A DNA stretch of 64,000 nt from a virus: the IMG/VR virus record IMGVR_UViG_3300041411_000074, positions 25,365 through 89,364 of that record, one strand, 5' to 3'. Under the pieces are notes generated by a model. The model was not told where the DNA came from. It saw nothing but the letters and a program-made list of their open reading frames with translations, and made no database searches. The translations under genes were made by a program, and so were the position numbers. Of the stretch, positions 1-64,000 are shown in pieces (position 1 is the first letter of the stretch; the number at the start of each line of letters is the position of its first letter).

Positions 1-43
1 ATTCGCTTGGATTCAAGCACATGATTAGTTTTGAGAGGCTTCT

Positions 44-172
44 GTGACTAAATTCGAACAAGCTAGGCAAAGAGCACGCGAGTTAGATAAACTCCATCCT
101 GACTTGATTCACATGGTTGGGATTAGGTATCTGATTACTAGAGTGAGGAAATATAGTGAACCAAACAATTGA
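44..172 (+). CDS. Small hypothetical protein (42 aa), paralogue of 1434..1592
   Basis: Read manually: GTG start, MTKFEQARQRARELDKLHPDLIHMVGIRY...; below the ORF-track length cutoff. Confidence 0.6.
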   Translation: MTKFEQARQRARELDKLHPDLIHMVGIRYLITRVRKYSEPNN

Positions 173-404
173 AGAAAGATTTCAGTCAATAGAAGACCAA
201 CTTAAAGCAATTAGGAAAGAGCTGGAGGAGAGTTTGGCGAGGTATTATACTCCGTATAAGAACAAACACTATCCATTTAACGCGGATCTAGATCCTAGGA
301 CTGCTACAGGATATGGCCTAAGATATCTTGCACAAGAAGCTGGTGTAGACTTTGATCCGCTAGATACTGATGAACAAGTGAGAAATAAATTGGGGAACAA
401 ATAA
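156..404 (+). CDS. Hypothetical 82-aa protein with a baseplate wedge (gpJ/gpI)-like helical motif
   Basis: GAGG RBS. LDPRTATGYGLRYLAQEAGV...DTDEQVR resembles FDPNSATGIALDNLVAYAGI...ETDEQLR of the baseplate J protein at 49538..50977. Confidence 0.55.
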   Translation: MNQTIEERFQSIEDQLKAIRKELEESLARYYTPYKNKHYPFNADLDPRTATGYGLRYLAQEAGVDFDPLDTDEQVRNKLGNK

Positions 405-577
405 TGAAAGCGTATCAAGTAGTATTGGTTGATGGTGATGGGGCAAGTTTTGAAGAGTTCGTAACTCCTAAAGTGTTTATTGACAAGACAAAGGCTGAAG
501 CTTACAAACAGTTCTTTATTGATGAGGATGCTGGTTGGTGGAAAGTTTATGTTAAGGAAGTGAAGTTGGTAGAATGA
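404..577 (+). CDS. Small hypothetical protein (57 aa)
   Basis: Read manually, MKAYQVVLVDGDG...; start and stop overlap both neighbours. Confidence 0.55.
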   Translation: MKAYQVVLVDGDGASFEEFVTPKVFIDKTKAEAYKQFFIDEDAGWWKVYVKEVKLVE

Positions 578-772
578 AACCAATAATCCTTAAAACACCA
601 GAAGGACTATATGTCTGTGAAATCCCTATTGAGAATGAACCAGAAGACGGAGCATCTGATAGAGAGTGGTGGATATGGGCAGCGACTGGAGTAGGGGCAA
701 GTACGGTGGTGTAACCACATCCCTGTAGAGGCTTATGATAGTTGGGTGAAGGATTGGGAGGAGATGGTGTGA
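574..772 (+). pseudogene. Probable frameshifted small gene (or sequencing indel)
   Basis: Frame 574..714 stops early. Removing one G from the G4 run at 694-697 extends it to a TGA at 770-772 that overlaps the next GTG start. Confidence 0.4.
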
Positions 773-1212
773 GCAGCTTTAAAAGAGAAGAACGTTACAT
801 TGTACTAAAGCTAAGTGATCTTACAGATGATGAGTATAATCACATTGAAGATTACCTTGAAAAATGTATGATTGAACGCCGAGAGTGTGTTGTGGTAGAA
901 TCTGACTGGCCTATTTACGACGAGGTCTGGAAAATGATTGAGAAGATTGAAAATGAAGAGAGAAAAGTTTTGATGGGCGAGGTATCAGTGGAAGACCAAG
1001 CAGTATCATCATTTGCAGAGTTTGATATCATGAATCAATGTGATCCTGAAATTTTCACTGCTAAAGATTGGGAAGAATCTGTTCAAAAAGGTTGGTATAA
1101 TCAGGGTGACGGACGAGCATTGTGGGGGACAAGTACACACTACAACTACGATCATTCTGGATTTAGTAGTCAGCCCGCTAACGCAACACATGTCCATTGG
1201 TTTCCTAAATAA
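769..1212 (+). CDS. Hypothetical protein, apparently a two-domain fusion
   Basis: GGAGG RBS before GTG 769; REERYIVLK...ECVVVESDWP and C-terminal PANATHVHWFPK phage-type motifs. Confidence 0.7.
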   Translation: MSSFKREERYIVLKLSDLTDDEYNHIEDYLEKCMIERRECVVVESDWPIYDEVWKMIEKIENEERKVLMGEVSVEDQAVSSFAEFDIMNQCDPEIFTAKDWEESVQKGWYNQGDGRALWGTSTHYNYDHSGFSSQPANATHVHWFPK

Positions 1213-1227
1213 AACTTGGTGTTTAAA

Positions 1228-1437
1228 ATGATTAAACCAGAAGACCTAGAAATCAGCACATACCCACCCTATAAAACTGGTGGGCAACATGTAGGACTTA
1301 CTCATAGTGGTGTGTTGATTGTACATATACCCACAGGACTTGGTGTTGTGTCTATTACTGAGAGAAGTCAATATAGAAATAAAGAGAGGGCTTTGACAAT
1401 GTTGGAAATATTGGTTGAATTGGAGGGTACAGAATGA
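1228..1437 (+). CDS. Stand-alone GGQ peptidyl-tRNA hydrolase (class I release factor domain 3-like) protein
   Basis: DLEIST...GGQHVG...V.I.HIPTG......ERSQYRNKERA matches the RF-1/ArfB GGQ domain. Confidence 0.85.
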   Translation: MIKPEDLEISTYPPYKTGGQHVGLTHSGVLIVHIPTGLGVVSITERSQYRNKERALTMLEILVELEGTE

Positions 1438-1592
1438 ATAGGTTTGAGGAAGCTAAAGCAAGAGCTAGAGAGTTAGATAAATTACAGCCTGAATACTCAC
1501 ATGCTGTCGGTATAAACTACGATATTGTCAGGTGGAGAAACCACAAAGATGAAAAAGAGGAGACTTATGGCACGACTAGCAAAGAAGACTGA
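1434..1592 (+). CDS. Small hypothetical protein (52 aa), paralogue of 44..172
   Basis: MNRFEEAKARARELDKLQPEYSHAVGINY...; GGAGG RBS, ATGA overlap. Confidence 0.6.
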   Translation: MNRFEEAKARARELDKLQPEYSHAVGINYDIVRWRNHKDEKEETYGTTSKED

Positions 1593-2100
1593 CAATGAGA
1601 TTGTAGCTGAGTGGCTTATTGAGCATCGTTGGAAAGAAACACTAAACTCTGATACTAAGCAAAAGATGCCAGCCTTCGTGGAGGAGGCTGTGTGGGCTGC
1701 TGTCTATATTGTAGCTGGTACACACAACGGTAAAGTTAATATCAGTCCAAAGCTTGTATTCAAGTGCCTCATGCTTGATCCAATTACTTCTGAATCTGTT
1801 AAGACAAGAGAGGTGGGATATGCCATGGGAGATAGTACAGCAAGGCGACTGGCACAAACAGCTAGGTTTGCACTCAAAGGGATTCAAGGTCGAATAGAGG
1901 CATACCAACAACAAATACCAGAAGAGGTTTTGAGGGTTAAAGAAATGGAACGTAAGTTTGTGATTGCTTATTACACAGGGTTTGATAGTCCACTTTATTC
2001 TGAACCACTGCCTCCTATACCTAGTGAGATTATGCAGCTTAGATCAGAGGGTAAGTATCTAGAATATGGTGAAGCTGTAAGGGAGTTCCGAAGTAAGTAA
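1567..2100 (+). CDS. Hypothetical protein
   Basis: GAGGAG RBS before ATG 1567 within the 191-aa ORF. Confidence 0.75.
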   Translation: MARLAKKTDNEIVAEWLIEHRWKETLNSDTKQKMPAFVEEAVWAAVYIVAGTHNGKVNISPKLVFKCLMLDPITSESVKTREVGYAMGDSTARRLAQTARFALKGIQGRIEAYQQQIPEEVLRVKEMERKFVIAYYTGFDSPLYSEPLPPIPSEIMQLRSEGKYLEYGEAVREFRSK

Positions 2101-2136
2101 TTACGCTCGGAGTATAGTAGAGATAATTTAAGTTGA

Positions 2137-3135
2137 GTGTGTATGGCTAACTGGGAAGATTTATTAGGTGGTGAAGAAATACAGTTTGACGGATTTGAAG
2201 GTACAAGTTATGGAGATTTAACTGTCCTTGGGTGGAATGGTAAATATGGCAATGATAAGAAATATATTGTATCTTGTTCTGTATGTAGACAAGATCCTGA
2301 ACTGCACGGATCGGGGTTATTCGCTATGAGTAAGGGACACCTCAATAGAGGTTGTATCCCTTGTGGTTGTGCAGAAAAGCCTAACTGGACAGAGGACCAA
2401 TATAAGGTAAGAGTAAGTAGAGCTTGCATAGAAAGGGGTTTAATCTTCAGAGGTTGGCACGGGGAATATACTACTGCAAACAAAACCAAAGTTAGAGCAG
2501 AGTGTCCAGATCACGGCGATTTCTGGTCTATGACAATTAGTTTCTTTCTTATAAAAGATGGTTACAAAGGTTGTGCTGGATGCTTTGCTTTAAGGATGGG
2601 AGATTATAAAAGAAAAGATGACTCTGTAATGATTAAAATGTTTATGGACACTGGATGTTATGCTGATGGTACAGTATTTACCAGAAGTGAAAGAGTTGAT
2701 AAACACGGACATAAGAAATACTGGTACATGGATTGTCCTGACTGTGGTGAATCAGGTGAAGGACATTTAGTGGGTTTGTATAAGGGTGCTAGGTCTTGTG
2801 CTTGTAGTGGTAATAGACAACAAGAAACCTATATCAATCTTCTAATGGATAAAGAAGATGTAATTGCTATTAAGTTTGGCATTGCAAATCTATCAACTGA
2901 AAGGATTAAACGACAGAATCAGCTATCAATTTATGATGTTGTAAATTATGGTGTCTGGACTTATCCAACAGTTAAAGACTGTAGAGATGCTGAAAGGTAT
3001 TGTCTGAATAACCTAACTACAAAGGTAATCACTAAAGAGGAAATGCCCGATGGGTATACTGAGACTACCTTCCCCTCAAATTTAGAACCTGTGATTCACA
3101 TCTTTGAGGAATATGGTGGTGTGAGAAATATCTAA
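2137..3135 (+). CDS. Putative homing endonuclease (multiple Zn ribbons plus a C-terminal GIY-YIG/T5orf172-like domain)
   Basis: Several CxxC/CxC/CxxHG motifs, then YINL...IAIKFGIA...R..Q...AE; paralogue of 45634..46623. Confidence 0.7.
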   Translation: MCMANWEDLLGGEEIQFDGFEGTSYGDLTVLGWNGKYGNDKKYIVSCSVCRQDPELHGSGLFAMSKGHLNRGCIPCGCAEKPNWTEDQYKVRVSRACIERGLIFRGWHGEYTTANKTKVRAECPDHGDFWSMTISFFLIKDGYKGCAGCFALRMGDYKRKDDSVMIKMFMDTGCYADGTVFTRSERVDKHGHKKYWYMDCPDCGESGEGHLVGLYKGARSCACSGNRQQETYINLLMDKEDVIAIKFGIANLSTERIKRQNQLSIYDVVNYGVWTYPTVKDCRDAERYCLNNLTTKVITKEEMPDGYTETTFPSNLEPVIHIFEEYGGVRNI

Positions 3136-3152
3136 TCCCCTGTTAAAATTAG

Positions 3153-3179
3153 AAGCCCTCCTTGTGAGGGTTTTCTTTT
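3153..3179 (+). terminator. Rho-independent terminator
   Basis: aagccctc-cttgt-gagggttt followed by a T-rich tail, after the + gene block. Confidence 0.8.
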
Positions 3180-3803
3180 GCGTGTCTAGAAAATATGTGA
3201 AAGGTCTATAAGCATTGAAAACACTGGCGCGGTATCAGATTAGCTTAACGCCTTAAGGATTCACCCAATACGAATCATTCTTAAATAATAAAATATCACA
3301 ACAATAATCGTGCCAACTAACTCGCCAGTCATCTGATCAATACCTCTAAAGATATTACCCTTGACATAAACTCTGACAGGTGGATGTAACAAGATAGCTT
3401 GCTTGGGGTGCATATATTTTAACGTTATGTTCAATGGAGCAACTACTCTAAACACCCTAGCACTCATACTGACCAACGTATGTCAACCATAATAATCCAC
3501 TCTGCACAACTAGCACACTTCACTAGCTTAAGTCAATGTATTGTGCAGTTTGTGTGAAGGATTGGCTGAGAGATGGTGGTTAATGTATGTGGAATGGAAT
3601 CGTTACAGGGGAAAGTTGGAGGGATTCGACTACAGGCTTAACATCAGAGATGTCTCGCCCATCCCTTGACAGAGTATTATTAGCCACTTATCACTAACTG
3701 AGAGTACATGTGTACACTAGAATCGATAAGGCTTAGAAGGGATTTTACAGGCTAGAGATTTGAAGGGGTATTGTAAGAGGGTGTGCACTGACTATAAACA
3801 ACT

Positions 3804-3824
3804 ACGTCCCACATTGTGGGACGT
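3804..3824 (-). terminator. Perfect 10-bp inverted repeat, probable terminator of the leftward block
   Basis: acgtcccaca-t-tgtgggacgt just downstream of the last leftward ORF. Confidence 0.55.
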
Positions 3825-3850
3825 TATAATAACCTGCTAGAATGTTTTAC

Positions 3851-4105
3851 TTAACCTAACAACTCAGCTAGAAGGTCATCGTCAAGAATGTCGTCAATTG
3901 TCTGATAAGGAGTGTCATCTAACATCAGCGTAGCTGTCTTTTTATCAATACCAACCTTTGCATAGCTCTTATCACCAGCCTTAATAGCTTCAAGGTGACG
4001 TTTAAGGTTCTTAATCTCTGAGGCTGTTGACATAGGAGAAGCTTGGGTGTTAAAGAACTTACTACCAGTGCAGTCTGTAATGTAGATGCTATGCCAACCA
4101 TTCAT
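3851..4105 (-). CDS. Hypothetical protein
   Basis: AGGA RBS and own promoter; acidic C-terminus. Confidence 0.7.
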   Translation of the reverse strand: MNGWHSIYITDCTGSKFFNTQASPMSTASEIKNLKRHLEAIKAGDKSYAKVGIDKKTATLMLDDTPYQTIDDILDDDLLAELLG

Positions 4106-4142
4106 GATCTTCTTCCTAAATGGTGTTTCGTTCTGATGTCTC

Positions 4143-4171
4143 ATTGTAAGAGAATTCATCTACCCTGTAAA
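4143..4171 (-). promoter_or_regulatory. sigma70-type promoter
   Basis: TTTACA-17-TACAAT with upstream AAATAAAGC. Confidence 0.8.
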
Positions 4172-4187
4172 GCTTTATTTAAAAGAA

Positions 4188-4574
4188 TTACTCAATTAGT
4201 AAACCATACCTTTTCAAAAGTAGTCGCCTAGCAGCCTGCACAGCTTCATTGTCAGGGTGCCCTTCTGCTGTTCTAATCAACTTCTCTTTTCGAGTTAGTA
4301 AGCTATCAGGATGTATTACACTTCCATTTTCTATGGCTTCTCTGTATAAGTCCTCTGCAATAGCTACTTTAGCTTGTAGCTCTATTGTAGTATTGTTCCA
4401 CCATCTCTGATATGTCTTTGTTTGTGGTGCTGATCTAAGCCCTGCATGTATATGACTCAAAACATCATATTTTGTAGGGTAGCCGTTAGCTATTGACCAT
4501 TGAGTAAGATTCTGAACAGGGATTGACATATTTCTAGAAAGCTTCTGGCTGATGTAGATAGTAGAAGTAACCAT
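4188..4574 (-). CDS. Hypothetical protein
   Basis: 128-aa ORF in the operon. Confidence 0.65.
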   Translation of the reverse strand: MVTSTIYISQKLSRNMSIPVQNLTQWSIANGYPTKYDVLSHIHAGLRSAPQTKTYQRWWNNTTIELQAKVAIAEDLYREAIENGSVIHPDSLLTRKEKLIRTAEGHPDNEAVQAARRLLLKRYGLLIE

Positions 4575-4755
4575 TTTTGTTACCTAGCCTGTTCCATTCT
4601 TTAACCAGCGTATCAGCTTTTACTAAGCTCAAACCAACATATTCTCCATCCGTTTCAACAAACCAACCTCTGTCTGACATTTGACCATTGCGAAACTTTT
4701 GTTCAACAATGGCACCAGTATTCTTGCTGTATGTCCAGTAAGTGAAGATTCGCAT
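4534..4755 (-). CDS. Hypothetical protein
   Basis: Start overlaps the upstream stop. Confidence 0.65.
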   Translation of the reverse strand: MRIFTYWTYSKNTGAIVEQKFRNGQMSDRGWFVETDGEYVGLSLVKADTLVKEWNRLGNKNGYFYYLHQPEAF

Positions 4756-4955
4756 TAGTAAATCTCCCCACAGAAAGCGATGAATTCAGCTTCAGTGATC
4801 TTAGTTTCAAGGGCATTCAGGACAGCATCAAACACTTGACTAGGAAGCTTTGGAGTCTTAGCATCTTCAATGAGAACACGTTTCATCTCTTCAACTGGCA
4901 ACTGAGTTGCTGTTTGGATCATTTTGTTGAACAGAGCTTTTTGTGTAGTGTTCAT
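4755..4955 (-). CDS. Hypothetical protein
   Basis: RBS plus a promoter directly upstream. Confidence 0.7.
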   Translation of the reverse strand: MNTTQKALFNKMIQTATQLPVEEMKRVLIEDAKTPKLPSQVFDAVLNALETKITEAEFIAFCGEIY

Positions 4956-4996
4956 GGTCTGTCTTCCTATGCTTGGTTGTTTGTTTCAGTGGGTAC

Positions 4997-5025
4997 ATTA
5001 TCTCTATTTCTGTCCGTAGCTGCAA
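4997..5025 (-). promoter_or_regulatory. sigma70-type promoter
   Basis: TTGCAG-17-GATAAT with upstream AAATAAAGC. Confidence 0.7.
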
Positions 5026-5122
5026 GCTTTATTTTCATATATTTCAAAAGAATTTATAGCTGCTTTTCTATCAGGCACAATCCCTGTTTGTCTCGTGTCT
5101 TTGCTTACTCACCATGGAGATT

Positions 5123-5160
5123 ATTCTACAGGCAAACAAAAGCCAGCACAATAGGCTGGC
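5123..5160 (-). promoter_or_regulatory. Terminator hairpin overlapping a sigma70 promoter
   Basis: gccagc-ctattgt-gctggc-TTTTGTTT hairpin carrying TTGTGC, 17 bp from TAGAAT. Confidence 0.65.
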
Positions 5161-5460
5161 ATAGGATTGTTTAATTCATCCTCACAAAGCCTCAAACCTA
5201 ACAGGCGTGTACTCTGCATAATCTCCTGACATCATAATAAACTGCTCATACATCTCAGAACGTTCTACATGGAGCTATTTTACCATTGTTTCAAGACAGA
5301 ACGAACACTGGACACGTCATCAATAAGGGAATGCAGCTTCTCAACAGCTTCCCACTCAGAGAAAGCACAAACAAGAATCCACAAGTGACCTTTACAGTAG
5401 TTGGTGTCATAATTCATGATATACAAGACTTGTGCTCCTCTGTTGATTTGCTTCAGTAAG

Positions 5461-6114
5461 TTAATAATAGATTAATTCATTAGAGCGGTCAACAACTGTT
5501 TCATCTATTTTTGAGTAGTTTTCATATCGTTCAATCAGAGCTTTTGCTACACGTTTATCTGATTGGCTGTCTGCCAATACGTGTGCTTGATCCAGCTTGA
5601 AAGCCAACCATACTTTGTGTGCCGTATCGGGAGAATCAAACCACCCTAGATTGGTCTGTTTGCCCGTTGTCACTGAGACACACTGAGCCCTATACCTGCT
5701 GGCCTTTTTGTCCCAAGAGACACCTGTAGGCAGTTCTTGCGTGTTGTTAGATCTTTCTAATATAAATAAATTTATTCTCTGTTCAATAAATAAGCATGTC
5801 TCAGGGCTATAAACTTTATTGTCTTTAACTAACAAGTCTTTATCTAGCTGCTTCCCTTGCCAATCCTGTTCTTCCATCCAAGCTTTGAATTTCGAGAAAT
5901 AGAGCCATTCATCACAAACCGAACAGTCTGCATATGTACTGAAGCTAGAGTGGTAAACTTCGGAGTAAGCCCTTTTTAACATGGCACGCCATCTTTCATA
6001 AAATGGGCAGAACCAAGTTTGGAATTGTTTTCCATCAACCATTTTGTTTTGTGTTAAAGAATAGTCCGCATCATTAATACCAACACCGCACACTAGTTTG
6101 TTTCTTTTACGCAT
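5461..6114 (-). CDS. HNH-like/AP2 putative homing endonuclease (GVGINDADY...LDKD family)
   Basis: CPFY.RW..ML.R, LDKD.L..NK.YSPETC and an AP2-like P.GV.W...Y.A...LG.F C-terminus. Confidence 0.7.
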   Translation of the reverse strand: MRKRNKLVCGVGINDADYSLTQNKMVDGKQFQTWFCPFYERWRAMLKRAYSEVYHSSFSTYADCSVCDEWLYFSKFKAWMEEQDWQGKQLDKDLLVKDNKVYSPETCLFIEQRINLFILERSNNTQELPTGVSWDKKASRYRAQCVSVTTGKQTNLGWFDSPDTAHKVWLAFKLDQAHVLADSQSDKRVAKALIERYENYSKIDETVVDRSNELIYY

Positions 6115-6167
6115 TTAATTCTCCAATGATAAAACCCTCCTAATGAGGGTTTAAAGGTTTAGTTTAA

Positions 6168-6416
6168 TCACTTACCCTCACCAACACAATTAATTTCCCA
6201 ATCCACCACTGGTGTTTTACCACCATTCTCATCCATATGCTCTGCTTTGAAAGCTTCCATGTAAGATTGATAAGCTTCTTCCACTTCCATCGACATAATT
6301 GTCTTTCTCTCTTCTTTCATCATCCTGATGCATTCTGGTTTGGAGAGATTGTCCGCTACTACATATTCTTCTGTGGACATAGCTGATGTGAAAGCGATTA
6401 CTAGGAGCATGGACAT
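6168..6416 (-). CDS. Hypothetical protein
   Basis: RBS and own promoter. Confidence 0.65.
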   Translation of the reverse strand: MSMLLVIAFTSAMSTEEYVVADNLSKPECIRMMKEERKTIMSMEVEEAYQSYMEAFKAEHMDENGGKTPVVDWEINCVGEGK

Positions 6417-6449
6417 GATGTTGTTTCCTATGTCGGTTAGGTATGGCTT

Positions 6450-6478
6450 ATTATGAATCTATCTGTTCACCTTGTAAA
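6450..6478 (-). promoter_or_regulatory. sigma70-type promoter
   Basis: TTTACA-17-CATAAT with upstream AAATAAAGC. Confidence 0.75.
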
Positions 6479-6488
6479 GCTTTATTTA

Positions 6489-6695
6489 TCAGACACCAGC
6501 ATAATAAACACTAGCATGTGCAGCGGCCCTGTAAGACATAGCGGACTGTACAGCGGCTTGAGCAGCACAAACATAACCCATTGCTTTGTCTTCACGAGCC
6601 AATTTCATCATTTCCCGAGCTTGTTTCATGTACTTCTGAAACTCAGTCTGTTGTTTGTAGCCGAACAGTTTAGCGACAGTTTTAATGAAGTTCAT
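6489..6695 (-). CDS. Hypothetical protein
   Basis: Ala-rich 68-aa ORF after a promoter. Confidence 0.65.
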   Translation of the reverse strand: MNFIKTVAKLFGYKQQTEFQKYMKQAREMMKLAREDKAMGYVCAAQAAVQSAMSYRAAAHASVYYAGV

Positions 6696-6744
6696 GTTTA
6701 GTAGTCTCTATCTGGTGAGAAGCTTTTGCTTCCCTCTTGAGATA

Positions 6745-6772
6745 ATTCTACCCTATCCACCACACCAGTCAA
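6745..6772 (-). promoter_or_regulatory. sigma70-type promoter
   Basis: TTGACT-16-TAGAAT, AT-rich UP element, leader hairpin GAAGC-AAAA-GCTTC. Confidence 0.75.
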
Positions 6773-6807
6773 CAATTATTTTAATCTTTATTCATTGAAA
6801 GATCCTA

Positions 6808-7155
6808 TCAATCCTGCCCAACATTACTGTAATAACCACCCCCACCACCATTCCCTATTCTTTTGCTCCAAATGTCGTCAGATGTGTATTCAGAGAGAGT
6901 GTTTTCGATGTTATCCCATGAGCTGAAGACATTGTTCAACTTATAGAGTTTGTCAGTCTTCCTATTGAGTTTGTAATGATTGACTGCCTCTTTAGTGGTA
7001 TATGGTCCATTCGAATCAAAACCATGCGAGGCAGCCTGATTATGCACAAACCAAACAGTATTGTCCTCTACATATGTACAGTGAAGAACAATTGATTCAT
7101 AATAGTCGGCTTGGAGCTTGTATTTGGTGCCTTCGAGATAGGTCATTACATCCAA
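6808..7155 (-). CDS. Hypothetical protein
   Basis: 115-aa ORF. Confidence 0.6.
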   Translation of the reverse strand: MDVMTYLEGTKYKLQADYYESIVLHCTYVEDNTVWFVHNQAASHGFDSNGPYTTKEAVNHYKLNRKTDKLYKLNNVFSSWDNIENTLSEYTSDDIWSKRIGNGGGGGYYSNVGQD

Positions 7156-7454
7156 CCCTTCACTATGCCATATATAATTATGATTAAAAGGGTTATCGAT
7201 ATTAACAGGACAGATCCTGACAACACAAGTAACCCTAGATTATTGCTCACTATCGAGCTCATAGGCATTAGCCCTCCATCACATCGTCAGTGTTAAGGGC
7301 TTTCTTGACTTCGTCAAGAGTCCAGTCAGAAGGAAATTCAACCTTCTCAGAAGAGCCATCTACGTAGAAGGCGAAGTAAGTGTTGTAAGATTGAATGGTG
7401 GTCATGGTGTAGCTCCAAGCTTGTGAGATGCTTTATTGCGTCTCTGTGTGGTTG

Positions 7455-7483
7455 ATTCTACAGATAGTTAAAACCCTCGTCAA
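7455..7483 (-). promoter_or_regulatory. sigma70-type promoter
   Basis: TTGACG-17-TAGAAT. Confidence 0.8.
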
Positions 7484-8853
7484 GCATCTCATGAAAGAAA
7501 TTTCAGGCTATTTGGCATAAGCCTCATAAAGATAATTAGCAACCTCATATGTAAACACACGAACGTTGCCATTCAGAATCCAACGCTCGCTACCAATAAC
7601 CCTTCCACTTCGTTGGTAACAGACAATACCATGAGTACGCCCTACATCGTTTCCGATTATGTATGAGTCTTCCTCAAGAGAGTTGATTACCTTTTCAAAC
7701 TCTTGACGTGTACATTCTTTCATTTTCATGACACATTCAGTCCTATTTGTCTAAGAAGAAAGCTGGCATAGCACTCGTTTTGATACTGAGTGTGTGTCTT
7801 ATCTGTGAGGATCTTTAGTAGAGTGTCTTTAAGTTCAAGTACTTCATTAAAAGGAACCATGACCATTGGCTTACCTTGAACACACAGTTTAGGAAGCTCA
7901 CCACAAACTGTTGAGTAGGCGTTCAAATGGTTCATACTTCTTGCTCCCAATTCCTCTTAAGACTGCGCTGACTACTATAGCCTCGCTTCTTGTCCTTACC
8001 ACCTGTGTCATAGTGGTCTGCACACTTGCTCTTAGAAGAACGCGCCCCTCGGGCACTCTCGCGTTCATATTTCTGGAATGTTTCTGTGTAGGTGTTCATT
8101 TAGTTTGTTCCTCAATGCGTTTAAGAGCTTCCTGACAATCTTTAACTGTCAGTGTCCAAGTATCCGCACTAAGAAGTACGTCTTCCTTGATACCATCAAT
8201 TCGTACCCATAAGCACTCACCTTCATAGCCACGAACGTAGAGTTCGGCCTTGTGTTTCTTAAGTACCTTCTGTAAATCTTTAATGAGGCTGGTAGCCTGT
8301 ACATTACTCATTTTAATTTCTCTTCAAAAATTTCAGTCAAATAAACTTCAATGGCTTCCTTCAAACATCCCTTGAAGTTGTTCCACAAAGGTGCATCCAC
8401 TTGCTGATACTCTTGGATCTTATCTAACAACTTCCATGAAGCTTCATTTAGTACATCAGAGCCTAAATCAATATTAATACTCATCACTCACCCCTTTAGA
8501 ATTCACTTCCACATTAGACAAAGAAACATGCCAGACTGATTCTTCACGCCAAACTTTGAATGATGTGTGACCTTGTGCTACTAGGTTTTCTACGGTGATC
8601 ATAGCGGCGCTTAGGGTGATATGGGAAGTTTTCATTTCTTAATCCTCTGTGTCGACAGACCAGATTGTACCATTAGGGAAGTCATTGTGGAAGAACTGGC
8701 GAGCATTTAGGTCACTCGATGCTGTGTAAATAACTTTATTCAAAGTGTGCACAGTGGCATCAAAGTCCCAGCCTAGTTCATGGTAGTAAATGTAGTAGTT
8801 GTCCATGTTACACCTCACTCAAAGTCTTAATGTATCGTTTGGTTGCTTGTTTT

Positions 8854-9537
8854 TCAGACGGACTTAACTTCTGTCCTCTTGTTAGCATTTAATCGCAGAT
8901 TGGCAGCCCTGTCAAGCAATTTTTCTGCAACAAGCAAAGAGAAATTCTCCGCTTCGCCAGCCAGTCGCCACTTTTCAATTGCGGCTTCAATTTGCACAGC
9001 CTTAGCCATACACCATGCTTGATGAGCAGTTAGAGGATCTTGAAACACGCCAAGGTAGCGTTTACCTTCACCTTGAACTCTGGCTACGTACCGATCACTG
9101 TATCCGCTGACAAAAGTTACACCAAGGGGCAGATCTACTAGGCTTTTGTTGTTAGATGACACTAACATATTTATATAGTTTGGAACAAAGCAGCAGGTGT
9201 TAGGGCCATATTCTTTGTTACCTTTAATAAGTATATCTTTGTCTATCTCCAAACCTTCCCAAATCTGAACTTCCATCCAAGCCTTGAATGCGCTAAAGTA
9301 TTTCCAAACGATGTTTACAGTTGTTCCCTCAAGCACAGGTCTTTTAGAAAGCGTATTCTTGCTATAACCTCTTTTGACCATAGCGCTCCACTTCCTATAG
9401 AATGGACACATCACAGATTTATTTCCAACACGTATAGATACTTTGTAATCCGCATCATTGATACCCCATCCAGATACAGTTGGAAATTCTTTAGGTTTGT
9501 TTAAACCCCTATTTCTTGTGTACTTTGTTTTAGACAT
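8854..9537 (-). CDS. HNH-like/AP2 putative homing endonuclease (LDKD family)
   Basis: GWGINDADY, CPFYRKW, IDKDIL..GNKEYGPNTC, AP2-like C-terminus. Confidence 0.7.
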   Translation of the reverse strand: MSKTKYTRNRGLNKPKEFPTVSGWGINDADYKVSIRVGNKSVMCPFYRKWSAMVKRGYSKNTLSKRPVLEGTTVNIVWKYFSAFKAWMEVQIWEGLEIDKDILIKGNKEYGPNTCCFVPNYINMLVSSNNKSLVDLPLGVTFVSGYSDRYVARVQGEGKRYLGVFQDPLTAHQAWCMAKAVQIEAAIEKWRLAGEAENFSLLVAEKLLDRAANLRLNANKRTEVKSV

Positions 9538-10141
9538 TTTTCAACTCATCCAAGTAATTGCTAATTTTAATTTTATATCGTACCAATGTTTTAGTGATCA
9601 CACAAGCCTTCTTTAAGATATTTTTCAGGCTATTCTCCGAAGATAAGTCATCTATCCAGATCACTCCACAAGGTGTGGCTACCTCTGTGTGGGTGTAATC
9701 TACATCACACGAATTGTAGGTAGTTTCTACGCCAAATTCCTCTATTTCTGTCCGAATTGGTCGGACACTGACAGCCTTCTTCAACAAGACTTCTTGACGT
9801 TCGATTTTAGCCACAATCACATCACGAAGAAGGCTGTACTCAGAGATTGACATGTCTGTTGTTTTATACTCAGTTTCCAGCTCCACCATCTGAGACTGAA
9901 GAGTCTGTAGTCGCTTGAACTGAGGTAAGATTTTATCTTTAATGCTCACCTTAGGTTTATTTGCACCAGCCCGCAAAGCAATCTGTTCATCAGAAAACCA
10001 ATCAACGTTGGCTTTGCCGTGTTGTGTGTACATTGGGATTTCAACGGAACGGACGTGTCTTGAGCCCGTTTGCTGGCCCGAGTAGTCAGGTTCGTTGTCG
10101 TGTGATGAGACCCATGACTGGATTGCGAAATAACGACTCAT
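9530..10141 (-). CDS. Hypothetical protein with a coiled coil
   Basis: 203-aa ORF with own promoter and RBS. Confidence 0.75.
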   Translation of the reverse strand: MSRYFAIQSWVSSHDNEPDYSGQQTGSRHVRSVEIPMYTQHGKANVDWFSDEQIALRAGANKPKVSIKDKILPQFKRLQTLQSQMVELETEYKTTDMSISEYSLLRDVIVAKIERQEVLLKKAVSVRPIRTEIEEFGVETTYNSCDVDYTHTEVATPCGVIWIDDLSSENSLKNILKKACVITKTLVRYKIKISNYLDELKNV

Positions 10142-10179
10142 TGAACACCTACCTAAGCTTGTTTGTTCCTGTTGTGGTG

Positions 10180-10215
10180 ATTCTAACCCAACGAAAACAG
10201 GCCGTCAAGCGGCCT
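10180..10215 (-). promoter_or_regulatory. Terminator hairpin with the -35 box in its loop, plus sigma70 promoter
   Basis: AGGCCG-CTTGA-CGGCCT-GTTTT; TTGACG-17-TAGAAT. Confidence 0.8.
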
Positions 10216-10861
10216 TTTCAATATAAGTAAAGTTTTCATATTTATCAATTAACGCTTTAGCTACACGTTCATCTGTTTGTTGTGCTGCGAGTACATAGGC
10301 TTGCTCCAGTTTAAACGTAAGCCATGCTTGGTGAGCTTCTTCTGGTGTCTTGAAGTGGCCTAAAACTTTTACCTTCCCTGTGACAACAGAACTGCACGTT
10401 GCCACATACTTACCTCTACTCTTGTCGAAACAAACACCAATAGGCCACTCACCACGATCTGCTGCCCGCTCAATTATGAATGAGTTAACTCTAGCGTCTA
10501 CGAAGACGCAAGTATCAGGACCGTAGATCTTATTGCCCGGAAAGAGGATATCTTTATCCAGCTGTTTACCTTCCCAATCTTGAAGCTCCATCCAAGATTT
10601 GAAGTTGCTGAATGTTAGCCATTCTCTCACCACAGAGCAACCTTTATAACTTGGATACTTTGACTGGTAGTTTTCACTATAACACCTCGTCAACATACTC
10701 ATCCACCTACCATAGAACGGACATACCCATACAAGCTTTCGTTTTTTACCGCCTAGGTAACCGATTGTCTTGAACACTTGTACAACATAATCAGCATCGT
10801 TAATACCAACACCGCGCACTAGCTTAGTTCTCTGGTAGCTCTTCAACTTTCTCTTCTCCAT
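10205..10861 (-). CDS. HNH-like/AP2 putative homing endonuclease (LDKD family)
   Basis: Close paralogue of 5461..6114 (GVGINDADY, QDWEGKQLDKD, RVAKALI). Confidence 0.7.
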   Translation of the reverse strand: MEKRKLKSYQRTKLVRGVGINDADYVVQVFKTIGYLGGKKRKLVWVCPFYGRWMSMLTRCYSENYQSKYPSYKGCSVVREWLTFSNFKSWMELQDWEGKQLDKDILFPGNKIYGPDTCVFVDARVNSFIIERAADRGEWPIGVCFDKSRGKYVATCSSVVTGKVKVLGHFKTPEEAHQAWLTFKLEQAYVLAAQQTDERVAKALIDKYENFTYIEKAA

Positions 10862-10906
10862 ATATAAAGCCCTCTAGGACGAGGGCACAATTTTACAACA
10901 CTTACT

Positions 10907-11152
10907 CTAAAACTTCTTACAACACCGTCCACACTTACTGCATTGAGTAGTCCCACAGCAAGCCAAGATTAGGATATAAGGAACAATCCACAACAAGCCT
11001 GTAAGCAACACCAACACGATGTTAACCAGATGCCCACCAGCAGACAACCCTTTAGTGATACCAATTTGAACACCACACGATGGACACTTACACATTGACA
11101 TGCTCATATCACACCTCCAATACACTGATGAACAACGCATCAGGCCAATCAA
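10907..11152 (-). CDS. Small membrane protein with Zn-ribbon cysteines
   Basis: CPSCG...hydrophobic segment...CSKCG. Confidence 0.6.
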   Translation of the reverse strand: MIGLMRCSSVYWRCDMSMSMCKCPSCGVQIGITKGLSAGGHLVNIVLVLLTGLLWIVPYILILACCGTTQCSKCGRCCKKF

Positions 11153-11463
11153 GGTTAGCGATCACACGAGCGCCTTCATGACTCGTAGCTTCAATATCCA
11201 GGAAGAACTCACCGCTTGAGTCAAGCATTTTTACTTTGAATGTACGAGTATAACTTTTCACGATATCACCTCAATCAATTCATTTGTGTATAGATTCTGT
11301 AGCCACTGACCCGTACCATCATCAAAAAGTATAGTAGCTGTTTCATTCTCCTCGTCTACGTTGTTAAAGGTTATCTCCTTAACTTCGCAAGCGGATTTGA
11401 ATTTGCTGCCACCCACGCGAACGAATACTTTGTCACCGGGGAGGAGTTGTCCGATGAGCTTTT

Positions 11464-11742
11464 TCATGTCAAGCGCTCCAGCCTACGGATTTTAGACTCT
11501 AGTTGATAGATTGTGCAGATATCTTCTTCTAAGCTTTCACCACTCACTGCTAGTTCAATATCATTAAAGACAAAGGTTACATAGTTGTGTCTGGTGCTGA
11601 TTGCCTGCTCTTTTGCATATTGAACTGCTGTGTAAATGCTGAATCCCGGTGGTATTACAATCTTCATGACCTTCTCCTCATACCAGACGTACGATGAATC
11701 GGACAGCTCCATAGGCCAAGTCCTTCTTGTTAGCAAAAGCAC
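11464..11742 (-). CDS. Hypothetical protein, paralogue of 24976..25209 (true start probably internal)
   Basis: Shared IY....A..A.....V.F.FN...V...S pattern. Confidence 0.55.
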   Translation of the reverse strand: MLLLTRRTWPMELSDSSYVWYEEKVMKIVIPPGFSIYTAVQYAKEQAISTRHNYVTFVFNDIELAVSGESLEEDICTIYQLESKIRRLERLT

Positions 11743-11883
11743 GAGCAGTGCTACCTTTACCTGCTGGGTATTGCTTTACGACAGCCTTGGTCTGGATGTC
11801 AACTACTTCGTAAGCTACGTTGGTTTGAGTAGTCATGTCTGTTGCTCCGGTTTGGTTAGAAGCTTTCTGCTTCCTATGTAGAT

Positions 11884-11912
11884 ATTCTAGGGTAGTCAGA
11901 AAGTCCTGTCAA
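11884..11912 (-). promoter_or_regulatory. sigma70-type promoter
   Basis: TTGACA-17-TAGAAT; leader hairpin GAAGC-AGAAA-GCTTC. Confidence 0.85.
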
Positions 11913-12321
11913 TACCTATTTATAAATAAATTTAGCAGAGAGCAAATCATTAGCCCACTCGTACATCTCACCAACACCAAATGCATAGGACAGGGCAATC
12001 TTTGTGTGCTTAGCGCTATTAGGGCAGACGTTATCATTTACCATTGAGTTGATAGTGTCACGGTAGGACTGTTTGAACCGCTTAGAGGTTTTCATTTTAT
12101 TCTCCCATCTCTTCAGAAATCAAAGCTGGATCACGAGAAGCTTCATACCAACCGTAGCACCAGAGACTGGCTTCTAAAGTATCTTTAGCATAAGGGCAAA
12201 TCGACAACATTTTATGCTCAACACGAGCAGTCCAGCCTTCTGAAAATTCTACGGTGAGTTGCTTTTGTTGAATGTTCATCTCAATCACCCTTCGGTTCAG
12301 TTGTTTTACTTTCTTGAGTTG

Positions 12322-12350
12322 ATTAAGAGCCCCTTTCGAAGCCCTGTCAA
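12322..12350 (-). promoter_or_regulatory. sigma70-type promoter whose spacer can form a GAAA-tetraloop hairpin
   Basis: TTGACA-17-CTTAAT; agggcttc-gaaa-ggggctct. Confidence 0.55.
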
Positions 12351-12360
12351 GCATTTATTT

Positions 12361-13176
12361 TCAAACCTTCTCTGTATATCTGTAGTTGTCATAGTCTTCT
12401 TGGATCACTTGCCACTTGGCCGCAAGTGGTTCCCGAAGCTCTTCAAGGAATTCAGGGCTTTCGTAGTAGATTCCAATTTCAGTCTTGAGGTGCTCTATCT
12501 TAGCCAACTGCCAAAACCTGTGTGCTTCCATTGGGTCTGATGCCCTGCCCAGTATAGTGGTTACATCACCCCTCTTTATGCTTGCAACGTAAGTGCCCAC
12601 GCCGCTTTTCTTCACACCCATACCATGAGCAGACCTTACAGAAAACTTATCAAGAAACAAATTGTTAATTCTCACAGGTACTGCACGGCAAAATTCGGGT
12701 CCATATTCTTTGTTACCGAAGACTAGTAAGTCCTTGTCAATTCTAAAGTCATCGCTCGGGCAATTGCTGTAGTACCATGCACAATAATTCTGTAAGTTAT
12801 GCCACAAAGGATTCACATAGACACCTTTAGCACCATAGTCTGAGTACGCTTTGTGTCCCGTGTCGTAACACCTACGGATCATGTTTGCCCACCTCTTATA
12901 TGCTGTGTGTTGGTTTCCATCTTTTCCCGTTGTTGAGTATGGTCCAACCCCGCGATATCCAATACCAAGAACCGTCTTTGCTAGTGGGTCTTCAACCTTA
13001 CCCCTGATAGCAGCACTGGCCCTAGTCGTCACAAATGAGCCAGTATTAATAAACCTAACCTTGATGTCAAAGCAACCATCAGCAGATATTATTTCATACG
13101 GTCCTGATACACCTCTAGCCTCAAAGATGTCGCCGACCTTGTACTTTCTAACTTGTCCATCTGGTATTTTACGCAC
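12361..13176 (-). CDS. HNH-like/AP2 putative homing endonuclease (LDKD family)
   Basis: YKRWANMIRRCY...IDKDLL..GNKEYGPEFC; N-terminal KVGDIF-type module. Confidence 0.7.
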   Translation of the reverse strand: MRKIPDGQVRKYKVGDIFEARGVSGPYEIISADGCFDIKVRFINTGSFVTTRASAAIRGKVEDPLAKTVLGIGYRGVGPYSTTGKDGNQHTAYKRWANMIRRCYDTGHKAYSDYGAKGVYVNPLWHNLQNYCAWYYSNCPSDDFRIDKDLLVFGNKEYGPEFCRAVPVRINNLFLDKFSVRSAHGMGVKKSGVGTYVASIKRGDVTTILGRASDPMEAHRFWQLAKIEHLKTEIGIYYESPEFLEELREPLAAKWQVIQEDYDNYRYTEKV

Positions 13177-13242
13177 TTTCTTCCTCTTAATAGTAAACCC
13201 GACACTAGGCCGGGTTGTTTTGTTGTGACTGTTGCCAGTCGT

Positions 13243-13650
13243 TTACTCACTAGGCTTAAGAATCTCTTTGCAACTCTTAGAGATTACCAAAAGTTTAGAT
13301 CTATTCTCAATGTTGTCTTGGCTCACCACTTCCGTTAGCTCTACGATACCTTCAACCACTTCAACAAACTTTTCAAGTTGACCTTTCAATTGTGAGATTT
13401 CAAGATCCTGCAACGAAAACAGCTCGTTCATTAGCTCAATACGTTCCGCTGTATCATCTGTACTTGGAAGACTGAGGGCTTCTTCCTTCGGAACTTCTCC
13501 CAAAGGTTCCTCCCTATCTTCTATCAAACCAGACACTAGTGGCGTCACTTTATAGTTAACATCTTCAATTGCCCAAGCCTCAACCTCTTTCATAAACAAG
13601 CTACGGCCATCTCTCTCAATCAAAAACCCTTTAACTTTGGAGTTAGTCAT
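13243..13650 (-). CDS. Hypothetical coiled-coil protein
   Basis: GAGG RBS before MTNSKVKG. Confidence 0.6.
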   Translation of the reverse strand: MTNSKVKGFLIERDGRSLFMKEVEAWAIEDVNYKVTPLVSGLIEDREEPLGEVPKEEALSLPSTDDTAERIELMNELFSLQDLEISQLKGQLEKFVEVVEGIVELTEVVSQDNIENRSKLLVISKSCKEILKPSE

Positions 13651-13660
13651 GGTCAGCACC

Positions 13661-13861
13661 TCAATTTGATCTAGCAATTGAGGCAAAAGCTTGTGCCAAT
13701 GTCTTCTTGACGCGAGATTTACCGTCGATCCTCTGCACACGATAGCCCTCGGAACACTTGATTATTAAACCGAGAAAATTACCCCGATCATCAAACATGC
13801 GTCGAGTGTTGTTGCCCGATACAGGACTGAAAGAACCTTTGATGCTGTCTGTTTGTGCCAT
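13661..13861 (-). CDS. Hypothetical protein
   Basis: AAGGTG RBS before MAQTDSIK. Confidence 0.6.
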   Translation of the reverse strand: MAQTDSIKGSFSPVSGNNTRRMFDDRGNFLGLIIKCSEGYRVQRIDGKSRVKKTLAQAFASIARSN

Positions 13862-13986
13862 GATAATCACCTTAAAGATTTTTAGATACTTAACCCAAAG
13901 AACCATTTCCTTGGATTTTGTCTCCTTGGTCTGTCAGATGGCCTACTACTTAATCGCCGTCTCTACATCTCCCTTCGGTATGAAGA

Positions 13987-14015
13987 ACTATAGCGAAAGG
14001 CTTACACAGCGTCAA
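13987..14015 (-). promoter_or_regulatory. sigma70-type promoter
   Basis: TTGACG-17-TATAGT. Confidence 0.8.
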
Positions 14016-14033
14016 GCAATTTCTGAAAAGATT

Positions 14034-14291
14034 TTACGAATTGTAAATTAACCCTTTAGAAACAAGCACTTGCTCAATACTTCCAAGGTTGATAGCGTAA
14101 GCTTTAGCCTCAGCTGTAGGATACGCAACATCAAAATCAATATCCTCAGCAAACCACAGGTGGCTATCTAGAAACCCTTCCAGTGTGCTGACAGGAAGGT
14201 TTGAGTAAGCTAGACAGTCCAACAAGGCTTCGTTGTGAACACCTTCCACTTTCAGAGATTCCAAAGCTTGCTTGATTTCTTTAACGATCAT
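14034..14291 (-). CDS. Hypothetical protein
   Basis: AGGAG RBS and own promoter. Confidence 0.7.
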   Translation of the reverse strand: MIVKEIKQALESLKVEGVHNEALLDCLAYSNLPVSTLEGFLDSHLWFAEDIDFDVAYPTAEAKAYAINLGSIEQVLVSKGLIYNS

Positions 14292-14380
14292 TTTATGAAG
14301 CTCCTACGTTGTGTGTGTTGACTCGTTTGTGTTACAGATTCAGAGCCTGTGTAAAGTTGGTGAGAGGCTCTGTTAAGGTG

Positions 14381-14408
14381 ATGATACGCTTGTCGGATCC
14401 CATAGCAA
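14381..14408 (-). promoter_or_regulatory. sigma70-type promoter
   Basis: TTGCTA-16-TATCAT followed by an 8-bp leader stem cagagcct/aggctctg. Confidence 0.6.
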
Positions 14409-14901
14409 GGGGTGTTTCACGAAATTATCACATTTATTTTCGAGCCCGTTTCCATGCAGCATTAAGAATTTGTAGCGTCTCATCTTCCTCTTTTGTACGG
14501 TGTGCAGGCTCAGAGGATGCTTCCAATTGATTGAGGATCAACCAAAGCTGTTTTTCTGTAAGTCTCACGAGTACAGCTTTGTCTCCAATCATCTTTCTCT
14601 CCTAAAACATTAATTTAAATTATCAAAACACCATCTCTTTAAAACATCCCAGTTATTTTATGCCATTGTTCTTCTACAAACTTGACACCTTCTAAATAAT
14701 CGTGATCATCATTTCGATTAACCACATCCTCAGATTTCCACTCAATCCAATGTGCAATCCACTGTTCCAATCCAATGACACTCAAATCACATGCATACAG
14801 ACCTTCGCTGATTGCATCTTTAAAGCTTTCTGATTCTGTCGATTCATTTAAGACAGTTTGCAAGCGTTCTTTTAGTTGCTGAAGAGGATTAATTCTGTTA
14901 T

Positions 14902-15129
14902 TCACTGGTTCAGCTCCTGCCTCTCGACGATAGGCTCGATCTTCCCAAGACAATCACGCTTCGATTCGGGCCATGTTCTGACGACCTCGGCGCATTGCTT
15001 GCAGTGTTCGGCAAGCGTTGGCTCGGCGGCAGGGGCAGCGAGGAGGAGTCGAAGTTCTTGGAATGCTGACATATCAGCCGCTGCCAGCCTCTCCGCAAGC
15101 TCTTGCGTGATTTCAAATTTACTGCTCAT
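14902..15129 (-). CDS. Temperate-prophage-type hypothetical protein
   Basis: GC-rich; MSSKFEITQELAERL...ELRLLLAAP...VERQE motifs. Confidence 0.6.
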   Translation of the reverse strand: MSSKFEITQELAERLAAADMSAFQELRLLLAAPAAEPTLAEHCKQCAEVVRTWPESKRDCLGKIEPIVERQELNQ

Positions 15130-15404
15130 TCGCTTGCTCCCGATTCGGTGGGCTTGAGGGCTGCGTCGATCAATTCACCCAAATAATCGTTCGGTCTATC
15201 GCAGCGATTGCGAGCCCGCCCAAGCAGGTTTTCCAATTTCTTATTCCGCTGCTCAGCGGCTGTAAGGCGCTGAATCAGATCAAGTCTTTCGTTCAGACCA
15301 TCCATGTAAATTTCATTGATACCGTCCAGCTCTTCCCGCAGCCCAGACAGTTGATCTTTCAATAATTTATTTTCAATTTCCACAATATTTCTCCTTTTAC
15401 TCAT
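15126..15404 (-). CDS. Ead/Ea22-like coiled-coil hypothetical protein
   Basis: GC-rich; QRLTAAEQRN...IDAALKP motifs. Confidence 0.55.
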   Translation of the reverse strand: MSKRRNIVEIENKLLKDQLSGLREELDGINEIYMDGLNERLDLIQRLTAAEQRNKKLENLLGRARNRCDRPNDYLGELIDAALKPTESGASE

Positions 15405-15535
15405 TTGATTAACAACCTATCCAAACAATACCCCAATTTCCCCAACAAAACAACCTTTTCATGCAGCTTTTTCGTATGTTTAAGCCACGTTAGGGCTTAA
15501 TTGATACAAGGGCAAGCCTTGACAATAACCTCTGT

Positions 15536-15850
15536 TTAATTCCACTCCAAAACACTATTCTTCAATGTCTGCATTAATTCTTTATAATCCATCTCACCGG
15601 GCTCGTGATATTTCTTCAAAGATTCTTCCAACCACAAAGCTTCCACACCATCACATTCTATGAAATCCACAAGAGGAGTGCCTAGAATGTAGGCGTGTCC
15701 TTCATTTGTGTAGATCGTTTGTCCTGTAAGTCTGCACACAAAATCTTCATTAGCTTCAATGATGGCTTCGATAATATAGAATCCATTATGTTCCGATAAG
15801 AGTTTACTTTGTAGGATTACCCTCTCTCCGATGCTAAAGAGGTGATTCAT
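15536..15850 (-). CDS. Hypothetical protein
   Basis: 104-aa ORF, ATGA-coupled. Confidence 0.7.
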   Translation of the reverse strand: MNHLFSIGERVILQSKLLSEHNGFYIIEAIIEANEDFVCRLTGQTIYTNEGHAYILGTPLVDFIECDGVEALWLEESLKKYHEPGEMDYKELMQTLKNSVLEWN

Positions 15851-16047
15851 ACCCTTTCCTCTTTAGTCAATACACGCTGGCTGACATTGCCCACAACATA
15901 CGCACTAATGATAACCATTGTCAATGACTGGAACACATCTGGTGGGAGCGTACCATTCCATAAACACACGAAGAATAGAAGTTGTGTAGTGGAGATTAGA
16001 ATAAACTTACGAGATAGGAATTTATCAATCATTTTGTTCATCCTCAT
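15847..16047 (-). CDS. Small two-TMD membrane protein (holin-like)
   Basis: SRKF motif, two hydrophobic helices, charged C-terminus. Confidence 0.55.
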   Translation of the reverse strand: MRMNKMIDKFLSRKFILISTTQLLFFVCLWNGTLPPDVFQSLTMVIISAYVVGNVSQRVLTKEERV

Positions 16048-17135
16048 AATAAAATTTCACTTTAAGCTTTTTATCCAAGTCGTGAAACTCTTCCCAACCT
16101 GAGTCTTTATATTTCTCATACCAGAAATTAGAAACATACTCTTGAAGGGCTTCACCGTATTCATCAAAAGCTTCTTCATACCAGTCAACCAACAGTTCGC
16201 GATTGCTCACGCTTCAACCTCCTCTTCAATAACTTGCCCAAACACATTAGCCAAAACATATTCCCTACATGCCTTGTCAAACCTGAAACGACACTGTTTA
16301 AGCTCTTCGCGGCAAAGTATGTACTCAAGGCTATTATCTAGCGAACTTTTCGACTTTGCATAGGCACTTTCTGCCTGCTGGAGACGTTCTAGTAGTTCGG
16401 TAAGGTGGTTCATAGGGTTTGTCATTCTGGCGCCCCTTTCTGCTCTTTATACACCAGATATTTAAGGTATTGAGCAACATCAAATAGCTGCTCATCGTCC
16501 TCTAAATCCATATCAGGGATACAGATGTTTGCTGTTCCAACAGAAGCTGTCATCTCAAAGGCAAGCTTGAGAATGGCTACTTGCATCTCTTGTTCATTCA
16601 TTTGTGAACTCCAATAATTCGTGTTGTACGAGCCACACATTCCCACTCATCGAAATCTAGGAAATGATACCCTGAAACTTTACTCCACACAAGCAGAGTT
16701 TTATCTTTGATAGGCTGATTTGTGTATTCTTCAAAGTCTTTGATGTTCATTTCACCAATCCTTTTGCAAAGTCCATTGCATCAGAAATGTTAGAGAATGT
16801 TTTAGAAACGTCTTTAGAACGTACAGTCCAGACATTCTCTTTATTCTTGAATGGGAGAATTCCCAAACCGTTCATGGTCATTAGTTGGGTTGAGGCGTTC
16901 ATTTGGTTTCATCCTTTAAGATTGCAATATCAATTAGACGAACAAGTTCTGTGCTAGCTGTTTCAATATTACTCTGCTCGTCAAAGAATGTCAGCCACTC
17001 ATTCGAGAGACTAATAAAAGGTGTGCCGGATGCGATTAGGAAAGCTTCCCAACGAATAGAGTTTTGAATCTGTTCAGCAGATGGACGCTTTGCTACTGAT
17101 ACTCGCTTAGTTTTTACTGACATAACATTCTCCCC

Positions 17136-17342
17136 TTAGTACTTATGAATCGTTATGGAATTATCTACGGATTTATTTGAATTTAAATTTCTTATAAAAC
17201 CTGTTGCTTCTTCTAGACTCCAAAATACTGTATTGTAGTAACCAATTCCATGCATCCCACTCTTAAAATTAAGCCAAAACAACCACAAAAACTTATACTG
17301 AGGATAATACTTATTTCCTACTTGTTTTATACGATAATTCAT
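17136..17342 (-). CDS. Hypothetical protein
   Basis: GAGG RBS before MNYRIKQ..YYPQYK..FW. Confidence 0.65.
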   Translation of the reverse strand: MNYRIKQVGNKYYPQYKFLWLFWLNFKSGMHGIGYYNTVFWSLEEATGFIRNLNSNKSVDNSITIHKY

Positions 17343-17405
17343 AACATTCCCTCTTAAATTCCTGTGATGTATTGCTATCTTTAGATAAATATCTTTGATA
17401 GCCGT

Positions 17406-17434
17406 ATTGTCTCTGTTTTGGTACAGGCTGTCAA
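17406..17434 (-). promoter_or_regulatory. sigma70-type promoter
   Basis: TTGACA-17-GACAAT; upstream AATAATTG shared with the 6772 promoter; leader hairpin gctatc/gatagc. Confidence 0.75.
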
Positions 17435-18802
17435 CAATTATTTGAAAGCTCTTCCAAAACAAATTCCCAACCATTTCGACGTTGTAGATCAAACTTAACC
17501 AATTCGTACATTCGGCAAAGGGTTGTTGTCTTAATCCTAATCGTTGCACCTTCGCTATCTGTAAAGGTGCTGTAATACTGATTAGGATTTGCCGATACAT
17601 AGTCCTCAACTGTCAAACCATTACCTGTGAGCTTCATGCTGCTTTCTCCTCGTTGTTGACAAACCACTTACACCCATCATTAGGATTCTTGCAAGCTACA
17701 GGCATACAAAGATAAGCCTGATAACGAGGCAAAGGAATCTGCGTGAAACGTTTACAAGCGGTCTTGCGGACACAATCTGTACCCTCGCACATAACGAGAT
17801 TTGTCATTGTTCATCCTCATAAGTAACTTCAAACCAATATTCATGATTAGGAAACTCAACACCTAGTTTCCTAACCTCTTCCCGTGCTTCCGTTTCATCT
17901 GTAATGTGATCACTACAGAATACCACATCCATATTCTTATCTTCGTAATAGATTTCGTAGATGTTACTCATCCCTCTTCTCCCAAATCAAATTCAAGCGC
18001 TTCAATAATCTTCTCAATATCGTCTGTCACAGAATAATCGTAGTGCAATTCTTTCTCCAACAAATGTTTAGCATTTTGGAGGAGAGTGATAGTGTCGAGT
18101 ATTGTTTGTTTACGTTGGGTCATTTTTCAGCCTCCATATTAGGACGTGCTGTCCACTGCCACTCCTTACAGTTTTCTTGCCAAGCTTCTTGAAACCAATC
18201 GTCTGTATTTTCAAGACATGCATAATACTTCCCATCACCTTCATCTTTGTAGAACCATGCTGCACAGACAAGTCCTGTAGACGGTTGATACCATTGTGCT
18301 TCTTTTGGGGCTTTGTTCCAATTGATATTCATTTCGTCTCCTCTTTCAATACAAATTTAGCACTATTATTACACAGAACATGGTTCGGATCAAGAGTTCG
18401 TGCAACAAACCTGTCTACACCATCATTCTTTGAACAAAACTCTTCAGCCTTTGACCACTCTTCAGGGGTGATGCGAATACTAGATGAGTTAACACCTAGA
18501 AAGATACCAGACAGAAATACACAGAACCAACCAAATAATTCGCCCATTTTAATTGTCCTTTGTACCAAGTTGAAGGAATCTTTTATTGTAGCAAGGGTGC
18601 TGCTCTTTTACAAACTGATTGGTAGTGAAGTCTGTGTATTCAAAATGCCGACCACAACCATAAGATTCATCACTAGGATCAAACTCTTCAGTTGTAACAT
18701 TGCCACCTTGATCATAATAACTTGTACCAGATGAGTGGTGCAATACTTCTACGATTGCTTCTTGGTCCTGTGTCTCAAGCCATTTGATAAAGTCTTTAAC
18801 AT

Positions 18803-19303
18803 TCATTTCTCGTTCTCCAATTCATCAATCTTATCACTCAACGAGAGCAACCGACTTTCAATGTACTCTTTCTGAGACAACAAGTCGTTATATTCTTTCA
18901 CATACTTCTTCAGCACTGCTGCATTACTAACCTCATTCCCTTTAGGTTTAGCCCACTTCTTCGTACACTGATACCCTACAAACACAATGCCTTCGTAATC
19001 ATCTTTAGCATATTCATGCACAAATTCATAGTCATTCAGGTTGCAGATGAATTCTAAATCAAATCTTCCAACATCAATGTATTTAGAATATTCACGAGCC
19101 AACCCTTCGTGTGTGAAAATGTTTGTGTCTTCTTTGCCATCTTTGAAAGGCCAGTAGTTGTACGTGTCGATTAGGACAATATCACCGTGATCGTCTGTGC
19201 GAGCTACGCAGCGACGATCACGACACCAATAAGGGTCTGATGAAGGGCCGAGGTTAGGTTTCCAACTGTATGAAAAGTAATCACCATCTTTAATTTCTTT
19301 CAT
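18803..19303 (-). CDS. Hypothetical protein
   Basis: 166-aa ORF coupled to denV. Confidence 0.75.
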   Translation of the reverse strand: MKEIKDGDYFSYSWKPNLGPSSDPYWCRDRRCVARTDDHGDIVLIDTYNYWPFKDGKEDTNIFTHEGLAREYSKYIDVGRFDLEFICNLNDYEFVHEYAKDDYEGIVFVGYQCTKKWAKPKGNEVSNAAVLKKYVKEYNDLLSQKEYIESRLLSLSDKIDELENEK

Positions 19304-19695
19304 TTCATCTCTCCCAAACGTTCATTGATACGTTGACGACTAATTTCAATAGCTTCTTGTGTAGGAACATAATCTCCAAACCACCAGTTATTGATTCCTT
19401 CAATCAAACTGTCTTTTTCAATAGGATTTACTTTATATCCACGACTGACAGCTTCATTGCACAGAGAGTAATACCTCTTGGTGATGAAGTCAAGCTTATC
19501 ATACAGAAACAAAACATGACCTGTACCCATTGTGTAAGCTGATGGCTGCTTGATCTTATCTTTGAAATTGTACTTGTTAATCTTACGAGCTTGTGCTTTG
19601 CGGACTAGACCAAAGACACGAGTGATCTCATGCAATTCTCCGAGCAAGTGCTTATTGTGCAATTCAGATGGTGCGATAACATTGATTCTTGTCAT
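19300..19695 (-). CDS. denV: Endonuclease V, pyrimidine-dimer DNA glycosylase/AP lyase
   Basis: MTRIN...L...HL..E..EITRVF...Y.MG.GHV.F.YDKL..RY..L..E...RGY, as in T4 DenV. Confidence 0.92.
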   Translation of the reverse strand: MTRINVIAPSELHNKHLLGELHEITRVFGLVRKAQARKINKYNFKDKIKQPSAYTMGTGHVLFLYDKLDFITKRYYSLCNEAVSRGYKVNPIEKDSLIEGINNWWFGDYVPTQEAIEISRQRINERLGEMK

Positions 19696-19728
19696 GACAA
19701 AGCTTCTGTGTGAGTAGCTGATGTGAGA

Positions 19729-19764
19729 ATCATACAGACAAAAGAAAAGGCCGTCAAGCGGCCT
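19729..19764 (-). promoter_or_regulatory. Terminator hairpin with the -35 box in its loop, plus sigma70 promoter
   Basis: AGGCCG-CTTGA-CGGCCT-TTTCTTTT; TTGACG-17-TATGAT; 17-bp core identical to 10199-10215. Confidence 0.8.
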
Positions 19765-20241
19765 GTGGGGTTGGGGTAGCATATAAAATAAATTTATTTT
19801 AATGTGCATATCTCTTCGTTCAAGTGTAGGACTGTGATACTCCCTCTAAAAAGCTTTACTTCAAACTCTCCGTTGTGACTATTTCTGCTTTCTATTCGTG
19901 AACGTAACAATGCCACCAAACGGTCATCGATTGCTTCTCCAAAGTGCTCTTCTAAGAACTTAGAGATGACCGTTTTTAAATAGAACCTTCTTTTCATCTC
20001 CACTTTGTTCATTTAAAATCTTCCTCTGTAATTTTAGGATATTCCACTTCCATAACACGAGCCTGAATGTCATCACGAAACCTAAACCACTCTTGTTCTG
20101 TGCTTGAGTACCAGAAGGAAACGTTGTTAACTCTCTTTACGTAGTTTAGTTCTGTGAATATACCAAGCTCATCATAAACAGAGACGAAGCATTCAGACCA
20201 GAAATCGTTTGGTAGATCTGTTGGTTTTATCCAATTGTTCA

Positions 20242-21597
20242 TTATTTCTTACTCACAAAGCAAAATTGATTATCACCCACTTCCTCTTTCCATGCATTCA
20301 GCATAATAGAGTGGAGTTTGTCTTCAGCACTTGCACGACAGATGAAACTGTCATGATAAATCAAAAGGTTTTCTCCTTCTTGAATCATGTCTGATACTAC
20401 ACGGGCTGCAATATTGCTGTCAATATTCATCAGTCGCATACCGGCATCAGTATAGAAATAATCTTCAATCAAATAATTATGTTTACGAATAGCCTCACAA
20501 ACGTCTAGCACTTTGGTAGGTTTGATAATCCCAACAAACTTCTTATCTTGATCTTTCTTTTTAGTGTCTTGGAACAGCTTATTACTTACTGCGCTAACTG
20601 CTCCTGTACGATCAATTGCGTTAATAGAGATGAGCAAAGCTACTTTAGCCAGATTGCGCACAGGATCATATGTAGTCAAGCCATACTTTTCTTTGTGGTC
20701 ATCAATCATTTCCTGATCAATCTTTACAATCTCTGAAAGATCAGCACCATATGGCTTGAAGTCTCGACCAATAATATCCCAAACATTGCAGTCATACCCT
20801 CCACTTAGATTCAGCCGTTCTAAACAGAGCATCGGGTGGATTGATGAGTAGTCGAGTTCACAAACAGATTCCCCACCAAATGTCAGATACTTAGAACGAT
20901 ATTTCTCAGGAAGAAGCTGCACGCCGCCACCTGATACAAAGAAGCGTCCAGACTCTTGCAGACTATTGCTGTATACACGTTTGTACTCAACTGTTGCAAC
21001 ACGTTTGCCTTTGAATTCAATACTAGCGTCTTTCAAGCTGTCGTTTAACACTTTAACACCCTCTCTCAGTGTGGTGATACCATTACGTCCACGAAGGGAC
21101 TTGTTTTCACCTGTCTTTCTGTTACGAATTTCAATCATTTCATCAGCCTCAGTGTTAGGCATCAATACTAAATCAATTGTATCCCACAAAGCAAGGTATT
21201 TTTCTTTAAATTGTACAAAAGATTTAACTGTTTTGGTTGGATTACCTTTGGTATCTGTTTCTTTTACAAATCCTTTATAAATGTCAATAAACTGACACTC
21301 CTCTAGATGGTAGAGAAGGGCAGTCACAACACGATAACCAATGTTTTGATCATTAGAGCTATAGTAATTAGAAGATAATGAGATATAGAAGCCTCCAGCT
21401 TTGTTCCTAACTGCCTTAGCACTATTAGTTACAAACCAACGGATAGCTTTCTCCCACCTACCATCTGTAACAGTAAGGAGATACTTCACTACACCCTCAT
21501 ACCATACACTTCTGTGATAATACAAGCTACTATCTGTATTAGTAATCATAGCTTCATACATCTGAAGATCATTCATCTCTCTTAAATCATAAATCAT
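20242..21597 (-). CDS. Pol A / T7-RNAP-superfamily nucleotidyltransferase lacking an exonuclease domain
   Basis: SGRFF, ELDYSSIHP (motif A), RNLAKVALL (motif B), IYHDSF (motif C). Confidence 0.7.
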   Translation of the reverse strand: MIYDLREMNDLQMYEAMITNTDSSLYYHRSVWYEGVVKYLLTVTDGRWEKAIRWFVTNSAKAVRNKAGGFYISLSSNYYSSNDQNIGYRVVTALLYHLEECQFIDIYKGFVKETDTKGNPTKTVKSFVQFKEKYLALWDTIDLVLMPNTEADEMIEIRNRKTGENKSLRGRNGITTLREGVKVLNDSLKDASIEFKGKRVATVEYKRVYSNSLQESGRFFVSGGGVQLLPEKYRSKYLTFGGESVCELDYSSIHPMLCLERLNLSGGYDCNVWDIIGRDFKPYGADLSEIVKIDQEMIDDHKEKYGLTTYDPVRNLAKVALLISINAIDRTGAVSAVSNKLFQDTKKKDQDKKFVGIIKPTKVLDVCEAIRKHNYLIEDYFYTDAGMRLMNIDSNIAARVVSDMIQEGENLLIYHDSFICRASAEDKLHSIMLNAWKEEVGDNQFCFVSKK

Positions 21598-23063
21598 AGA
21601 CTCGATATCCGGTAATGGTCTTATATAACATTTACACCTCTAGGCCACGTAATACAAGGCTCTCAGGAAAAGAAATCATTTATTCGCTCCACTGAATCAC
21701 AATCTCATCAGTCTTGTAGTCATGAAACTCAAAGTATGTCAACCCATCTTTAGGCTTAGGGTCTAACACACTGCCGTTACAAGGAAATCCTTTCTCTTTC
21801 AGGAGATGCATGATTGAATAGTTAGGTGGCTGGTTTAGGATATCATTCATTCCTATACGGATTTCTTTAATCATCGTTTCATACTCTCTTTTGTAGGAAA
21901 CTCCCAACCATTATCTTCACAAGTCTTCTTCCAAGCCTTGTCTTTGAAGCTCTCATCTTGCAGACGTTCATAAATGTATAGTGGTAGGTGAATCCAACCA
22001 TCGTAGGACATGGATTCAAAAAGATCCTTCAAATCACCCTTGTTGAAAGCGTATACTGTGTTCTTGTCTTCCATATCAATCTCCTCAATTTGTACAGCCA
22101 TAATCTCACATTTACCCCTCAAATAGCAAGGAAAAGAACATGGTATTATTTCAAGTGGTTAGTGGTTAAGTTGAAGGATATTCATGTTGTTTAATCCTCA
22201 ATCCCATCATCAAAATGTCTACGAATCAAATACTGTCTCCACTCTTCACTCACTTCATAATCTTTCTTTGTGTGGTTGTCAAAGAATCCAATAGCCCAAC
22301 CACTGCTACTGATGATACCACCTTCTCGGATAGGCTTCCCCCAAGATTCCTCAACATTCAATACTTCACCTTGAACATATGTGGATGCAAGATAGCGTGA
22401 TTTACTGAGGACAACTGAAGAGTATTTCTTTCCTGAATGTAAGTGTGTGACGTACCAAGCTTTAAGATTGTTCATTGCAAAACTCCGCTAATCACATCTT
22501 CATACTGCTGAATATAATCCCTCATACCCCTTTCAAACTGATACGAGGGTTCCAGATTACCACAGTATTCAATAGAACCACCTTCAGGATAGATGAACTT
22601 AAGCCGTCCAGCATAACTGTTCTCTACAAAAGCTTTCTCTTTGTAATGTTCCTCAGCTTGCAAGAAACCCTTCCACCACATTGATTTCTGCATCACTCTT
22701 CTCCCTTCCAAACCACTTCATAAACAGGACACACATCAGACAGCTTCCTGACATACGTATCATAATCCATAAAATTCCCTACAAGGAAGAACACCCCCTG
22801 ACTATTCATGACAAGCATCTCCTTCTCTTTGAGCTTAAGCTTCTGTCCCGTGGATGTGTCGATTATTTTGAATTTCTTTTTCATTTGTTATTCTCCTAGC
22901 ACTTTCGTGGTATAATTAATAAACTCATCTGACTCAGCAAGCTTTTTCTCATACAGCTCTGCATACTCTTCTGGAAACATCCAGTCAACCAAATTTTCTG
23001 CTGTACTCCTAGACATTTTCCAGCAGAGAAGGCTTATACAATACCCTCTAAACTCTTCATAAT

Positions 23064-23258
23064 TCATTTGGCATCAGCCTCGTAAGCATCATAGACGTGT
23101 ACAAGCATACCGTTCTCAACAAGTTTATAGAAATTCATGTTATGCTGAGTGGCTTCGTGTACAGAACCTTTGTTGGTTTCCATAAAGGAACGAGCATCAG
23201 AGTCAGTCCAGTGTTTGCCATGCAGTTGAAAGTGGTTACTTCTGAATTTAATGTTCAT
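23064..23258 (-). CDS. Hypothetical protein, first gene of the leftward block
   Basis: AAGGAG RBS and promoter. Confidence 0.7.
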   Translation of the reverse strand: MNIKFRSNHFQLHGKHWTDSDARSFMETNKGSVHEATQHNMNFYKLVENGMLVHVYDAYEADAK

Positions 23259-23284
23259 GGTGTGTCTCCTTGATTGATGTGCCT

Positions 23285-23313
23285 AGGATAACCTCATCAC
23301 CAACCCCTGTCAA
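23285..23313 (-). promoter_or_regulatory. Leftward sigma70-type promoter of a divergent pair
   Basis: TTGACA-17-TATCCT. Confidence 0.75.
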
Positions 23314-23348
23314 CCCCATTTCGAAAAATCTTCTGACAGAGTGTAGAT

Positions 23349-23413
23349 AAATCTACCAAACAAATTTGCTAGACAAATCTACTGAATGAATTTACCAAAT
23401 GAATTTGCCCAAG
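23349..23413. repeat. Five tandem imperfect 13-bp repeats
   Basis: aaatctaccaaac|aaatttgctagac|aaatctactgaat|gaatttaccaaat|gaatttgcccaag. Confidence 0.75.
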
Positions 23414-23460
23414 GGGTTTCCCTAAATAGATCGCCTAGAATAATATTTTTAAATCATTTC

Positions 23461-23489
23461 TTGACAGGTGGAGGGATGTGGTGGAGAAT
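23461..23489 (+). promoter_or_regulatory. Rightward sigma70-type promoter of a divergent pair
   Basis: TTGACA-17-GAGAAT. Confidence 0.75.
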
Positions 23490-23526
23490 TGGTGTATCTG
23501 AAAAGCAACGTAGAGAGGAAAATATA

Positions 23527-24369
23527 ATGGAAATTAAAGCTTACGCCTGTAAACACTGTGAATCAATCTACAAGACAGCGCAGAAAGCATCTGCCTGTGA
23601 AAAGAAATGTGTAGCCCGTATTGCAGAGGAGAAGACTGAGGAGGAACGTCAGGCAAACCTTCAAACTCTTGTGAATTACGTTCGTCTGAACGCAGAGTCT
23701 ATAGAAGATATCTGCCGAATGTCTGAGGAAGTAAGCCTCAAGTTGTTCCCCAAATCCTCTATCAAGAAGATGAAGCTTCGTGTTTCTTACGCACCACATG
23801 CTAGTAACTCTCATTCTGCACCTCTCGGTGAATTTGAGAATTGGGGACGCAAGGAAGGTAAACCTACGGGATACCCAGCACTTAGAGGTTCAATTACTGT
23901 AGTGTACAACAAGGAACCTAAAGGTTTTTCTTCAAGTACCTTCAATTCTCGTGATGGTATTTGTGGTATTCACACAGGGGATGGTGGCTATCGGTCAGGG
24001 GATGGTGGCTATACTGTGGGTTATGACGTAACCCTCTGGTTGTCTGATTTTCCTAAGATCAAAGCTGCAATTGAGGCTAAACAAAAAGAGATTGATAGTT
24101 ATGAAATTTTTCGTTCCAAACTTTCTGGCGAATACATCGACCAAGTGAGCGCAGATGCTGAGATTAATGCTGCCAAGTCCAATATCGAAGACTTTGAAGA
24201 TGAAATCCGAAAACTACGTGAGCTGATCGCTTGTGAGCAAGGTATTATCAAGGACAAAAAAGAAAACTACTCAACCCCTAAACAAGAAATTCTTGACAAA
24301 GAGTATGAGAAGACTTCTAATGATTTTGGTCTGAGTCGTGGTCAGCAATCATTGACAAGCATCTGGTAA
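23527..24369 (+). CDS. Hypothetical protein with an N-terminal Zn finger and C-terminal coiled coil
   Basis: GAGG RBS; YACKHC...CEKKC; SNSHSAP.G...NWG motif. Confidence 0.8.
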   Translation: MEIKAYACKHCESIYKTAQKASACEKKCVARIAEEKTEEERQANLQTLVNYVRLNAESIEDICRMSEEVSLKLFPKSSIKKMKLRVSYAPHASNSHSAPLGEFENWGRKEGKPTGYPALRGSITVVYNKEPKGFSSSTFNSRDGICGIHTGDGGYRSGDGGYTVGYDVTLWLSDFPKIKAAIEAKQKEIDSYEIFRSKLSGEYIDQVSADAEINAAKSNIEDFEDEIRKLRELIACEQGIIKDKKENYSTPKQEILDKEYEKTSNDFGLSRGQQSLTSIW

Positions 24370-24975
24370 AACCTCTTGACCCCTCACAAACAATGTGACA
24401 AGATACTGTGACTGAAGCGCTTACGAGTAAGCTAATGTAAGCAAATAAATTTGACTAATTATTAATGTAATGCTATGCAGCGAAAGCTATTCGAAGAGTG
24501 GCGGCTGTGGGAGAGATGGGATGATTTCAGGATATGTGTTAGCAAGGCAAACTGCTGTAGAAATGCCTAATGGTGCTCGTAGTGAGCTAGGTTATACACT
24601 TTTGGATGGTGTTGGCGTATTTCACTCTATTGAAGAGGTGTACGAAGTGATCAAGGACTTGAACTTACCTCTTGGCTGGGTAGCTATGTCGGTGGACCAA
24701 CTTCTTCCGGGTTATATGCTTCCAAAGGAGAATAAATAATGAGAGTATGTCAGTCAATTCAAGAGCTTCTTGATGAAGAGCTAAGCCAAATGTGGGAAGG
24801 TTTGGACTATGAAGGTCTGAATGTGGAAGCTACGAAAGAGTGGTTTGCAGGGACAGATATTTTTATTCAGATTCTTGATAAACTTAAAGAAGAAAATAAG
24901 CACCTATCATGATTGATGAACATATGCAGCAATTAATTGAGATGGAAAAATAAATTGAATGGGTGGGAGGAATAA

Positions 24976-25209
24976 GTGATGAATTGCAAATGGAGACATG
25001 TTGACCTAGGCTGGCGGTGTGGTACAATCTACGAAATGTGTGATGAAGCTGTTCAGGTTGCGAAATTGTTGAACACACAAGTATCATTTACTTTCAACGG
25101 TGTTCGTGTTAATGTCAGCAACCAAAGTGATGTTGAAGGTGTTTCTTTTCAAGCAATGGAAGCTGTAAAGAATAAAACTGATGCAGTCTTTGGGAAGGGG
25201 TGTCACTAA
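24976..25209 (+). CDS. Hypothetical protein, paralogue of 11464..11742
   Basis: GGAGG RBS; VSFTFNG motif. Confidence 0.65.
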   Translation: MMNCKWRHVDLGWRCGTIYEMCDEAVQVAKLLNTQVSFTFNGVRVNVSNQSDVEGVSFQAMEAVKNKTDAVFGKGCH

Positions 25210-25514
25210 TGGCTATGATTAATATCACTAAAGATTATCGCAAGTATTCTAGTGAAGAACTTCGGTCACTTGCATATTCAGGCTTGCTTGAGTGTAACGG
25301 GTATGATCTTGACTCGTTCCTTGAATACATCTTTCAGGACATGCACAGCGAACAAGACTTGAAAGAAGCCTTAGAGGAAGGTAAGAAGGAAGCACTTGAC
25401 AGTGAAATTAGTATTTGTTCAGAATGTGAAGAAGAGATTTATGGCTGAACATCCTTGCTATTCTTGAAGCAATTTGATTAATATTCTTTGCAGGGTGTTG
25501 GAGGGGAGAAGAGC

Positions 25515-27272
25515 GTGAGTAACAAATACGGCATTGATACATCCCATGAACACAAGACAGGATGTCCAAGGTGTATTCGAAAAGGTGAGGACAGGTCCAA
25601 GAATAATTTGCACGTCTATGGAGAAGGTAAGGGAGCTTTCTGTTGGGCGTGTGAGTTTACTATTCCAAGTGATGAGTGGCTTGCCGAACATGGCGAAATT
25701 AAAGATGAAGAAGAGGAGTTTGATTACATGGGTTCTGAGTTTAACCAAGAGATTCACAATAAATTGAAAGAAAACACGTCAGTAGACCCTAAAGGTTGGA
25801 GGGGTCTACGCCGTGATACTTGTGCCTACTTTGGTGTTCGTCACTCCTTCAACACTGAAACAGGTGAGATTGAAAAACAATATTATCCAACTACCCAGAA
25901 CTACGAGTTGTCGGGTTATAAGGTTAGGCATGAACCAAAGGATTTTGGGGCAATTGGCATCACTGGTAAACAATGTGAATTATTTGGACAATTCCGGTTT
26001 CAGGATGGCAAGGGCAAATATATTCTGTTGGTAGCTGGCGAAATCGACGCCTTGAGTGCCTACCAGCTCCTTGGTGATTATCAGAAATCCAAAGGCTTTG
26101 AACCTATTCCTGTAGTTTCTAGTACTATTGGTGAAGGAGGAAGTGCCAAACAGGTGCAACAGCAGTATGCATTTCTGGACCAATGGGAGCGAGTCCATAT
26201 TTGTTATGACAACGATAAAGCTGGCAAGGAGGCTGCTGAGAAAGTGGCTAAAGTTTTGCCTAAAGGTAAAGCATTTATTGTCAACCTAAGCTTGAAAGAT
26301 TGTAATGAGTATCTTGTGGCAGGGAAGAGTAAGGAATTTATCAAAGCTTTCTATGATGCCAAGGGCTATACCCCGAACGGTATTGTTGGTAGTGGTGAGC
26401 TTTACCAAAAAATCCTTGATGAGGTGGAAGCTGACAAAATCCCTTTTCCACCATTTATGAAAAAGCTCAATGAAATGACTGCTGGTGGTCTGAGCTTGGG
26501 GAAGCTGTGTAACATCGGCGCCGCCACAGGATTAGGGAAGACAGTTTATGTGGACTCAATTATTTACCATCTTATTTTCAACAGTCCATACCGTGTTGGT
26601 GTGGTGAGTATGGAACTTAACAGTGGTCAGTATGGTCTATCTATGTTGTCTCGACATGTTGGTCGGAAGATTGCCAACATTCAGGATAAGGAAGAGCGTA
26701 GTAACTATTTGAAGAGTGATTACGTCCAAGAGAAGCAAAAGGAGTTGTTCTTTAAAGCGGACGGCTCACACCGTTGGCACTTGGTCGATGATCGGGATGG
26801 TTCAATCGAGGATATGAAATCTCTCGTTGAACAGTTGGTTATTAGCTGCGAGTGTAAGGTAATTGTACTTGATCCATTGCAAGACATTCTGGATGGTATG
26901 AGCAACGAAGATCAAGCTTTGTTCCTGAAGTGGCAGAAAGGTTTGATTAAGAGCCACAACATGAGTTTCATTAACATCAATCATGTCCGAAAAAGTGGCA
27001 ATTCTTCGCAATCAAACTCTAACGGCGGGATGATTACCGAAGAGGATTTTGCTGGCTCAAGTACAATTATGAAATCTGCTGCACTGAATATTCTCCTAGT
27101 GAGAGACAAGATGAATGAAGACCCTGTGATCCGCAACACTACCCGAGCTTTTCTTAGTAAGAATCGGGATAATGGTATTACAGGCCCAGCAGGTTCATAT
27201 TACTACAATAATGAAACCCACCAACTTCAAGATTTTGATGAATGGTTAGAGGAAAATCCACAGGAGTTTTAA
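25515..27272 (+). CDS. T7 gp4-like DNA primase-helicase
   Basis: Zn finger CPRC..CWAC, TOPRIM (GEIDA, YDND, KDCNE), Walker A GAATGLGKT, SF4 motifs. Confidence 0.95.
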   Translation: MSNKYGIDTSHEHKTGCPRCIRKGEDRSKNNLHVYGEGKGAFCWACEFTIPSDEWLAEHGEIKDEEEEFDYMGSEFNQEIHNKLKENTSVDPKGWRGLRRDTCAYFGVRHSFNTETGEIEKQYYPTTQNYELSGYKVRHEPKDFGAIGITGKQCELFGQFRFQDGKGKYILLVAGEIDALSAYQLLGDYQKSKGFEPIPVVSSTIGEGGSAKQVQQQYAFLDQWERVHICYDNDKAGKEAAEKVAKVLPKGKAFIVNLSLKDCNEYLVAGKSKEFIKAFYDAKGYTPNGIVGSGELYQKILDEVEADKIPFPPFMKKLNEMTAGGLSLGKLCNIGAATGLGKTVYVDSIIYHLIFNSPYRVGVVSMELNSGQYGLSMLSRHVGRKIANIQDKEERSNYLKSDYVQEKQKELFFKADGSHRWHLVDDRDGSIEDMKSLVEQLVISCECKVIVLDPLQDILDGMSNEDQALFLKWQKGLIKSHNMSFININHVRKSGNSSQSNSNGGMITEEDFAGSSTIMKSAALNILLVRDKMNEDPVIRNTTRAFLSKNRDNGITGPAGSYYYNNETHQLQDFDEWLEENPQEF

Positions 27273-28355
27273 ATGGCAATTAAGTATTTAGAAATTGGCC
27301 AAGTATTAGAAAATAAACAAGGTGAGAAGTATGTAATTGAAGGTCTTGACCACTGTAAATCAGTTAAGGTTAGATTCCTCTCTAATAATTCTGTAAAATA
27401 CACTACTGCAAATTATGCTTATCGTGGCATCGTCCGCATGGAAAGGGTTCTTGTCGGTGAACAATATTTGGATAAGAATGGGGAAACAATTACTGTAGTT
27501 GGCAAGACTAAACAAGATGATATTACAATCCAATGGGATGATGGCGAAACGCGCTCGACAAATGCCTATAGGATTGAGAATAGGCTTGTGATTCGGACCA
27601 ATGACAATAAGCATGTTAATCCAACCGTAAAAGTTGGGCAAATATACGTTAATCGCCAAGGTTCAGAAATCAAGGTTCTTGAATACGAAAATTCAACCAA
27701 GATTTTAGTGGAGATTGGCGAAAGAAAGTACCAGCAATATGTACACGCAGGGAATCTGATATCACTAAATGTACATGACAAGTATGCACCATCTGTTGCA
27801 GGTAAAGGTATTTTTGGAGATGCAGAAGTTGATGTCAAATCTCAAGTCTATACTTCTTGGGCTGGGATGTTAAAACGCTGCTATACTTTTTATGATGATA
27901 AACCAAGGGCAAGAATCAACTATGAAGGCTGTGAAGTCAGGGAAGATTTTCTGTATCTTCCAGATTACATGGCTTGGTATGAGAAACAAATTGTTCAGCC
28001 AAAGTGGCATCTTGACAAAGATCTTTTGGTTCCCGGTAATAAGATCTACAGCCCCGATACGTGTGTGTTTTTACCAAGAGCTTTGAATACGTTCTTAACA
28101 GTCAGGGGTAATGAACGCGGACCATATCCAATCGGCGTTACTTACCATGAACGTCTAGGGAAATATGAGGCTTGCTGTAATCGGGATGGTAAGAGTGTTT
28201 ATCTTGGGCTTTATTTAAATCCTGAAGATGCCTTTGAAGCTTACAAGAAAGAGAAGGAATCTTACGCGAAAGATCTTGCAAAGCGTTGGGAAGGGGTGAT
28301 AGACTCTCGGGCTTGTGAAGCACTGATGAATTATAGGGTTTTAATTACCGATTAG
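27273..28355 (+). CDS. HNH-like/AP2 putative homing endonuclease with three N-terminal repeats
   Basis: Three G(Q/E)..(N/K).G..I.V modules; W.GMLKRCY, LDKDLL..GNKIYSPDTC, AP2-like end. Confidence 0.7.
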   Translation: MAIKYLEIGQVLENKQGEKYVIEGLDHCKSVKVRFLSNNSVKYTTANYAYRGIVRMERVLVGEQYLDKNGETITVVGKTKQDDITIQWDDGETRSTNAYRIENRLVIRTNDNKHVNPTVKVGQIYVNRQGSEIKVLEYENSTKILVEIGERKYQQYVHAGNLISLNVHDKYAPSVAGKGIFGDAEVDVKSQVYTSWAGMLKRCYTFYDDKPRARINYEGCEVREDFLYLPDYMAWYEKQIVQPKWHLDKDLLVPGNKIYSPDTCVFLPRALNTFLTVRGNERGPYPIGVTYHERLGKYEACCNRDGKSVYLGLYLNPEDAFEAYKKEKESYAKDLAKRWEGVIDSRACEALMNYRVLITD

Positions 28356-28364
28356 GAGTAACAA

Positions 28365-30476
28365 ATGCTAGGCGAAAATGAGATTATTCTGGACATTGAG
28401 GCAGATGGATTTATTTTTGAATCCACGAAGGTTTGGACTGTATGTGCAACAAACATCCAAAGTGGTGAAAAGATTAAGGTAAATCCCTTTAAAGATGAAT
28501 CTGCCAAGAGTCAGCTAATCTCATTCATCTTTAAAAAACCTAATCCAACTATTGGCTTTCACTTCGGTCTGGGCTATGACATGTTCGTTCTTCAGAACTT
28601 GTTGGATATTAAGTTCACAGTTGGTAAAGACACAATTGAAGGTCAACCTGTTCAGTTTGTCGATACACTTTATTTGAGTATGTTCCTCAATCCTGATCGT
28701 ATCGGACATAGTGTTGAAGCCTTTGGTGAAGTTCTCGGATTGCCTAAAATTGATTGGCGAGAAAAAGCAATTGAACTGGGACTAATTGAACGTAACGCAC
28801 CAAAAGGTGCTGAGTTTATGCAGTGGCATCCAGAAATGGACGTGTACTGTGAACGTGACGTTGATGTAAACGTAATGTTGTATCAATATCTTCAAAAGGA
28901 ATGGCAGGAGGTTTACGGGAAACCTTTCAGCATTACTGATGCTTACAAATGTGGACAGAAGTCTTTCTATTTAATGTCTTGTCAGGAACTTACAGGATTT
29001 AAGTTTGATGTTGAAGGTGGTATTAAGCTTAAGGAACGGATTGGTGTAATGATGGAAGAGATCCGGGCAGAGGTAGAGCCTAAACTTCCTCCTCGTGCAT
29101 TGAAGAAGTCCGAAGAAAAGTATTACAGTATGCCCGCTAAGCCATGGAAAAAATCAGGAGACTTCTCGTCGTCTTGGGAAAAGTTTGTAGAAAAGCACAA
29201 TGGTGTTTTAGATACCAACACAGGTTTGTGGGACTTCTATGGTGAAAAGTATCCAGTAGTGGCAGGAGCTATGCTGAATATTAAGTTGCCAATGGAGATG
29301 GCTAACCAAGATCAGATGAAAGATTGGTTTCTTGAACAGGGTTGGAAACCTTCGCTGTGGAATTTCCAACGTGGGCCTGATGGTAAGCCAATGCGAGATC
29401 CTAAGACACGCCAACTTATCCAAACAAGTCCTAAGATTCAGGAACAGGGTAAGATTTGCCCCAATCTCATGAAGTTGGAAGGTGATATTGTTAAACAAGT
29501 TGTGAAGTGGCTGAGCTTGCGTAACCGACAATCTGTATTGGAGGGCTGGCTTACAAATGATCGCCTGCAAATGGATGGGCGTATTGGTGCAGGGCGTACA
29601 GGTATTGCTGCGACACATCGCCAAAAGCATCGTACTTGCGTAAACGTCCCGAAGGCTTCTGAGAAGGTTTTGCTTGGCAAAGAGTTCCGTTCTCTGTGGA
29701 TTTCGGGAGATGGGATGCTTATTGCTGCCGGGGATGCCGCTGCGTTAGAGGGACGAGTTCAGGGGCACTATTGCTATAAATATGATGATGGAGCAACGGC
29801 TGAAGAATTGTTGAAAGGCGATGTGCACAGTAAGAATGCGTTTGCTTTCTTTGGACATGAATCTGAAATCCAACAATTTGATTTGCACAGCCCTGACTTT
29901 AATAAAGAACATCCTAAATTCAAGCCTTTCCGAGATAAGAGTAAAAACGGATATTATGCCTGTATGTATGGCTGTGCTGGCCCTAAATTAGCCAGTACAT
30001 TAGGCTTGCCAGTTAAGATGGGAAATGATAAACTTGAGGCATTCTGGGATGCTAATCCAGCCACTAAGGCACTCAAAGAGAACCTAGAAAAGTATTGGAC
30101 AAGTACAGGACGTGAGAAGTATCTTCCTGCGATTGATGGCCGTATGCTTTGCACTCGCAAGAAGTCTGCACTGCTTAATACAATTTTCCAAAGTTGTGGT
30201 GGTATTTCAATGGATTATGCGCTATGCTTTATGGACGCTTGGCTTGGTGGTTTGAAGTGGAAAGATCGTAAACCTTACTACATCTACAAAGGTCATGTAG
30301 TGATGCGTGTTTGCTATCAACACGATGAGGTAGAATTTGAGTGTGAGGAAGAAATTGCAGAGGAAATTTCTCGAATGATTGAAAAAGCTATTGAAAAAGC
30401 TGGACTCTATTTGAAACTTAAAGTACCATTAGCGGGCGAAGGCAAGACGGGAAAATCGTGGTGCGAAGTGCATTGA
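28365..30476 (+). CDS. Family A DNA polymerase with 3'-5' exonuclease
   Basis: ExoI DIEAD, ExoIII YCERDV, motif A DAAALEGR, motif B RDKSKNGYYACMYG, motif C HDE. Confidence 0.95.
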   Translation: MLGENEIILDIEADGFIFESTKVWTVCATNIQSGEKIKVNPFKDESAKSQLISFIFKKPNPTIGFHFGLGYDMFVLQNLLDIKFTVGKDTIEGQPVQFVDTLYLSMFLNPDRIGHSVEAFGEVLGLPKIDWREKAIELGLIERNAPKGAEFMQWHPEMDVYCERDVDVNVMLYQYLQKEWQEVYGKPFSITDAYKCGQKSFYLMSCQELTGFKFDVEGGIKLKERIGVMMEEIRAEVEPKLPPRALKKSEEKYYSMPAKPWKKSGDFSSSWEKFVEKHNGVLDTNTGLWDFYGEKYPVVAGAMLNIKLPMEMANQDQMKDWFLEQGWKPSLWNFQRGPDGKPMRDPKTRQLIQTSPKIQEQGKICPNLMKLEGDIVKQVVKWLSLRNRQSVLEGWLTNDRLQMDGRIGAGRTGIAATHRQKHRTCVNVPKASEKVLLGKEFRSLWISGDGMLIAAGDAAALEGRVQGHYCYKYDDGATAEELLKGDVHSKNAFAFFGHESEIQQFDLHSPDFNKEHPKFKPFRDKSKNGYYACMYGCAGPKLASTLGLPVKMGNDKLEAFWDANPATKALKENLEKYWTSTGREKYLPAIDGRMLCTRKKSALLNTIFQSCGGISMDYALCFMDAWLGGLKWKDRKPYYIYKGHVVMRVCYQHDEVEFECEEEIAEEISRMIEKAIEKAGLYLKLKVPLAGEGKTGKSWCEVH

Positions 30477-30566
30477 TCTGGAAAAGAAATTGAAAATACC
30501 GCTGTACAAACCCAATAAATCATGCGAGAATAGATAGTACAAATTAAATTGTAAAGGAGAGAAATA

Positions 30567-30950
30567 ATGAAATTTAAAAGTGGCGACAAGGTTGTACGGA
30601 TTAAGTCTGATTGGGATGTGGTTCGTGTTGGTGGAGTTTATATTGTTCGATATCAGGAGACTGATGGTGTATACTTGAGTGATCTGCAAGGTAAGGTACT
30701 TGTAGGCTGTTATGATCCGGCATACTTTCAGCTTCTTGTAGAAGTGTCAGCTACGCCAGTAACACCAAACTACGCAGCAGCCTTCAATACTTGGATGGAC
30801 GACTATGTGAACAATCCACAAGCATACGAGAATTCCCATGAAAGTGCAGTACGCCATTTGAAAGAGAAGCTTAATGGTGAAGAGCCGTCTTATGGTGAAG
30901 TTTGTGCAGAAGTGCTTGTAAATTATATTAATAAATTGGAGAATAAATAA
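30567..30950 (+). CDS. Hypothetical protein
   Basis: AGGAG RBS; SH3-like FKSGDKV start. Confidence 0.75.
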   Translation: MKFKSGDKVVRIKSDWDVVRVGGVYIVRYQETDGVYLSDLQGKVLVGCYDPAYFQLLVEVSATPVTPNYAAAFNTWMDDYVNNPQAYENSHESAVRHLKEKLNGEEPSYGEVCAEVLVNYINKLENK

Positions 30951-31121
30951 TGAAAACTATCTATACCTATCTCGTAGCAGATGACAGCAACGTATATGCT
31001 GAAACAAATACACGCGAAGATGCAAGGAATTACTTGCGTGATATTAAAGCAACAGGTAATAAAGCTGTTAAGATATTCCGTGAAGAATACGTTCGTATTG
31101 CTTATACACAGGTACGTTAAC

Positions 31122-31388
31122 ATGGGAAAGATTACCATACGTGAAACAAGCTCTGTTGATAACGGAACTTCCTCTTCACACTCAGAAGTAGAGTATATCT
31201 TTGAGGATAGCTCGGATTACTTCGCTTGGAGTGAGCAGAAAGCAGAAGCTATTAACAACGCTGTTAAAGCTTATGTTGGTGGCTTGGATTTTGGTAGTGC
31301 ATTTGAAACACCACTTGAGGAAGAGTCAGCAGATAACGTGACAGAGATTAAAGTGGCTAAGAAGATTAAAGAGCCGACTAAGCATTAA
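31122..31388 (+). CDS. Acidic hypothetical protein
   Basis: Internal ATG of the 135-aa ORF. Confidence 0.6.
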   Translation: MGKITIRETSSVDNGTSSSHSEVEYIFEDSSDYFAWSEQKAEAINNAVKAYVGGLDFGSAFETPLEEESADNVTEIKVAKKIKEPTKH

Positions 31389-31402
31389 TTAAGGAGAAAT
31401 GT

Positions 31403-31744
31403 GTGTTTAATTATAGTCCTGATGAAACAAAGATTTTGATTGATGGGAAGAAGATTGAAGGCTTGGCTAACAAGTTTCTGACTAACGCAAGCGGACGAGG
31501 CTTTACGCTCACCCTACATGGTGGTAGTCAGTGGCATAAATATCTTGACGGTCTTGTGTTCAGCAAGTACAGTAAAACTGTTAATGTATCTGTGGAAATT
31601 GCTTTGACTGATGAAGACGTGCAGTCCGACTTGTTCGATATTAAAGGTGACTTTATTTTGGTCAGTTGGAGTTACAATCTTAGTTCGGAAACTTTCCCAG
31701 AAGTAAGTTATAGCTTTGTGCATAACAGTCCAATCTATAGTTAA
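31403..31744 (+). CDS. Truncated tail-tube-like paralogue in the replication block
   Basis: YSPDE...GLA, TLTLHGGS...L..L and DLF motifs align with the tube-family proteins at 56658-58243. Confidence 0.6.
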   Translation: MFNYSPDETKILIDGKKIEGLANKFLTNASGRGFTLTLHGGSQWHKYLDGLVFSKYSKTVNVSVEIALTDEDVQSDLFDIKGDFILVSWSYNLSSETFPEVSYSFVHNSPIYS

Positions 31745-31823
31745 AAAGAATTTGTCGAAAGACAGATACATCCTCACAATAATGTGAACATGTAAATATA
31801 CACAACTTAATAGAGAAAATTAA

Positions 31824-32522
31824 ATGACTAACAAAACAGAAGTAATTGTACGTGACTTACCTAAATCGGGCACTCTGGAGACAGCTAACGTTTATATCAA
31901 GAATGCTGTAGTTTACTATGCAGCAGTACATGAACCAAAGCTTAAATATCAATCTGTAGACAAAGAGTTTAGTGCAACAGTCTTCGTAGATGAAGAAGCC
32001 AAGGATCGTTTGCTGGACGAAGTAATGGTTAACAAATCCTTCTCCCAAGTAGGCATCACCAAAACTAGCAAGCCACCTCGGAAGATCAAGTTTGCCTTGT
32101 CTTCGCAAGTTGAAGAAGGTAAAGCTAATTATGATCTGGTAGATGGTTTGTGGGGATTTAACATTGCCAAGCCTGAGTTTAGTAAGAAGGGTTTGCCGAT
32201 GAACGTCAACGTGATTGATGCAGAAGGTAATGCGTTCACTGAGAACGTGGGCAATGGCTCGGTAGTTAACCTGAAGTTGTTCGGATATAAGAATCAGGAC
32301 GGTCAACTCACTGTTACATTGGACACTGTTCAAGTAGTAGAGCACGTAGCTTATGAAGGCAAAGGTTCGTCTGATTCGGTTGATGATGATGTCTTGGGTG
32401 TTAGTTATAAGGTGAAGAAGACTGAGGCTAAGCCTGCTGAAGAGGAAGTTCCAGCACCGAAGGTCAAGGCTGCTCCGCAACCTGAACCAGAGGACGAAGA
32501 ACTGGGTGACTTGCCTTTTTGA
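31824..32522 (+). CDS. Single-stranded DNA-binding protein (T7 gp2.5-like)
   Basis: VGNGS.V motif, acidic tail ending DLPF, replication context. Confidence 0.8.
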   Translation: MTNKTEVIVRDLPKSGTLETANVYIKNAVVYYAAVHEPKLKYQSVDKEFSATVFVDEEAKDRLLDEVMVNKSFSQVGITKTSKPPRKIKFALSSQVEEGKANYDLVDGLWGFNIAKPEFSKKGLPMNVNVIDAEGNAFTENVGNGSVVNLKLFGYKNQDGQLTVTLDTVQVVEHVAYEGKGSSDSVDDDVLGVSYKVKKTEAKPAEEEVPAPKVKAAPQPEPEDEELGDLPF

Positions 32523-32587
32523 TCTAAGGAATTCTGCACAAGGATGTGCAACCATTTAAAACAAATTAATTTAGTAGGAGAAATAAT

Positions 32588-32836
32588 ATGAAAGAGCGTC
32601 AATCCCTCTACAGCCGTGCGTATCAATTGGCTCAAGAAGCAATCACCAATAAAGAAGATGTAAAAGAACTTGCTGGTGAATTTACATACGATAAAGAATA
32701 TAACACTGACGGCTTTGATAAAGTCGAAGTAAAGAATATTGTTAAAGCAGCACAAGCAAAAGCCAAGCAAGACAATCTTGCAGAGAAGGTTGAAGAACTG
32801 AATAAACTTCAACAGATTCAAGAAGCTTATAGCTGA
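32588..32836 (+). CDS. Small dsDNA-binding protein (T4 DsbA/GapR-like)
   Basis: EDVKEL...GFDK..V..IVK helical pattern. Confidence 0.5.
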   Translation: MKERQSLYSRAYQLAQEAITNKEDVKELAGEFTYDKEYNTDGFDKVEVKNIVKAAQAKAKQDNLAEKVEELNKLQQIQEAYS

Positions 32837-32853
32837 GCAATTAAGTTCAAATA

Positions 32854-32879
32854 GCCGGTGAAATATCCGGCTTTCTTTT
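32854..32879 (+). terminator. Rho-independent terminator
   Basis: agccgg-tgaaatat-ccggct-ttctttt. Confidence 0.7.
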
Positions 32880-32896
32880 ACCAACGGAGTATTATT

Positions 32897-33190
32897 ATGG
32901 GTGTCGAGTATTCAGCACGGATTCTTGTTGGACTTCCCCACGAAGATCTTGAAGAATTCTTACAGGATGTAGAAGATCATTATGATGTGGGGTTGTATGT
33001 TTGCAGTCCGTATTACGATGCAAGCTATGGAGATTCCTTGTTTGGTGTTCTTGTAGAGCACTGTGATGATTTTAGTTATACAGAAATTGATGAGTTTAAT
33101 TGGTCAGAGAAAGTCTGTAAAGCACATCAAGAGTTTACAAAGATCACTGGTAAGAAGGGTGTGCTGTTCCTCTCTACTTACGGGAGTTGA
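32897..33190 (+). CDS. Hypothetical protein
   Basis: GGAG RBS, MGVEYSARILVG. Confidence 0.7.
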   Translation: MGVEYSARILVGLPHEDLEEFLQDVEDHYDVGLYVCSPYYDASYGDSLFGVLVEHCDDFSYTEIDEFNWSEKVCKAHQEFTKITGKKGVLFLSTYGS

Positions 33191-33191
33191 A

Positions 33192-34190
33192 ATGACAAAA
33201 CTAACATCAATAATTGACCTAGATTACGTAAAGTACGCTTCTGCATCAGTTGGTGAAAAACGTTCTATTGTTGTCACACACAAAGCTTCGGGACGTGAAA
33301 AGGAGTTTTCCACTAGAACTGAATTCTACGGACGGGATAAAGCAAAATCCGGTGGATGGCTTGGGGAACTAAACGCTAAACGTGAAAGTCCATTTACTGT
33401 AGATGAGTTTGATATTATTGATCGTCAAGTTGCTGAGCCAGTTGATCACGTATTGCAAATTGCAAAGACTCAAGTTGAAGGTGATCTAAAAAGACTTGGT
33501 ACAAATAAATACAAAGCTTTCTTGGGCAAGGGTGATAGCTTTCGTGTTGAACTGTCTACACTGAAGAAGTATAAAGATAATCGAAAAGATATGCTTCGCC
33601 CCTTGCACATGGATGCAGTTACAGAGTATCTTGAACGTAAGTTTAAAGCTGAGATTGTCACAGGGATTGAGGCTGATGATCGTTGTGTAATTGAAGCTTA
33701 CAATAATCCTAATGCTGTGATTCAGGGGTTAGATAAAGATTACTATGGACAACCCGTCAAGTTCTTTAACGTCAATCGACCAGAAGAAGGTATTCAAGAC
33801 TGCAATCAGTTTGGTAGCTTGTGGTTAGATGATAAAGGAGATGTTCGTGGCATTGGACGTATGCACCTTTATTGGCAAGTAGGTAGTAATGATACATCCG
33901 ATAACTATGCTGCAAACTGCTTCTCAGACATTAAATGGGCAGGAAAATCAGCCTATAAAAGCTTAGTAGAAGCTAAGACAGACAGTGAGGCATGGGAGAA
34001 GCTTAAAGAGGTTTTCCAGCATCTTTACCCCGAAGATAAGACTGTTTTAGGCTGGAGAAATGACTCTATCAACATCACTTGGGATTATGTTTTGAATGAA
34101 TGCTTCATGATGGCTAGGATGTTGAAGGTTGAAGGTGAAAATATTAATGCTTATGATGTGATGGATAAATTGGGTGTAAGTTATGCTTAA
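33192..34190 (+). CDS. 5'-3' exonuclease (T7 gp6/RNase H-like)
   Basis: IDLD, FR...KYK.NR, EADD, DKD, D..DNY motifs. Confidence 0.9.
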   Translation: MTKLTSIIDLDYVKYASASVGEKRSIVVTHKASGREKEFSTRTEFYGRDKAKSGGWLGELNAKRESPFTVDEFDIIDRQVAEPVDHVLQIAKTQVEGDLKRLGTNKYKAFLGKGDSFRVELSTLKKYKDNRKDMLRPLHMDAVTEYLERKFKAEIVTGIEADDRCVIEAYNNPNAVIQGLDKDYYGQPVKFFNVNRPEEGIQDCNQFGSLWLDDKGDVRGIGRMHLYWQVGSNDTSDNYAANCFSDIKWAGKSAYKSLVEAKTDSEAWEKLKEVFQHLYPEDKTVLGWRNDSINITWDYVLNECFMMARMLKVEGENINAYDVMDKLGVSYA

Positions 34191-34737
34191 GGAGCCTTGG
34201 CTAACCCCAGAAGGGATGAAGATATGGAAAACTGAATCCCAATACTGGAACTGGTTGCGTGGCTCACTTCGAAGATTATGGGGTGATTATCCTCTACGCA
34301 AAGAGTGGAAAGCTAGACAACTACGTTTAATTACACCAGAAGAGAAAGCTAGTAAACTGTTTCATCCATCAACAAAGAATCTTGGACAATGTTTTTATTG
34401 TAAGCAATGGTTTGCAGGGAGTAAACTTGAGTGTGACCATAAAACACCATCTGACGGCTGTAGATCAAAAGAGACAGCAGAATCATTCTTGTGGTATTGT
34501 GGAGGTGGTGTAGGAGATGAGTGGGTCTTGAGCTGTAAGCCCTGTCACAAAGTTAAGACTCATTCTGAACGTCAAGGGCTGACAATGGATGAGAGTAGAA
34601 TAGACAAAGAAATCATTGCTATCATGAACGCTAAAACAGATAGACAGTGGCTAGAACAACGTAGTATAGTGCCAGCAAGCAATGCTAAGAAAAGACGGCG
34701 GCAAATTGAGGAGGAAATGAAGAATGAAACTGTTTAA
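34183..34737 (+). CDS. HNH endonuclease
   Basis: CFYC...LECDH...CKPCHKVKT. Confidence 0.8.
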   Translation: MLKEPWLTPEGMKIWKTESQYWNWLRGSLRRLWGDYPLRKEWKARQLRLITPEEKASKLFHPSTKNLGQCFYCKQWFAGSKLECDHKTPSDGCRSKETAESFLWYCGGGVGDEWVLSCKPCHKVKTHSERQGLTMDESRIDKEIIAIMNAKTDRQWLEQRSIVPASNAKKRRRQIEEEMKNETV

Positions 34738-35517
34738 ACTTTACTGTGTGGAAAGTCCCGGCTGGGATTGCAATCATGGATTCGTTATAAGGGCAAAAGA
34801 TGAATTGGCTGCACGAGAGCTTGCACAAAATCAAATTTCTGATGAAAAGGGTGGCAGTAAAGAATTCTGGCTAGATTCAAACTTCTCTAGTTGCGAAGAG
34901 ATTAAAGTAAACGGTGATCCTGAAATTATCCTTAATGATTTTAACGCTGGTTAGGAGAACAACAATGACTGACAAGAAACTTAAAGTTAACAATGCAGCG
35001 TACACTGAACTTAGTATTCAAATTGCTGTACTTCAAGCATCTGTGGATAAACTTCTTCAGTTGGCTATGAAGCCTGAGCAAGAGATTACTATTGAACCAC
35101 TTCGTATTAAATCTTTGAAAGACATTATGCCCGAAGACATTGAGAATGCACGACTGTTGTTTAATGATATTGTTCCAACAGATGAAGAATTCTTGGAGAA
35201 TTTCAAATGATTAAAGATTATTGGACAGCAATCTTCTGGTGCGAATTTATCCAGTTTAGTGTTTATTTTAATGTGTGGTGCTCACAATTGGGGATCTAGA
35301 TATGTCAGTTATAGAGATGTTTCCAAAGAAACCAGACACAGAGAAATCACTAGGGCACTCTATCTCTAAGTTAGACTTCTGGAAAGGGAGAAATGAGATT
35401 ATAAGCAGAGATTTCCATTCATTTAGTGTCTACCAAAAACAAGAGACGCTGGACACCGTGCTTGACATCAATAACAAATTGTACCAACTTATTTTAGAAT
35501 TGAAGGGAGAGATTTAA

Positions 35518-36420
35518 TTGAGTGAAGTAGAATGGAAACAACAGGCAATTGAATTAGCAAAGACTGGTAAAAGTTGGAGAAAGATTGCAGAATTGGTAGA
35601 CAAACCACGCTCAACTGTTTCTGATTACTTGCGTAAAGAGTTCAGCCAAGTTGTTGTAGACAACCGTCGTTCTTCAGAAACTTATTCTGTACGAAAGAAC
35701 GATAAAGTTGAACATGACAACAGTCGAATCTTGTTGATCAGTGATTTGCATATTCCTTATCACCACCAAGATGCTATTGCTTTCTTGAAACACTTGAAAG
35801 ATAAATATAACCCAACACGAGTAATCTGTTTAGGGGATGAGGTTGATGGTCACGCCTTGAGCTTCCATGATAGTGATCCAGATTTGCCAAGTGCTGGTGA
35901 CGAAATTCGTCAAGCTTTGCCTGTTATTGCTGAACTATTTAAAATCTTTCCAAAGATGGATATTCTTGAAAGTAATCACGGTAGTTTGGTGTGGCGTAAG
36001 GCTAAAGTATTTGGCATTCCAAAGCACTATATTAAATCTTATAATGAAGTGCTGGGCGTAGACAGCGGTTGGAAATGGAGTTTTGATCTTACTGTAGACT
36101 TACCTAATGGACAGAAATGCTATATGCACCACGGTAAGACAAGTAATATTATTCAACTAAGTCAACAGATGGGCATGAATGCAACTCAAGGCCACTACCA
36201 TGAAACATTCAAGATTGATTATTGGGGCAACAGCACAGGACTTTATTGGGGTATGCAGTGTGGTTGTCTTATTGATGATGACAAACTTGCATTTAATTAT
36301 AACAATGTAAATATTAAAAGGCCGATTATTGGGACAGGGTTGATTATTGACTCTATGCCTGTGTTGGAGCCAATGCGGCTAAACTCAGAAGGAAGGTGGG
36401 TAGGTGCAAAAGTCAATTGA
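35518..36420 (+). CDS. Calcineurin-like metallophosphoesterase with an N-terminal HTH
   Basis: DLH, GDEVD, SNH, HHG, GHYH motifs; SWRKIAELVDKPRSTVSDYL HTH. Confidence 0.88.
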   Translation: MSEVEWKQQAIELAKTGKSWRKIAELVDKPRSTVSDYLRKEFSQVVVDNRRSSETYSVRKNDKVEHDNSRILLISDLHIPYHHQDAIAFLKHLKDKYNPTRVICLGDEVDGHALSFHDSDPDLPSAGDEIRQALPVIAELFKIFPKMDILESNHGSLVWRKAKVFGIPKHYIKSYNEVLGVDSGWKWSFDLTVDLPNGQKCYMHHGKTSNIIQLSQQMGMNATQGHYHETFKIDYWGNSTGLYWGMQCGCLIDDDKLAFNYNNVNIKRPIIGTGLIIDSMPVLEPMRLNSEGRWVGAKVN

Positions 36421-37066
36421 TTTGACAGGAAAGATTTTTGGTAGATGGACAGTTCTTTCCAGGGGTGTGGATTATATTTACCCATCCACCGGTAAGAGGG
36501 CTCTTCGATGGAACTGTCTTTGTATCTGCGGAAAAGAAAAACTGGTGCATGGACCACACCTAAAGAACGGGACTAGTGTAAGCTGTGGGTGTTATAATGT
36601 TGAGCAAAGTTCTACACACGGACTATCCAATATGAGGGCTTACAAAGCATACTGGCACATGGTTAGACGCTGCTCCGAAAATGCATCAGATAAGGACAGA
36701 GAGTGCTATTATGATAAAGGAATTGGTGTTTGTGATCGTTGGCAAGATGTGGTACTATTTGTAGAGGATATGGGAGAGTGTCCTGACGGATTTGAATTAG
36801 AGCGTCTCAATCCGGCTTTGGGTTATTTCCCTGATAATTGCATATGGGCAAATGAGCAGAGACAGGCAGAAAATAGAGGAATGTTTAAAAATAACACATC
36901 GGGTAAAACAGGTGTAAATTTTGATGCGAAACTTGGTAAATGGCGTGCTATTCTACAAAAGAATAAAGTAAGATATGATGGCGGTGTCTACTTAAGTTTT
37001 GAGGCAGCTTGTGATGCAAGGGATAAGTTAGAACTTGAACACCTTGGCTATCTTAAGGAGAATTGA
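36404..37066 (+). CDS. HNH/AP2 putative homing endonuclease
   Basis: DLTGKIFGRWTV, C.CG, SCGC, LERLN..GY.PDNC.WA, NTSG.TGV AP2 domain. Confidence 0.8.
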   Translation: MQKSIDLTGKIFGRWTVLSRGVDYIYPSTGKRALRWNCLCICGKEKLVHGPHLKNGTSVSCGCYNVEQSSTHGLSNMRAYKAYWHMVRRCSENASDKDRECYYDKGIGVCDRWQDVVLFVEDMGECPDGFELERLNPALGYFPDNCIWANEQRQAENRGMFKNNTSGKTGVNFDAKLGKWRAILQKNKVRYDGGVYLSFEAACDARDKLELEHLGYLKEN

Positions 37067-37203
37067 AATCGAAAATTATAAGCTACTAAAAACCGTTGAT
37101 CGGCTTCAGATTGAGGTTGACGGATTGACGAAGGAGCTGTACACTCTCAAACAACAGCAAGCGGACATGATCGAACAAATTAGACGTTTGAAGGAGATGA
37201 ATA

Positions 37204-37710
37204 ATGACGGTAGCGGAAAGTGAGTTTAATATTGGCGATGCTGTAAAGATTAAAGAGTCAGCTTGGGAAGTAAGTTATCCTGCACTTACTCAGTTTGGTT
37301 TCAAACGTGATGCTATTTATGAAGTTAGCGGCGTTTATCCAAATCGTGGTATTTCATTAGTGGGTAATACACGGATTTATTATCCTTATTATTTTGAGGT
37401 GAGTAGTTCCAACATGATCCAATCGAAGGAAGAGGCAGAACACACCGGCGGTTCTGTAAACTACTACAAAGTTCACGTAGCTAATCCTACAACGCTTCCT
37501 GAAGCTTATGATGCTGAAGCCAATGATATTATTGAGTCGCTTGGTTTGACATTCGCTGAAGGGAATTTGTTTAAAGCAATCTGGCGTATGGCCGCTGATC
37601 GTAATGGTAAGAAAAAGAAAGGTAATAACTCTGTCTATGATGCGGAAAAGCTGGTATTCTTTGCAGAACGTGTACTAGTTCAAGAGAAGGCAAAACATGA
37701 GTCAGAGTAA
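37204..37710 (+). CDS. DUF3310/T7 gp1.7-like protein (possible nucleotide kinase)
   Basis: GGSVNYY...EANDIIE.LGL.F.EGN.FKAIWR...D.EK. Confidence 0.55.
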   Translation: MTVAESEFNIGDAVKIKESAWEVSYPALTQFGFKRDAIYEVSGVYPNRGISLVGNTRIYYPYYFEVSSSNMIQSKEEAEHTGGSVNYYKVHVANPTTLPEAYDAEANDIIESLGLTFAEGNLFKAIWRMAADRNGKKKKGNNSVYDAEKLVFFAERVLVQEKAKHESE

Positions 37711-37921
37711 GAAAGATTCCATTAAAGAGGTTGCATGTTCCACAGCCATTGGTATGATTGGAAGCTGGCTTTTGACAATGGGTTGTTTGATGTTCTTCAC
37801 AGGACCAATTGCTATTGCTACCTCGACAACCATCTTATGCACAATCTGGAGTTTGGGACGTGGGTACATTATCCGTCGCCACTTCAATAACAAACAAAAT
37901 GGAGAAACATATGCAAATTGA
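37697..37921 (+). CDS. Small membrane protein
   Basis: QSKKDSIKE...two TMDs...RGYIIRRHFN. Confidence 0.7.
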   Translation: MSQSKKDSIKEVACSTAIGMIGSWLLTMGCLMFFTGPIAIATSTTILCTIWSLGRGYIIRRHFNNKQNGETYAN

Positions 37922-38294
37922 TTACACTCAAATCGCTGCCCTACAAGAACAAATCTATAAAAACAACGTTAAGGCAGGTTGGTGGACTAACCTCACCACA
38001 GGTTTTATCAAGCCCCAGAAAGATGTAACAGAAATTCTGGCTAAGTTGGCTCTTGTACATTCAGAAGTTAGCGAAGCACTTGAAGGCGTACGTAAGAATT
38101 TGATGGACGATAAGCTTCCACATCGTCCAATGGCTGAAGTAGAATGTGCTGATGCGATCATTCGTTTGTTGGATTTGGGTGGTCATGAAGGTTGGGATAT
38201 TGCAGGAGCTATCAAAGAGAAGTTGGCTTACAACGCTATTCGTGAAGATCATAAGATTGAAAATCGTATGACTGAAAACGGTAAGAAGGCTTAA
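37911..38294 (+). CDS. MazG-like nucleotide pyrophosphohydrolase
   Basis: LALVHSEVSEALE...EVECADAIIR.LDL...K..YN..R. Confidence 0.85.
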   Translation: MQIDYTQIAALQEQIYKNNVKAGWWTNLTTGFIKPQKDVTEILAKLALVHSEVSEALEGVRKNLMDDKLPHRPMAEVECADAIIRLLDLGGHEGWDIAGAIKEKLAYNAIREDHKIENRMTENGKKA

Positions 38295-38601
38295 ATGAGT
38301 AAAGCCATGAAATTTGATAAAAATGATCTGTATTTGATTAAAGATTATTTAGAAGAACTCTTGGAAGACTATCAACTTGATAATCCTGACACAATGCAAA
38401 GAGCTATTGAAGTGATTGAGAGACTGATTAAGGAGACGTAGGTGATTCACGCACATGTTCCAACACAACGACCAAAGTTAGTTTGGCAAGATATTATTAA
38501 ATCAAAAGAAGACTATACAAACCTAGCTAAATCAGGCATGATGCATGTGTACTTTCCAGAGATTAGTTGGAAAGAGGTTGAAGAGTATTTGAATAAGGAG
38601 A

Positions 38602-39480
38602 GTGTTAGTGAGTAGTCCAAGTGCAAAAGTAATTGCAGATAGTATGTTTGAAGGTAGTCGTCTAATCACACTTGAGATTGAACTTCACAGGTTTGTACTT
38701 CCTGAGTTCAACACTCATCGCAGTCCAAGTCGTAACTTTCAAAGCTCTCGTGCTGTACCAGTCAAACAAATGATTGAGCAAGTACGGAACAATCCAGCAC
38801 TCCCTGTACATTGGGGTAAGAATGAGCCGGGAATGGTTGCAAACAATCAACTCGCTGGCGAACAATTGGTTGATACAAAAGGTGAGTGGTTTCAAGCTGC
38901 AATGAATGCTGCTGATAGTGCCGAGTTTATGTTGGGTGAAGGTGCCCACAAACAAATTGTTAACCGTCTTCTTGAACCTTTCATGTGGACAAAAGGTGTA
39001 ACCACTGCAACTTACAAAGCTTGGCAAGCATTCTTTGACTTGCGTCTACACAAAGATGCCCAACCAGAGATTAGGGCATTAGCAGTAGAGATGAACAATG
39101 CAATAAATGAGAGCACTGTTGCAGAACTAGGACCTGATGATTGGCACATGCCCTACTTTGGAGATGGTTATTGGTTGAAAGGTTGTGGTATTCCACTTAA
39201 AGATGCTTTGATGATTTCCGCATCTTGCTGCGGACAAGTAAGTTATCGTAAATTAGATGATACTCTTGAGAAAGCTACAAAGATTTATGGTATGCTGAAC
39301 CTCCCAGAAAATGGGAGTTACAAAGAAGATCCGCCACACTTTAGTCCAACGGAACATCAAGCCCGTGCAGGGAATGGGGATTTTGAAATGAGTGGTAACT
39401 TCCATACACAAGACTCGTGGATGCAATACCGTAAGATTCTGGAACAAGGTGCAGAATACATTTACGTTGAGGAGAAATAA
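38602..39480 (+). CDS. thyX: FAD-dependent thymidylate synthase
   Basis: EFNTHR..SRN.QSSRA, HKQIVNRLLEP, FF.LR....AQPEIR, H.SP.EHQA. Confidence 0.85.
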   Translation: MLVSSPSAKVIADSMFEGSRLITLEIELHRFVLPEFNTHRSPSRNFQSSRAVPVKQMIEQVRNNPALPVHWGKNEPGMVANNQLAGEQLVDTKGEWFQAAMNAADSAEFMLGEGAHKQIVNRLLEPFMWTKGVTTATYKAWQAFFDLRLHKDAQPEIRALAVEMNNAINESTVAELGPDDWHMPYFGDGYWLKGCGIPLKDALMISASCCGQVSYRKLDDTLEKATKIYGMLNLPENGSYKEDPPHFSPTEHQARAGNGDFEMSGNFHTQDSWMQYRKILEQGAEYIYVEEK

Positions 39481-39669
39481 AATGATTATTGAACGAAGTG
39501 ACTATAGTGCATCAGCATGGTTTGCAGACCTGACCAACATTATTAAGAAACGTGGTTTTCTAGATAAGAAAGAAAATGCTTGGTTGGTAATTGAAGAAAA
39601 TATTGTTGATTTGATTGAGTTGTATGAGGGTGGTGCTTCACCATCCGAAGCATTTATGGAGTATTCGCA

Positions 39670-40032
39670 ATGAGTGTAGGATTTAATTTGAGCTTGTCGG
39701 ACCTCCTTCTTGTCCAAGGGTTTGCTCAAGCATTTGGAGAAGATAATAAAGAAGTAATTAATAAGTTCCTAGAACAGAACGGCATGGACACCAGCCAAGA
39801 AATTGATGAGGTAGTTTGTAAGCATCGTAATCTTCGTGGACAAGTTGTTGATTGTTTGATGTACCAAGGCCATGAACTAGAGACTAAAGCTTGGCTAGCC
39901 AGTGGTGCGGCATCATGGGATTGCATCGTAGACAACTGTGACCTAGACCTTCGGATTGCTCTTAAGTCAATGGGTAAGTCATATAATAATTCTGGTCATA
40001 TTATTTCTGAACTAGAACGACACAGTAATTAA
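39670..40032 (+). CDS. Hypothetical protein
   Basis: 120-aa ORF, ATGA-coupled. Confidence 0.7.
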   Translation: MSVGFNLSLSDLLLVQGFAQAFGEDNKEVINKFLEQNGMDTSQEIDEVVCKHRNLRGQVVDCLMYQGHELETKAWLASGAASWDCIVDNCDLDLRIALKSMGKSYNNSGHIISELERHSN

Positions 40033-40042
40033 GGGGTAAGAC

Positions 40043-42226
40043 GTGTTAAAAAGTGTAATCAAATATGATGGAAGCGTAGAAGAGTTCCGAGCTGAGAAGC
40101 TTAATAAGTGGGCACAATACGCGACTAAGACTGGTGGAGATTGGTCAGAGATTGCAATTTCTACCTACAAACGACTTCCAGAAATTGCTAAAGCATCTGA
40201 CATCCATCAGACAATGATTAACGTATGTCTGGATAAAGAGGAAATTGGTTACTCTCGTATTGCTGCTCGATTGGAACAAGCAAGTCTTCGAAAGAACATG
40301 GAGCGTCTTCTTCATGTAAGTGACCGAGATAGCTTTAAAGATATTTACAATGAAATGATTGGTAACGGTGTTTGGGACAAAGCAACAATGCCTGAATACA
40401 ACCCTGTGTGGGAAAGTTGGTATGAAGAGATTTATCCTAGCCGACTTGAATACTGGCAGATTGTTCAATGGGGTGATAAGTACGCTATTCGTAAAGATGG
40501 TGTTCCTGTAGAAACTCCTCACATTGGTTGTATGGGTATTGGTTTGGGTTTGCATGGTGATAGTCAGGATGCTTTTGATCTAGCTAAAGCTTTGGTTGAG
40601 GGTAAAGTAAACCTTCCTACCCCTGCACTTAATGGTATTCGTACTGGTGACTTCGACACTATCAGTTGCTGCATTATTACTGGTGGCGATACGGTAGATA
40701 GTATTGGTGTTGCAGAACACATTGCTTATAAGATGACAGCAAAGAAGGCTGGTATTGGTATCGAGTTTGATACACGCTCCAAAGGTTCTCCAGTTAAGGG
40801 TGGTGCAGTAGAGCATTTGGGTAAGCACAGTATTTATGCAACACTGGATCGTGCAGTAAAGATGTTTACTCAAGTGTCGCGGGGCGGTAGTGCAACAGTA
40901 ACCTTTAAATGTATTGACCCAGAAGTAGAAAGTATTGTAATGTGGAAAACCCAGCGTGTAGATATTGAAACCCGCTTGGATAAGATGGATTACAGCTTTG
41001 CTTACAATGATGCATTCTTGCAAGCTGTAATTAATAACGAAGATTGGTATTTGTTTGACTTGGTTGAAGCTCCAGAAGTTCATGATGCTTTCTATGTTTT
41101 GAAAGCTGTTGAGTATAATGAGGTTGTAAAGAAGTCGATTGATGGTGGTAAGAAGTTTAAGAAACTTAAAGCACGAGATTTGTTGAAGAGTGTGTTGATT
41201 GCACGAAATGAAACAGGTCGTGTCTACTCAATCAATGTAACTCGTGTGAATGAACATACACCTTTTATTGACGTTGTGCGTCTAAGCAACCTCTGCCAAG
41301 AAATATGCTTGGTGACAAACAAATATGTTGACATGCAAGACTTGTATGCCGAAGAGTCTATTGGTGAGACAGCTTTCTGTACTCTGGCAGCTATTAATGC
41401 TGCAAAGGTTAAACTTGCTGAATATGAACATGTTGCAAATGTTGCTTTGAAAGCTGTAGATAAGATGATTGACAAAGCACCAATGATGACAGCTTCCATG
41501 AAGAACAGCATTATGAAACGTCGAAGTGCTGGTATTGGTATCACCGGGCTTGCATCTGCTTTGTATAAAAATGGTTTGGATTATGATGGTAGTGAAGAGT
41601 CTTTCAACTTTGTAAGTCAGCTTGCTGAACACCATTATTTCTATTTGTTGAAAGCTTCACAGCAACTTAGTAAAGAAAGTGGATACGCTGTCGAAGGGAT
41701 TAAGAAAGATTGGCTGCCTATTGATACTGGCTACAACAAAGGTTATACTCCTGCGCTTGATTGGGAGTCTTTGCGGGGTAAAGATCGTAAGCATTCTGTT
41801 CTAGTGGCTCATATGCCTACTGAGTCCAGTGCTTTGTTCTGTGATGCACCTAACAGTTTGTATCCTATTCGTCAAGCCGTAATCAACAAGAAGTCACGTA
41901 AAGGTGTTATTCAATACATCTGTAAAGAGTGGACAAAGGGTAATCTACTAGCTTGGGATGTTGACAACACAACTCTGGCAAAGTATTATTCACGGGTTCA
42001 GGACTTCTCGGATCAGGCTATTAGTGCAGACTACTACTTTGATCCAAGTAAGTATGTAGATGAAAAGAAGCCTCTTAGTGAGCTGATGAAGGAATGGGTT
42101 GTGCAGGCTAAGCTAGGCAACAAGACTCAATACTACATGAACACCCGTGACTATAACGGTGGTGGTATTCAAGAGCTTCTTAGTACAGAAGTAGAAGAGG
42201 AAGCTTGCGAAAGCTGTAAGTTGTAA
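40043..42226 (+). CDS. nrdA: Ribonucleotide reductase class Ia alpha subunit
   Basis: ATP-cone-like N-terminus, SCC, SNLCQEI, MPTESS, KTQYY, C-terminal CESC. Confidence 0.95.
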   Translation: MLKSVIKYDGSVEEFRAEKLNKWAQYATKTGGDWSEIAISTYKRLPEIAKASDIHQTMINVCLDKEEIGYSRIAARLEQASLRKNMERLLHVSDRDSFKDIYNEMIGNGVWDKATMPEYNPVWESWYEEIYPSRLEYWQIVQWGDKYAIRKDGVPVETPHIGCMGIGLGLHGDSQDAFDLAKALVEGKVNLPTPALNGIRTGDFDTISCCIITGGDTVDSIGVAEHIAYKMTAKKAGIGIEFDTRSKGSPVKGGAVEHLGKHSIYATLDRAVKMFTQVSRGGSATVTFKCIDPEVESIVMWKTQRVDIETRLDKMDYSFAYNDAFLQAVINNEDWYLFDLVEAPEVHDAFYVLKAVEYNEVVKKSIDGGKKFKKLKARDLLKSVLIARNETGRVYSINVTRVNEHTPFIDVVRLSNLCQEICLVTNKYVDMQDLYAEESIGETAFCTLAAINAAKVKLAEYEHVANVALKAVDKMIDKAPMMTASMKNSIMKRRSAGIGITGLASALYKNGLDYDGSEESFNFVSQLAEHHYFYLLKASQQLSKESGYAVEGIKKDWLPIDTGYNKGYTPALDWESLRGKDRKHSVLVAHMPTESSALFCDAPNSLYPIRQAVINKKSRKGVIQYICKEWTKGNLLAWDVDNTTLAKYYSRVQDFSDQAISADYYFDPSKYVDEKKPLSELMKEWVVQAKLGNKTQYYMNTRDYNGGGIQELLSTEVEEEACESCKL

Positions 42227-42272
42227 ATAAATTAAAGGGGTTGCAAATGTAGCCCCACTTTAGGAGATAGAT

Positions 42273-43346
42273 GTGTCTGTATTTAACGCAAATAATAAAG
42301 GTTTTGAAACAAGTAAATACCCACTGTTCCTTGGTGAAGACTTGGGGCTGTTTGACACGATCAATGTGGCTTATCCTGAGCTGGAAGACCTGTACCAGAA
42401 ACAAGTAAGTCAAATCTGGAATGAGAACGAAGTCTCTCTGAGTCAAGACAAGCAAGACATGATCAATGCACCTAAAGATGTGGTTGATTTGATGGTAAAA
42501 ACCATCTCTTGGCAGTTCCTTGCAGATTCGGTGGCATCTAAGTCTATCGCAGGTTTGTTGATGCGCTATGTCACTAACTCTGAGCTTGAGGGCATGGTTA
42601 ATGCTTGGAGCTTCTTTGAAACTATCCACGCTCGTACCTACTCTCACATTGTTAAACAGACAGTGGTTAATCCTAACCAAGTGTTGCGTGATACCTATAA
42701 CAACATAGATATTGTTTCTCGCAGTGAAGCTATTGTAAAAGCTTTTGATCAACTTGAATCTCTACCAATCACAGCGAGCATTGAAGAGAAGCGGCGTGCT
42801 ATTGCTCTTGCATTTGCTGCACTATTTGCCCTTGAAGCAATTGCTTTTATGAGTAGTTTTGCTGTTACTTTTGCTATCGCAGAGACTGGTATCTTTCAAG
42901 GTATTGGCTCACTGGTAACTTTGATTGCTCGTGATGAAGTGCTTCACACACGCATGGATTATGCAATTCTAAACATTCTTAAACAAGATCCTGAGTGGTT
43001 GGAAACATTCTCTGAGCTTAAGGGTGAGATTAAAGGTGTGCTGGATGCAATCACAAACCAAGAAGTAAAGAATGCAAACTACTTGTTTAGTGAAGGGCGG
43101 CAGGTGATTGGTCTTACTGCTGAATTGCTTCAAGAATATACGTTGTATATGGCTAAACCTTTGTATGATGCACTGGGTATTCCTTTTGATTTCCAAGTGA
43201 TTGAAAAGAACCCTTGTTCTTACATGGATAAGTATATTGACAGTTCTAAGATGCAGGTGGCCCCACAAGAGATTCAACTGACAGCTTATAAAATTGGTTC
43301 TGTAAAAGACGATACTGACGAACTAGACCTCGATTTTGAAATGTAA
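42273..43346 (+). CDS. nrdB: Ribonucleotide reductase class Ia beta subunit
   Basis: D...E.IH..Y, LE...F, RDE.LH di-metal ligands. Confidence 0.95.
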   Translation: MSVFNANNKGFETSKYPLFLGEDLGLFDTINVAYPELEDLYQKQVSQIWNENEVSLSQDKQDMINAPKDVVDLMVKTISWQFLADSVASKSIAGLLMRYVTNSELEGMVNAWSFFETIHARTYSHIVKQTVVNPNQVLRDTYNNIDIVSRSEAIVKAFDQLESLPITASIEEKRRAIALAFAALFALEAIAFMSSFAVTFAIAETGIFQGIGSLVTLIARDEVLHTRMDYAILNILKQDPEWLETFSELKGEIKGVLDAITNQEVKNANYLFSEGRQVIGLTAELLQEYTLYMAKPLYDALGIPFDFQVIEKNPCSYMDKYIDSSKMQVAPQEIQLTAYKIGSVKDDTDELDLDFEM

Positions 43347-43355
43347 GGAGTTACA

Positions 43356-43589
43356 ATGATTACGATTTATGGTAAAGATAATTGCACATTCTGTGATCAA
43401 GCTAAAGCTTTGTGTGTTACTAAAGATATTGAGTTTGAATATCTGTCTCTTGGGGTTGACTTTGAACGAGATGATTTCATCAAGACTATGCAAGAACAGT
43501 TTGATGTGACTCCTCGCACAATGCCTCAGATTGTAGAGGGTGCATGCTACATTGGAAGCTTCGATTCTTTGAAGAAACATTTAGGCTGA
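43356..43589 (+). CDS. Glutaredoxin
   Basis: CTFC, T.PQI, IG motifs, directly after nrdB. Confidence 0.9.
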   Translation: MITIYGKDNCTFCDQAKALCVTKDIEFEYLSLGVDFERDDFIKTMQEQFDVTPRTMPQIVEGACYIGSFDSLKKHLG

Positions 43590-43619
43590 AGCTTGACACA
43601 ATAAAATAATCTGCTGCCT

Positions 43620-43660
43620 AGACCGTACTGAGCAGAGATGTTCATGCGGTCTTTTTCTTT
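43620..43660 (+). terminator. Rho-independent terminator
   Basis: agaccgta-ctgagca-gaga-tgttca-tgcggtct followed by a T run. Confidence 0.75.
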
Positions 43661-44082
43661 AGGGAGGGAAATAATATGAAAACATTTGAAATTATTTACT
43701 CATCGCAGTATGATGGCGATGACTTTGAACACTTTGTTGCAAATCTCAAGTCGTTTCAAGTAGACGCTGAGAATCGTGACCAAGCTTGCTTTGAGTTTGG
43801 TAAAGAAATAGGTTATACAGATATGACGATTGAAATTCTTAAAGTCACTGCTTTGGAGAAAACAGAATGAAAGGTTATGAAGATGTCTGTGCAGGCTTGT
43901 GCCTTCTGGTGGTTGTACTAGTCGGTGGATATGTGTATCTTGATTCGCAGGTTTATAAACAGAAACAAGTGTTACAAGTGGAAGCTGTAAAGCATAAAGC
44001 TACAACTGAATCCAAGAGTGATAAGACTATGTTTGAATCAGTGGTAAAACGTACCGAATAACTTTATTTTAAGCATAAAAAT

Positions 44083-44102
44083 AGCCCCGCATTGCGGGGC
44101 TT
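44083..44102. terminator. Bidirectional terminator between convergent blocks
   Basis: agccccgca-t-tgcggggct with an A run on the left. Confidence 0.8.
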
Positions 44103-44148
44103 AGTCTTGTCTGAGATATAGTGAATGGCGTCACTATTCAAATGTCTT

Positions 44149-44526
44149 CTATGGAAGTTCTTGTTTTTGTACCGGCTCACTGTTCTGATAGATAACAGCG
44201 TTCGACTGATTGTTGTTAATTATTTTCTGACTACTTTTCTTATCTAAAACTAATTGCTTCACTTGCATCTCAAGAATATACATACGCTGATTAGTAGACA
44301 CTTGGTAGCTGTCTTGATTCTCAGAAACCTTATTAAGTCTCCCGTCCACGTAATTAATATTGTTGGACATAACTTTTATGCTTTCTTGTTTGTATAACTC
44401 AAGCATCCCTGCAAAGTTAGAAGCCTCTTTAGTAGCAGATGCTGTATTGAGAAGTAAGATAAGCGTAGTGATTGCTAGCATTAAAAATGTAAGGCTTACG
44501 ATCCTATCTACTATAATCCATGCCAT
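44149..44526 (-). CDS. Membrane-anchored coiled-coil protein in the lysis cassette
   Basis: N-terminal TMD; AGGAG RBS. Confidence 0.65.
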   Translation of the reverse strand: MAWIIVDRIVSLTFLMLAITTLILLLNTASATKEASNFAGMLELYKQESIKVMSNNINYVDGRLNKVSENQDSYQVSTNQRMYILEMQVKQLVLDKKSSQKIINNNQSNAVIYQNSEPVQKQELP

Positions 44527-44549
44527 GAAGTTGCTCCTTACTGTCGGAG

Positions 44550-44828
44550 CTATTGCCCACTCTTGGTTTTCTGGAAGTACAAGTCAATTCGTGCAAGGAT
44601 GTCAGACTTCATGGCGGAGATGTTAGAGTTGATTCTGTCTTCAACATCTCTCAAATCACCCTTATCGACTTTAGTTGTCTGAAGAACAATAATAGTTCCC
44701 TCTAGTTTCTCAACTCGCTTGGATTGTTCTTGGAAAGCCCACACTGTCAGAGACAACACAGTAGCCATCAGGAATAATCCAATCCTTTCCCAATAATTAT
44801 TAATGCGGTTGCTTGGGTCATTTGGCAT
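44550..44828 (-). CDS. Single-TMD coiled-coil protein in the lysis cassette
   Basis: WERIGLFLMATVLSLTVW TMD followed by a coiled coil. Confidence 0.65.
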   Translation of the reverse strand: MPNDPSNRINNYWERIGLFLMATVLSLTVWAFQEQSKRVEKLEGTIIVLQTTKVDKGDLRDVEDRINSNISAMKSDILARIDLYFQKTKSGQ

Positions 44829-45096
44829 TATAAAGAAGTTCCTTGTCTCGTTTATTATCACGAAGCTTTTTCATCTGCTTCTTGTAAGCCCCAATACATC
44901 CTGTGTTCTTGTTGTAAGCAACAGCCAGTTCAATCAGACTCTCACCTGAAGGTACAGCTTTACAAGGATCAGTTAGAAGACTATCAGGGGGATACACCAG
45001 TACAGGTTTCGACGAGACAATAGGAGGAGTTGAGCAAGCGCTTAAGGTCATCAGACAGAAGCTCAGTCCCATCCAAAATAGTATTTGCTTCAGCAT
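44818..45096 (-). CDS. Outer-membrane spanin (Rz1-like lipoprotein)
   Basis: Lipobox LSAC, Pro-rich, overlaps the 3' end of the i-spanin. Confidence 0.85.
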   Translation of the reverse strand: MLKQILFWMGLSFCLMTLSACSTPPIVSSKPVLVYPPDSLLTDPCKAVPSGESLIELAVAYNKNTGCIGAYKKQMKKLRDNKRDKELLYNAK

Positions 45097-45424
45097 TTTT
45101 AGGTGCCTCTGAATTATTTGTATTTGGTGAAACTGGATGCTTAATACCAGATTTCAATTTAGATATCTGAGTTGTTAAGTCATCAACCTTATCTTTTAAG
45201 ACTTTCTTGTCAGCTTCTAAATCCACGGCGTCTTTGTCATCTTGTTTACAAGACAAATACTTCAAGTTAAGGGCGTTTTGATACCCTGCAATAGCTTCAG
45301 TTGTTCCCTTGAGTGCTTGTTCAGCTATCACCTTATCGTCGTGCAGAGATAGAGAAAGCCAGCCTAAAGACAGAGTACTTGCAGACAGTCCAAGGATAAT
45401 GTAGAACATTAAGCTATTGAACAT
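44984..45424 (-). CDS. Inner-membrane spanin (Rz-like)
   Basis: N-terminal TMD, coiled coil, C-terminal Cys. Confidence 0.8.
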   Translation of the reverse strand: MFNSLMFYIILGLSASTLSLGWLSLSLHDDKVIAEQALKGTTEAIAGYQNALNLKYLSCKQDDKDAVDLEADKKVLKDKVDDLTTQISKLKSGIKHPVSPNTNNSEAPKNAEANTILDGTELLSDDLKRLLNSSYCLVETCTGVSP

Positions 45425-45647
45425 TATCCTCTTCCTTATCTTCTTCAGATTGCTTGATAAAACGTCCGAGAAAACCAAGACTAGCTACACCACCCATCAC
45501 CAGAACAATATAGAAAGGACTCATATAAACAAGGCCCATTCCGAATGCTAGGGATAAGCCGTATGCAAGAGCTATCAGGATATTAGCGAATAGGCTAAGG
45601 GCTGAATAAGACTTGAGCTGCTTCTTCCAATCTTCAATTACTGTCAA
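45414..45647 (-). CDS. Holin (two TMDs)
   Basis: GGAGG RBS plus TTG; IEDWKK.LKSYS...GR.IKQ motif; lysis-cassette position. Confidence 0.75.
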   Translation of the reverse strand: MTVIEDWKKQLKSYSALSLFANILIALAYGLSLAFGMGLVYMSPFYIVLVMGGVASLGFLGRFIKQSEEDKEEDNVQ

Positions 45648-46623
45648 TTCGGGTTCCTCCATTATCAACATATATTTTATGTATGTTATCCATATTTGAC
45701 ACATATGTTGTCTCAGTGAACCCAGACCTAATTTCATCTTTAGGTAAAATACCACATACAAAGCTTTCCCTACACATTCTTTCAGCTAATGTGCAGGAAA
45801 TATTGTCGGGGAAGGAGTACACGGCATGATTTACAATATTGTAAATACTTCCTCTATTTAAACCTTTAAGTCTTTCATTTGAGTCCCTTGCGATACCAAA
45901 CTTAATAGCTATTGGAATATCAAGATCCATCACAATATTTATATAAGCCTGCCGTTGAGAGATGCTACCACAAGGGCAATACCTTCTACCTTTTTGTAAG
46001 CTTCTTGTGTTTGCTTTAGTTTTTACGCCACAATACCCACAAGCAACTTCCCAGAAACATCCGTCCCATTTATACCTATCACTAAGCTTTTTAAATATTG
46101 TGTCTGGGTGAAAATATCCTGATTCTTTGAAGGTATTTATATAAGTTTGCTCTGGTTTTGCAAATAACATTCCGCGTTGTTTGTAGGCACATTTTGGACA
46201 ACCAACACCATTGTACAATAACGAATTCAGGGTTGTTGACTCCCATATACCATGTTCACTACAGCTAAGTCTTGCTTTAGAGTTTAACCCTTTAAATTCC
46301 CCTACTGTATCAAGGAATTTTATTCCAATAGTTTCACAAGTCCTAGCACACAGAGTTTGAAGTTGATGCTCTTCCCAAGAAGGTGATGGAGAGCAGCCGC
46401 AAGGCAATTGCCCCGAAATTAATTTTGCTTTTGTGGATCTAAAAATTCCATTTGAAAACAGCTCGGGATCTTCTGCACATACATAACATTTCAATACGTA
46501 GTATTCAGACTTAGCAATCTTACCAATGACCTTTATCTGTTGTTCCGGGCCAAATAGTGGTTGAGTTTCTATCCAAGCGTTGCTTTCAAGGTCGGTTATG
46601 ATTGTTTGATCTATTAACTTCAT
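45634..46623 (-). CDS. Putative homing endonuclease (Zn ribbons plus GIY-YIG/T5orf172-like domain), paralogue of 2137..3135
   Basis: C.VC..DPEL, PCGC...P.W, C..HG, YINI.MD...IAIKFGIA, G.TETT. Confidence 0.7.
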   Translation of the reverse strand: MKLIDQTIITDLESNAWIETQPLFGPEQQIKVIGKIAKSEYYVLKCYVCAEDPELFSNGIFRSTKAKLISGQLPCGCSPSPSWEEHQLQTLCARTCETIGIKFLDTVGEFKGLNSKARLSCSEHGIWESTTLNSLLYNGVGCPKCAYKQRGMLFAKPEQTYINTFKESGYFHPDTIFKKLSDRYKWDGCFWEVACGYCGVKTKANTRSLQKGRRYCPCGSISQRQAYINIVMDLDIPIAIKFGIARDSNERLKGLNRGSIYNIVNHAVYSFPDNISCTLAERMCRESFVCGILPKDEIRSGFTETTYVSNMDNIHKIYVDNGGTRIDSN

Positions 46624-47125
46624 TGATAGCCTCTACTGGAACTTCGCCCATGCAATATTTATATTCCAATGAACGCCTAATAACCAAGCCCTTAAGCTTT
46701 TGCTTCTTAGCATAAACCCACTTGGTCAGCTCTTGACAAGCACCATCATAATCTTTTGCGTTAAGTTTCTTAAGCATTGTACTAGATGAGAAATTACCAA
46801 TCCCTGCATTGTAGACAAAAGAGAGCATTGCAGCGTGTTGATAATCAGACTTAAAAGGAACTTTAACAACAGATATCAACTGTTTATCATGTTCTTTTAA
46901 GTCTGTAGCCATTTGATCTAAACACTGATCATCTGTGTAAGTTTTGCCAAGCACAGCTTCTTTGCCAGTATTACCATAACAAACCGTTACGATACCAACA
47001 GGATCAATATAAGCTTTATTCTCTTTACCTTCAAAGGGAGCTACGATGAACGCTCCAGAAATTGCCAAGGCAGAGCCAAGACCAACCCCAAGAAGCTTTT
47101 TATACAAATTAGAGTTGGTTGACAT
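46586..47125 (-). CDS. SAR endolysin (GH24 lysozyme)
   Basis: Gly/Ala-rich N-terminal SAR; E-8x-D-5x-T triad (FEG..AYIDPVGIVTVCYG); GL..RR..E. Confidence 0.92.
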   Translation of the reverse strand: MSTNSNLYKKLLGVGLGSALAISGAFIVAPFEGKENKAYIDPVGIVTVCYGNTGKEAVLGKTYTDDQCLDQMATDLKEHDKQLISVVKVPFKSDYQHAAMLSFVYNAGIGNFSSSTMLKKLNAKDYDGACQELTKWVYAKKQKLKGLVIRRSLEYKYCMGEVPVEAINEVNRSNNHNRP

Positions 47126-47136
47126 ATACTAACCTC

Positions 47137-47658
47137 TTACCAAACAATTACGTCAATTTGAGCTTTATTTGTAGCAGCATCAACCGCCGCCATTAAAGAT
47201 GCCAACTTGACCTGAGCATCTTTAATGTGCTCATTCATGTCAATCATCACGTCTCTAATCTCTGTTGCTGTGTGGAGCTTCCATTGATAACGAGTACCAT
47301 CAGATGCCCACAGAGGTTCACTGGAGCTTGTCGCATCTGCAATATCCAAACGCATCTTCAAGTTAACTTGATCCACAAGACGACAATCATAGTTATGAAC
47401 TGCACCAAGAGAGGAAGATTGGAAGCTGGAACGAGTTATTTCATCCGAACAAGCACTCCTAATCTCATTTCGTTTAGCTTCAGCTAGTACGGGCAGAGGA
47501 GGTTGATAGACGTAAGGAACCCAATTTGCACCGTCCCAACGAACAGTCCCCGGAATATAATTGAAATCATCCCCAACTTCAATCAACTGGTCACCACTGT
47601 TCGACTCCATGTAACCGTAGGCTGTAAGTACCCCGTTCACATCAATAAACGCATTCAT
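47137..47658 (-). CDS. Tail fibre assembly protein (DUF4376-like)
   Basis: WDG..WV, SSSLGAVHNYD..DQ.NL, HTA.EI. Confidence 0.7.
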   Translation of the reverse strand: MNAFIDVNGVLTAYGYMESNSGDQLIEVGDDFNYIPGTVRWDGANWVPYVYQPPLPVLAEAKRNEIRSACSDEITRSSFQSSSLGAVHNYDCRLVDQVNLKMRLDIADATSSSEPLWASDGTRYQWKLHTATEIRDVMIDMNEHIKDAQVKLASLMAAVDAATNKAQIDVIVW

Positions 47659-47660
47659 AT

Positions 47661-48764
47661 TTATTCCCCACCATTAGGTACACTGTAGCCCGAAACGCCG
47701 AGTGTCACAATGTATCCAACCCCAGCGCCCACTACTAATTGATATGCAAAATTCTGGTTAATATTTTGCAGCCTCTTTACCGCGCCGGATACACCCGTAA
47801 CTCCGTTTGCCGCACCAGTACCTTGCATGCCAAACTGGACTGCAACAGCAGTGCCTGAAATCACGATATTACATTGCAAGTTGTACGCACCACTTGCCAG
47901 TGCAGTCAAGGCAAGGTTAGGACACCAGAGTTCAAATTGTAGTGCGTTCGGCGGAACCATTGTAGTCACTGGGATAGATGTTAACCCCGTAGAATTTCCG
48001 TTATTTACGGCCCCCGGTGATGTCTCATATTGGAACCAAGATCCGCGGATAAACCCTTTTGTTAGCAACCCACCAGACCCTAGATATACTGCATGAGCAT
48101 ACGCTGCATAAGAATATCCAGCAGGTAGTGTCGGTGCAGTAGCTGAGGTACTTGAGATCGTCGCAAGCGTTGTACCATTATAGATGAAGTGGAAGTGAAT
48201 CCACGAACTATTAGAAAAGGCACCTACTTGATCCCGCCCATTTGCTATAGGGCCTGCTGTCAAGATGTTGTTTGTTATTGTACCTGTATTAGTCAGGACT
48301 GCTGTATAACCTGTGGTAGGATTTCTCAGTGTAACTGATGCTGCACTAAAATCAAATTGTGTGTTAGGTGTGGTAACATTGTTATTACCAATCAACCCAG
48401 AAACACGAGAACTAGATTTGTTATTAAATGCTAAAGTCCAGTAAGTGTTAGAGGTGTCTGTTACTGGGTTTTGGCCAATGTTGTCAGCTACAGCTACATA
48501 AATCTGACCATCACTACCTTGTACATAACTACGAACGCCAGCAGCAGTAAAATAGTAGTTAGATAGAGAGTCCCACTCACTGATACCTTTCTGAAACAAG
48601 TGTACGATAGCTTCATCTTGACGATTTTGTGACCAATTCTCCCACTGAAGAGGAGGAACCTCAGCCCCCCAGCCGTCTTGAATTTTTACATCGCTTGGGG
48701 CTACTTTAGCACCGCCAGAGGCCCACACGTATTGAAAATTAGGCTTATTTGTTTCAACTGCCAT
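47661..48764 (-). CDS. Tail fibre protein
   Basis: WASGG..P...KI..GW..E.PP.QW.NW N-terminal anchor; position after the baseplate genes. Confidence 0.85.
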   Translation of the reverse strand: MAVETNKPNFQYVWASGGAKVAPSDVKIQDGWGAEVPPLQWENWSQNRQDEAIVHLFQKGISEWDSLSNYYFTAAGVRSYVQGSDGQIYVAVADNIGQNPVTDTSNTYWTLAFNNKSSSRVSGLIGNNNVTTPNTQFDFSAASVTLRNPTTGYTAVLTNTGTITNNILTAGPIANGRDQVGAFSNSSWIHFHFIYNGTTLATISSTSATAPTLPAGYSYAAYAHAVYLGSGGLLTKGFIRGSWFQYETSPGAVNNGNSTGLTSIPVTTMVPPNALQFELWCPNLALTALASGAYNLQCNIVISGTAVAVQFGMQGTGAANGVTGVSGAVKRLQNINQNFAYQLVVGAGVGYIVTLGVSGYSVPNGGE

Positions 48765-48778
48765 TTATATATTTCCTT

Positions 48779-49528
48779 TTAGATGAGCTGAGCATATTGC
48801 CCACCCAATGATAAATCACTCAAGTCCCCGTAACCTTTGGCATTAGGGAAGCCTTGAAATCCAAATACGTTCTCTGGAATAAACTCACCAAAATTAACCC
48901 TTACCCCAATTGGTTTCGGGATAAATCTTGAGGGATAACCAGAGGAATATGATGTATAAGTGAGCAACACTTTCTCAAAAGAGGTAAGCTCTGCACCAAT
49001 CATCAATGTAAACTCAGCATTACCTTCAGCTACGACAAGACTAAGGTCTACACCAAATACAAACCGCATAAACTCAATAAATTGGTTTGGTGTAGCGTTG
49101 GTGCTATTCTTAATAATCTTAGCTTTGATAAATAAGCGATATTGCTCGTCCGTCAGAAGGGTATTACCAGCTAAGGGATTATTAATATCGTAATAGGGCC
49201 CACCTAAAGCAGAGTTATTCAAATCACCGTACGATTGGGCATCTGGATAACCTTGGAATGCAAAGAACACAAGGAGTGCTGTATCAATAAGCTCCCTTGG
49301 TTGACCAACAATATCTCCGATAATGTCTAGTTGAGCACCAACAGCAGTATCAATAGAACGTTCTTGCATAAGCTGTCGGAAGACTTCTTGTAGTTCAACC
49401 TTTCCACCAAGAAGGAGTTGGAGGTACTTGTCGAACACCGGGTGATCTTCGGTTTTGAACTGTTCGGTTACTCGTGACCTAGCTACATCCAAATACGATT
49501 CTAAAAAGAAGGAATTAATCTCGGACAT
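48779..49528 (-). CDS. Baseplate wedge protein (DUF2612-like)
   Basis: AVGAQLDIIG.IVG..R, LTDEQYR..IKAKI. Confidence 0.85.
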   Translation of the reverse strand: MSEINSFFLESYLDVARSRVTEQFKTEDHPVFDKYLQLLLGGKVELQEVFRQLMQERSIDTAVGAQLDIIGDIVGQPRELIDTALLVFFAFQGYPDAQSYGDLNNSALGGPYYDINNPLAGNTLLTDEQYRLFIKAKIIKNSTNATPNQFIEFMRFVFGVDLSLVVAEGNAEFTLMIGAELTSFEKVLLTYTSYSSGYPSRFIPKPIGVRVNFGEFIPENVFGFQGFPNAKGYGDLSDLSLGGQYAQLI

Positions 49529-49537
49529 GCTCCCTCC

Positions 49538-50977
49538 TTAAGTAATGATGATATTAGTTGTATTCAGGCTTGCAATCTCATCAAAGGCAATTACAATATT
49601 ACTAGTACCAACAGGTGCTGGCGAAGTACCAATTGTAAGAGAGACAACTTCATGTCCCGGAATACTGTTGATGGGAGTATACAGACGACTGTAAATCACA
49701 TCATCACCAGTGCCAAAGTTAGCAGTGAAGTACTCAATCAACGCTGACTTGATGGCATCATTCCCATTAGGTGGGAAGTTCACATCTGTGGTGATGTTCA
49801 TGCTAATATAAATTACAACAGGGCCTGGACGAGAAAAACTAATGTCGTGAGGGAAACCCTGAACATCAGAGATGCTTACAGTGGTGTTACCATAGCTTAA
49901 AATACCAATTGGTTTGTTATCCCAAATAGCATTAGCAATGTCTGTACTCAACCCACCAGAAACAATAGGAAGGAAGCTGTGCGCAGGAACACCATTACCA
50001 TCTACAACACTCGTGTCATTCTCATAGATAGTAACTTCACTAACATTATCCAAGTTGATAAGAGCTGAATAGATAGCATCTAGTGTATTGGTTGCACGAT
50101 CAAACTTGCCATTACGAAAGCGTAGACGAAGCTGCTCATCTGTCTCACGATCTTCACCGGGAGTAGCTGCAACAGGATTGTTTACACTGTCCCAACCAAG
50201 CATTGGTGTGAGGATTGTATCAATTGTATTTGCAGGTTGTTCAATGATACCAGACTCTACAGCCACCACTTCACCAACGGTTCTTACTTTATTAATACCA
50301 AGATTAACTGAAGTGGTGAAGTTTACAGTCTGGAAGATATCATTGCGGTCAATTACAAGGGTCGTTCCAACAACAGAAGAAGTCAGTGTTGGGTGAGCAC
50401 CAGCAATAACACTTTGCAACCCTGCCAAGATTTCAGCAACAGTAGCACTCGCATCAGATGTAAATGTGATGGTGTTAGAGGTTGTTGTATTGGCATAAGT
50501 GATGGTGTAAGCTGTGCTATCTTGTAAGGTGACAACTGATACGGTAATGCCGCTAGCGTTGCTAGGAGACAGAGAAATAGCGCCAACTGTAGTGAATTGC
50601 TCACCAGTTGTAGAGCTACTTACAGTTTGTCCTACAGGGATTAGTGTGTTAGTGTCACCAGCTACTAGAATAGACGATGTGGTGAAGGTTTGTTCTTTGC
50701 GGGTGATACCAGCGTATGCTACAAGGTTGTCAAGAGCAATACCTGTTGCAGAGTTTGGATCAAAGGCTGCATACACTTCTTGAGCTGCTTCCCAAAGGTC
50801 AGCTTCACTTGGGGCAGCTAGGGAGATTAGGCGGCCGAGTGCGGAAGAGTCACTTGTATCGACGTTTTGCCCCGGAGAAACGAGGTCTTGGAATAATTGT
50901 ACTGCTAAGGCTCTGTCATCAGCTAGAATTTCTGCAAGCCGTTTAATAACAAAGCCTGCATCTGTTAAACCGGCCAT
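49538..50977 (-). CDS. Baseplate J-like wedge protein
   Basis: ATGIALD, G.DRETDEQLR.R, YEN.T, P.HS. Confidence 0.9.
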   Translation of the reverse strand: MAGLTDAGFVIKRLAEILADDRALAVQLFQDLVSPGQNVDTSDSSALGRLISLAAPSEADLWEAAQEVYAAFDPNSATGIALDNLVAYAGITRKEQTFTTSSILVAGDTNTLIPVGQTVSSSTTGEQFTTVGAISLSPSNASGITVSVVTLQDSTAYTITYANTTTSNTITFTSDASATVAEILAGLQSVIAGAHPTLTSSVVGTTLVIDRNDIFQTVNFTTSVNLGINKVRTVGEVVAVESGIIEQPANTIDTILTPMLGWDSVNNPVAATPGEDRETDEQLRLRFRNGKFDRATNTLDAIYSALINLDNVSEVTIYENDTSVVDGNGVPAHSFLPIVSGGLSTDIANAIWDNKPIGILSYGNTTVSISDVQGFPHDISFSRPGPVVIYISMNITTDVNFPPNGNDAIKSALIEYFTANFGTGDDVIYSRLYTPINSIPGHEVVSLTIGTSPAPVGTSNIVIAFDEIASLNTTNIIIT

Positions 50978-50996
50978 TTATAATCCTTTTGTTTAA

Positions 50997-51368
50997 TCAG
51001 TTGATCGGGGATACCACAATCGGGCCAGAAATAGTTCCGTCAATAACTCTTACTTGGAAAGTCAGGGAGTACTTCCGATTAACGAAAGTTGAGTTCCAAG
51101 AAATAATTTCTTTTACACCGGGATCAGACAACACTTTCTGTTGCAGTATGAGGTCAGTGGATGCTTTGGAGGTTTGCTTGATAGCGATGATACGTTGCGC
51201 CCAAGGGATGCCATAAGTTGTGTCCAAAAACCACTCCGTCAACCAAGTTTGAAGAAGTATTAGCAGACGTTGGCCTGTTACTTCAACTTGAGATTGAGTG
51301 GTATCTTCAACTTGTAGCGGGCCATTGTTCCAGATTATATCGTTCTGGTCGTTGAGCTTAAAATCCAT
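50997..51368 (-). CDS. Baseplate wedge subunit (gp25/DUF2634-like)
   Basis: QRL...L.TW..EWFLD..YGIPW. Confidence 0.8.
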   Translation of the reverse strand: MDFKLNDQNDIIWNNGPLQVEDTTQSQVEVTGQRLLILLQTWLTEWFLDTTYGIPWAQRIIAIKQTSKASTDLILQQKVLSDPGVKEIISWNSTFVNRKYSLTFQVRVIDGTISGPIVVSPIN

Positions 51369-52132
51369 TAAACCATACCTCCAGAGTTTGAAGGGCCTGA
51401 GACAACACCTGAGTGAACGTGTAGGTTCACATTTATAGTATTCAAGGTGTATGTACCAACCTGAGTTAGATTACCCTGAAGGGTTACATTTCCTAACCAG
51501 AGCGTTTCAGCAACATCTACTGTCATCTGTGGAGAGTTCAAACTAATACTTTCAGAAGCATTTACTGTAGCTTCGGAGCAATTAATAGTCACAGGTTGAT
51601 TGGAGGTGTTAATCTCGATACTACCATCAGCCTTAAGTCTAACTTCACTCTCTATTCCGCCCAGATTCTGGAAGACAACAGTGTCCTTGGTATCATGTGT
51701 AAGAACATGCTTTGCTGGGTTATTCACAGCAACCCCGGGAGGTTGAATACCCGGAAGAAAGATGGCATCCCCCTTATCCATCTTGGCAAAGTTCATAGGA
51801 CTTGCCGGTCTGCCGTTACCAGCCTTCCAACCATCCATGTTTCTCATAGAGAACATTGCTGTGCCAGTATCACCAACTTCAATTGGAAAAGTGAAGCCAG
51901 CTTTCTTGGACACTTGAAACGATACAGGAACACCGGGAATAACCGCACGTTCTTTAACTGTACCATCTTGTTCTTTTTGGTTAATGGTAGGTTGTATATC
52001 CACCATTTGACCATTCAACCCATCTCTTACAGCAACCACAATACATGGGATGATGGTGTACTTATTGTTCATGAGACTATCAAAAGCTCCTGTCATAGTA
52101 CTTTGAATAGCTGAGGTAACTTCTGCACTCAT
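51368..52132 (-). CDS. Baseplate central spike
   Basis: OB-fold N-terminus, beta-helix repeats, HVH iron-binding tip. Confidence 0.88.
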   Translation of the reverse strand: MSAEVTSAIQSTMTGAFDSLMNNKYTIIPCIVVAVRDGLNGQMVDIQPTINQKEQDGTVKERAVIPGVPVSFQVSKKAGFTFPIEVGDTGTAMFSMRNMDGWKAGNGRPASPMNFAKMDKGDAIFLPGIQPPGVAVNNPAKHVLTHDTKDTVVFQNLGGIESEVRLKADGSIEINTSNQPVTINCSEATVNASESISLNSPQMTVDVAETLWLGNVTLQGNLTQVGTYTLNTINVNLHVHSGVVSGPSNSGGMV

Positions 52133-53031
52133 GATCCAGCCCCTTTCTGAACAACTTTCTCAAGACTTGATGCTTTGATGTCCGTATACCAAGTTGGCGA
52201 ACGCCATCCGCCATAGTGTCTGAGAGAATCCACTTTCATCCAGCCTGTGATTAATGTATCTTCAAGATAAATAATATCACCAGCTTTAATATCTGGATTG
52301 AGAAGAATCCTCATCTGAATTCCGGGCTTCTTAGCCTTATCCTTTGCGGATCTACGTCTATCACCTGATACACGATAAGCTGTATCAACCAAACCTGTAT
52401 ATTGAGAAATCACATAAGCTTGTTGAAAGTTTTCTGTGGCAGCTCTATCATTATTATGGACATACAAAACGTCATCATCTATCTGAGTGTCAAGTTGATA
52501 CTTTTCAGCCAACTCATCTAACATCTCTTTAGGCGTACCCATCAAAGGGTAGCCATAAATGATTTCGTTGTTTAAGTTGGTGCCGTTATAAACACCTCTA
52601 GATACGCCGGGAAGATTCTTACGGATAGCTTCTGCAACATCTTTTACAGTCTGACCGGGTGCTACAAGTTCTGAAAGTATTTGATGATTAAGCTCTGTAT
52701 AACCAGCACCTAATTGAACCTGAGTAACAAGATCCGTACCAGATTTACGGGTGCTTACATGTGTAACTTGCCCGCCAAATAACCTCTTAGGACCCCCGGT
52801 ATCTAAGTATCCAGCACTGAATATCGCAGCAGGATAGTCTGTATCTAAAAGCTTAATCTGATCCCTAGAGAGGTTATAAATCTCAATAGCAGCACTATTA
52901 GTCTTTTTCTTGTTATCTGTGGATTTAGATATGTCGAAGGTAACTTGTAGATCCGTAATCTCCAGAGCTTCACCAGAGTTACTGTCACCAATTATCAAAA
53001 TATACTGGCGGTTTCTCTGGATTAGGTCCAT
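52129..53031 (-). CDS. Baseplate hub protein
   Basis: F.I.KS...N.A.IEIYNL, AGY, LLNP.I..G. Confidence 0.8.
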   Translation of the reverse strand: MDLIQRNRQYILIIGDSNSGEALEITDLQVTFDISKSTDNKKKTNSAAIEIYNLSRDQIKLLDTDYPAAIFSAGYLDTGGPKRLFGGQVTHVSTRKSGTDLVTQVQLGAGYTELNHQILSELVAPGQTVKDVAEAIRKNLPGVSRGVYNGTNLNNEIIYGYPLMGTPKEMLDELAEKYQLDTQIDDDVLYVHNNDRAATENFQQAYVISQYTGLVDTAYRVSGDRRRSAKDKAKKPGIQMRILLNPDIKAGDIIYLEDTLITGWMKVDSLRHYGGWRSPTWYTDIKASSLEKVVQKGAGS

Positions 53032-53369
53032 TAATCTTCCTCTGGGGTATACAAGTAAAATAAATTATAATATTGATCGATTGAATCAGGATAAACCTTG
53101 TATGGTTCACTAATGATATCTGCCTTCTCTTCCATCCAAATGAATCCAGTTAGGGGGAAGATTGCATAATCAAGGAACAAGGGATAGTTGGGAACTAAAG
53201 CTTCCCCCAACACAATAGGGTTGTTATCAGCGTCATAAAGATTTATGAAATACAGCTTAGCTCTCTCATTATAAATGAACTCAAAGATATATGAGTCACC
53301 TTGAAAAGCAATTGTGTAAGTGTAGTATGGATCACTGAAAAAAGGCATTGCTATATATTTATCAGCCAT
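53031..53369 (-). CDS. Baseplate/virion structural protein
   Basis: F.F.YNER..Y...YD motif; synteny. Confidence 0.7.
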   Translation of the reverse strand: MADKYIAMPFFSDPYYTYTIAFQGDSYIFEFIYNERAKLYFINLYDADNNPIVLGEALVPNYPLFLDYAIFPLTGFIWMEEKADIISEPYKVYPDSIDQYYNLFYLYTPEED

Positions 53370-54159
53370 TTTCCCTTGCCTGTCTTAGTGGATCAGTGTC
53401 TTTAGGTGCATTACTTCCAGCATCAGGTCCATCTACATCTTGAGGAGTGCTGTCCTGTTTACCTTTTGATGCTTTAGGGGCTGCTTTCTTTTTAAGAGAT
53501 TCCTGTACATCTTTTGGGATTGTGGTCTTCTTCAAGAAAGCAAAAGTCACTTGCTCAAAGGTGATATCACAATACAAACCATACCCTGTATTTGCATCTT
53601 CCTTAAAAGTAATCTTGGTCATTACAAGATTATTGATTACTTTACGAAGCAGAGTATTATCGTATTCAAACAAGCGGACAAGTTGAATGCTAGGATCGAA
53701 TTGACCAGTCTTCTCGTTGAAGATAACGCCAGCGGTGAGGTCTACCAGAGCCTGACGAATCTGCTCTATAAGATCAGTACGTCTTGCGTCAACAACTACT
53801 TCAGGTGTACTATCGGATAGGAACTGACCAATGCTATCAGGAATAAATTTCTTTAGTACACTTTGGTCAGTAGAATTCACACTGACAGCATTAGGAGCTT
53901 CATTACTATTATAGGGAGAGTTACCATCCAAATCTTGGATTAGGTAAGTTCCTGTAGAGATATCTACACCCGTAATCACAGCACCAATTGTAAAAACTGG
54001 GTTACTTTTGATGTAGTGATCAGTGATATTTCCACCTAAAGCGACGGGATGTTTGGTTACTTGTCCGCTGTAGTTTTGTGTATAGCTTGTTACAGCATCA
54101 CAGTAGATCAGTCCCCCCTCTTGTACAGAGGAGTCACCCCAAGAAATTGCTAATGACAC
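53362..54159 (-). CDS. Dit-like tail/baseplate protein
   Basis: DAV......VT.HPV..G..ITDH, directly after the tape measure gene. Confidence 0.75.
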   Translation of the reverse strand: MSLAISWGDSSVQEGGLIYCDAVTSYTQNYSGQVTKHPVALGGNITDHYIKSNPVFTIGAVITGVDISTGTYLIQDLDGNSPYNSNEAPNAVSVNSTDQSVLKKFIPDSIGQFLSDSTPEVVVDARRTDLIEQIRQALVDLTAGVIFNEKTGQFDPSIQLVRLFEYDNTLLRKVINNLVMTKITFKEDANTGYGLYCDITFEQVTFAFLKKTTIPKDVQESLKKKAAPKASKGKQDSTPQDVDGPDAGSNAPKDTDPLRQARENG

Positions 54160-54169
54160 AGGTGCCTCC

Positions 54170-56050
54170 TTATTGTTTAACTGGGAACTGTACGTTCACT
54201 TGCTCAAAGGATTGAACAAACATATTTGCTACAGCTTCACCAATTGCCTGAGCCTGAGCATTTGCATCCATACTTTGGAGGGTAGAGCCGTCAACATTAA
54301 CTTCGATGTTGATTTCATTACTGTTGTTATTTACAATACCCATTGCTTTATCTTCAGCAGCAGCTTTAGCCATGTCAGCTTGTTGTGAGTCATACCCAGC
54401 AGCATCTTGGTAATAGGGAGAGGTTGGGTCATCATAAACTGCACGACCTCTTTCACGAGCTTTGTTCATGTTAAAGCCGGTGTTGTTTATGATGTCACCA
54501 ACAATGGCTGCTGGTGATGCATATTCTAAACCAAACAAACTAGCTTTTTCAGTGGAACTGTTACTTGTCTCGGAAGTCGGAAGAGACCCGCTTTTCCACT
54601 TCTGGAACTCAGCAATAGCATTCATGATAGAAGCAATCTCTCTTGCTGTAGCTTCTAGAGTTGGGAGGAAGTCAAACTTGATCGTGGAGATATCAGTGAA
54701 GATTTGTTTGATATCAGACCAGTCTTTCTTGAGTTGGTTGGTCTTGTCCACGCCTAACCAATCCGCCACAACACTATCTTTACCCTCAAGAGCACGAATA
54801 AAGGATTGTGGGAATAGGAGAAGGTCATCAGCCCATTTTGTTGCTTCGTTAAACCCTTCTGCAAGCCTCTTAACTAGGTCTCCACTTTCATTCAAGCCCG
54901 CCGCGAGTGTACGGAAAATACGAGCAAAACCCTCTTCTACGCCTGCGTTTGATGCCAATACGGCCATGTCATTTACAGAGTTTTGATAACGAGCTTGCTC
55001 AGCTTGGGATGCTTGGGATGCTGTACCTAAAGCCCCACCCTGATTAGCTCGTTGAGAAGCAGCAGCACCAGCATAAGTGAGGATATCGCTGGTTACTTTG
55101 CCCTTCTTCATATCGGCTAAAAGCTGTTGAATAGCTTCGGCACCAGTTTTATTACCGCCAATCTTTGCTTGATATGCTTGAGCGAACAGTGCCGTACCAC
55201 CCGGCAATGCCTCTGCAATTTGCCCAGTAAGTTCCTCAGACATCAACTTACCCTTGCCCGCAACTTGAGACAATGCTCTGAACAAACGGTTCTGAGTAGT
55301 TTTATCTAGTTTGTTTACACGGGCAAGTTCAGCAAAGCCAGAGAATACTTTTTGACTTTCTTTTAAACCAATACCCGATCCAGTAAGACCTGATATTAGT
55401 TTATTATAGTCGCCAGATGCCTCAAGGAAATTGAACCCCACACGGTTCGCTTCAGACCTCAAATATTGGAAAGAATCTGAGCCTTGTTGTGCTGTTCCCC
55501 CGGCTTGCTGTACAACCGCTGACGTTTGCAACTGGGCAGAGACGACTTCTTGGTTACGCCTATTTAATGCCCCGAGACCATAGCCCCCTAAACCCAGTGC
55601 AAGTGCGGGACCAAGTAGACTGGGCATACCTCGGGAACGTCCAAGGCCAGCGGCAGCTCCTGTAACAACAGCCTCACCTGTCCTCCCTCTGGGAGTAACA
55701 ACAGTAGGTGTATGTCCCGGAACAACTTGAGGAACAATCCTCATAGGGTGAGACATACCTGCACGGGCCATCGCAACAGCAACAGTTTGATTTAAGGCAG
55801 CTTGATTGACATTGAACTTATTAATATCAAAGACAGTACGATTGCTCGCCATATCTAAGGCGTTACCAAGGACTCTCTCAAGCTTTCGTTGGTCAACCGT
55901 AAAGTTACCAATGCCAAAATTTAAGGAGTTACCAAAACCTTTAAATTTATTTAGCTTCTTCTCAAGAGTAGCTAATGCTTTGTCAACCTTTTTTAAACCT
56001 CTTGTGTCAACATCAAAACCGATACTGGCGAAGTACTTGGCGATCTGCAA
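54170..56050 (-). CDS. Tape measure protein
   Basis: Ala/Gly-rich helical; ALSQ..GKG..MSEEL.GQIAE.LPG tape-measure domain. Confidence 0.9.
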   Translation of the reverse strand: MQIAKYFASIGFDVDTRGLKKVDKALATLEKKLNKFKGFGNSLNFGIGNFTVDQRKLERVLGNALDMASNRTVFDINKFNVNQAALNQTVAVAMARAGMSHPMRIVPQVVPGHTPTVVTPRGRTGEAVVTGAAAGLGRSRGMPSLLGPALALGLGGYGLGALNRRNQEVVSAQLQTSAVVQQAGGTAQQGSDSFQYLRSEANRVGFNFLEASGDYNKLISGLTGSGIGLKESQKVFSGFAELARVNKLDKTTQNRLFRALSQVAGKGKLMSEELTGQIAEALPGGTALFAQAYQAKIGGNKTGAEAIQQLLADMKKGKVTSDILTYAGAAASQRANQGGALGTASQASQAEQARYQNSVNDMAVLASNAGVEEGFARIFRTLAAGLNESGDLVKRLAEGFNEATKWADDLLLFPQSFIRALEGKDSVVADWLGVDKTNQLKKDWSDIKQIFTDISTIKFDFLPTLEATAREIASIMNAIAEFQKWKSGSLPTSETSNSSTEKASLFGLEYASPAAIVGDIINNTGFNMNKARERGRAVYDDPTSPYYQDAAGYDSQQADMAKAAAEDKAMGIVNNNSNEINIEVNVDGSTLQSMDANAQAQAIGEAVANMFVQSFEQVNVQFPVKQ

Positions 56051-56064
56051 TGTTTATTACTCCG

Positions 56065-56289
56065 TCATTTCGGTTTATTTTTATCAGCTTTAGCTTTATC
56101 AAATGCTTGCTTACTTAAAGCATCGTACACATCAAGGAATTCAAGGAGCTTCAGCATTTGTCGTGTAGAGTATTTCCACTCCATTTCAGCAGCCAATTCA
56201 AGACCACCTTTCTCATGCATGGCGATCCTATAGATACTCCAGTGCTGAGAGAAAGTTTTATCAATTTCTTTTTCTAGCTGTGTAGCCAA
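56065..56289 (-). CDS. Tail assembly chaperone, downstream (gpT-like) segment
   Basis: Lies in the -1 frame of the upstream chaperone; weak TTG start. Confidence 0.65.
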   Translation of the reverse strand: MATQLEKEIDKTFSQHWSIYRIAMHEKGGLELAAEMEWKYSTRQMLKLLEFLDVYDALSKQAFDKAKADKNKPK

Positions 56290-56312
56290 TCTTCCCGACT
56301 CAGACTTTTCAG

Positions 56313-56633
56313 TTACTCTTCTGAATCGGGTGCCTGAAAAAGCTCTTCGAAGTTAAAATTCAGCACCTCTTTATAGAGTTTATTGAGGTGTGCATACTTG
56401 CGAGAAAAGGATACATCAAAAGACTTTTCAGTGATCTGCATGTTCTCTTTAGAAACGTAGTTGCAGATAATTTGTTTCATCTGACTAAGGTCAGCCTTAC
56501 CTTCATCAATAGCAGCTTGATGCTTTTCAATAAACATCAAACCTTTAGTTGCAGGCATTGCCGTTACAAGGTATTCAATATCATCAACTGTAATAGTTGT
56601 TTGTTCAAGTACTTCAAATTTTGGAGCTGCCAT
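56313..56633 (-). CDS. Tail assembly chaperone (gpG-like)
   Basis: Position between the tube genes and the tape measure gene. Confidence 0.75.
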   Translation of the reverse strand: MAAPKFEVLEQTTITVDDIEYLVTAMPATKGLMFIEKHQAAIDEGKADLSQMKQIICNYVSKENMQITEKSFDVSFSRKYAHLNKLYKEVLNFNFEELFQAPDSEE

Positions 56634-56657
56634 TTATTTTATCTCAGAAAATACAAA

Positions 56658-57155
56658 TTAGAAAATGTTGTCAAAGAAGTTACCAGCTTCACTAAGCGCC
56701 CTGTCAAATAGATCAGTTGCAGGTTTAGCATTCCCTGACACAACATAAGTATTTGTAGACTGTAAGAAGAATTCCCAGTTACGATACTCAAACTGTCCTG
56801 AGAAAATTGTTGTTGGATACCCAGTGATATATGCCTCATTAGATGAGAACACACTACGTCCAGAGTTATCTTTCAACATCAAAGCAATTCGTGCAGTGCC
56901 CTCATTTAAATCAAGTTCATGGATATACGAAAGTACATCGTTACCCTGAGATGTCTGAAGAAGGGAGATGGTAATTGTAGCTGAAGTGTCTACGTTCGGA
57001 ACTCGTGTGTTCTTGCCACGGATGCCGCGAATAGGAGTAAACCCCTTTACGGTCCTACTAATATTGATACTCTGCCAACCAGTTAGTTGATAACCACCAA
57101 CAGTCAGAATTACGTCCTTGGGGCTGTATGTATTCACAGTAAAGGAGTTAGCCAT
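56658..57155 (-). CDS. Tail tube-family structural protein
   Basis: YSPKDV...G, ITISLLQTS..ND.L, LKD.SG. Confidence 0.75.
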   Translation of the reverse strand: MANSFTVNTYSPKDVILTVGGYQLTGWQSINISRTVKGFTPIRGIRGKNTRVPNVDTSATITISLLQTSQGNDVLSYIHELDLNEGTARIALMLKDNSGRSVFSSNEAYITGYPTTIFSGQFEYRNWEFFLQSTNTYVVSGNAKPATDLFDRALSEAGNFFDNIF

Positions 57156-57652
57156 TACAACACCCCCTCTGCAACTGAAGCTGCACCAGATGCAAGGTTA
57201 ATCAAGTCTTGTAGAATACCGCTAGCATCTTGGTTGCTACCAACATTGATAACTGCTTGAGAGGAGCGAAGAATCCAAGTACGTGTGTCAAAGTTAGTGC
57301 TTTGCACCATACTAGGAATACCTTCAATCCAAGTATTAGTTGAAAAGAAAAGGTCTGTACCGGATAAATCTTTTACGAACAGGGGAAATTTCCCCATCTG
57401 CGTAAACTCATCTAGTTGCCACAGCTTAGTAAGAATATCATTAGATGTAGAGCCACGGTGAAACGTCAACGAGATAGTGTATGTCTGACTGTTTGTATAA
57501 AGTCTAGAAATAGAACCGTCTGCTGTTTCTGTAGAACCGTATGGAACTTTATCTTTAGTTACCGTAATAAATGTTCCATCTGCAAAACCGTTTAGTGGAA
57601 TACCAAAAGCTAAACAATTAACGTTTTCTGGGCTATAACTTGCAATTCCCAT
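57155..57652 (-). CDS. Tail tube-family structural protein
   Basis: YSPENV...GFADGTFI, KDLSG, R.W. Confidence 0.75.
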   Translation of the reverse strand: MGIASYSPENVNCLAFGIPLNGFADGTFITVTKDKVPYGSTETADGSISRLYTNSQTYTISLTFHRGSTSNDILTKLWQLDEFTQMGKFPLFVKDLSGTDLFFSTNTWIEGIPSMVQSTNFDTRTWILRSSQAVINVGSNQDASGILQDLINLASGAASVAEGVL

Positions 57653-57709
57653 AAAATCTCCTTAATTAAGGGGTGTTTGAGTAGACTCAGTTATCACCCC
57701 TATTTCCGA

Positions 57710-58243
57710 TTAAGGATTCAACCGCCATCTTTGGTCAACTGTGCCGCCTGCTGCTTCAACAGCAGCAACTTCGGCTGGTGCCAGCGGCATGTTACCACCG
57801 ACAAATAGGTCACTACCAAAGAGGTAAATCTGCCAGCCACGGGTAGAAGTTTCAGAACTAAACTCTACAGCAGGAGGGGCGGCGATAATTGCACTATTAG
57901 AAGATACAACTGTTTGACCACTCAAATCTTTGATCGTGACAGAAAAAATCCAAGTATTATCTGTGGTTGCTGCGTCTGCAATTTGAAGTTGTTGCAGTAC
58001 AGTATTAGACTGTGAATACTGATGTAGAGTTACATCTACAGTCATAGCAGTTACAGTACGTTTTACACGACCCATTGATCCGCTGCGACCAACCCCAACG
58101 TAAGGTGTGCTTGAAGGTACAAGCCGGTTCAGTGATACAAAAGTACCGTCAGCAAATCCAGAGACAGTGTGGACAAAATCATCCTTAGAAATTACGATAG
58201 TAAAGTCGTCAGGGCAATAATTGCCGATGTAGTTTGAGGCCAT
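57710..58243 (-). CDS. Major tail tube protein (DUF3277-like)
   Basis: Y.PDD...GFADGTFV, TLHQ.S.SN..L, KDLSG; downstream of the sheath gene. Confidence 0.85.
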   Translation of the reverse strand: MASNYIGNYCPDDFTIVISKDDFVHTVSGFADGTFVSLNRLVPSSTPYVGVGRSGSMGRVKRTVTAMTVDVTLHQYSQSNTVLQQLQIADAATTDNTWIFSVTIKDLSGQTVVSSNSAIIAAPPAVEFSSETSTRGWQIYLFGSDLFVGGNMPLAPAEVAAVEAAGGTVDQRWRLNP

Positions 58244-58252
58244 TAGATTTTC

Positions 58253-59059
58253 CTATGCGTATTGAAAATCAGGATGATTTTCTTTTATTCTTGAATGGAT
58301 AATATATTTAGAAAACCCAGTATTTTCTGTGGCTTCTTTAATACTACCATATTTAATATTTTTAATAATTACGACAACTGCACTGGGATGCTCGGAAGGG
58401 ATTTTATTTTTACCTAGGAGCTGGTTACCACCACGCCTTTGTGGGATAAACTCCTCCACATCCCCACGAGAATACCTTGACACTAGGACAGAATAAACTT
58501 TATTCAATGCTTTAGCTGCCACATTAAAACTTGGGAACCAAAAACCACTAATATATCTTGGTGTTTGAATAAGTTTTTCAATACCCTTGTTACTCTTAAC
58601 ACTGTAGTTTTGAACAATATTTCCCAGTGTACCACGACGTTTCCTATTCTTATAAACATCGACAGTCATATCCAGACTTTTAAGCGCTGACCTTCTACTG
58701 GGAAACCAGAATCCACTTACAAAAGTTGGGATATCACGTTTAGTACCATTAACAGAGTAACCACGTCCTGATTGACCGCCCGGTTTGATATTGTAGCCAA
58801 ACTTCTTTTCACAAGTTCTGTACAGAGTAATTGCTTTTACTTCCAGCTCAAGAATATATTCCTTACTACCAATACAAAGTATTTCAAAAGAAAAGTTCTC
58901 CCTTCCATACTTATCCATGGCCTTGCGAATAATAGAAAATGCACTGTGTCCAGTTTTGGAGAAATGTCTTTGTTTTCTCTTCGTAGGTTCAGAAGTGATA
59001 CCAATATACATCTTATCATTAATCTTATTAACAATCTTATACAAGTAACAGTTCTTCAT
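58253..59059 (-). CDS. GIY-YIG homing endonuclease (Seg-like) between sheath and tube genes
   Basis: YLYKIVN...MYIGIT, R...H, E, GYNI..GG; repeated G.WFPS...A DNA-binding modules; AT-rich. Confidence 0.88.
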   Translation of the reverse strand: MKNCYLYKIVNKINDKMYIGITSEPTKRKQRHFSKTGHSAFSIIRKAMDKYGRENFSFEILCIGSKEYILELEVKAITLYRTCEKKFGYNIKPGGQSGRGYSVNGTKRDIPTFVSGFWFPSRRSALKSLDMTVDVYKNRKRRGTLGNIVQNYSVKSNKGIEKLIQTPRYISGFWFPSFNVAAKALNKVYSVLVSRYSRGDVEEFIPQRRGGNQLLGKNKIPSEHPSAVVVIIKNIKYGSIKEATENTGFSKYIIHSRIKENHPDFQYA

Positions 59060-59124
59060 AGAGCCCCCTAAATAAAATGATTTAGCATCATATCACCTAA
59101 AAGGCTCTTCGTAAAGCTAAATCG

Positions 59125-60408
59125 TCATACGCTGAGGTAAAATTGGATTGCAACACTGCGAATTGCACCTTGCAAACGAGCCCGAATAACAAATACACCA
59201 GCAGCACGTTGCGCACGAAGAGTTGCAGGGATCGACAATACTGGAGGCGTTTGCACGGTCCAGCCAGAATCAATCATGCCGTTGCTTTCAGCCAAGGACA
59301 GTACAGAACGAATTTCATTCTCTACAATCAGAAGGCCGGGATCAGTCATTGGAATTTTAAGGCTGTTAATGATGCGGAAATAGATACCTTCCTGAAGTCG
59401 AGCTTTAAGCCAGTCCTTAGAAATTTGAATATCAATTGGCTTGGCATCAAACATGTTACCGTCTTGGAAGACATCAACACCACCTTTACGGCGGAAGAAG
59501 TTCCAGGATTTAGCACGCAAGTTGACAATCTGAGTCGAGCTAAGGATGCTACGAGTAACGCCTACAGCACGCTTAAAGTCCCAGTCGTTAGAGCCCGGAG
59601 TTACAGCCAACTGACTGCCAGACCAAGCAAGCTCAGGGAATTCAGTTGCAGCAGTTGCAGACCATACGCCAAAGGTACGACCAGCAGATTTAGCATTAAG
59701 TTTGTAGCCAATATCTGTAATACCGGTGGTAGGTGCAACAACGTCAGCAGAGGACAGACCGTAGATCTTATCCATTGCTTGAATGGTATCGGACAGAGCT
59801 TCTTGTTCAGCAACTACTTGAGTTTCAGCAGTCAGTTCATACCAGATGTCATTATCAGCATCAACGGCAAGAAGAGCAGCAGGCCAAGTTTCAGTGGCTG
59901 TGTTTACACCAACGAGGTTTACCGAAGTCAGAACACTCCAAGCTGTACCGGGTACAGTGGCTGCCAGAGTCAGGGTAGTTGTGCCGCCGACTGTAATACC
60001 AGTTGGTGTACCAATAGCAGCTTTCAGACCAGTTACGATAGTAGTGGCTGTAGCACCAACACCTGATGTGAAAGTATAAGGGGTGCCATTAAGAGTAACA
60101 GTATAAGCAGTGCTATCAGCAACGGTTGGTGTAAATACTACACTATCTACTTGACGACGACCAACAACGATAGATGGAGGTGGGGCACCAATTACAGAAT
60201 CTTGGCCAAATGCCTTGCTAGCCATAATGTAAACATTACTAGTAGTAGCGAAATCACCACCAACTTCAGTAATATTTAGGTAGGTACGTGCACGTTCAGC
60301 AAAATTAGTAAACGTAGCAAGGATAAGGGGAATTGCGAAGCTAGTCGTAGCAATAGCAGTGGTCTGATCGGTAATAACAACCGAAACTACATCATCCAAA
60401 TCGGACAT
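59125..60408 (-). CDS. Tail sheath protein (DUF3383-like)
   Basis: PGS..W.FK..GV, ID....DWL..RLQE, KIP.TD.G. Confidence 0.9.
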   Translation of the reverse strand: MSDLDDVVSVVITDQTTAIATTSFAIPLILATFTNFAERARTYLNITEVGGDFATTSNVYIMASKAFGQDSVIGAPPPSIVVGRRQVDSVVFTPTVADSTAYTVTLNGTPYTFTSGVGATATTIVTGLKAAIGTPTGITVGGTTTLTLAATVPGTAWSVLTSVNLVGVNTATETWPAALLAVDADNDIWYELTAETQVVAEQEALSDTIQAMDKIYGLSSADVVAPTTGITDIGYKLNAKSAGRTFGVWSATAATEFPELAWSGSQLAVTPGSNDWDFKRAVGVTRSILSSTQIVNLRAKSWNFFRRKGGVDVFQDGNMFDAKPIDIQISKDWLKARLQEGIYFRIINSLKIPMTDPGLLIVENEIRSVLSLAESNGMIDSGWTVQTPPVLSIPATLRAQRAAGVFVIRARLQGAIRSVAIQFYLSV

Positions 60409-60440
60409 AGGTATTGTGATCCTTTGTTATGTAGCCTTTG

Positions 60441-60983
60441 CTACGGATAAATGATACTTTCTGGAATTTTTATAATTACTGGAATCTCTGAAGCCTCATC
60501 AGCAATGACTACGCCTTCAACAACGTCAACAAGTTGGTCAGTAATAGTGATGTAGTTAAATGTTACATCAAGATTATGATACTCAACCCATTTGGTATCT
60601 CTTTTCTGAGGTGCCCTACGAATCTGGCTTTTCCTCATCAACCCCAATTTATTTCTTTGTAACTCTAAACGAGTAAGGGGGTTGTTATTAATGTTCTGTG
60701 TGAAGCTTTGGGACATATCGCCACTCAAACTTCCAATAAAACTTAGTTGGCACATGACTTCATAAGCTACTTGAAACGTCAGTGTCTCGTTAGTGTTAGC
60801 TAAAGTAGAAGTACTGTGATGACCCTGTTGTTCAATATTCAATATATTTACAACAACATAACTCTCAGCAGGCTCGGTTCCGTTCGAATTACTGAAAATC
60901 ACGATAGGGTTTGTAAATTCTGATAGGGCTGATAGGGCACTTCTACGAATGGCAGCTCTAACGTCTGTGTAAATACCTGCCAT
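60441..60983 (-). CDS. Tail terminator/neck protein
   Basis: Synteny upstream of the sheath gene. Confidence 0.65.
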   Translation of the reverse strand: MAGIYTDVRAAIRRSALSALSEFTNPIVIFSNSNGTEPAESYVVVNILNIEQQGHHSTSTLANTNETLTFQVAYEVMCQLSFIGSLSGDMSQSFTQNINNNPLTRLELQRNKLGLMRKSQIRRAPQKRDTKWVEYHNLDVTFNYITITDQLVDVVEGVVIADEASEIPVIIKIPESIIYP

Positions 60984-61492
60984 CAGTTACTCCCTTTCTT
61001 TTCTACTTTAGCTGTTACGTTAGCAATCAATTCGCTGGAATCAACCAAAGGATTATCAAAACCCTTCATCTCAACAGTCAGTGGTGAGTTTCGTGGCGTA
61101 TCCCAATCAAGCATCACTTTACGAAGAGTCCTTTCAAAGTTACTTGTACTCTTCTGCATAGCTGTGAGGACAGACTTACCTGTAAGGACGGCTTGCACCA
61201 TATCCTTGAAATCATCCTTATTAGCGCCAGCTTTAAGAGCTCCCGGTAATCCTACTGACATGAAGGGTCGTGGGGGAGTAATAGCACCGGGAACTAAAGA
61301 GTTAGCCCCGTTGATGTGACCTTCATTGTTCCACTGAGCAACTTGAGCAAATGGAAGATTGTCATTATCAGAACCGTAATTCTGACCTTCAAACCAACCT
61401 AAGTTTACATTATAGATTTCAGCTTCTTTGAGATTCTTTTTAAGCTTCTCCCAGCCAGACTTATCAACCTTCAACTTAAAAGACATTTTCAC
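60983..61492 (-). CDS. Neck/tail completion protein
   Basis: A..N..G...PPRPFM, N.P.T...KG.D.PL.D. Confidence 0.75.
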   Translation of the reverse strand: MKMSFKLKVDKSGWEKLKKNLKEAEIYNVNLGWFEGQNYGSDNDNLPFAQVAQWNNEGHINGANSLVPGAITPPRPFMSVGLPGALKAGANKDDFKDMVQAVLTGKSVLTAMQKSTSNFERTLRKVMLDWDTPRNSPLTVEMKGFDNPLVDSSELIANVTAKVEKKGSN

Positions 61493-61497
61493 TATCC

Positions 61498-61872
61498 TTA
61501 GCTTGGGGTTAATTCAATTCTGGCTGCTTGAATTTTAACGTGCTCAAGAATTCCCATTCCGTTGGTCCAATCATCAACCTTCATAATCTTATAACGATCA
61601 TTCTTCCAAATGAACTCATCAGCATCCCAGCCTGAAGTTCCCTCTTTAAGAGTACGGGCATAATCAGCAGAGTAAAACTTAACCCACACCCTTGTCCTGT
61701 CAGCTTCGGGAAGCATCATGATTTCATAAGGCTTTAGTGGCTGGATATTTACTTGAAGAGGCACTTCAGTAACAGTGCCCTCAACCCAATCACCATCAAC
61801 AAATGAGCCAGATGTTTGTCTGTAGATTGTCAGAGGAATCTTATGCGTTAAAAGGAATTGTGGTTTTAACAT
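61498..61872 (-). CDS. Head closure protein
   Basis: G..VDG.WV, IQP....LPE.DR, AD...W....Y. Confidence 0.75.
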   Translation of the reverse strand: MLKPQFLLTHKIPLTIYRQTSGSFVDGDWVEGTVTEVPLQVNIQPLKPYEIMMLPEADRTRVWVKFYSADYARTLKEGTSGWDADEFIWKNDRYKIMKVDDWTNGMGILEHVKIQAARIELTPS

Positions 61873-61880
61873 ATCGACTC

Positions 61881-62309
61881 CTAATAAACAAAAGTATCAC
61901 CAGCAGCATGACAACTATCACATCCTGTTTCACAACAAACTGCTTCCCTGCAATTATCGCCATCACAAACTTCAATATTCATGAGCTTACTTGGGCAACT
62001 ATTAGCGGACCAAGGCATTAGCCCCATAGGAATCAATACTGTAGGATTATTAATGAAGTTACCAAGAGCTGCTAGATAGTTCTTAGCGTAGTCGTTCCAC
62101 ACTTCAATCTCACCAGTCCTCTCACGGGATGAATATCCGGAGATAGTAAAGGAGGCTGAAATTGCTGCCATCCGTGCAGCTTGATAAACATTCTGATTGT
62201 TTAGATCAAGAAACTGTTGAATTTCAATGTCACTAAATACCGGATAAAACGGATTGGAAATTGTATCGCCAATCAAAAGTCGAACTTGTTCTACGGGCGT
62301 TAAGGCCAT
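61881..62309 (-). CDS. Head-tail adaptor
   Basis: VRLLIGD....FSD.EI..FL. Confidence 0.75.
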   Translation of the reverse strand: MALTPVEQVRLLIGDTISNPFYPVFSDIEIQQFLDLNNQNVYQAARMAAISASFTISGYSSRERTGEIEVWNDYAKNYLAALGNFINNPTVLIPMGLMPWSANSCPSKLMNIEVCDGDNCREAVCCETGCDSCHAAGDTFVY

Positions 62310-62354
62310 AGCCACTCCTAGTAAATTAAGGAGGGCAGACAAGCTGCCCGAGTA

Positions 62355-62552
62355 TCAAGGAAAAATCTGTTCGTACTCTGGACTGTAACGAACATTGACA
62401 AGGTTGAAGTTATCAGGAGTATTATCCAGCGCCCACTGCTCAATTGTAGATTCATCAAACACACCTGCGCCAGGGCTGGATGAATGTTCAATAGTGAGGT
62501 TGATGTAGCCACCACTTCCGTTAGAGTAATCGATTAAAGCTCTAGATGCCAT
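62355..62552 (-). CDS. Hypothetical protein
   Basis: GAGG RBS, located in the head operon. Confidence 0.6.
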   Translation of the reverse strand: MASRALIDYSNGSGGYINLTIEHSSSPGAGVFDESTIEQWALDNTPDNFNLVNVRYSPEYEQIFP

Positions 62553-62566
62553 AAGAATTCCTCAAC

Positions 62567-62794
62567 TTAGCTTGCAGGCATAATACCGGCAGCAATCAAT
62601 TTAGTAAGCAGTGCATTATAAGCAGCAGTTGCAGCAGCAAGGTTTGCAAATTCAGCAGCTTGTGCAGTGAAAGTAATTTGTTTTACTTTACCAGCCAGTG
62701 CAGTTGTTGCAGCGGGAACCAGAGCGCCAGTTGCTACTTTTGCATCCATCTCTTGTGCAGCAAAGATCCAACCATTTTTAGTTGTTACAGCCAT
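62567..62794 (-). CDS. Head fibre-like small virion protein
   Basis: PAATT..AG.VKQ...YNALL.KL.AAG.M. Confidence 0.65.
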   Translation of the reverse strand: MAVTTKNGWIFAAQEMDAKVATGALVPAATTALAGKVKQITFTAQAAEFANLAAATAAYNALLTKLIAAGIMPAS

Positions 62795-62811
62795 ATTCTT
62801 TTACTCCGTCA

Positions 62812-62844
62812 ATAAGGGGAGGGGGCACTACGTCCCCATCTCCA
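62812..62844 (-). terminator. Hairpin/terminator after the capsid gene
   Basis: ggagatggggac-gta-gtgccccctcccc-ttatt. Confidence 0.55.
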
Positions 62845-62852
62845 TTTGATTC

Positions 62853-63920
62853 TTAAGTCAACGACAGACGCACGATAGCTTCTGGATTCAAGCAAGCGTT
62901 CAAGAAGTTCTGTTCAGTCATGATTTCGATCTGATCATCTTTCTCGTTCAGGTATTCGAAGAAATAGCTGCCCTGAGCACGACGGTTGATGCTGCCAAAA
63001 CGGTTAGCCGGAGCGTAGTAGGTTTTGAGGAAGTTACGGACACCAACAGGCATCATGTAAGCGTCACCTTCTGGGATGAACGGTACGAAAGTACCAGCAG
63101 CATTCTCATAACCAGCAGCGCCAGCATTGATAAAGGTCATACCAAATACGCTCATCATTTCAAAGCGAGCATCCAGACCCGGTACATCAACACCACCAGC
63201 ACCCAACAGGATACGGGTAGCTTGGCCTTGGTCAACATACTTGAATGCGTCAGTTACATAAGCATTCTGTTGAACAGCGTTGTAGTACGAATCAGAGCAC
63301 AGCACAACGAAAGAACGAACAGTACCGGCTTGACCATCACGCAGGGCGTTACGGGTTGCTTTCTTAGCATCGTTGAAGTCTGCACGAGGATCGGTAGCCG
63401 AGGACAGATCGGTAACAATCTCAATACGAGTAACACCAAATTCAGTGTAGAAGTTGGTAACTACAGTGGCGCGCGGTGCATACACAGTACCAGTGGTAAT
63501 CAACTGCATACGAGCAGCTTCTTTGGTCAGTGCGTGAGCTTCACGAACATCAATCATCTTGTCAGCACGAACCGATGCAACAGTTTCCAGTTCAGCAAAC
63601 TCTGCCAGCGAACCAGCCTGTACAATGCCATCGACATCGTTAGGGGTGATTGCATCATCCAGTGGGAAGTGAGGGATTTTCAGCAGCAGGGAATCTTGTT
63701 CACGACCAGCGATGGTCTGGTTACGTTCGTCCCAGTTGCGATCTTCCAGCAGGTGGGATTTACGGGTACTACGAGTAATCTCGATAGTCTTCTGGGTGGA
63801 GTATACATCTTCAAACAGACCCAGTGCATTGGTGATACCAACGGTGTTGGGAATTACAATCAGCGAGTCGGTGCGGTCAACAACTTTACCGAGGTTCTGA
63901 CGATCTAGTACAATAGCCAT
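62853..63920 (-). CDS. Major capsid protein (lambda gpE-like family)
   Basis: IPHF..DD.I.P.D..G, T.E..R.Q, YYAPA, P..IV; strong codon bias. Confidence 0.92.
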   Translation of the reverse strand: MAIVLDRQNLGKVVDRTDSLIVIPNTVGITNALGLFEDVYSTQKTIEITRSTRKSHLLEDRNWDERNQTIAGREQDSLLLKIPHFPLDDAITPNDVDGIVQAGSLAEFAELETVASVRADKMIDVREAHALTKEAARMQLITTGTVYAPRATVVTNFYTEFGVTRIEIVTDLSSATDPRADFNDAKKATRNALRDGQAGTVRSFVVLCSDSYYNAVQQNAYVTDAFKYVDQGQATRILLGAGGVDVPGLDARFEMMSVFGMTFINAGAAGYENAAGTFVPFIPEGDAYMMPVGVRNFLKTYYAPANRFGSINRRAQGSYFFEYLNEKDDQIEIMTEQNFLNACLNPEAIVRLSLT

Positions 63921-64000
63921 ATTATTTATATTTCCTTAGCTTGGAGAGTTTGTTTAAACAGTCGCTTAAACTGTTTTAAGTACTTGGATGCCTTGTTGTT

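Follow-up and report, generated by a model that had tools for sequence, protein, structure and literature searches.

According to published abstracts, DSR2 is a bacterial defence that senses unassembled tail tube protein, and DSAD1 is a small phage-encoded blocker of DSR2. For ArfB, a passage of PMC6514570 describes a C-terminal basic helix that senses the empty mRNA channel; the word 'phage' does not occur in the main text of that paper. For Bas63, PMC12609058 states in part of its text that domains D1 and D2 of wedge 1 resemble domains D1 and D3 of wedge 2. Our literature search returned no paper in which shortened paralogues of tube or wedge proteins serve as decoys, and none on phage GGQ-only proteins.

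We analysed an 89-kb Felix-O1-like phage (a myophage), IMG/VR virus record IMGVR_UViG_3300041411_000074, through a window of 64,000 nt (positions 25,365 to 89,364 of the record), to which all coordinates refer unless stated otherwise. A highly mosaic cassette region and the replication gene array of this genome harbor small genes that each hold a single core domain. Their frames are intact, their domains are identifiable, those that gave dN/dS values are under purifying selection, and they are spread patchily among close relatives. By sequence, they fall into two classes: copies of the phage's own tail proteins (of 113, 82 and 88 aa), and a GGQ gene that copies domain 3 of bacterial RF1/RF2. 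A sequence-only reading had joined the 82-aa, GGQ and 113-aa genes into one system of mimics. We favor, with a probability of roughly 0.7, a reading in which they are not one system but independent accessory genes, each most likely acting as a competitive binder.

A BLASTP all-against-all comparison of 579 ORFs of the genome revealed, at E < 1e-3, a single non-structural ORF with a paralogue among the virion proteins, namely the 88-aa copy of a baseplate J domain. Megablast of the window regions against phages and a metagenome scan with alignment A1 gave no match. Scans for promoters (13 found, 11.6 expected) and terminators (33 found, 27.1 expected) were at chance level.

A cut-down tail-tube paralogue among replication genes

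On the + strand, between the DNA polymerase gene (28365..30476) and the gene of a gp2.5-like SSB (31824..32522, phrog_112), lies a 113-aa ORF (31403..31744) that is a cut-down paralogue of the tail tube. The three full-length tube-family genes of the phage (56658..57155, 57155..57652 and 57710..58243, all on the - strand), used as the reference, are mutually paralogous and match phrog_280 with E-values of 1.4e-32, 9.1e-31 and 4.4e-23. The 113-aa protein matches the same PHROG at 7.6e-5, as do 6 of 15 members of its family, and an hhalign comparison of the family profile with the N-termini of the phage's own tubes gave E-values of 2.6e-5, 2.6e-5 and 2.1e-4 over 25-29 N-terminal columns only. 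The AF2 model of the copy (pLDDT 82, pTM 0.73) was aligned by VIA with the XM1 tube (Z 12.2, 108 of 113 residues, rmsd 2.8) and with the PhiTE tube (Z 12.2, 100 residues); among the VIA matches listed, the chains were tail-tube, Hcp or injection-system tube proteins. A tblastn search of the ORF against phages gave chance-level matches only (E 0.7). The 13 representatives of the family are all 103-120 aa long. As read from the sequence, an AAGGAG motif stands 6 nt before the GTG start at 31403. Compared with the only DNA homologue, in L003, dS is saturated and hence gives no dN/dS value.

Alignment with the phage's own tubes places a gap of about 27 residues in the copy after the G-F-A-D-G-T-F region and leaves it without the C-terminal extension of about 40 residues. 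The missing insertion is presumably the lumen-lining hairpin, judging from tube structures in general; the long insertion, or hairpin, and the C-terminal extension would be needed to build a stacked tube. The description of this protein as a loop-less tube is thus confirmed in fold, homology and missing insertion. The accompanying claim of a precise loss of assembly elements is countered in one respect, as the copy is predicted to keep a side-by-side self-interface. Four copies were predicted to associate in this way with an ipSAE of 0.88, the best control reaching 0.14; the runs shared at least 97% of their contacts, and the partner pLDDT was at least 87. In the calibration of the tool, 20 of 30 solved homo-pairs and 1 of 23 single chains attained the self-association mark; the calibration relied on two copies and on alignments of its own, so these counts apply only roughly to the four-copy run. 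The predicted interface may instead echo tube and Hcp rings already solved.

Since a ring-type interface is predicted to be kept, the copy could be an assembly part or a tube cap, not an inert decoy. The 113-aa protein, and perhaps the wedge-derived ones, would then be real tail parts or assembly factors such as a cap, an initiator ring or a chaperone. Such a role agrees with the phrog_280 label, 'virion structural protein', with the tube- or Hcp-ring-like self-association predicted above and with a tube fold that spans the whole protein. However, the gene is dispensable for the tail of this lineage: ten of ten near-complete relatives and phage vB_PsaM_M1 carry the same three tube genes without the small ORF, as searches matched only the N-termini of 168-179-aa tube frames in the former and tblastn found nothing in the latter. 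It also lies on the replication strand between the polymerase and SSB genes, and in L003, the sole relative with genomic context for the family, its neighbors are exonuclease, HNH endonuclease and phosphoesterase genes. Finally, it lacks the insertion and extension found in all three real tubes. We consider a structural role improbable.

Two further candidates were considered for this protein. A DNA clamp, suggested by the polymerase and SSB neighbors and the possible rings, is unlikely, the protein being acidic (14 Asp/Glu against 9 Lys/Arg) and matching no DNA-binding family. A PilZ-like fold, suggested by two PilZ chains in Foldseek, was set aside, the listed VIA matches being to tube and Hcp chains.

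Wedge-like genes in the mosaic region

The phage's own wedge genes, both on the - strand, served as the reference: a wedge 1-like gene (48779..49528; Pfam DUF2612, 8.3e-21) and the baseplate J, or wedge 2, gene (49538..50977; Pfam Baseplate_J, 1.4e-13), matching phrog_587 and phrog_6 ('baseplate wedge subunit'). On sequence homology, the stronger of two wedge cases is the 88-aa ORF on the + strand (25145..25411 of the whole genome), which starts 219 nt before the window and whose 3' end occupies window positions 1..47. It matches residues 328-382 of the phage's own baseplate J by BLASTP (53% over 55 aa, E 8e-17) and, among PDB chains, residues 312-389 of 9zd7 gp88 (4.1e-13) and 301-376 of Bas63 wedge protein 2 (6.2e-7). 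The ORF and the J domain align over the full length of the ORF, and the residue numbers indicate that the copy is probably domain D3 of Bas63. A search with this ORF matched 566 phage records, almost all with baseplate annotations. This copy adds to the proposal that stand-alone pieces of the phage's own tail occur in non-late regions, a proposal that stands.

The orthologue of the 88-aa ORF in L055 is 77% identical, with a dN/dS of 0.142/1.198 = 0.12. Against all J proteins of the lineage, the identity of the copy is only about 40-53%, whereas the J domains themselves are nearly identical to one another; the copy is therefore old and kept rather than a fresh fragment. For comparison, dN/dS was 0.18 for a neighboring 157-aa ORF and 0.07-0.10 for a neighboring hydrolase used as control. 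The 157-aa protein has no PDB or Pfam match and is linked to the J domain by a single pairwise E-value of 0.002.

The second case is the 82-aa protein (156..404, + strand), in which an N-terminal coiled-coil helix (residues 5-35) is followed by a helix-loop-helix at the C-terminus (residues ~42-82) that is similar to wedge domain 1. Its AF2 model (pLDDT 81) contains helices at 5-35, 52-61 and 72-80. By VIA, the C-terminal motif matched Bas63 wedge 1 (residues 51-89, Z 5.8), a phi812 baseplate chain (5.7), the Pam3 wedge gp22 (5.5) and a pyocin R2 baseplate chain (3.8), all below the Z of 8 under which a match can reflect a common arrangement; the wedge alignments cover 38-41 residues at 17-34% identity. 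In sequence comparisons, Pfam Tail_P2_I reached 15.5 bits (E 0.016), under its 20.6-bit cut-off, and residues 69-91 of the phage's own baseplate J were aligned by hhalign at E 0.0033 with a probability of 9.8%. Every Foldseek E-value exceeded 1, an HMM of the motif found J among 1175 ORFs only at E 2.4, and tblastn against phages yielded chance-level matches only (E 0.7). The structural superpositions, the Pfam match under its cut-off and the hhalign E-value speak for a wedge core, as had been claimed, and the Foldseek and HMM results speak against it. The motif is short and its statistics are weak. A coiled-coil stalk carrying a wedge domain 1-like motif of about 40 residues is only moderately supported, and so is the wedge member of the proposed stripped-down single-domain parts, the GGQ and tube members of which were borne out.

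The N-terminal helix is common to 77 homologues of the 82-aa protein, the C-termini of which differ; in relatives, at least five different C-termini are joined to it. One of these fusions, in P0072, carries a domain that shares 62% identity with the C-terminal half of the 157-aa neighbor. Conservation of the helix as a DNA element (a promoter or recombination site) was rejected: dS over the first 30 codons ranged from 0.39 to 3.1 in 14 N-helix comparisons (a 15th row of the table, L009b, corresponds to a separate C-motif ORF and is outside the 14), so that the helix is conserved at the protein level. The whole gene gave a dN/dS of 0.165/0.803 = 0.21 against L051. A GAGGA motif read from the sequence stands 6 nt before its GTG start at 156, and a 42-aa ORF (44..172, + strand) overlaps this start. 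The latter has no Pfam or PHROG family, also lies directly 5' of the coiled-coil gene in L004 and L057, and is a paralogue of a 52-aa ORF (1434..1592, + strand) at 51-54% identity over 39 aa.

The setting of these genes invites another explanation, namely that the tail-derived genes are functionless debris, left in a mosaic region by duplication or by homing-endonuclease-driven recombination. The cassette region is indeed hypervariable and adjoined by CapR-type endonuclease genes, the genome holds many endonuclease paralogues, and the distribution among relatives is patchy. Debris is nevertheless hard to reconcile with dN/dS values of 0.12-0.21 wherever orthologues exist, with intact ORFs preceded by Shine-Dalgarno sites, with the age of the 88-aa copy and with the narrow length range of the 113-aa family; moreover, the fragment order is not colinear with baseplate J. 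We therefore judge this explanation improbable.

A GGQ-only gene and independent inheritance

Some 0.8 kb from the 82-aa gene and on the same strand, a 69-aa ORF (1228..1437, +) encodes a release-factor domain protein reduced to the GGQ domain. It matches Pfam RF-1 (PF00472) at E 1.2e-15 with 57.8 bits (56.4 bits in the whole-genome scan), above the cut-off of 35 bits, and phrog_20323 at E 1.6e-11 over profile positions 1-62 of 73. In PDB searches (E 4.5e-12), it aligned with domain 3 of RF2 (residues 233-292) and RF1 (residues 193-251). Across 24 aligned homologues, G19 and Q20 of the loop are invariant and G18 nearly so; in one relative, L005, a TGA replaces the codon of the first glycine. 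With the Pfam match above cut-off and the loop kept, the assignment of a GGQ domain is secure. The protein stops at residue 69, within the helix after the beta-sheet, without the linker or a C-terminal basic helix. Homologues are 68-87 aa long, and the GGQ ORF is at most 90 aa long in 21 of 47 viral loci.

This phage family is already annotated, as 'RF-1 domain peptide chain release factor' in phrog_20323 and as 'peptide chain release factor 1' in the GenBank records of Pseudomonas phages. GGQ-only genes are present, unaccompanied by the other small genes, in 109 phage records from many genera. The GGQ gene, a host-type domain of this wide occurrence, is consequently not of the same kind as the tail mimics with which it had been grouped. 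We know of no route to the ribosome for a GGQ domain devoid of tail and codon-reading domains. The 52-aa ORF at 1434..1592, the start of which overlaps the GGQ stop codon (ATGA), was considered as a detached ArfB-like tail and rejected: it does not adjoin GGQ in the loci of relatives and matches no family.

The dN/dS of the GGQ gene was 0.10-0.25 in 7 of 9 comparisons, one of the others being saturated and one blocked by the in-frame TGA. Together with the value of the wedge-like gene against L051, this upholds the view that the genes are selected rather than decaying. The claim of intact ribosome-binding sites held for the 82-aa gene and the tube copy; the ATG of the GGQ gene at 1228 is preceded by a weak GGTG-like site only.

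Presence among relatives differs from gene to gene. The GGQ gene was found in 6 of 11 near-complete relatives and was absent from 5 of 5 records, G007-G011, that carry the coiled-coil family; the wedge-motif C-terminus occurs in 2 of 11, in L051 and as a separate ORF in L009; the J-domain copy occurs in 1 of 11, and the matches in G001-G010 were confined to J frames of full size (258-496 aa). The small genes are inherited independently. A single coordinated set of mimics, serving jointly in counter-defence or competition, is accordingly very unlikely: the three genes are all single-domain, intact and under selection (dS of the tube copy being saturated), and the 82-aa and GGQ genes are also neighbors in the loci of six relatives, but co-inheritance fails in the five carriers without GGQ, the tube copy is present in 0 of 10 relatives carrying either of the other genes, its own locus belongs to another gene array at a distance of 30 kb, and the 109 records hold GGQ-only genes alone.

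Putative functions and comparison with described systems

Our best guess is that each small protein independently is a putative competitive binder or decoy. Each would keep one interaction surface of its parent and could not be built into the parent machine, and would therefore most likely compete for binding. The tail-derived copies might bind any factor that recognises tube or wedge protein before assembly, be it a host sensor or an assembly intermediate of a rival phage. For the GGQ domain, the site of action would be the peptidyl-transferase center, where it may hydrolyse peptidyl-tRNA on stalled ribosomes, recruited by other means, or simply occupy the site.

A more general reading is possible, though we hold it doubtful: tailed phages may keep structural-domain decoys, that is, selected stand-alone tail domains expressed before the tail genes and directed at sensors or rival assembly. 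The self-associating tube core and the wedge domains on their coiled-coil stalk would then titrate host immune sensors triggered by tube or wedge protein that is not yet assembled or, alternatively, poison the assembly of baseplates and tubes in co-infecting relatives, the stalk with its interchangeable heads forming a modular display scaffold.

Should the tail-derived proteins act as decoys or poison assembly, they would represent a simple and recurrent phage route past structural-protein sensors or to rival exclusion, and sequence alone would suffice to find them, since they would show up as small genes beyond the late module with paralogues among the virion genes of the same phage. With its swappable C-terminal modules, the coiled-coil helix offers a natural experiment on which head does what. 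For the GGQ-only family, widespread in phages, the choice between peptide release and a block of the peptidyl-transferase center bears on phage translation control. Were none of the genes to have a phenotype, it would still follow that accessory regions give rise to copies of virion genes the size of one domain and retain them.

Compared with ArfB/YaeJ, the GGQ gene shares the sequence family of the catalytic domain, with GGQ and flanking release-factor motifs, and both are devoid of codon-reading domains; ArfB possesses a linker and a C-terminal basic helix, whereas the 69-aa protein has neither. Regarding the wedge, VIA superposes the last 40 residues of the 82-aa ORF, at a Z of 5.8, on residues 51-89 of Bas63 wedge 1 (PDB 9NDY), a protein of the gp7 / P2 gpI-like type, and the 88-aa ORF corresponds to an entire domain of wedge 2 (gp6 / baseplate J). 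Unlike true wedge proteins, the small genes encode single domains or motifs that stand by themselves or are mounted on a coiled-coil stalk, and they lie about 50 kb from the baseplate genes, on the other strand. The tube copy shares its full-length fold with PhiTE-, Bas63- and Sf14-type tubes and with T6SS Hcp (Z 12.2-11.1, 100-108 residues aligned) and an N-terminal sequence motif with the phage's own tubes; it differs in its length (113 aa against 164-176 aa), its place among replication genes and its absence from close relatives. Lastly, the abstracts document DSR2 for Bacillus siphophage tubes rather than for those of this lineage, and none of them calls DSAD1 a tube paralogue, but, at the level of these abstracts, the pair sets a precedent for tube sensing together with small phage-encoded blockers.

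Genomic setting of the mini genes

The window (25365-89364) is part of a single 89,364-bp phage contig, whose closest named relative is Pseudomonas phage vB_PsaM_M1 (M1; OP714164.2, 89,387 bp, Ounavirinae), with a DNA polymerase identity of 68%. The tail genes, encoded on the minus strand at ~44-64 kb, comprise the sheath, three tube-family genes, baseplate J and a DUF2612 wedge protein. The wedge-like (156..404), GGQ (1228..1437) and tube-like (31403..31744) ORFs are located on the plus strand, in two arrays away from these tail genes. These are an accessory array at the window start and a replication array from 23.4 to 43.4 kb.

Bounded by a hydrolase gene and one for a CapR-type endonuclease, locus L060 (genome 23147-28499, window 1-3135) is a cassette mosaic of interchangeable small genes, whose subsets differ among relatives. 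On one side, the flank is a PhaZ-like alpha/beta hydrolase (Abhydrolase_1, 7.7e-29) with a DUF7831 protein after it; on the other, it is the CapR-domain endonuclease, a type with three copies in M1. Endonuclease-like paralogues, forming a five-member family (genome 30825-38540 and 52637-53719) and a two-member family (27501-28499 and 70998-71987), likely drive the mosaicism. Two tiny paralogous ORFs of no known family, 44-172 (42 aa) and 1434-1592 (52 aa), are 51-54% identical; the former overlaps the beginning of the wedge-like gene, the latter the GGQ stop codon. A counterpart of the former is also found 5′ of the coiled-coil gene at two loci of relatives (L004, L057). On the minus strand, window 20242-21597 encodes a second polymerase-like protein (451 aa), at a distance from replicative PolA, and what looks to be its M1 counterpart bears the annotation 'DNA polymerase'.

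A release-factor domain and a shortened tail tube

Analysis of the 69-aa product of 1228..1437 upheld its assignment as a GGQ-only domain, with a Pfam RF-1 score of 57.8 bits against a 35-bit cut-off. The protein pairs with residues 233-292 of RF2 and 193-251 of RF1 in solved structures (E 4.5e-12) and is devoid of any other release-factor domain. Across 24 aligned homologues of 68-87 aa, Gly19 and Gln20 of the motif are invariant and Gly18 nearly so. This gene family is already catalogued and not new: the protein matches nearly all of the 73-position profile phrog_20323 ('RF-1 domain peptide chain release factor'), and tblastn located the gene in 109 phage records, many of them ~95-100-kb Pseudomonas phages in which it is labeled 'peptide chain release factor 1'. 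An ORF of at most 90 aa is present at 21 of the 47 IMG/VR loci holding a relative, ORF starts being assigned mechanically. Our literature search found no paper on the function of phage GGQ-only proteins, and phages go unmentioned in the consulted portions of a review of release-factor evolution (PMC6514570). At one locus of an 89.9-kb IMG/VR relative (L005:5995-6207), the GGQ ORF, 88% identical and otherwise intact, is interrupted in frame by a TGA at precisely the codon for the first Gly of the motif; a sequencing error, a dead copy and a read-through site are all conceivable.

The tube-like identity of 31403..31744 was confirmed by its fold, by profile comparison with the phage's own tubes and by phrog_280. 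The AF2 model of the 113-aa protein (15-sequence input; pLDDT 82, pTM 0.73) gave three Foldseek matches at E ≤ 0.001, all to PhiTE tail tube chains (TM 0.60-0.64). With VIA-align, Z reached 12.2 for both the XM1 tube (108 residues at an rmsd of 2.8) and the PhiTE tube (100 residues), and 11.1-11.3 for the Sf14 and Bas63 tubes; among the matches listed, one per entry and at most 50, the chains are of tube or Hcp type. The family profile is in register with the N-termini of the three own tubes (E 2.6e-5, 2.6e-5 and 2.1e-4), the aligned stretch being limited to 25-29 columns. The own tubes match phrog_280 strongly; the 113-aa protein matches it weakly, as do 6 of the 15 members of its family. When the family is aligned jointly with the tubes, the two are colinear, but the family lacks both the last ~40 tube residues and an insertion of ~27 residues, which follows the conserved N-terminal motif in the tubes and which we infer to be the lumen hairpin.

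This family is small, with 13 representatives out of 1.84 billion, all of 103-120 aa, in unnamed clusters of one to six members; one of them, P0115, comes from a contig of 88.7 kb. The top BFVD matches are uncharacterized 111-115-aa proteins from other large myophages, such as Cronobacter phage CR9. The sole DNA homologue of the tube copy (locus L003, 52% identical) is likewise situated among DNA-metabolism genes. Directly 3′ of the tube copy, window 31824-32522 encodes a gp2.5-like ssDNA-binding protein with an acidic C-terminal tail (phrog_112, 7.4e-11), of which no homologue was detected in M1 at the tblastn level.

The sequence-only reading had proposed that the mini proteins had precisely lost their assembly elements. 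For the tube copy, a loss of all assembly surfaces does not agree with the four-copy prediction, in which a side-by-side self-interface is kept, strand 21-31 pairing with strand 88-99 (score 0.88 versus 0.14 for the best of three controls). Contact agreement between runs was at least 97% and partner pLDDT at least 87. In calibration, 20 of 30 solved homo-pairs attained the score mark, compared with 1 of 23 single chains; since that calibration was done with two copies, the counts are only rough here. The predicted pairing may also reflect the predictor's memory of solved tube rings.

Wedge-like proteins

The wedge core proposed for 156..404 found only partial confirmation. The model of the 82-aa protein (pLDDT 81) displays a long helix (residues 5-35) and a helix-loop-helix (52-61 and 72-80). 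Residues 42-82 superpose on residues 51-89 of Bas63 wedge 1 (Z 5.8, rmsd 1.7, 23% identity), on a phi812 baseplate chain (Z 5.7), on residues 67-104 of the Pam3 wedge gp22 (Z 5.5, 29%) and on a pyocin R2 baseplate chain (Z 3.8, 34%). Pfam Tail_P2_I was matched below the cut-off (E 0.016), and with hhalign, residues 43-65 aligned with residues 69-91 of the phage's own baseplate J (E 0.0033, but a probability of 9.8%). However, every Foldseek E-value exceeded 1, and a motif HMM run against 1175 ORFs placed J fourth (E 2.4). This last match is split between residues 70-91 and 278-285, as expected if J contained an inserted domain. We rate the probability of homology between this C-terminal motif and wedge domain 1 at about two in three.

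Beyond the coordinates given by the sequence-only reading, better evidence for a wedge copy comes from an 88-aa ORF at genome 25145..25411, which reaches to window base 47. Over 55 residues, it shares 53% identity with the baseplate J of the phage itself (E 8e-17). The alignment with this J domain covers the whole ORF, which among solved structures also matches residues ~300-390 of wedge 2 chains. In the Bas63 structure paper (PMC12609058), domains D1/D2 of wedge 1 resemble D1/D3 of wedge 2, making the core bundle and aperture. J-domain matches were found at 568 places in 566 phage records, and second copies are therefore rare in named phages. Ten relatives have near-identical J domains, but the 88-aa copy shares no more than about 40-53% identity with any one of these, and is therefore an old paralogue rather than a fresh fragment. 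A diverged version of this domain may also be present in the neighboring 157-aa ORF, as suggested only by its pairwise E-value against the 88-aa ORF (0.002); the C-terminal domain of the 157-aa ORF recurs, with 62% identity, on the coiled-coil helix of the 82-aa family in P0072.

More striking than the wedge likeness of the 82-aa gene is the family to which it belongs. Its 77 homologues share a near-invariant N-terminal coiled-coil helix of 30 residues, joined in relatives to at least five unrelated C-termini (family alignment A2; loci L004-L011 and L051-L058), the commonest being Cys-rich and ending in C-x-C...C. The helix is conserved at the protein level (dS 0.39-3.1 over the first 30 codons), and the whole looks like a modular display scaffold.

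Selection, inheritance and probable mode of action

Each mini protein would retain a single interaction surface from a bigger machine component without the means to join the machine, and for this reason the mini proteins would be independent competitive binders. Less probably, they could be genuine tail parts; the predicted tube pairing speaks for this reading, and the place of the tube copy among replication genes against it. The genes could also, again less probably, be debris, but the selection supposed by the sequence-only reading was supported by low dN/dS ratios wherever dS, saturated for the tube copy, allowed a measurement. These ratios are 0.10-0.25 in seven of nine pairs for the GGQ gene (one further pair being saturated and one stopped by an in-frame TGA), 0.165/0.803 against locus L051 for the 82-aa gene and 0.142/1.198 against locus L055 for the 88-aa gene. 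The 157-aa gene gave 0.256/1.417 against L051, and the control hydrolase gene a dN of 0.06-0.08 over a dS of 0.68-0.98. Finally, a joint system of all mini genes is contradicted by their inheritance in 11 relatives (ten records, G001-G010, of 78-93 kb at 89-100% completeness, and G011, of 52.7 kb at 61%), the tube copy occurring in 0 of 10 (G011 left out), the GGQ gene in 6 of 11, the wedge-motif C-terminus in 2 of 11 and the J-domain copy in 1 of 11, with no tblastn match in M1 for the wedge-like, GGQ or tube-like ORF. On balance, the mini-gene observations are real, and there is no system.

As independent binders, the mini proteins would act on different targets. For the GGQ protein, action at the peptidyl-transferase center is favored, either as a hydrolase, which would need some other recruitment route, or as a blocker; the 69-aa protein lacks an ArfB-type tail. 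The tail-derived copies, of which our literature search found neither tube nor wedge examples in print, would bind to host sensors that recognize tail protein in unassembled form or, alternatively, to assembly intermediates of rival phages. A sensor of this kind, DSR2, which detects tube protein, is documented together with a phage blocker in work on Bacillus phages.

Follow-up and report, generated by a model that had tools for sequence, protein, structure and literature searches.

Why does a phage with a genome of 89 kb, which already encodes a regular family-A DNA polymerase (PolA) and a T7 gp4-like primase-helicase, carry on the other strand a further gene for a small protein with polymerase motifs? 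The question goes back to the original prediction, which was made from the letters of the 64,000-nucleotide stretch analysed here (the window) and which described a second, exonuclease-less enzyme of the PolA fold next to a complete replication apparatus. The latter is indeed present, with PF00476 in the polymerase and DnaB_C and Toprim domains in the primase-helicase (Table 1), and the small enzyme is additional to this T7-type replisome. A PF00476 PolA is co-resident in 5/5 phage records with the family.

Table 1. Features of the locus and their positions in the window
Feature	Position	Strand	Basis or remarks
divPolA2-family gene	20242..21597	-	451 aa + stop; ORF and translation
N-terminal domain, residues 1-150	21148..21597	-	winged-helix-like core predicted at ~residues 38-148; domain model pLDDT 90.1
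Linker + reduced thumb region	20878..21147	-	β-hairpin with G217-R218, GGGVQ, R234; model secondary structure
SGRFF	20938-20952	-	on β-hairpin of thumb region
Palm + fingers, residues 241-451	20245..20877	-	fold matches and conservation counts
Motif A	D249 20851-20853; H254 20836-20838	-	palm
Motif B	RNLAK 20644-20658; N326 20620-20622	-	fingers
Motif C, H415-D416-S417	20347-20355	-	palm
82-nt spacer upstream of divPolA2 gene	21598..21679	-	repeat scan: no notable repeats
Five tandem 13-bp units	23344..23408	.	divergent intergenic region, 1.75 kb upstream of divPolA2 gene
T7 gp4-like primase-helicase	25488..27272	+	Pfam DnaB_C 1.2e-10, Toprim_2 3.1e-10
Regular family-A DNA polymerase, 703 aa	28365..30476	+	PF00476 6.1e-14; Glu at D+5, Tyr-Gly motif B, HDE

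A minimal polymerase of the divPolA2 family

We found that the predicted ORF is real and is located on the minus strand, which had been left unstated. Its translation contains SGRFF (residues 216-220), LDYSSIHP (248-255), RNLAK (314-318) and IYHDSF (413-418) in the order originally reported. At the level of sequence, both the motif match and the homology lie far above chance, because the protein matches phrog_4756 (E 4.5e-74), a group without PHROG function, its family reaches 2673 cluster representatives (50% identity) at E ≤ 0.001, and the Asp pair is kept in 144/144 relatives. Members are encoded by cultured phages of Vibrio, Aeromonas, Pseudoalteromonas, Shewanella and Pseudomonas, and some genomes carry two or three paralogues. 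A Pfam search with the 451-aa protein returned no family at E ≤ 10, RNA_pol and PF00476 included, and neither the protein nor the family profile gave a meaningful match in sequence searches of the PDB. The ESM Atlas search yielded unnamed clusters only, and the 9 sequencing-run matches are all Logan contigs, with none listed from RNA.

The enzyme had been treated as unprecedented; however, its family is already in print under the name divPolA2 (Yutin, Tolstoy, Mutz, Wolf, Krupovic and Koonin, 2024, Virol J 21:200, PMC11348598). The family profile finds a single match in MG592441.1 (25478-26668, minus strand), inside the CDS of the divPolA2 prototype AUR84708.1 (E 1.9e-47), and direct BLASTP against AUR84708 aligns 256 aa at 21% identity (E 5e-5). 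The term divPolA2 was found in no publication other than the 2024 paper and its preprint. Our literature search found no assay of any divPolA2 member in print, and searches for ICP1 gp100, for phage family-A primases with a winged helix and for ICP1 replication initiation did not retrieve a study of the gene. Like the published members, the protein combines an active-looking palm with a globular N-terminal domain and lacks an exonuclease and, as far as the model suggests, a canonical thumb; it is encoded beside a regular DNA polymerase in a variable neighbourhood, has relatives with paralogues and shares the same RNA polymerase (RNAP) structural neighbours, e.g., 6ymv. It differs in that the regular polymerase is PolA in this phage but PolB in barbaviruses, and in that the N-terminal domain, for which the paper reports no similarity (PMC11348598), is weakly winged-helix-like here. 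Taken as a prediction, the ORF very probably encodes an active polymerase of the divPolA2 family.

The AF2 model of the full protein (pLDDT 95.9, pTM 0.92) supports the fold that had been proposed for this second, exonuclease-less enzyme. Foldseek against the PDB gave 155 matches at E ≤ 0.001, of which the best 50 are all family-A DNA polymerases, and the best 20 matches in VIA-align are all PolA DNA polymerases or T7-like, mitochondrial or N4 RNAPs, with Z scores between 14.0 (rmsd 4.3, 243 aligned) and 7.0. The RNAPs among them are those of yeast mitochondria (Z 12.4) and T7 (Z 11.1), N4 mini-vRNAP (Z 8.6) and N4 RNAPII (Z 7.0). These fold matches span only residues ~150-451 of the model. 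Where a thumb would be expected, between N-terminal domain and palm, the model shows only one clear helix (174-189) and a hairpin, with R218 placed between strands 205-210 and 218-221. Few predicted polymerases of the PolA/T7-RNAP fold are as small as this protein.

The N-terminal region, which the original prediction described as DNA-binding, is borne out as a separate domain. Most VIA-align matches listed for this domain are winged-helix proteins, including ORC/Cdc6 and DnaD, and the order of its elements (helix 49-64, strand 69-72, helices 76-79 and 88-100, hairpin 104-114) fits a winged helix. Yet the best match reaches Z 6.0 (rmsd 3.6, 83 aligned), none being at or above 8, the caution line of the tool, and Foldseek of the domain gave no match at E ≤ 0.001. 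The resemblance to a winged helix is therefore weak, and the domain may bind DNA.

Conservation was counted in 144 distinct relatives. R218, R234, D249, Y283, K318 and D416 are kept in all 144, so that alongside a predicted palm both catalytic Asp residues are invariant; G217 is kept in 143/144, and R314 in 141/144 with Lys in the remaining 3. Mapping by spacing against the co-resident PolA confirmed that the Glu of motif A is replaced by His and the YG of motif B by NA. At D+5, PolA has Glu462 (GDAAALEGR), whereas the divPolA2 protein has His254; in motif B, the K527-x3-Y-x3-Y-G of PolA (Tyr535) contrasts with K318-x3-L322-x3-N326-A, and in motif C its HDE contrasts with HDS (Ser417). His254 occurs in 141/144 relatives and Asn326 in 137/144, and Tyr283 and Asp393-Ser394 are further conserved, unusual neighbours of the active site. 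AUR84708 is the sole sequence with Glu/Tyr/FDE in the set compared, most relatives having His/Asn/HDS. Since His254, Leu322, Asn326 and Ser417 occupy sugar- or dNTP-selecting positions, they fit a substrate unlike that of a replicative DNA polymerase, and the replacements may affect sugar choice. The His/Asn/HDS signature, as opposed to the Glu/Tyr/HDE of the co-resident PolA, is new relative to the published divPolA2 account, and it puts conserved, unusual residues where the selection between dNTP and NTP takes place.

Relationship to TV-Pol, PolA, T7 RNAP and CCPol

Our analysis adds a probable profile link between divPolA2 and the Ma-LMM01 clade of the TV-Pol family, which was described by Iyer, Abhiman and Aravind (2008; PMC2579912). 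Aligned with hhalign to the clade of Ma-LMM01 gp030, the family gave a probability of 82.4% (E 1e-5), the 174 collinear columns beginning at the GR hairpin and ending at motif C; the value for gp030 alone was 52%, and that for controls with the co-resident PolA and a 5-sequence PolA profile was 0.1%. We take gp030 to be the Ma-LMM01 TV-Pol of that paper, because it is the sole match in the Ma-LMM01 genome and adjoins two transposase genes. TV-Pols and the present protein have in common a minimal core of PolA/T7-RNAP type with the β-hairpin Arg, two palm Asp and the fingers RxxxK, and no nuclease, and the gp030 clade also has His at D+5 and Asn at K+8, with HDG as motif C. In contrast to TV-Pols, the present gene shows no fusion to a D5-like helicase and no transposase or resolvase neighbour, their two-helix thumb is not evident in the model, and the N-terminal domains did not align. 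A search of the family for fused forms of at least 822 aa found none, which is weak evidence. Among the neighbours at 58 loci, no cluster of D5-like helicases, resolvases, integrases or transposases stood out, and the 8 cluster representatives scanned with Pfam gave PhoH, AP2, DnaB_C, ClpP and four without a match.

With PF00476 family A, the protein has only the fold in common: it lacks a Pfam match, the hhalign probability is 0.1%, and Glu, Tyr and HDE are absent, so that membership was rejected. Membership of the T7-like single-subunit RNAPs was likewise rejected, given the missing Pfam match, Asn at the motif B Tyr position (which we take to be Y639 in T7 RNAP) and the lack of a repeated promoter-like motif. 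The likeness to T7 RNAP and N4 RNAPII resides in the fold, the structures 3e2e and 6dt7 being among the VIA-align matches, and in the HDS of motif C, HDSF being the form found in T7 RNAP. Unlike T7 RNAP, which has ~883 aa, the present protein is about half that size, and no conserved promoter set was found for the phage.

The CCPol-MP primase of SCCmec was considered as a further comparator (Bebel et al., 2020; PMC7581432). Like the present protein, CCPol is a family-A polymerase without an exonuclease and is encoded on a mobile element; with a DNA-binding module attached, it can begin chains de novo (PMC7581432). It is the only assayed precedent of a PolA-fold primase. However, CCPol keeps the E710 and F762 of Pol I, uses dNTPs and needs the separate OB-fold protein MP (PMC7581432), whereas the present protein has His254 and Leu322 in place of E710 and F762, and no conserved small partner adjoins its gene. 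Membership of the CCPol-MP type was rejected on these residues and on the absence of a conserved partner, the best neighbour occurring at 17/58 loci. A downstream 77-aa ORF overlapping the stop codon was also tried as an MP-like partner and dismissed, having no counterpart in phage M1 (E 5.4). We regard CCPol as a functional analogy and not as a close relative, because a 2023 reclassification puts it beside the canonical PolAs, as the CHEAPs (PMC10201439).

Gene neighbourhood and the ICP1 homologue

The divPolA2 gene lies among small early ORFs, outside the replication block. Its context was compared at 58 loci, namely 63 loci minus the partial matches L041, L056, L066, L072, L075 and L077, plus the window. 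Genes were called crudely, as greedy longest ORFs of at least 40 aa, and the counts for operon-head position are thus approximate. At 22/58 loci, no other gene separates the divPolA2 gene from a divergent strand switch, and at 35/58 it is first or second; the 5-kb flank contains a switch at 51 loci, at a median distance of 359 bp, and none at the other 7/58. The divPolA2 gene is thus typically located at the head of an operon. No neighbour is conserved across the 58 loci, the best being PhoH (17/58), and a variable neighbourhood is also reported by Yutin et al. (PMC11348598).

The divergent intergenic region upstream of the gene harbours an array in which TAGAYAAATCTAC alternates with AAAYRAATTTRC-like units at start-to-start spacings of 13, 13 and 13 in the repeat scan; TRF did not call the array. 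Exact copies of TAGAYAAATCTAC occur in the window at 23344 and 23370 only. Speculatively, the array is a candidate binding site, operator or origin, with a putative link to the enzyme. The cumulative GC-skew minimum of the window falls into the 22001-24000 bin, but the skew follows gene orientation and so locates no origin on its own.

In ICP1_2006_E, the homologue is ORF100 (58951-60618). The early theta-replication coverage of ICP1 is reported to peak "near the 60 kb position" (PMC7145576), which would loosely place the homologue at or within a few kb of the peak. This coincidence is to be read with the 1-kb bins and the wording "near" in mind, and the reference may have been a CRISPR/cas2-3 deletion strain, in which case ORF100 would be shifted by roughly 3-4 kb by our own estimate (PMC7145576).

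Possible roles of the enzyme

The original prediction offered a minimal RNA polymerase, an origin-specific primase or another nucleotidyltransferase. Among these, we tentatively favour, at somewhat less than even confidence, a role in site-specific primer synthesis for replication, e.g., at an origin. In T7, the primary origin is where T7 RNAP supplies the gp4/gp5-type replisome with its first primer, and divPolA2 would be the origin-firing counterpart of T7 RNAP in phages with a T7-like replisome but without a T7 RNA polymerase. The enzyme would be a minimal polymerase of the family-A/T7-RNAP fold, devoid of an exonuclease and with a much reduced thumb, in which a winged-helix-like domain of ~150 aa is set on a palm-fingers core that keeps the template-contacting Arg, the metal-binding Asp pair and the O-helix RxxxK. 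A possible course of events, which we put forward with reserve, begins with the enzyme binding, through its winged helix, to one or few specific sites of the phage DNA. There the core would initiate a short chain de novo, a primer of RNA or DNA that the regular PolA would elongate, with the helicase-primase being loaded on the strand thus displaced. The operon-head position, the proximity to the ICP1 peak, the divergent region 1.75 kb away with its 13-bp array and the cumulative GC-skew minimum, and the replaced residues at the sugar- and dNTP-selecting positions lend circumstantial support to an initiator role. Against this mechanism count the weak winged-helix match (Z ≤ 6.0), the setting among small early ORFs with no conserved neighbour, and the DnaG-type primase domain that the phage already has. 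The two or three paralogues of some genomes, not obviously needed for one origin, the looseness of the ICP1 coincidence, the gene-orientation-driven GC skew, and the pairing of divPolA2 with PolB, not with a T7-type replisome, in barbaviruses (PMC11348598) weigh in the same direction.

For divPolA2, Yutin et al. propose "repair DNAP or RNA polymerase" (PMC11348598). We consider it unlikely that the protein is a minimal phage RNAP serving a subset of phage genes, in which the winged helix replaces the promoter-binding N-terminal domain of T7 RNAP. Such an enzyme would agree with the RNAP structural neighbours, which tie with the DNA polymerases in VIA-align, with the HDS of motif C and the loss of Glu at D+5, and with the usual place of the gene at the operon head, as expected of an early gene; paralogues could provide different promoter specificities, and a review of ICP1 predicts no phage RNAP and describes the control of the expression programme as unknown (PMC9040626). 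On the other hand, no long promoter-like motif is repeated, the commonest 12-mers being present in 2/72 upstream regions, and none of the repeat families of at least 16 nt resembles a conserved intergenic promoter set. A genome-wide T7-style promoter set was thus not found, which argues against a general transcriptase; a sigma-70-like scan around the gene remained at shuffle level (16 found vs 13.1 expected). The Pfam result and the Asn at the motif B Tyr position likewise disagree with an RNAP, and, judged from its size, a protein of 451 aa would be too short for the specificity and intercalating elements of T7 type.

A DNA polymerase that assists in repair, gap filling or lesion bypass, the first suggestion of Yutin et al. 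(PMC11348598), appears improbable to us as well. The top structural matches are DNA polymerases, the prototype AUR84708 resembles DNA polymerases in having retained Glu, Tyr and FDE, a PF03013 pyrimidine-dimer glycosylase gene is found three genes downstream (19300-19809), and absent proofreading would suit an error-tolerant enzyme. These points are opposed by the near-universal loss of the steric-gate Glu and the motif B Tyr among the relatives and by the lack of a conserved link to repair genes at the 58 loci, and a predicted, specific-looking DNA-binding head with a nearly absent thumb would be odd for an enzyme that acts anywhere. Still less probable is another nucleotidyltransferase, engaged in untemplated tailing or in the synthesis of an anti-defence signal or decoy, or acting with a non-adjacent partner as CCPol does with MP. 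The conserved, unusual His254, Asn326, Tyr283 and Asp393-Ser394 and an early block of small ORFs without assigned function, a setting in which counter-defence genes are often found, would suit it, but retention of the template-contacting Arg218 and of the O-helix RxxxK is what templated synthesis would lead one to expect, no partner is conserved beside the gene, and we found no positive evidence for this activity.

Returning to the priming role, a wider generalization seems doubtful at present, namely that the His/Asn/HDS divPolA2 proteins form a third, PolA-fold class of phage primase/initiator, in which a winged helix places a thumb-less mini-polymerase on the origin, the first primer is possibly RNA, and transposon TV-Pols of the gp030 type share the chemistry. 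Should the protein instead be an RNA polymerase, it would, at roughly half the length of T7 RNAP, merit attention as a tool enzyme. As a primase of replication, it would become the second assayed example of a family-A primase after CCPol-MP. An initiator of this kind would explain how theta origins are fired in ICP1-like and related phages that possess a T7-type replisome and no T7 RNAP, and it would identify the initiator of ICP1, the V. cholerae model phage from which PLE satellites hijack the replisome.

A second polymerase-like protein with a conserved catalytic set

The virus record containing the window is complete (89,364 bp) and encodes both a primase-helicase and a PolA, which makes the 451-aa protein recovered by ORF call and translation a second polymerase-like gene product of this phage. 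The four motifs SGRFF (residues 216-220), LDYSSIHP (248-255), RNLAK (314-318) and IYHDSF (413-418) are all present in that order; thus, the original prediction was right both about their canonical arrangement and about the co-resident replication enzymes. Its residue mapping is also borne out by spacing against the co-resident PolA. In motif A (GDAAALEGR in the PolA), the Glu at D+5 is replaced in the 451-aa ORF by His254 (D249+5). In motif B, K527-x3-Tyr531-x3-Tyr535-Gly of the PolA corresponds to K318-x3-Leu322-x3-Asn326-Ala, while in motif C HDE is replaced by HDS.

Features of the window considered here
Feature	Position	Strand	Basis	Remarks
Three paralogous ORFs, ~220 aa	5461-6114, 8854-9537, 10205-10861	minus		DNA stretches 73-90% identical
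Pyrimidine-dimer DNA glycosylase	19300-19809	minus	PF03013, E 7.4e-13	three genes downstream of the divPolA2 gene, same leftward block
divPolA2 gene, 451 aa	20242-21597	minus	ORF call and translation	seventh ORF in a leftward block of small ORFs
Divergent region	23259-23385			start of the leftward block; replication block runs rightward from it
Five tandem 13-bp units	23344-23408		repeat scan	divergent region, between leftward early and rightward replication blocks
ORF with probably miscalled start	23386-24369			
TTGACA-N17-GAGAAT promoter-like site	23461			after the 13-bp array
DnaB_C/Toprim primase-helicase	25488-27272	plus	Pfam	
HNH endonuclease	27273-28355	plus	phrog_953, E 9.6e-61	between primase-helicase and PolA genes
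PF00476 PolA, 703 aa	28365-30476	plus	Pfam	
300-aa ORF	35518-36420	plus	PF13384	N-terminal homeodomain-like HTH and calcineurin-like phosphoesterase domain

Relatives are numerous in the representative library (2673 at E <= 0.001, falling to 452 at 1e-10 and to 67 at 1e-30). We followed conservation in 144 distinct sequences, of which the representative search supplied 85, IMG/VR loci 54 and named phages 5. R218, R234, D249, Y283, K318 and D416 are retained in all 144, including both catalytic Asp residues on whose conservation in homologues the original prediction depended; H415 and G217 are each kept in 143, H254 and R314 each in 141, and S417 in 132. N326 is found in 137 sequences and is otherwise Tyr (5) or Phe (2), which strengthens the case that it corresponds to the motif B Tyr. 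This pattern indicates selection on the enzyme for catalysis.

The ORF matches no Pfam family at E <= 10, its PHROGs match is phrog_4756 (function unknown there, E 4.5e-74), and sequence searches of the PDB with the protein and with the family profile found nothing. Built on 85 relatives, the AlphaFold2 model has very high confidence (pLDDT 95.9, pTM 0.92). Foldseek against the PDB returned 155 matches at E <= 0.001, of which the best 50 are all family-A DNA polymerases (top match 8jrb_A, E 3.2e-7). With VIA-align against 48,161 chains, the best 20 are all family-A DNA polymerases or T7-like RNA polymerases, covering about residues 150-451 of the model. They include apicoplast Pol (Z 14.0, rmsd 4.3, 243 aligned), Aquifex Pol I (13.5) and Klenow (12.3), and RNA polymerase examples are those of yeast mitochondria (12.4) and T7 (11.1) and N4 RNAPII (7.0). 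As the two classes are tied as structural neighbours, the substrate is not readable from the fold.

Residues 1-150, modelled separately (pLDDT 90.1), probably form a winged helix, since most structural neighbours among the matches listed are winged-helix proteins (MarR, CRP/FNR, CodY, Fur/PerR, PadR, ORC/Cdc6, TFE, kleisins and eS10-type ribosomal proteins). We stop short of regarding this as established, given that the best match reaches only Z 6.0 (rmsd 3.6, 83 aligned) and Foldseek gives no match at E <= 0.001. The predicted domain may bind DNA.

Membership in divPolA2 and relation to TV-Pol

The name divPolA2 was retrieved in our literature search only from Yutin et al. (2024) and its preprint. 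It is described there as a diverged PolA found first in 110 barbavirus genomes and later in other phages, with two or three paralogous copies in some genomes and set in a variable neighbourhood, with an active palm, without a homologous thumb or exonuclease, and with an N-terminal globular domain reported to lack detectable similarity (PMC11348598). In the genome of its prototype, AUR84708 of MG592441.1 (PMC11348598), our family profile has a single match, that very CDS (E 1.9e-47), and BLASTP aligns the ORF with it over 256 aa (21% identity, E 5e-5); the 451-aa ORF is therefore a divPolA2 member by sequence. In the prototype (AUR84708.1, L085:970-2262, minus strand), D+5 is Glu, K+8 is Tyr and motif C reads FDE, a set that it alone shows among the 144 sequences, in contrast to His/Asn/HDS in 124. 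Thus, it is atypical at the sugar-selecting positions.

Microcystis phage Ma-LMM01 was named as carrying a TV-Pol element (Iyer et al., 2008, PMC2579912). We take this to be gp030 (506 aa), the only family-profile match in that phage, which adjoins two transposase genes. When the divPolA2 family is compared by hhalign with gp030 and six homologues, the probability is 82.4% (E 1e-5), and the 174 collinear columns join the GR hairpin, GGGxQ, the Asp and His of motif A, the Lys of RxxxK, the Asn and the motif C HD; PolA reaches 0.1% in this comparison. Like the ORF, the gp030 clade has His at D+5 and Asn at K+8; its motif C is HDG. Given this match and the common His/Asn pair, divPolA2 appears to represent a phage lineage within the TV-Pol assemblage.

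Genetic context

A PF00476 PolA is present in each of five phage records that encode a family member. Two of these (NC_048770.1 and NC_047839.1), as well as an IMG/VR contig of 85,586 bp (L023 and L053), possess two divPolA2 paralogues located far apart, and the copies aligned (2L372X copy b, J2-1 copy a, L023 and L053) keep the catalytic residues; the record studied here has a single copy. Crude gene calls make it the first gene past a divergent strand switch in 22 of 58 loci and the first or second in 35; where the flank includes a switch (51 loci), the median distance to it is 359 bp. No family of neighbours recurs widely across the 58 loci, the most frequent being PhoH (17) and a 137-aa protein (16). 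In five, a DnaB-type primase-helicase is located upstream in divergent orientation, and the small ORF overlapping the divPolA2 stop codon is not conserved.

In the window, the 13-bp units of the divergent region read TAGATAAATCTAC, CAAACAAATTTGC, TAGACAAATCTAC, TGAATGAATTTAC and CAAATGAATTTGC, with exact TAGAYAAATCTAC occurring in this array only. The array extends into the called ATG of the neighbouring ORF, the start of which is thus probably miscalled. The cumulative GC-skew minimum falls in the 22001-24000 bin, although skew in the window tracks gene orientation. Elsewhere, one of the ~220-aa paralogues has a weak AP2-domain match under the Pfam cut-off, and these may be homing-endonuclease-like genes. 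At least half of the sampled words of 19000-25000 occur in two rhizosphere-metagenome runs, either of which could be the sample that the virus came from; the cultured relatives come instead from aquatic bacteria.

The counterpart in Vibrio cholerae phage ICP1 is gp100/ORF100 (tblastn E 5e-16, family profile E 1.0e-76), annotated as hypothetical and located at 58951-60618 of ICP1_2006_E. Barth et al. used ICP1_2006_E without CRISPR and cas2-3, in 1-kb bins (PMC7145576). With the early coverage peak reported near 60 kb, the gene coincides with the mapped origin or is no more than a few kb away from it, which is circumstantial evidence, given coordinates uncertain by roughly 3-4 kb by our own estimate. 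ICP1 is described as having no predicted phage RNAP and an incompletely known replisome (PMC9040626).

Possible role in replication

For a polymerase core with an extra N-terminal domain that co-occurs with a full replisome, we tentatively favour origin-specific primer synthesis: the enzyme would be catalytically active, its N-terminal head would bind specific DNA and its core would start chains. In T7, firing of the origin needs a single-subunit RNAP. The phages considered here have T7-type replisomes but lack the T7 RNAP, which argues for origin priming, as do the usual position of the gene beside a divergent control region and the ICP1 coincidence. A further argument is that CCPol-MP of SCCmec, the only assayed enzyme known to us in which a minimal PolA is joined to a DNA-binding module, is a primase (PMC7581432). 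CCPol is an analogy only; unlike the ORF, it is described as retaining Glu and Phe at the positions of sugar selection and as grouping with canonical PolAs. Against origin priming stand the variable neighbourhood, the paralogues of some genomes, the DnaG-type primase already there, the use of PolB by barbaviruses and the weak winged-helix evidence.

The authors of divPolA2 proposed a repair DNA polymerase or an RNA polymerase (PMC11348598). A dedicated RNAP seems unlikely to us, as a conserved promoter set was looked for and none was found. We are similarly doubtful of a repair enzyme, which would fit the prototype AUR84708 better than the His/Asn/HDS majority.

This kind of protein was thus in print in 2024 and partly anticipated in 2008, with the 451-aa ORF as a new member. 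Added here are the TV-Pol profile link, the majority signature set against that of the prototype, the operon-head position and the coincidence with the ICP1 origin. The divPolA2 family may contain two substrate types.
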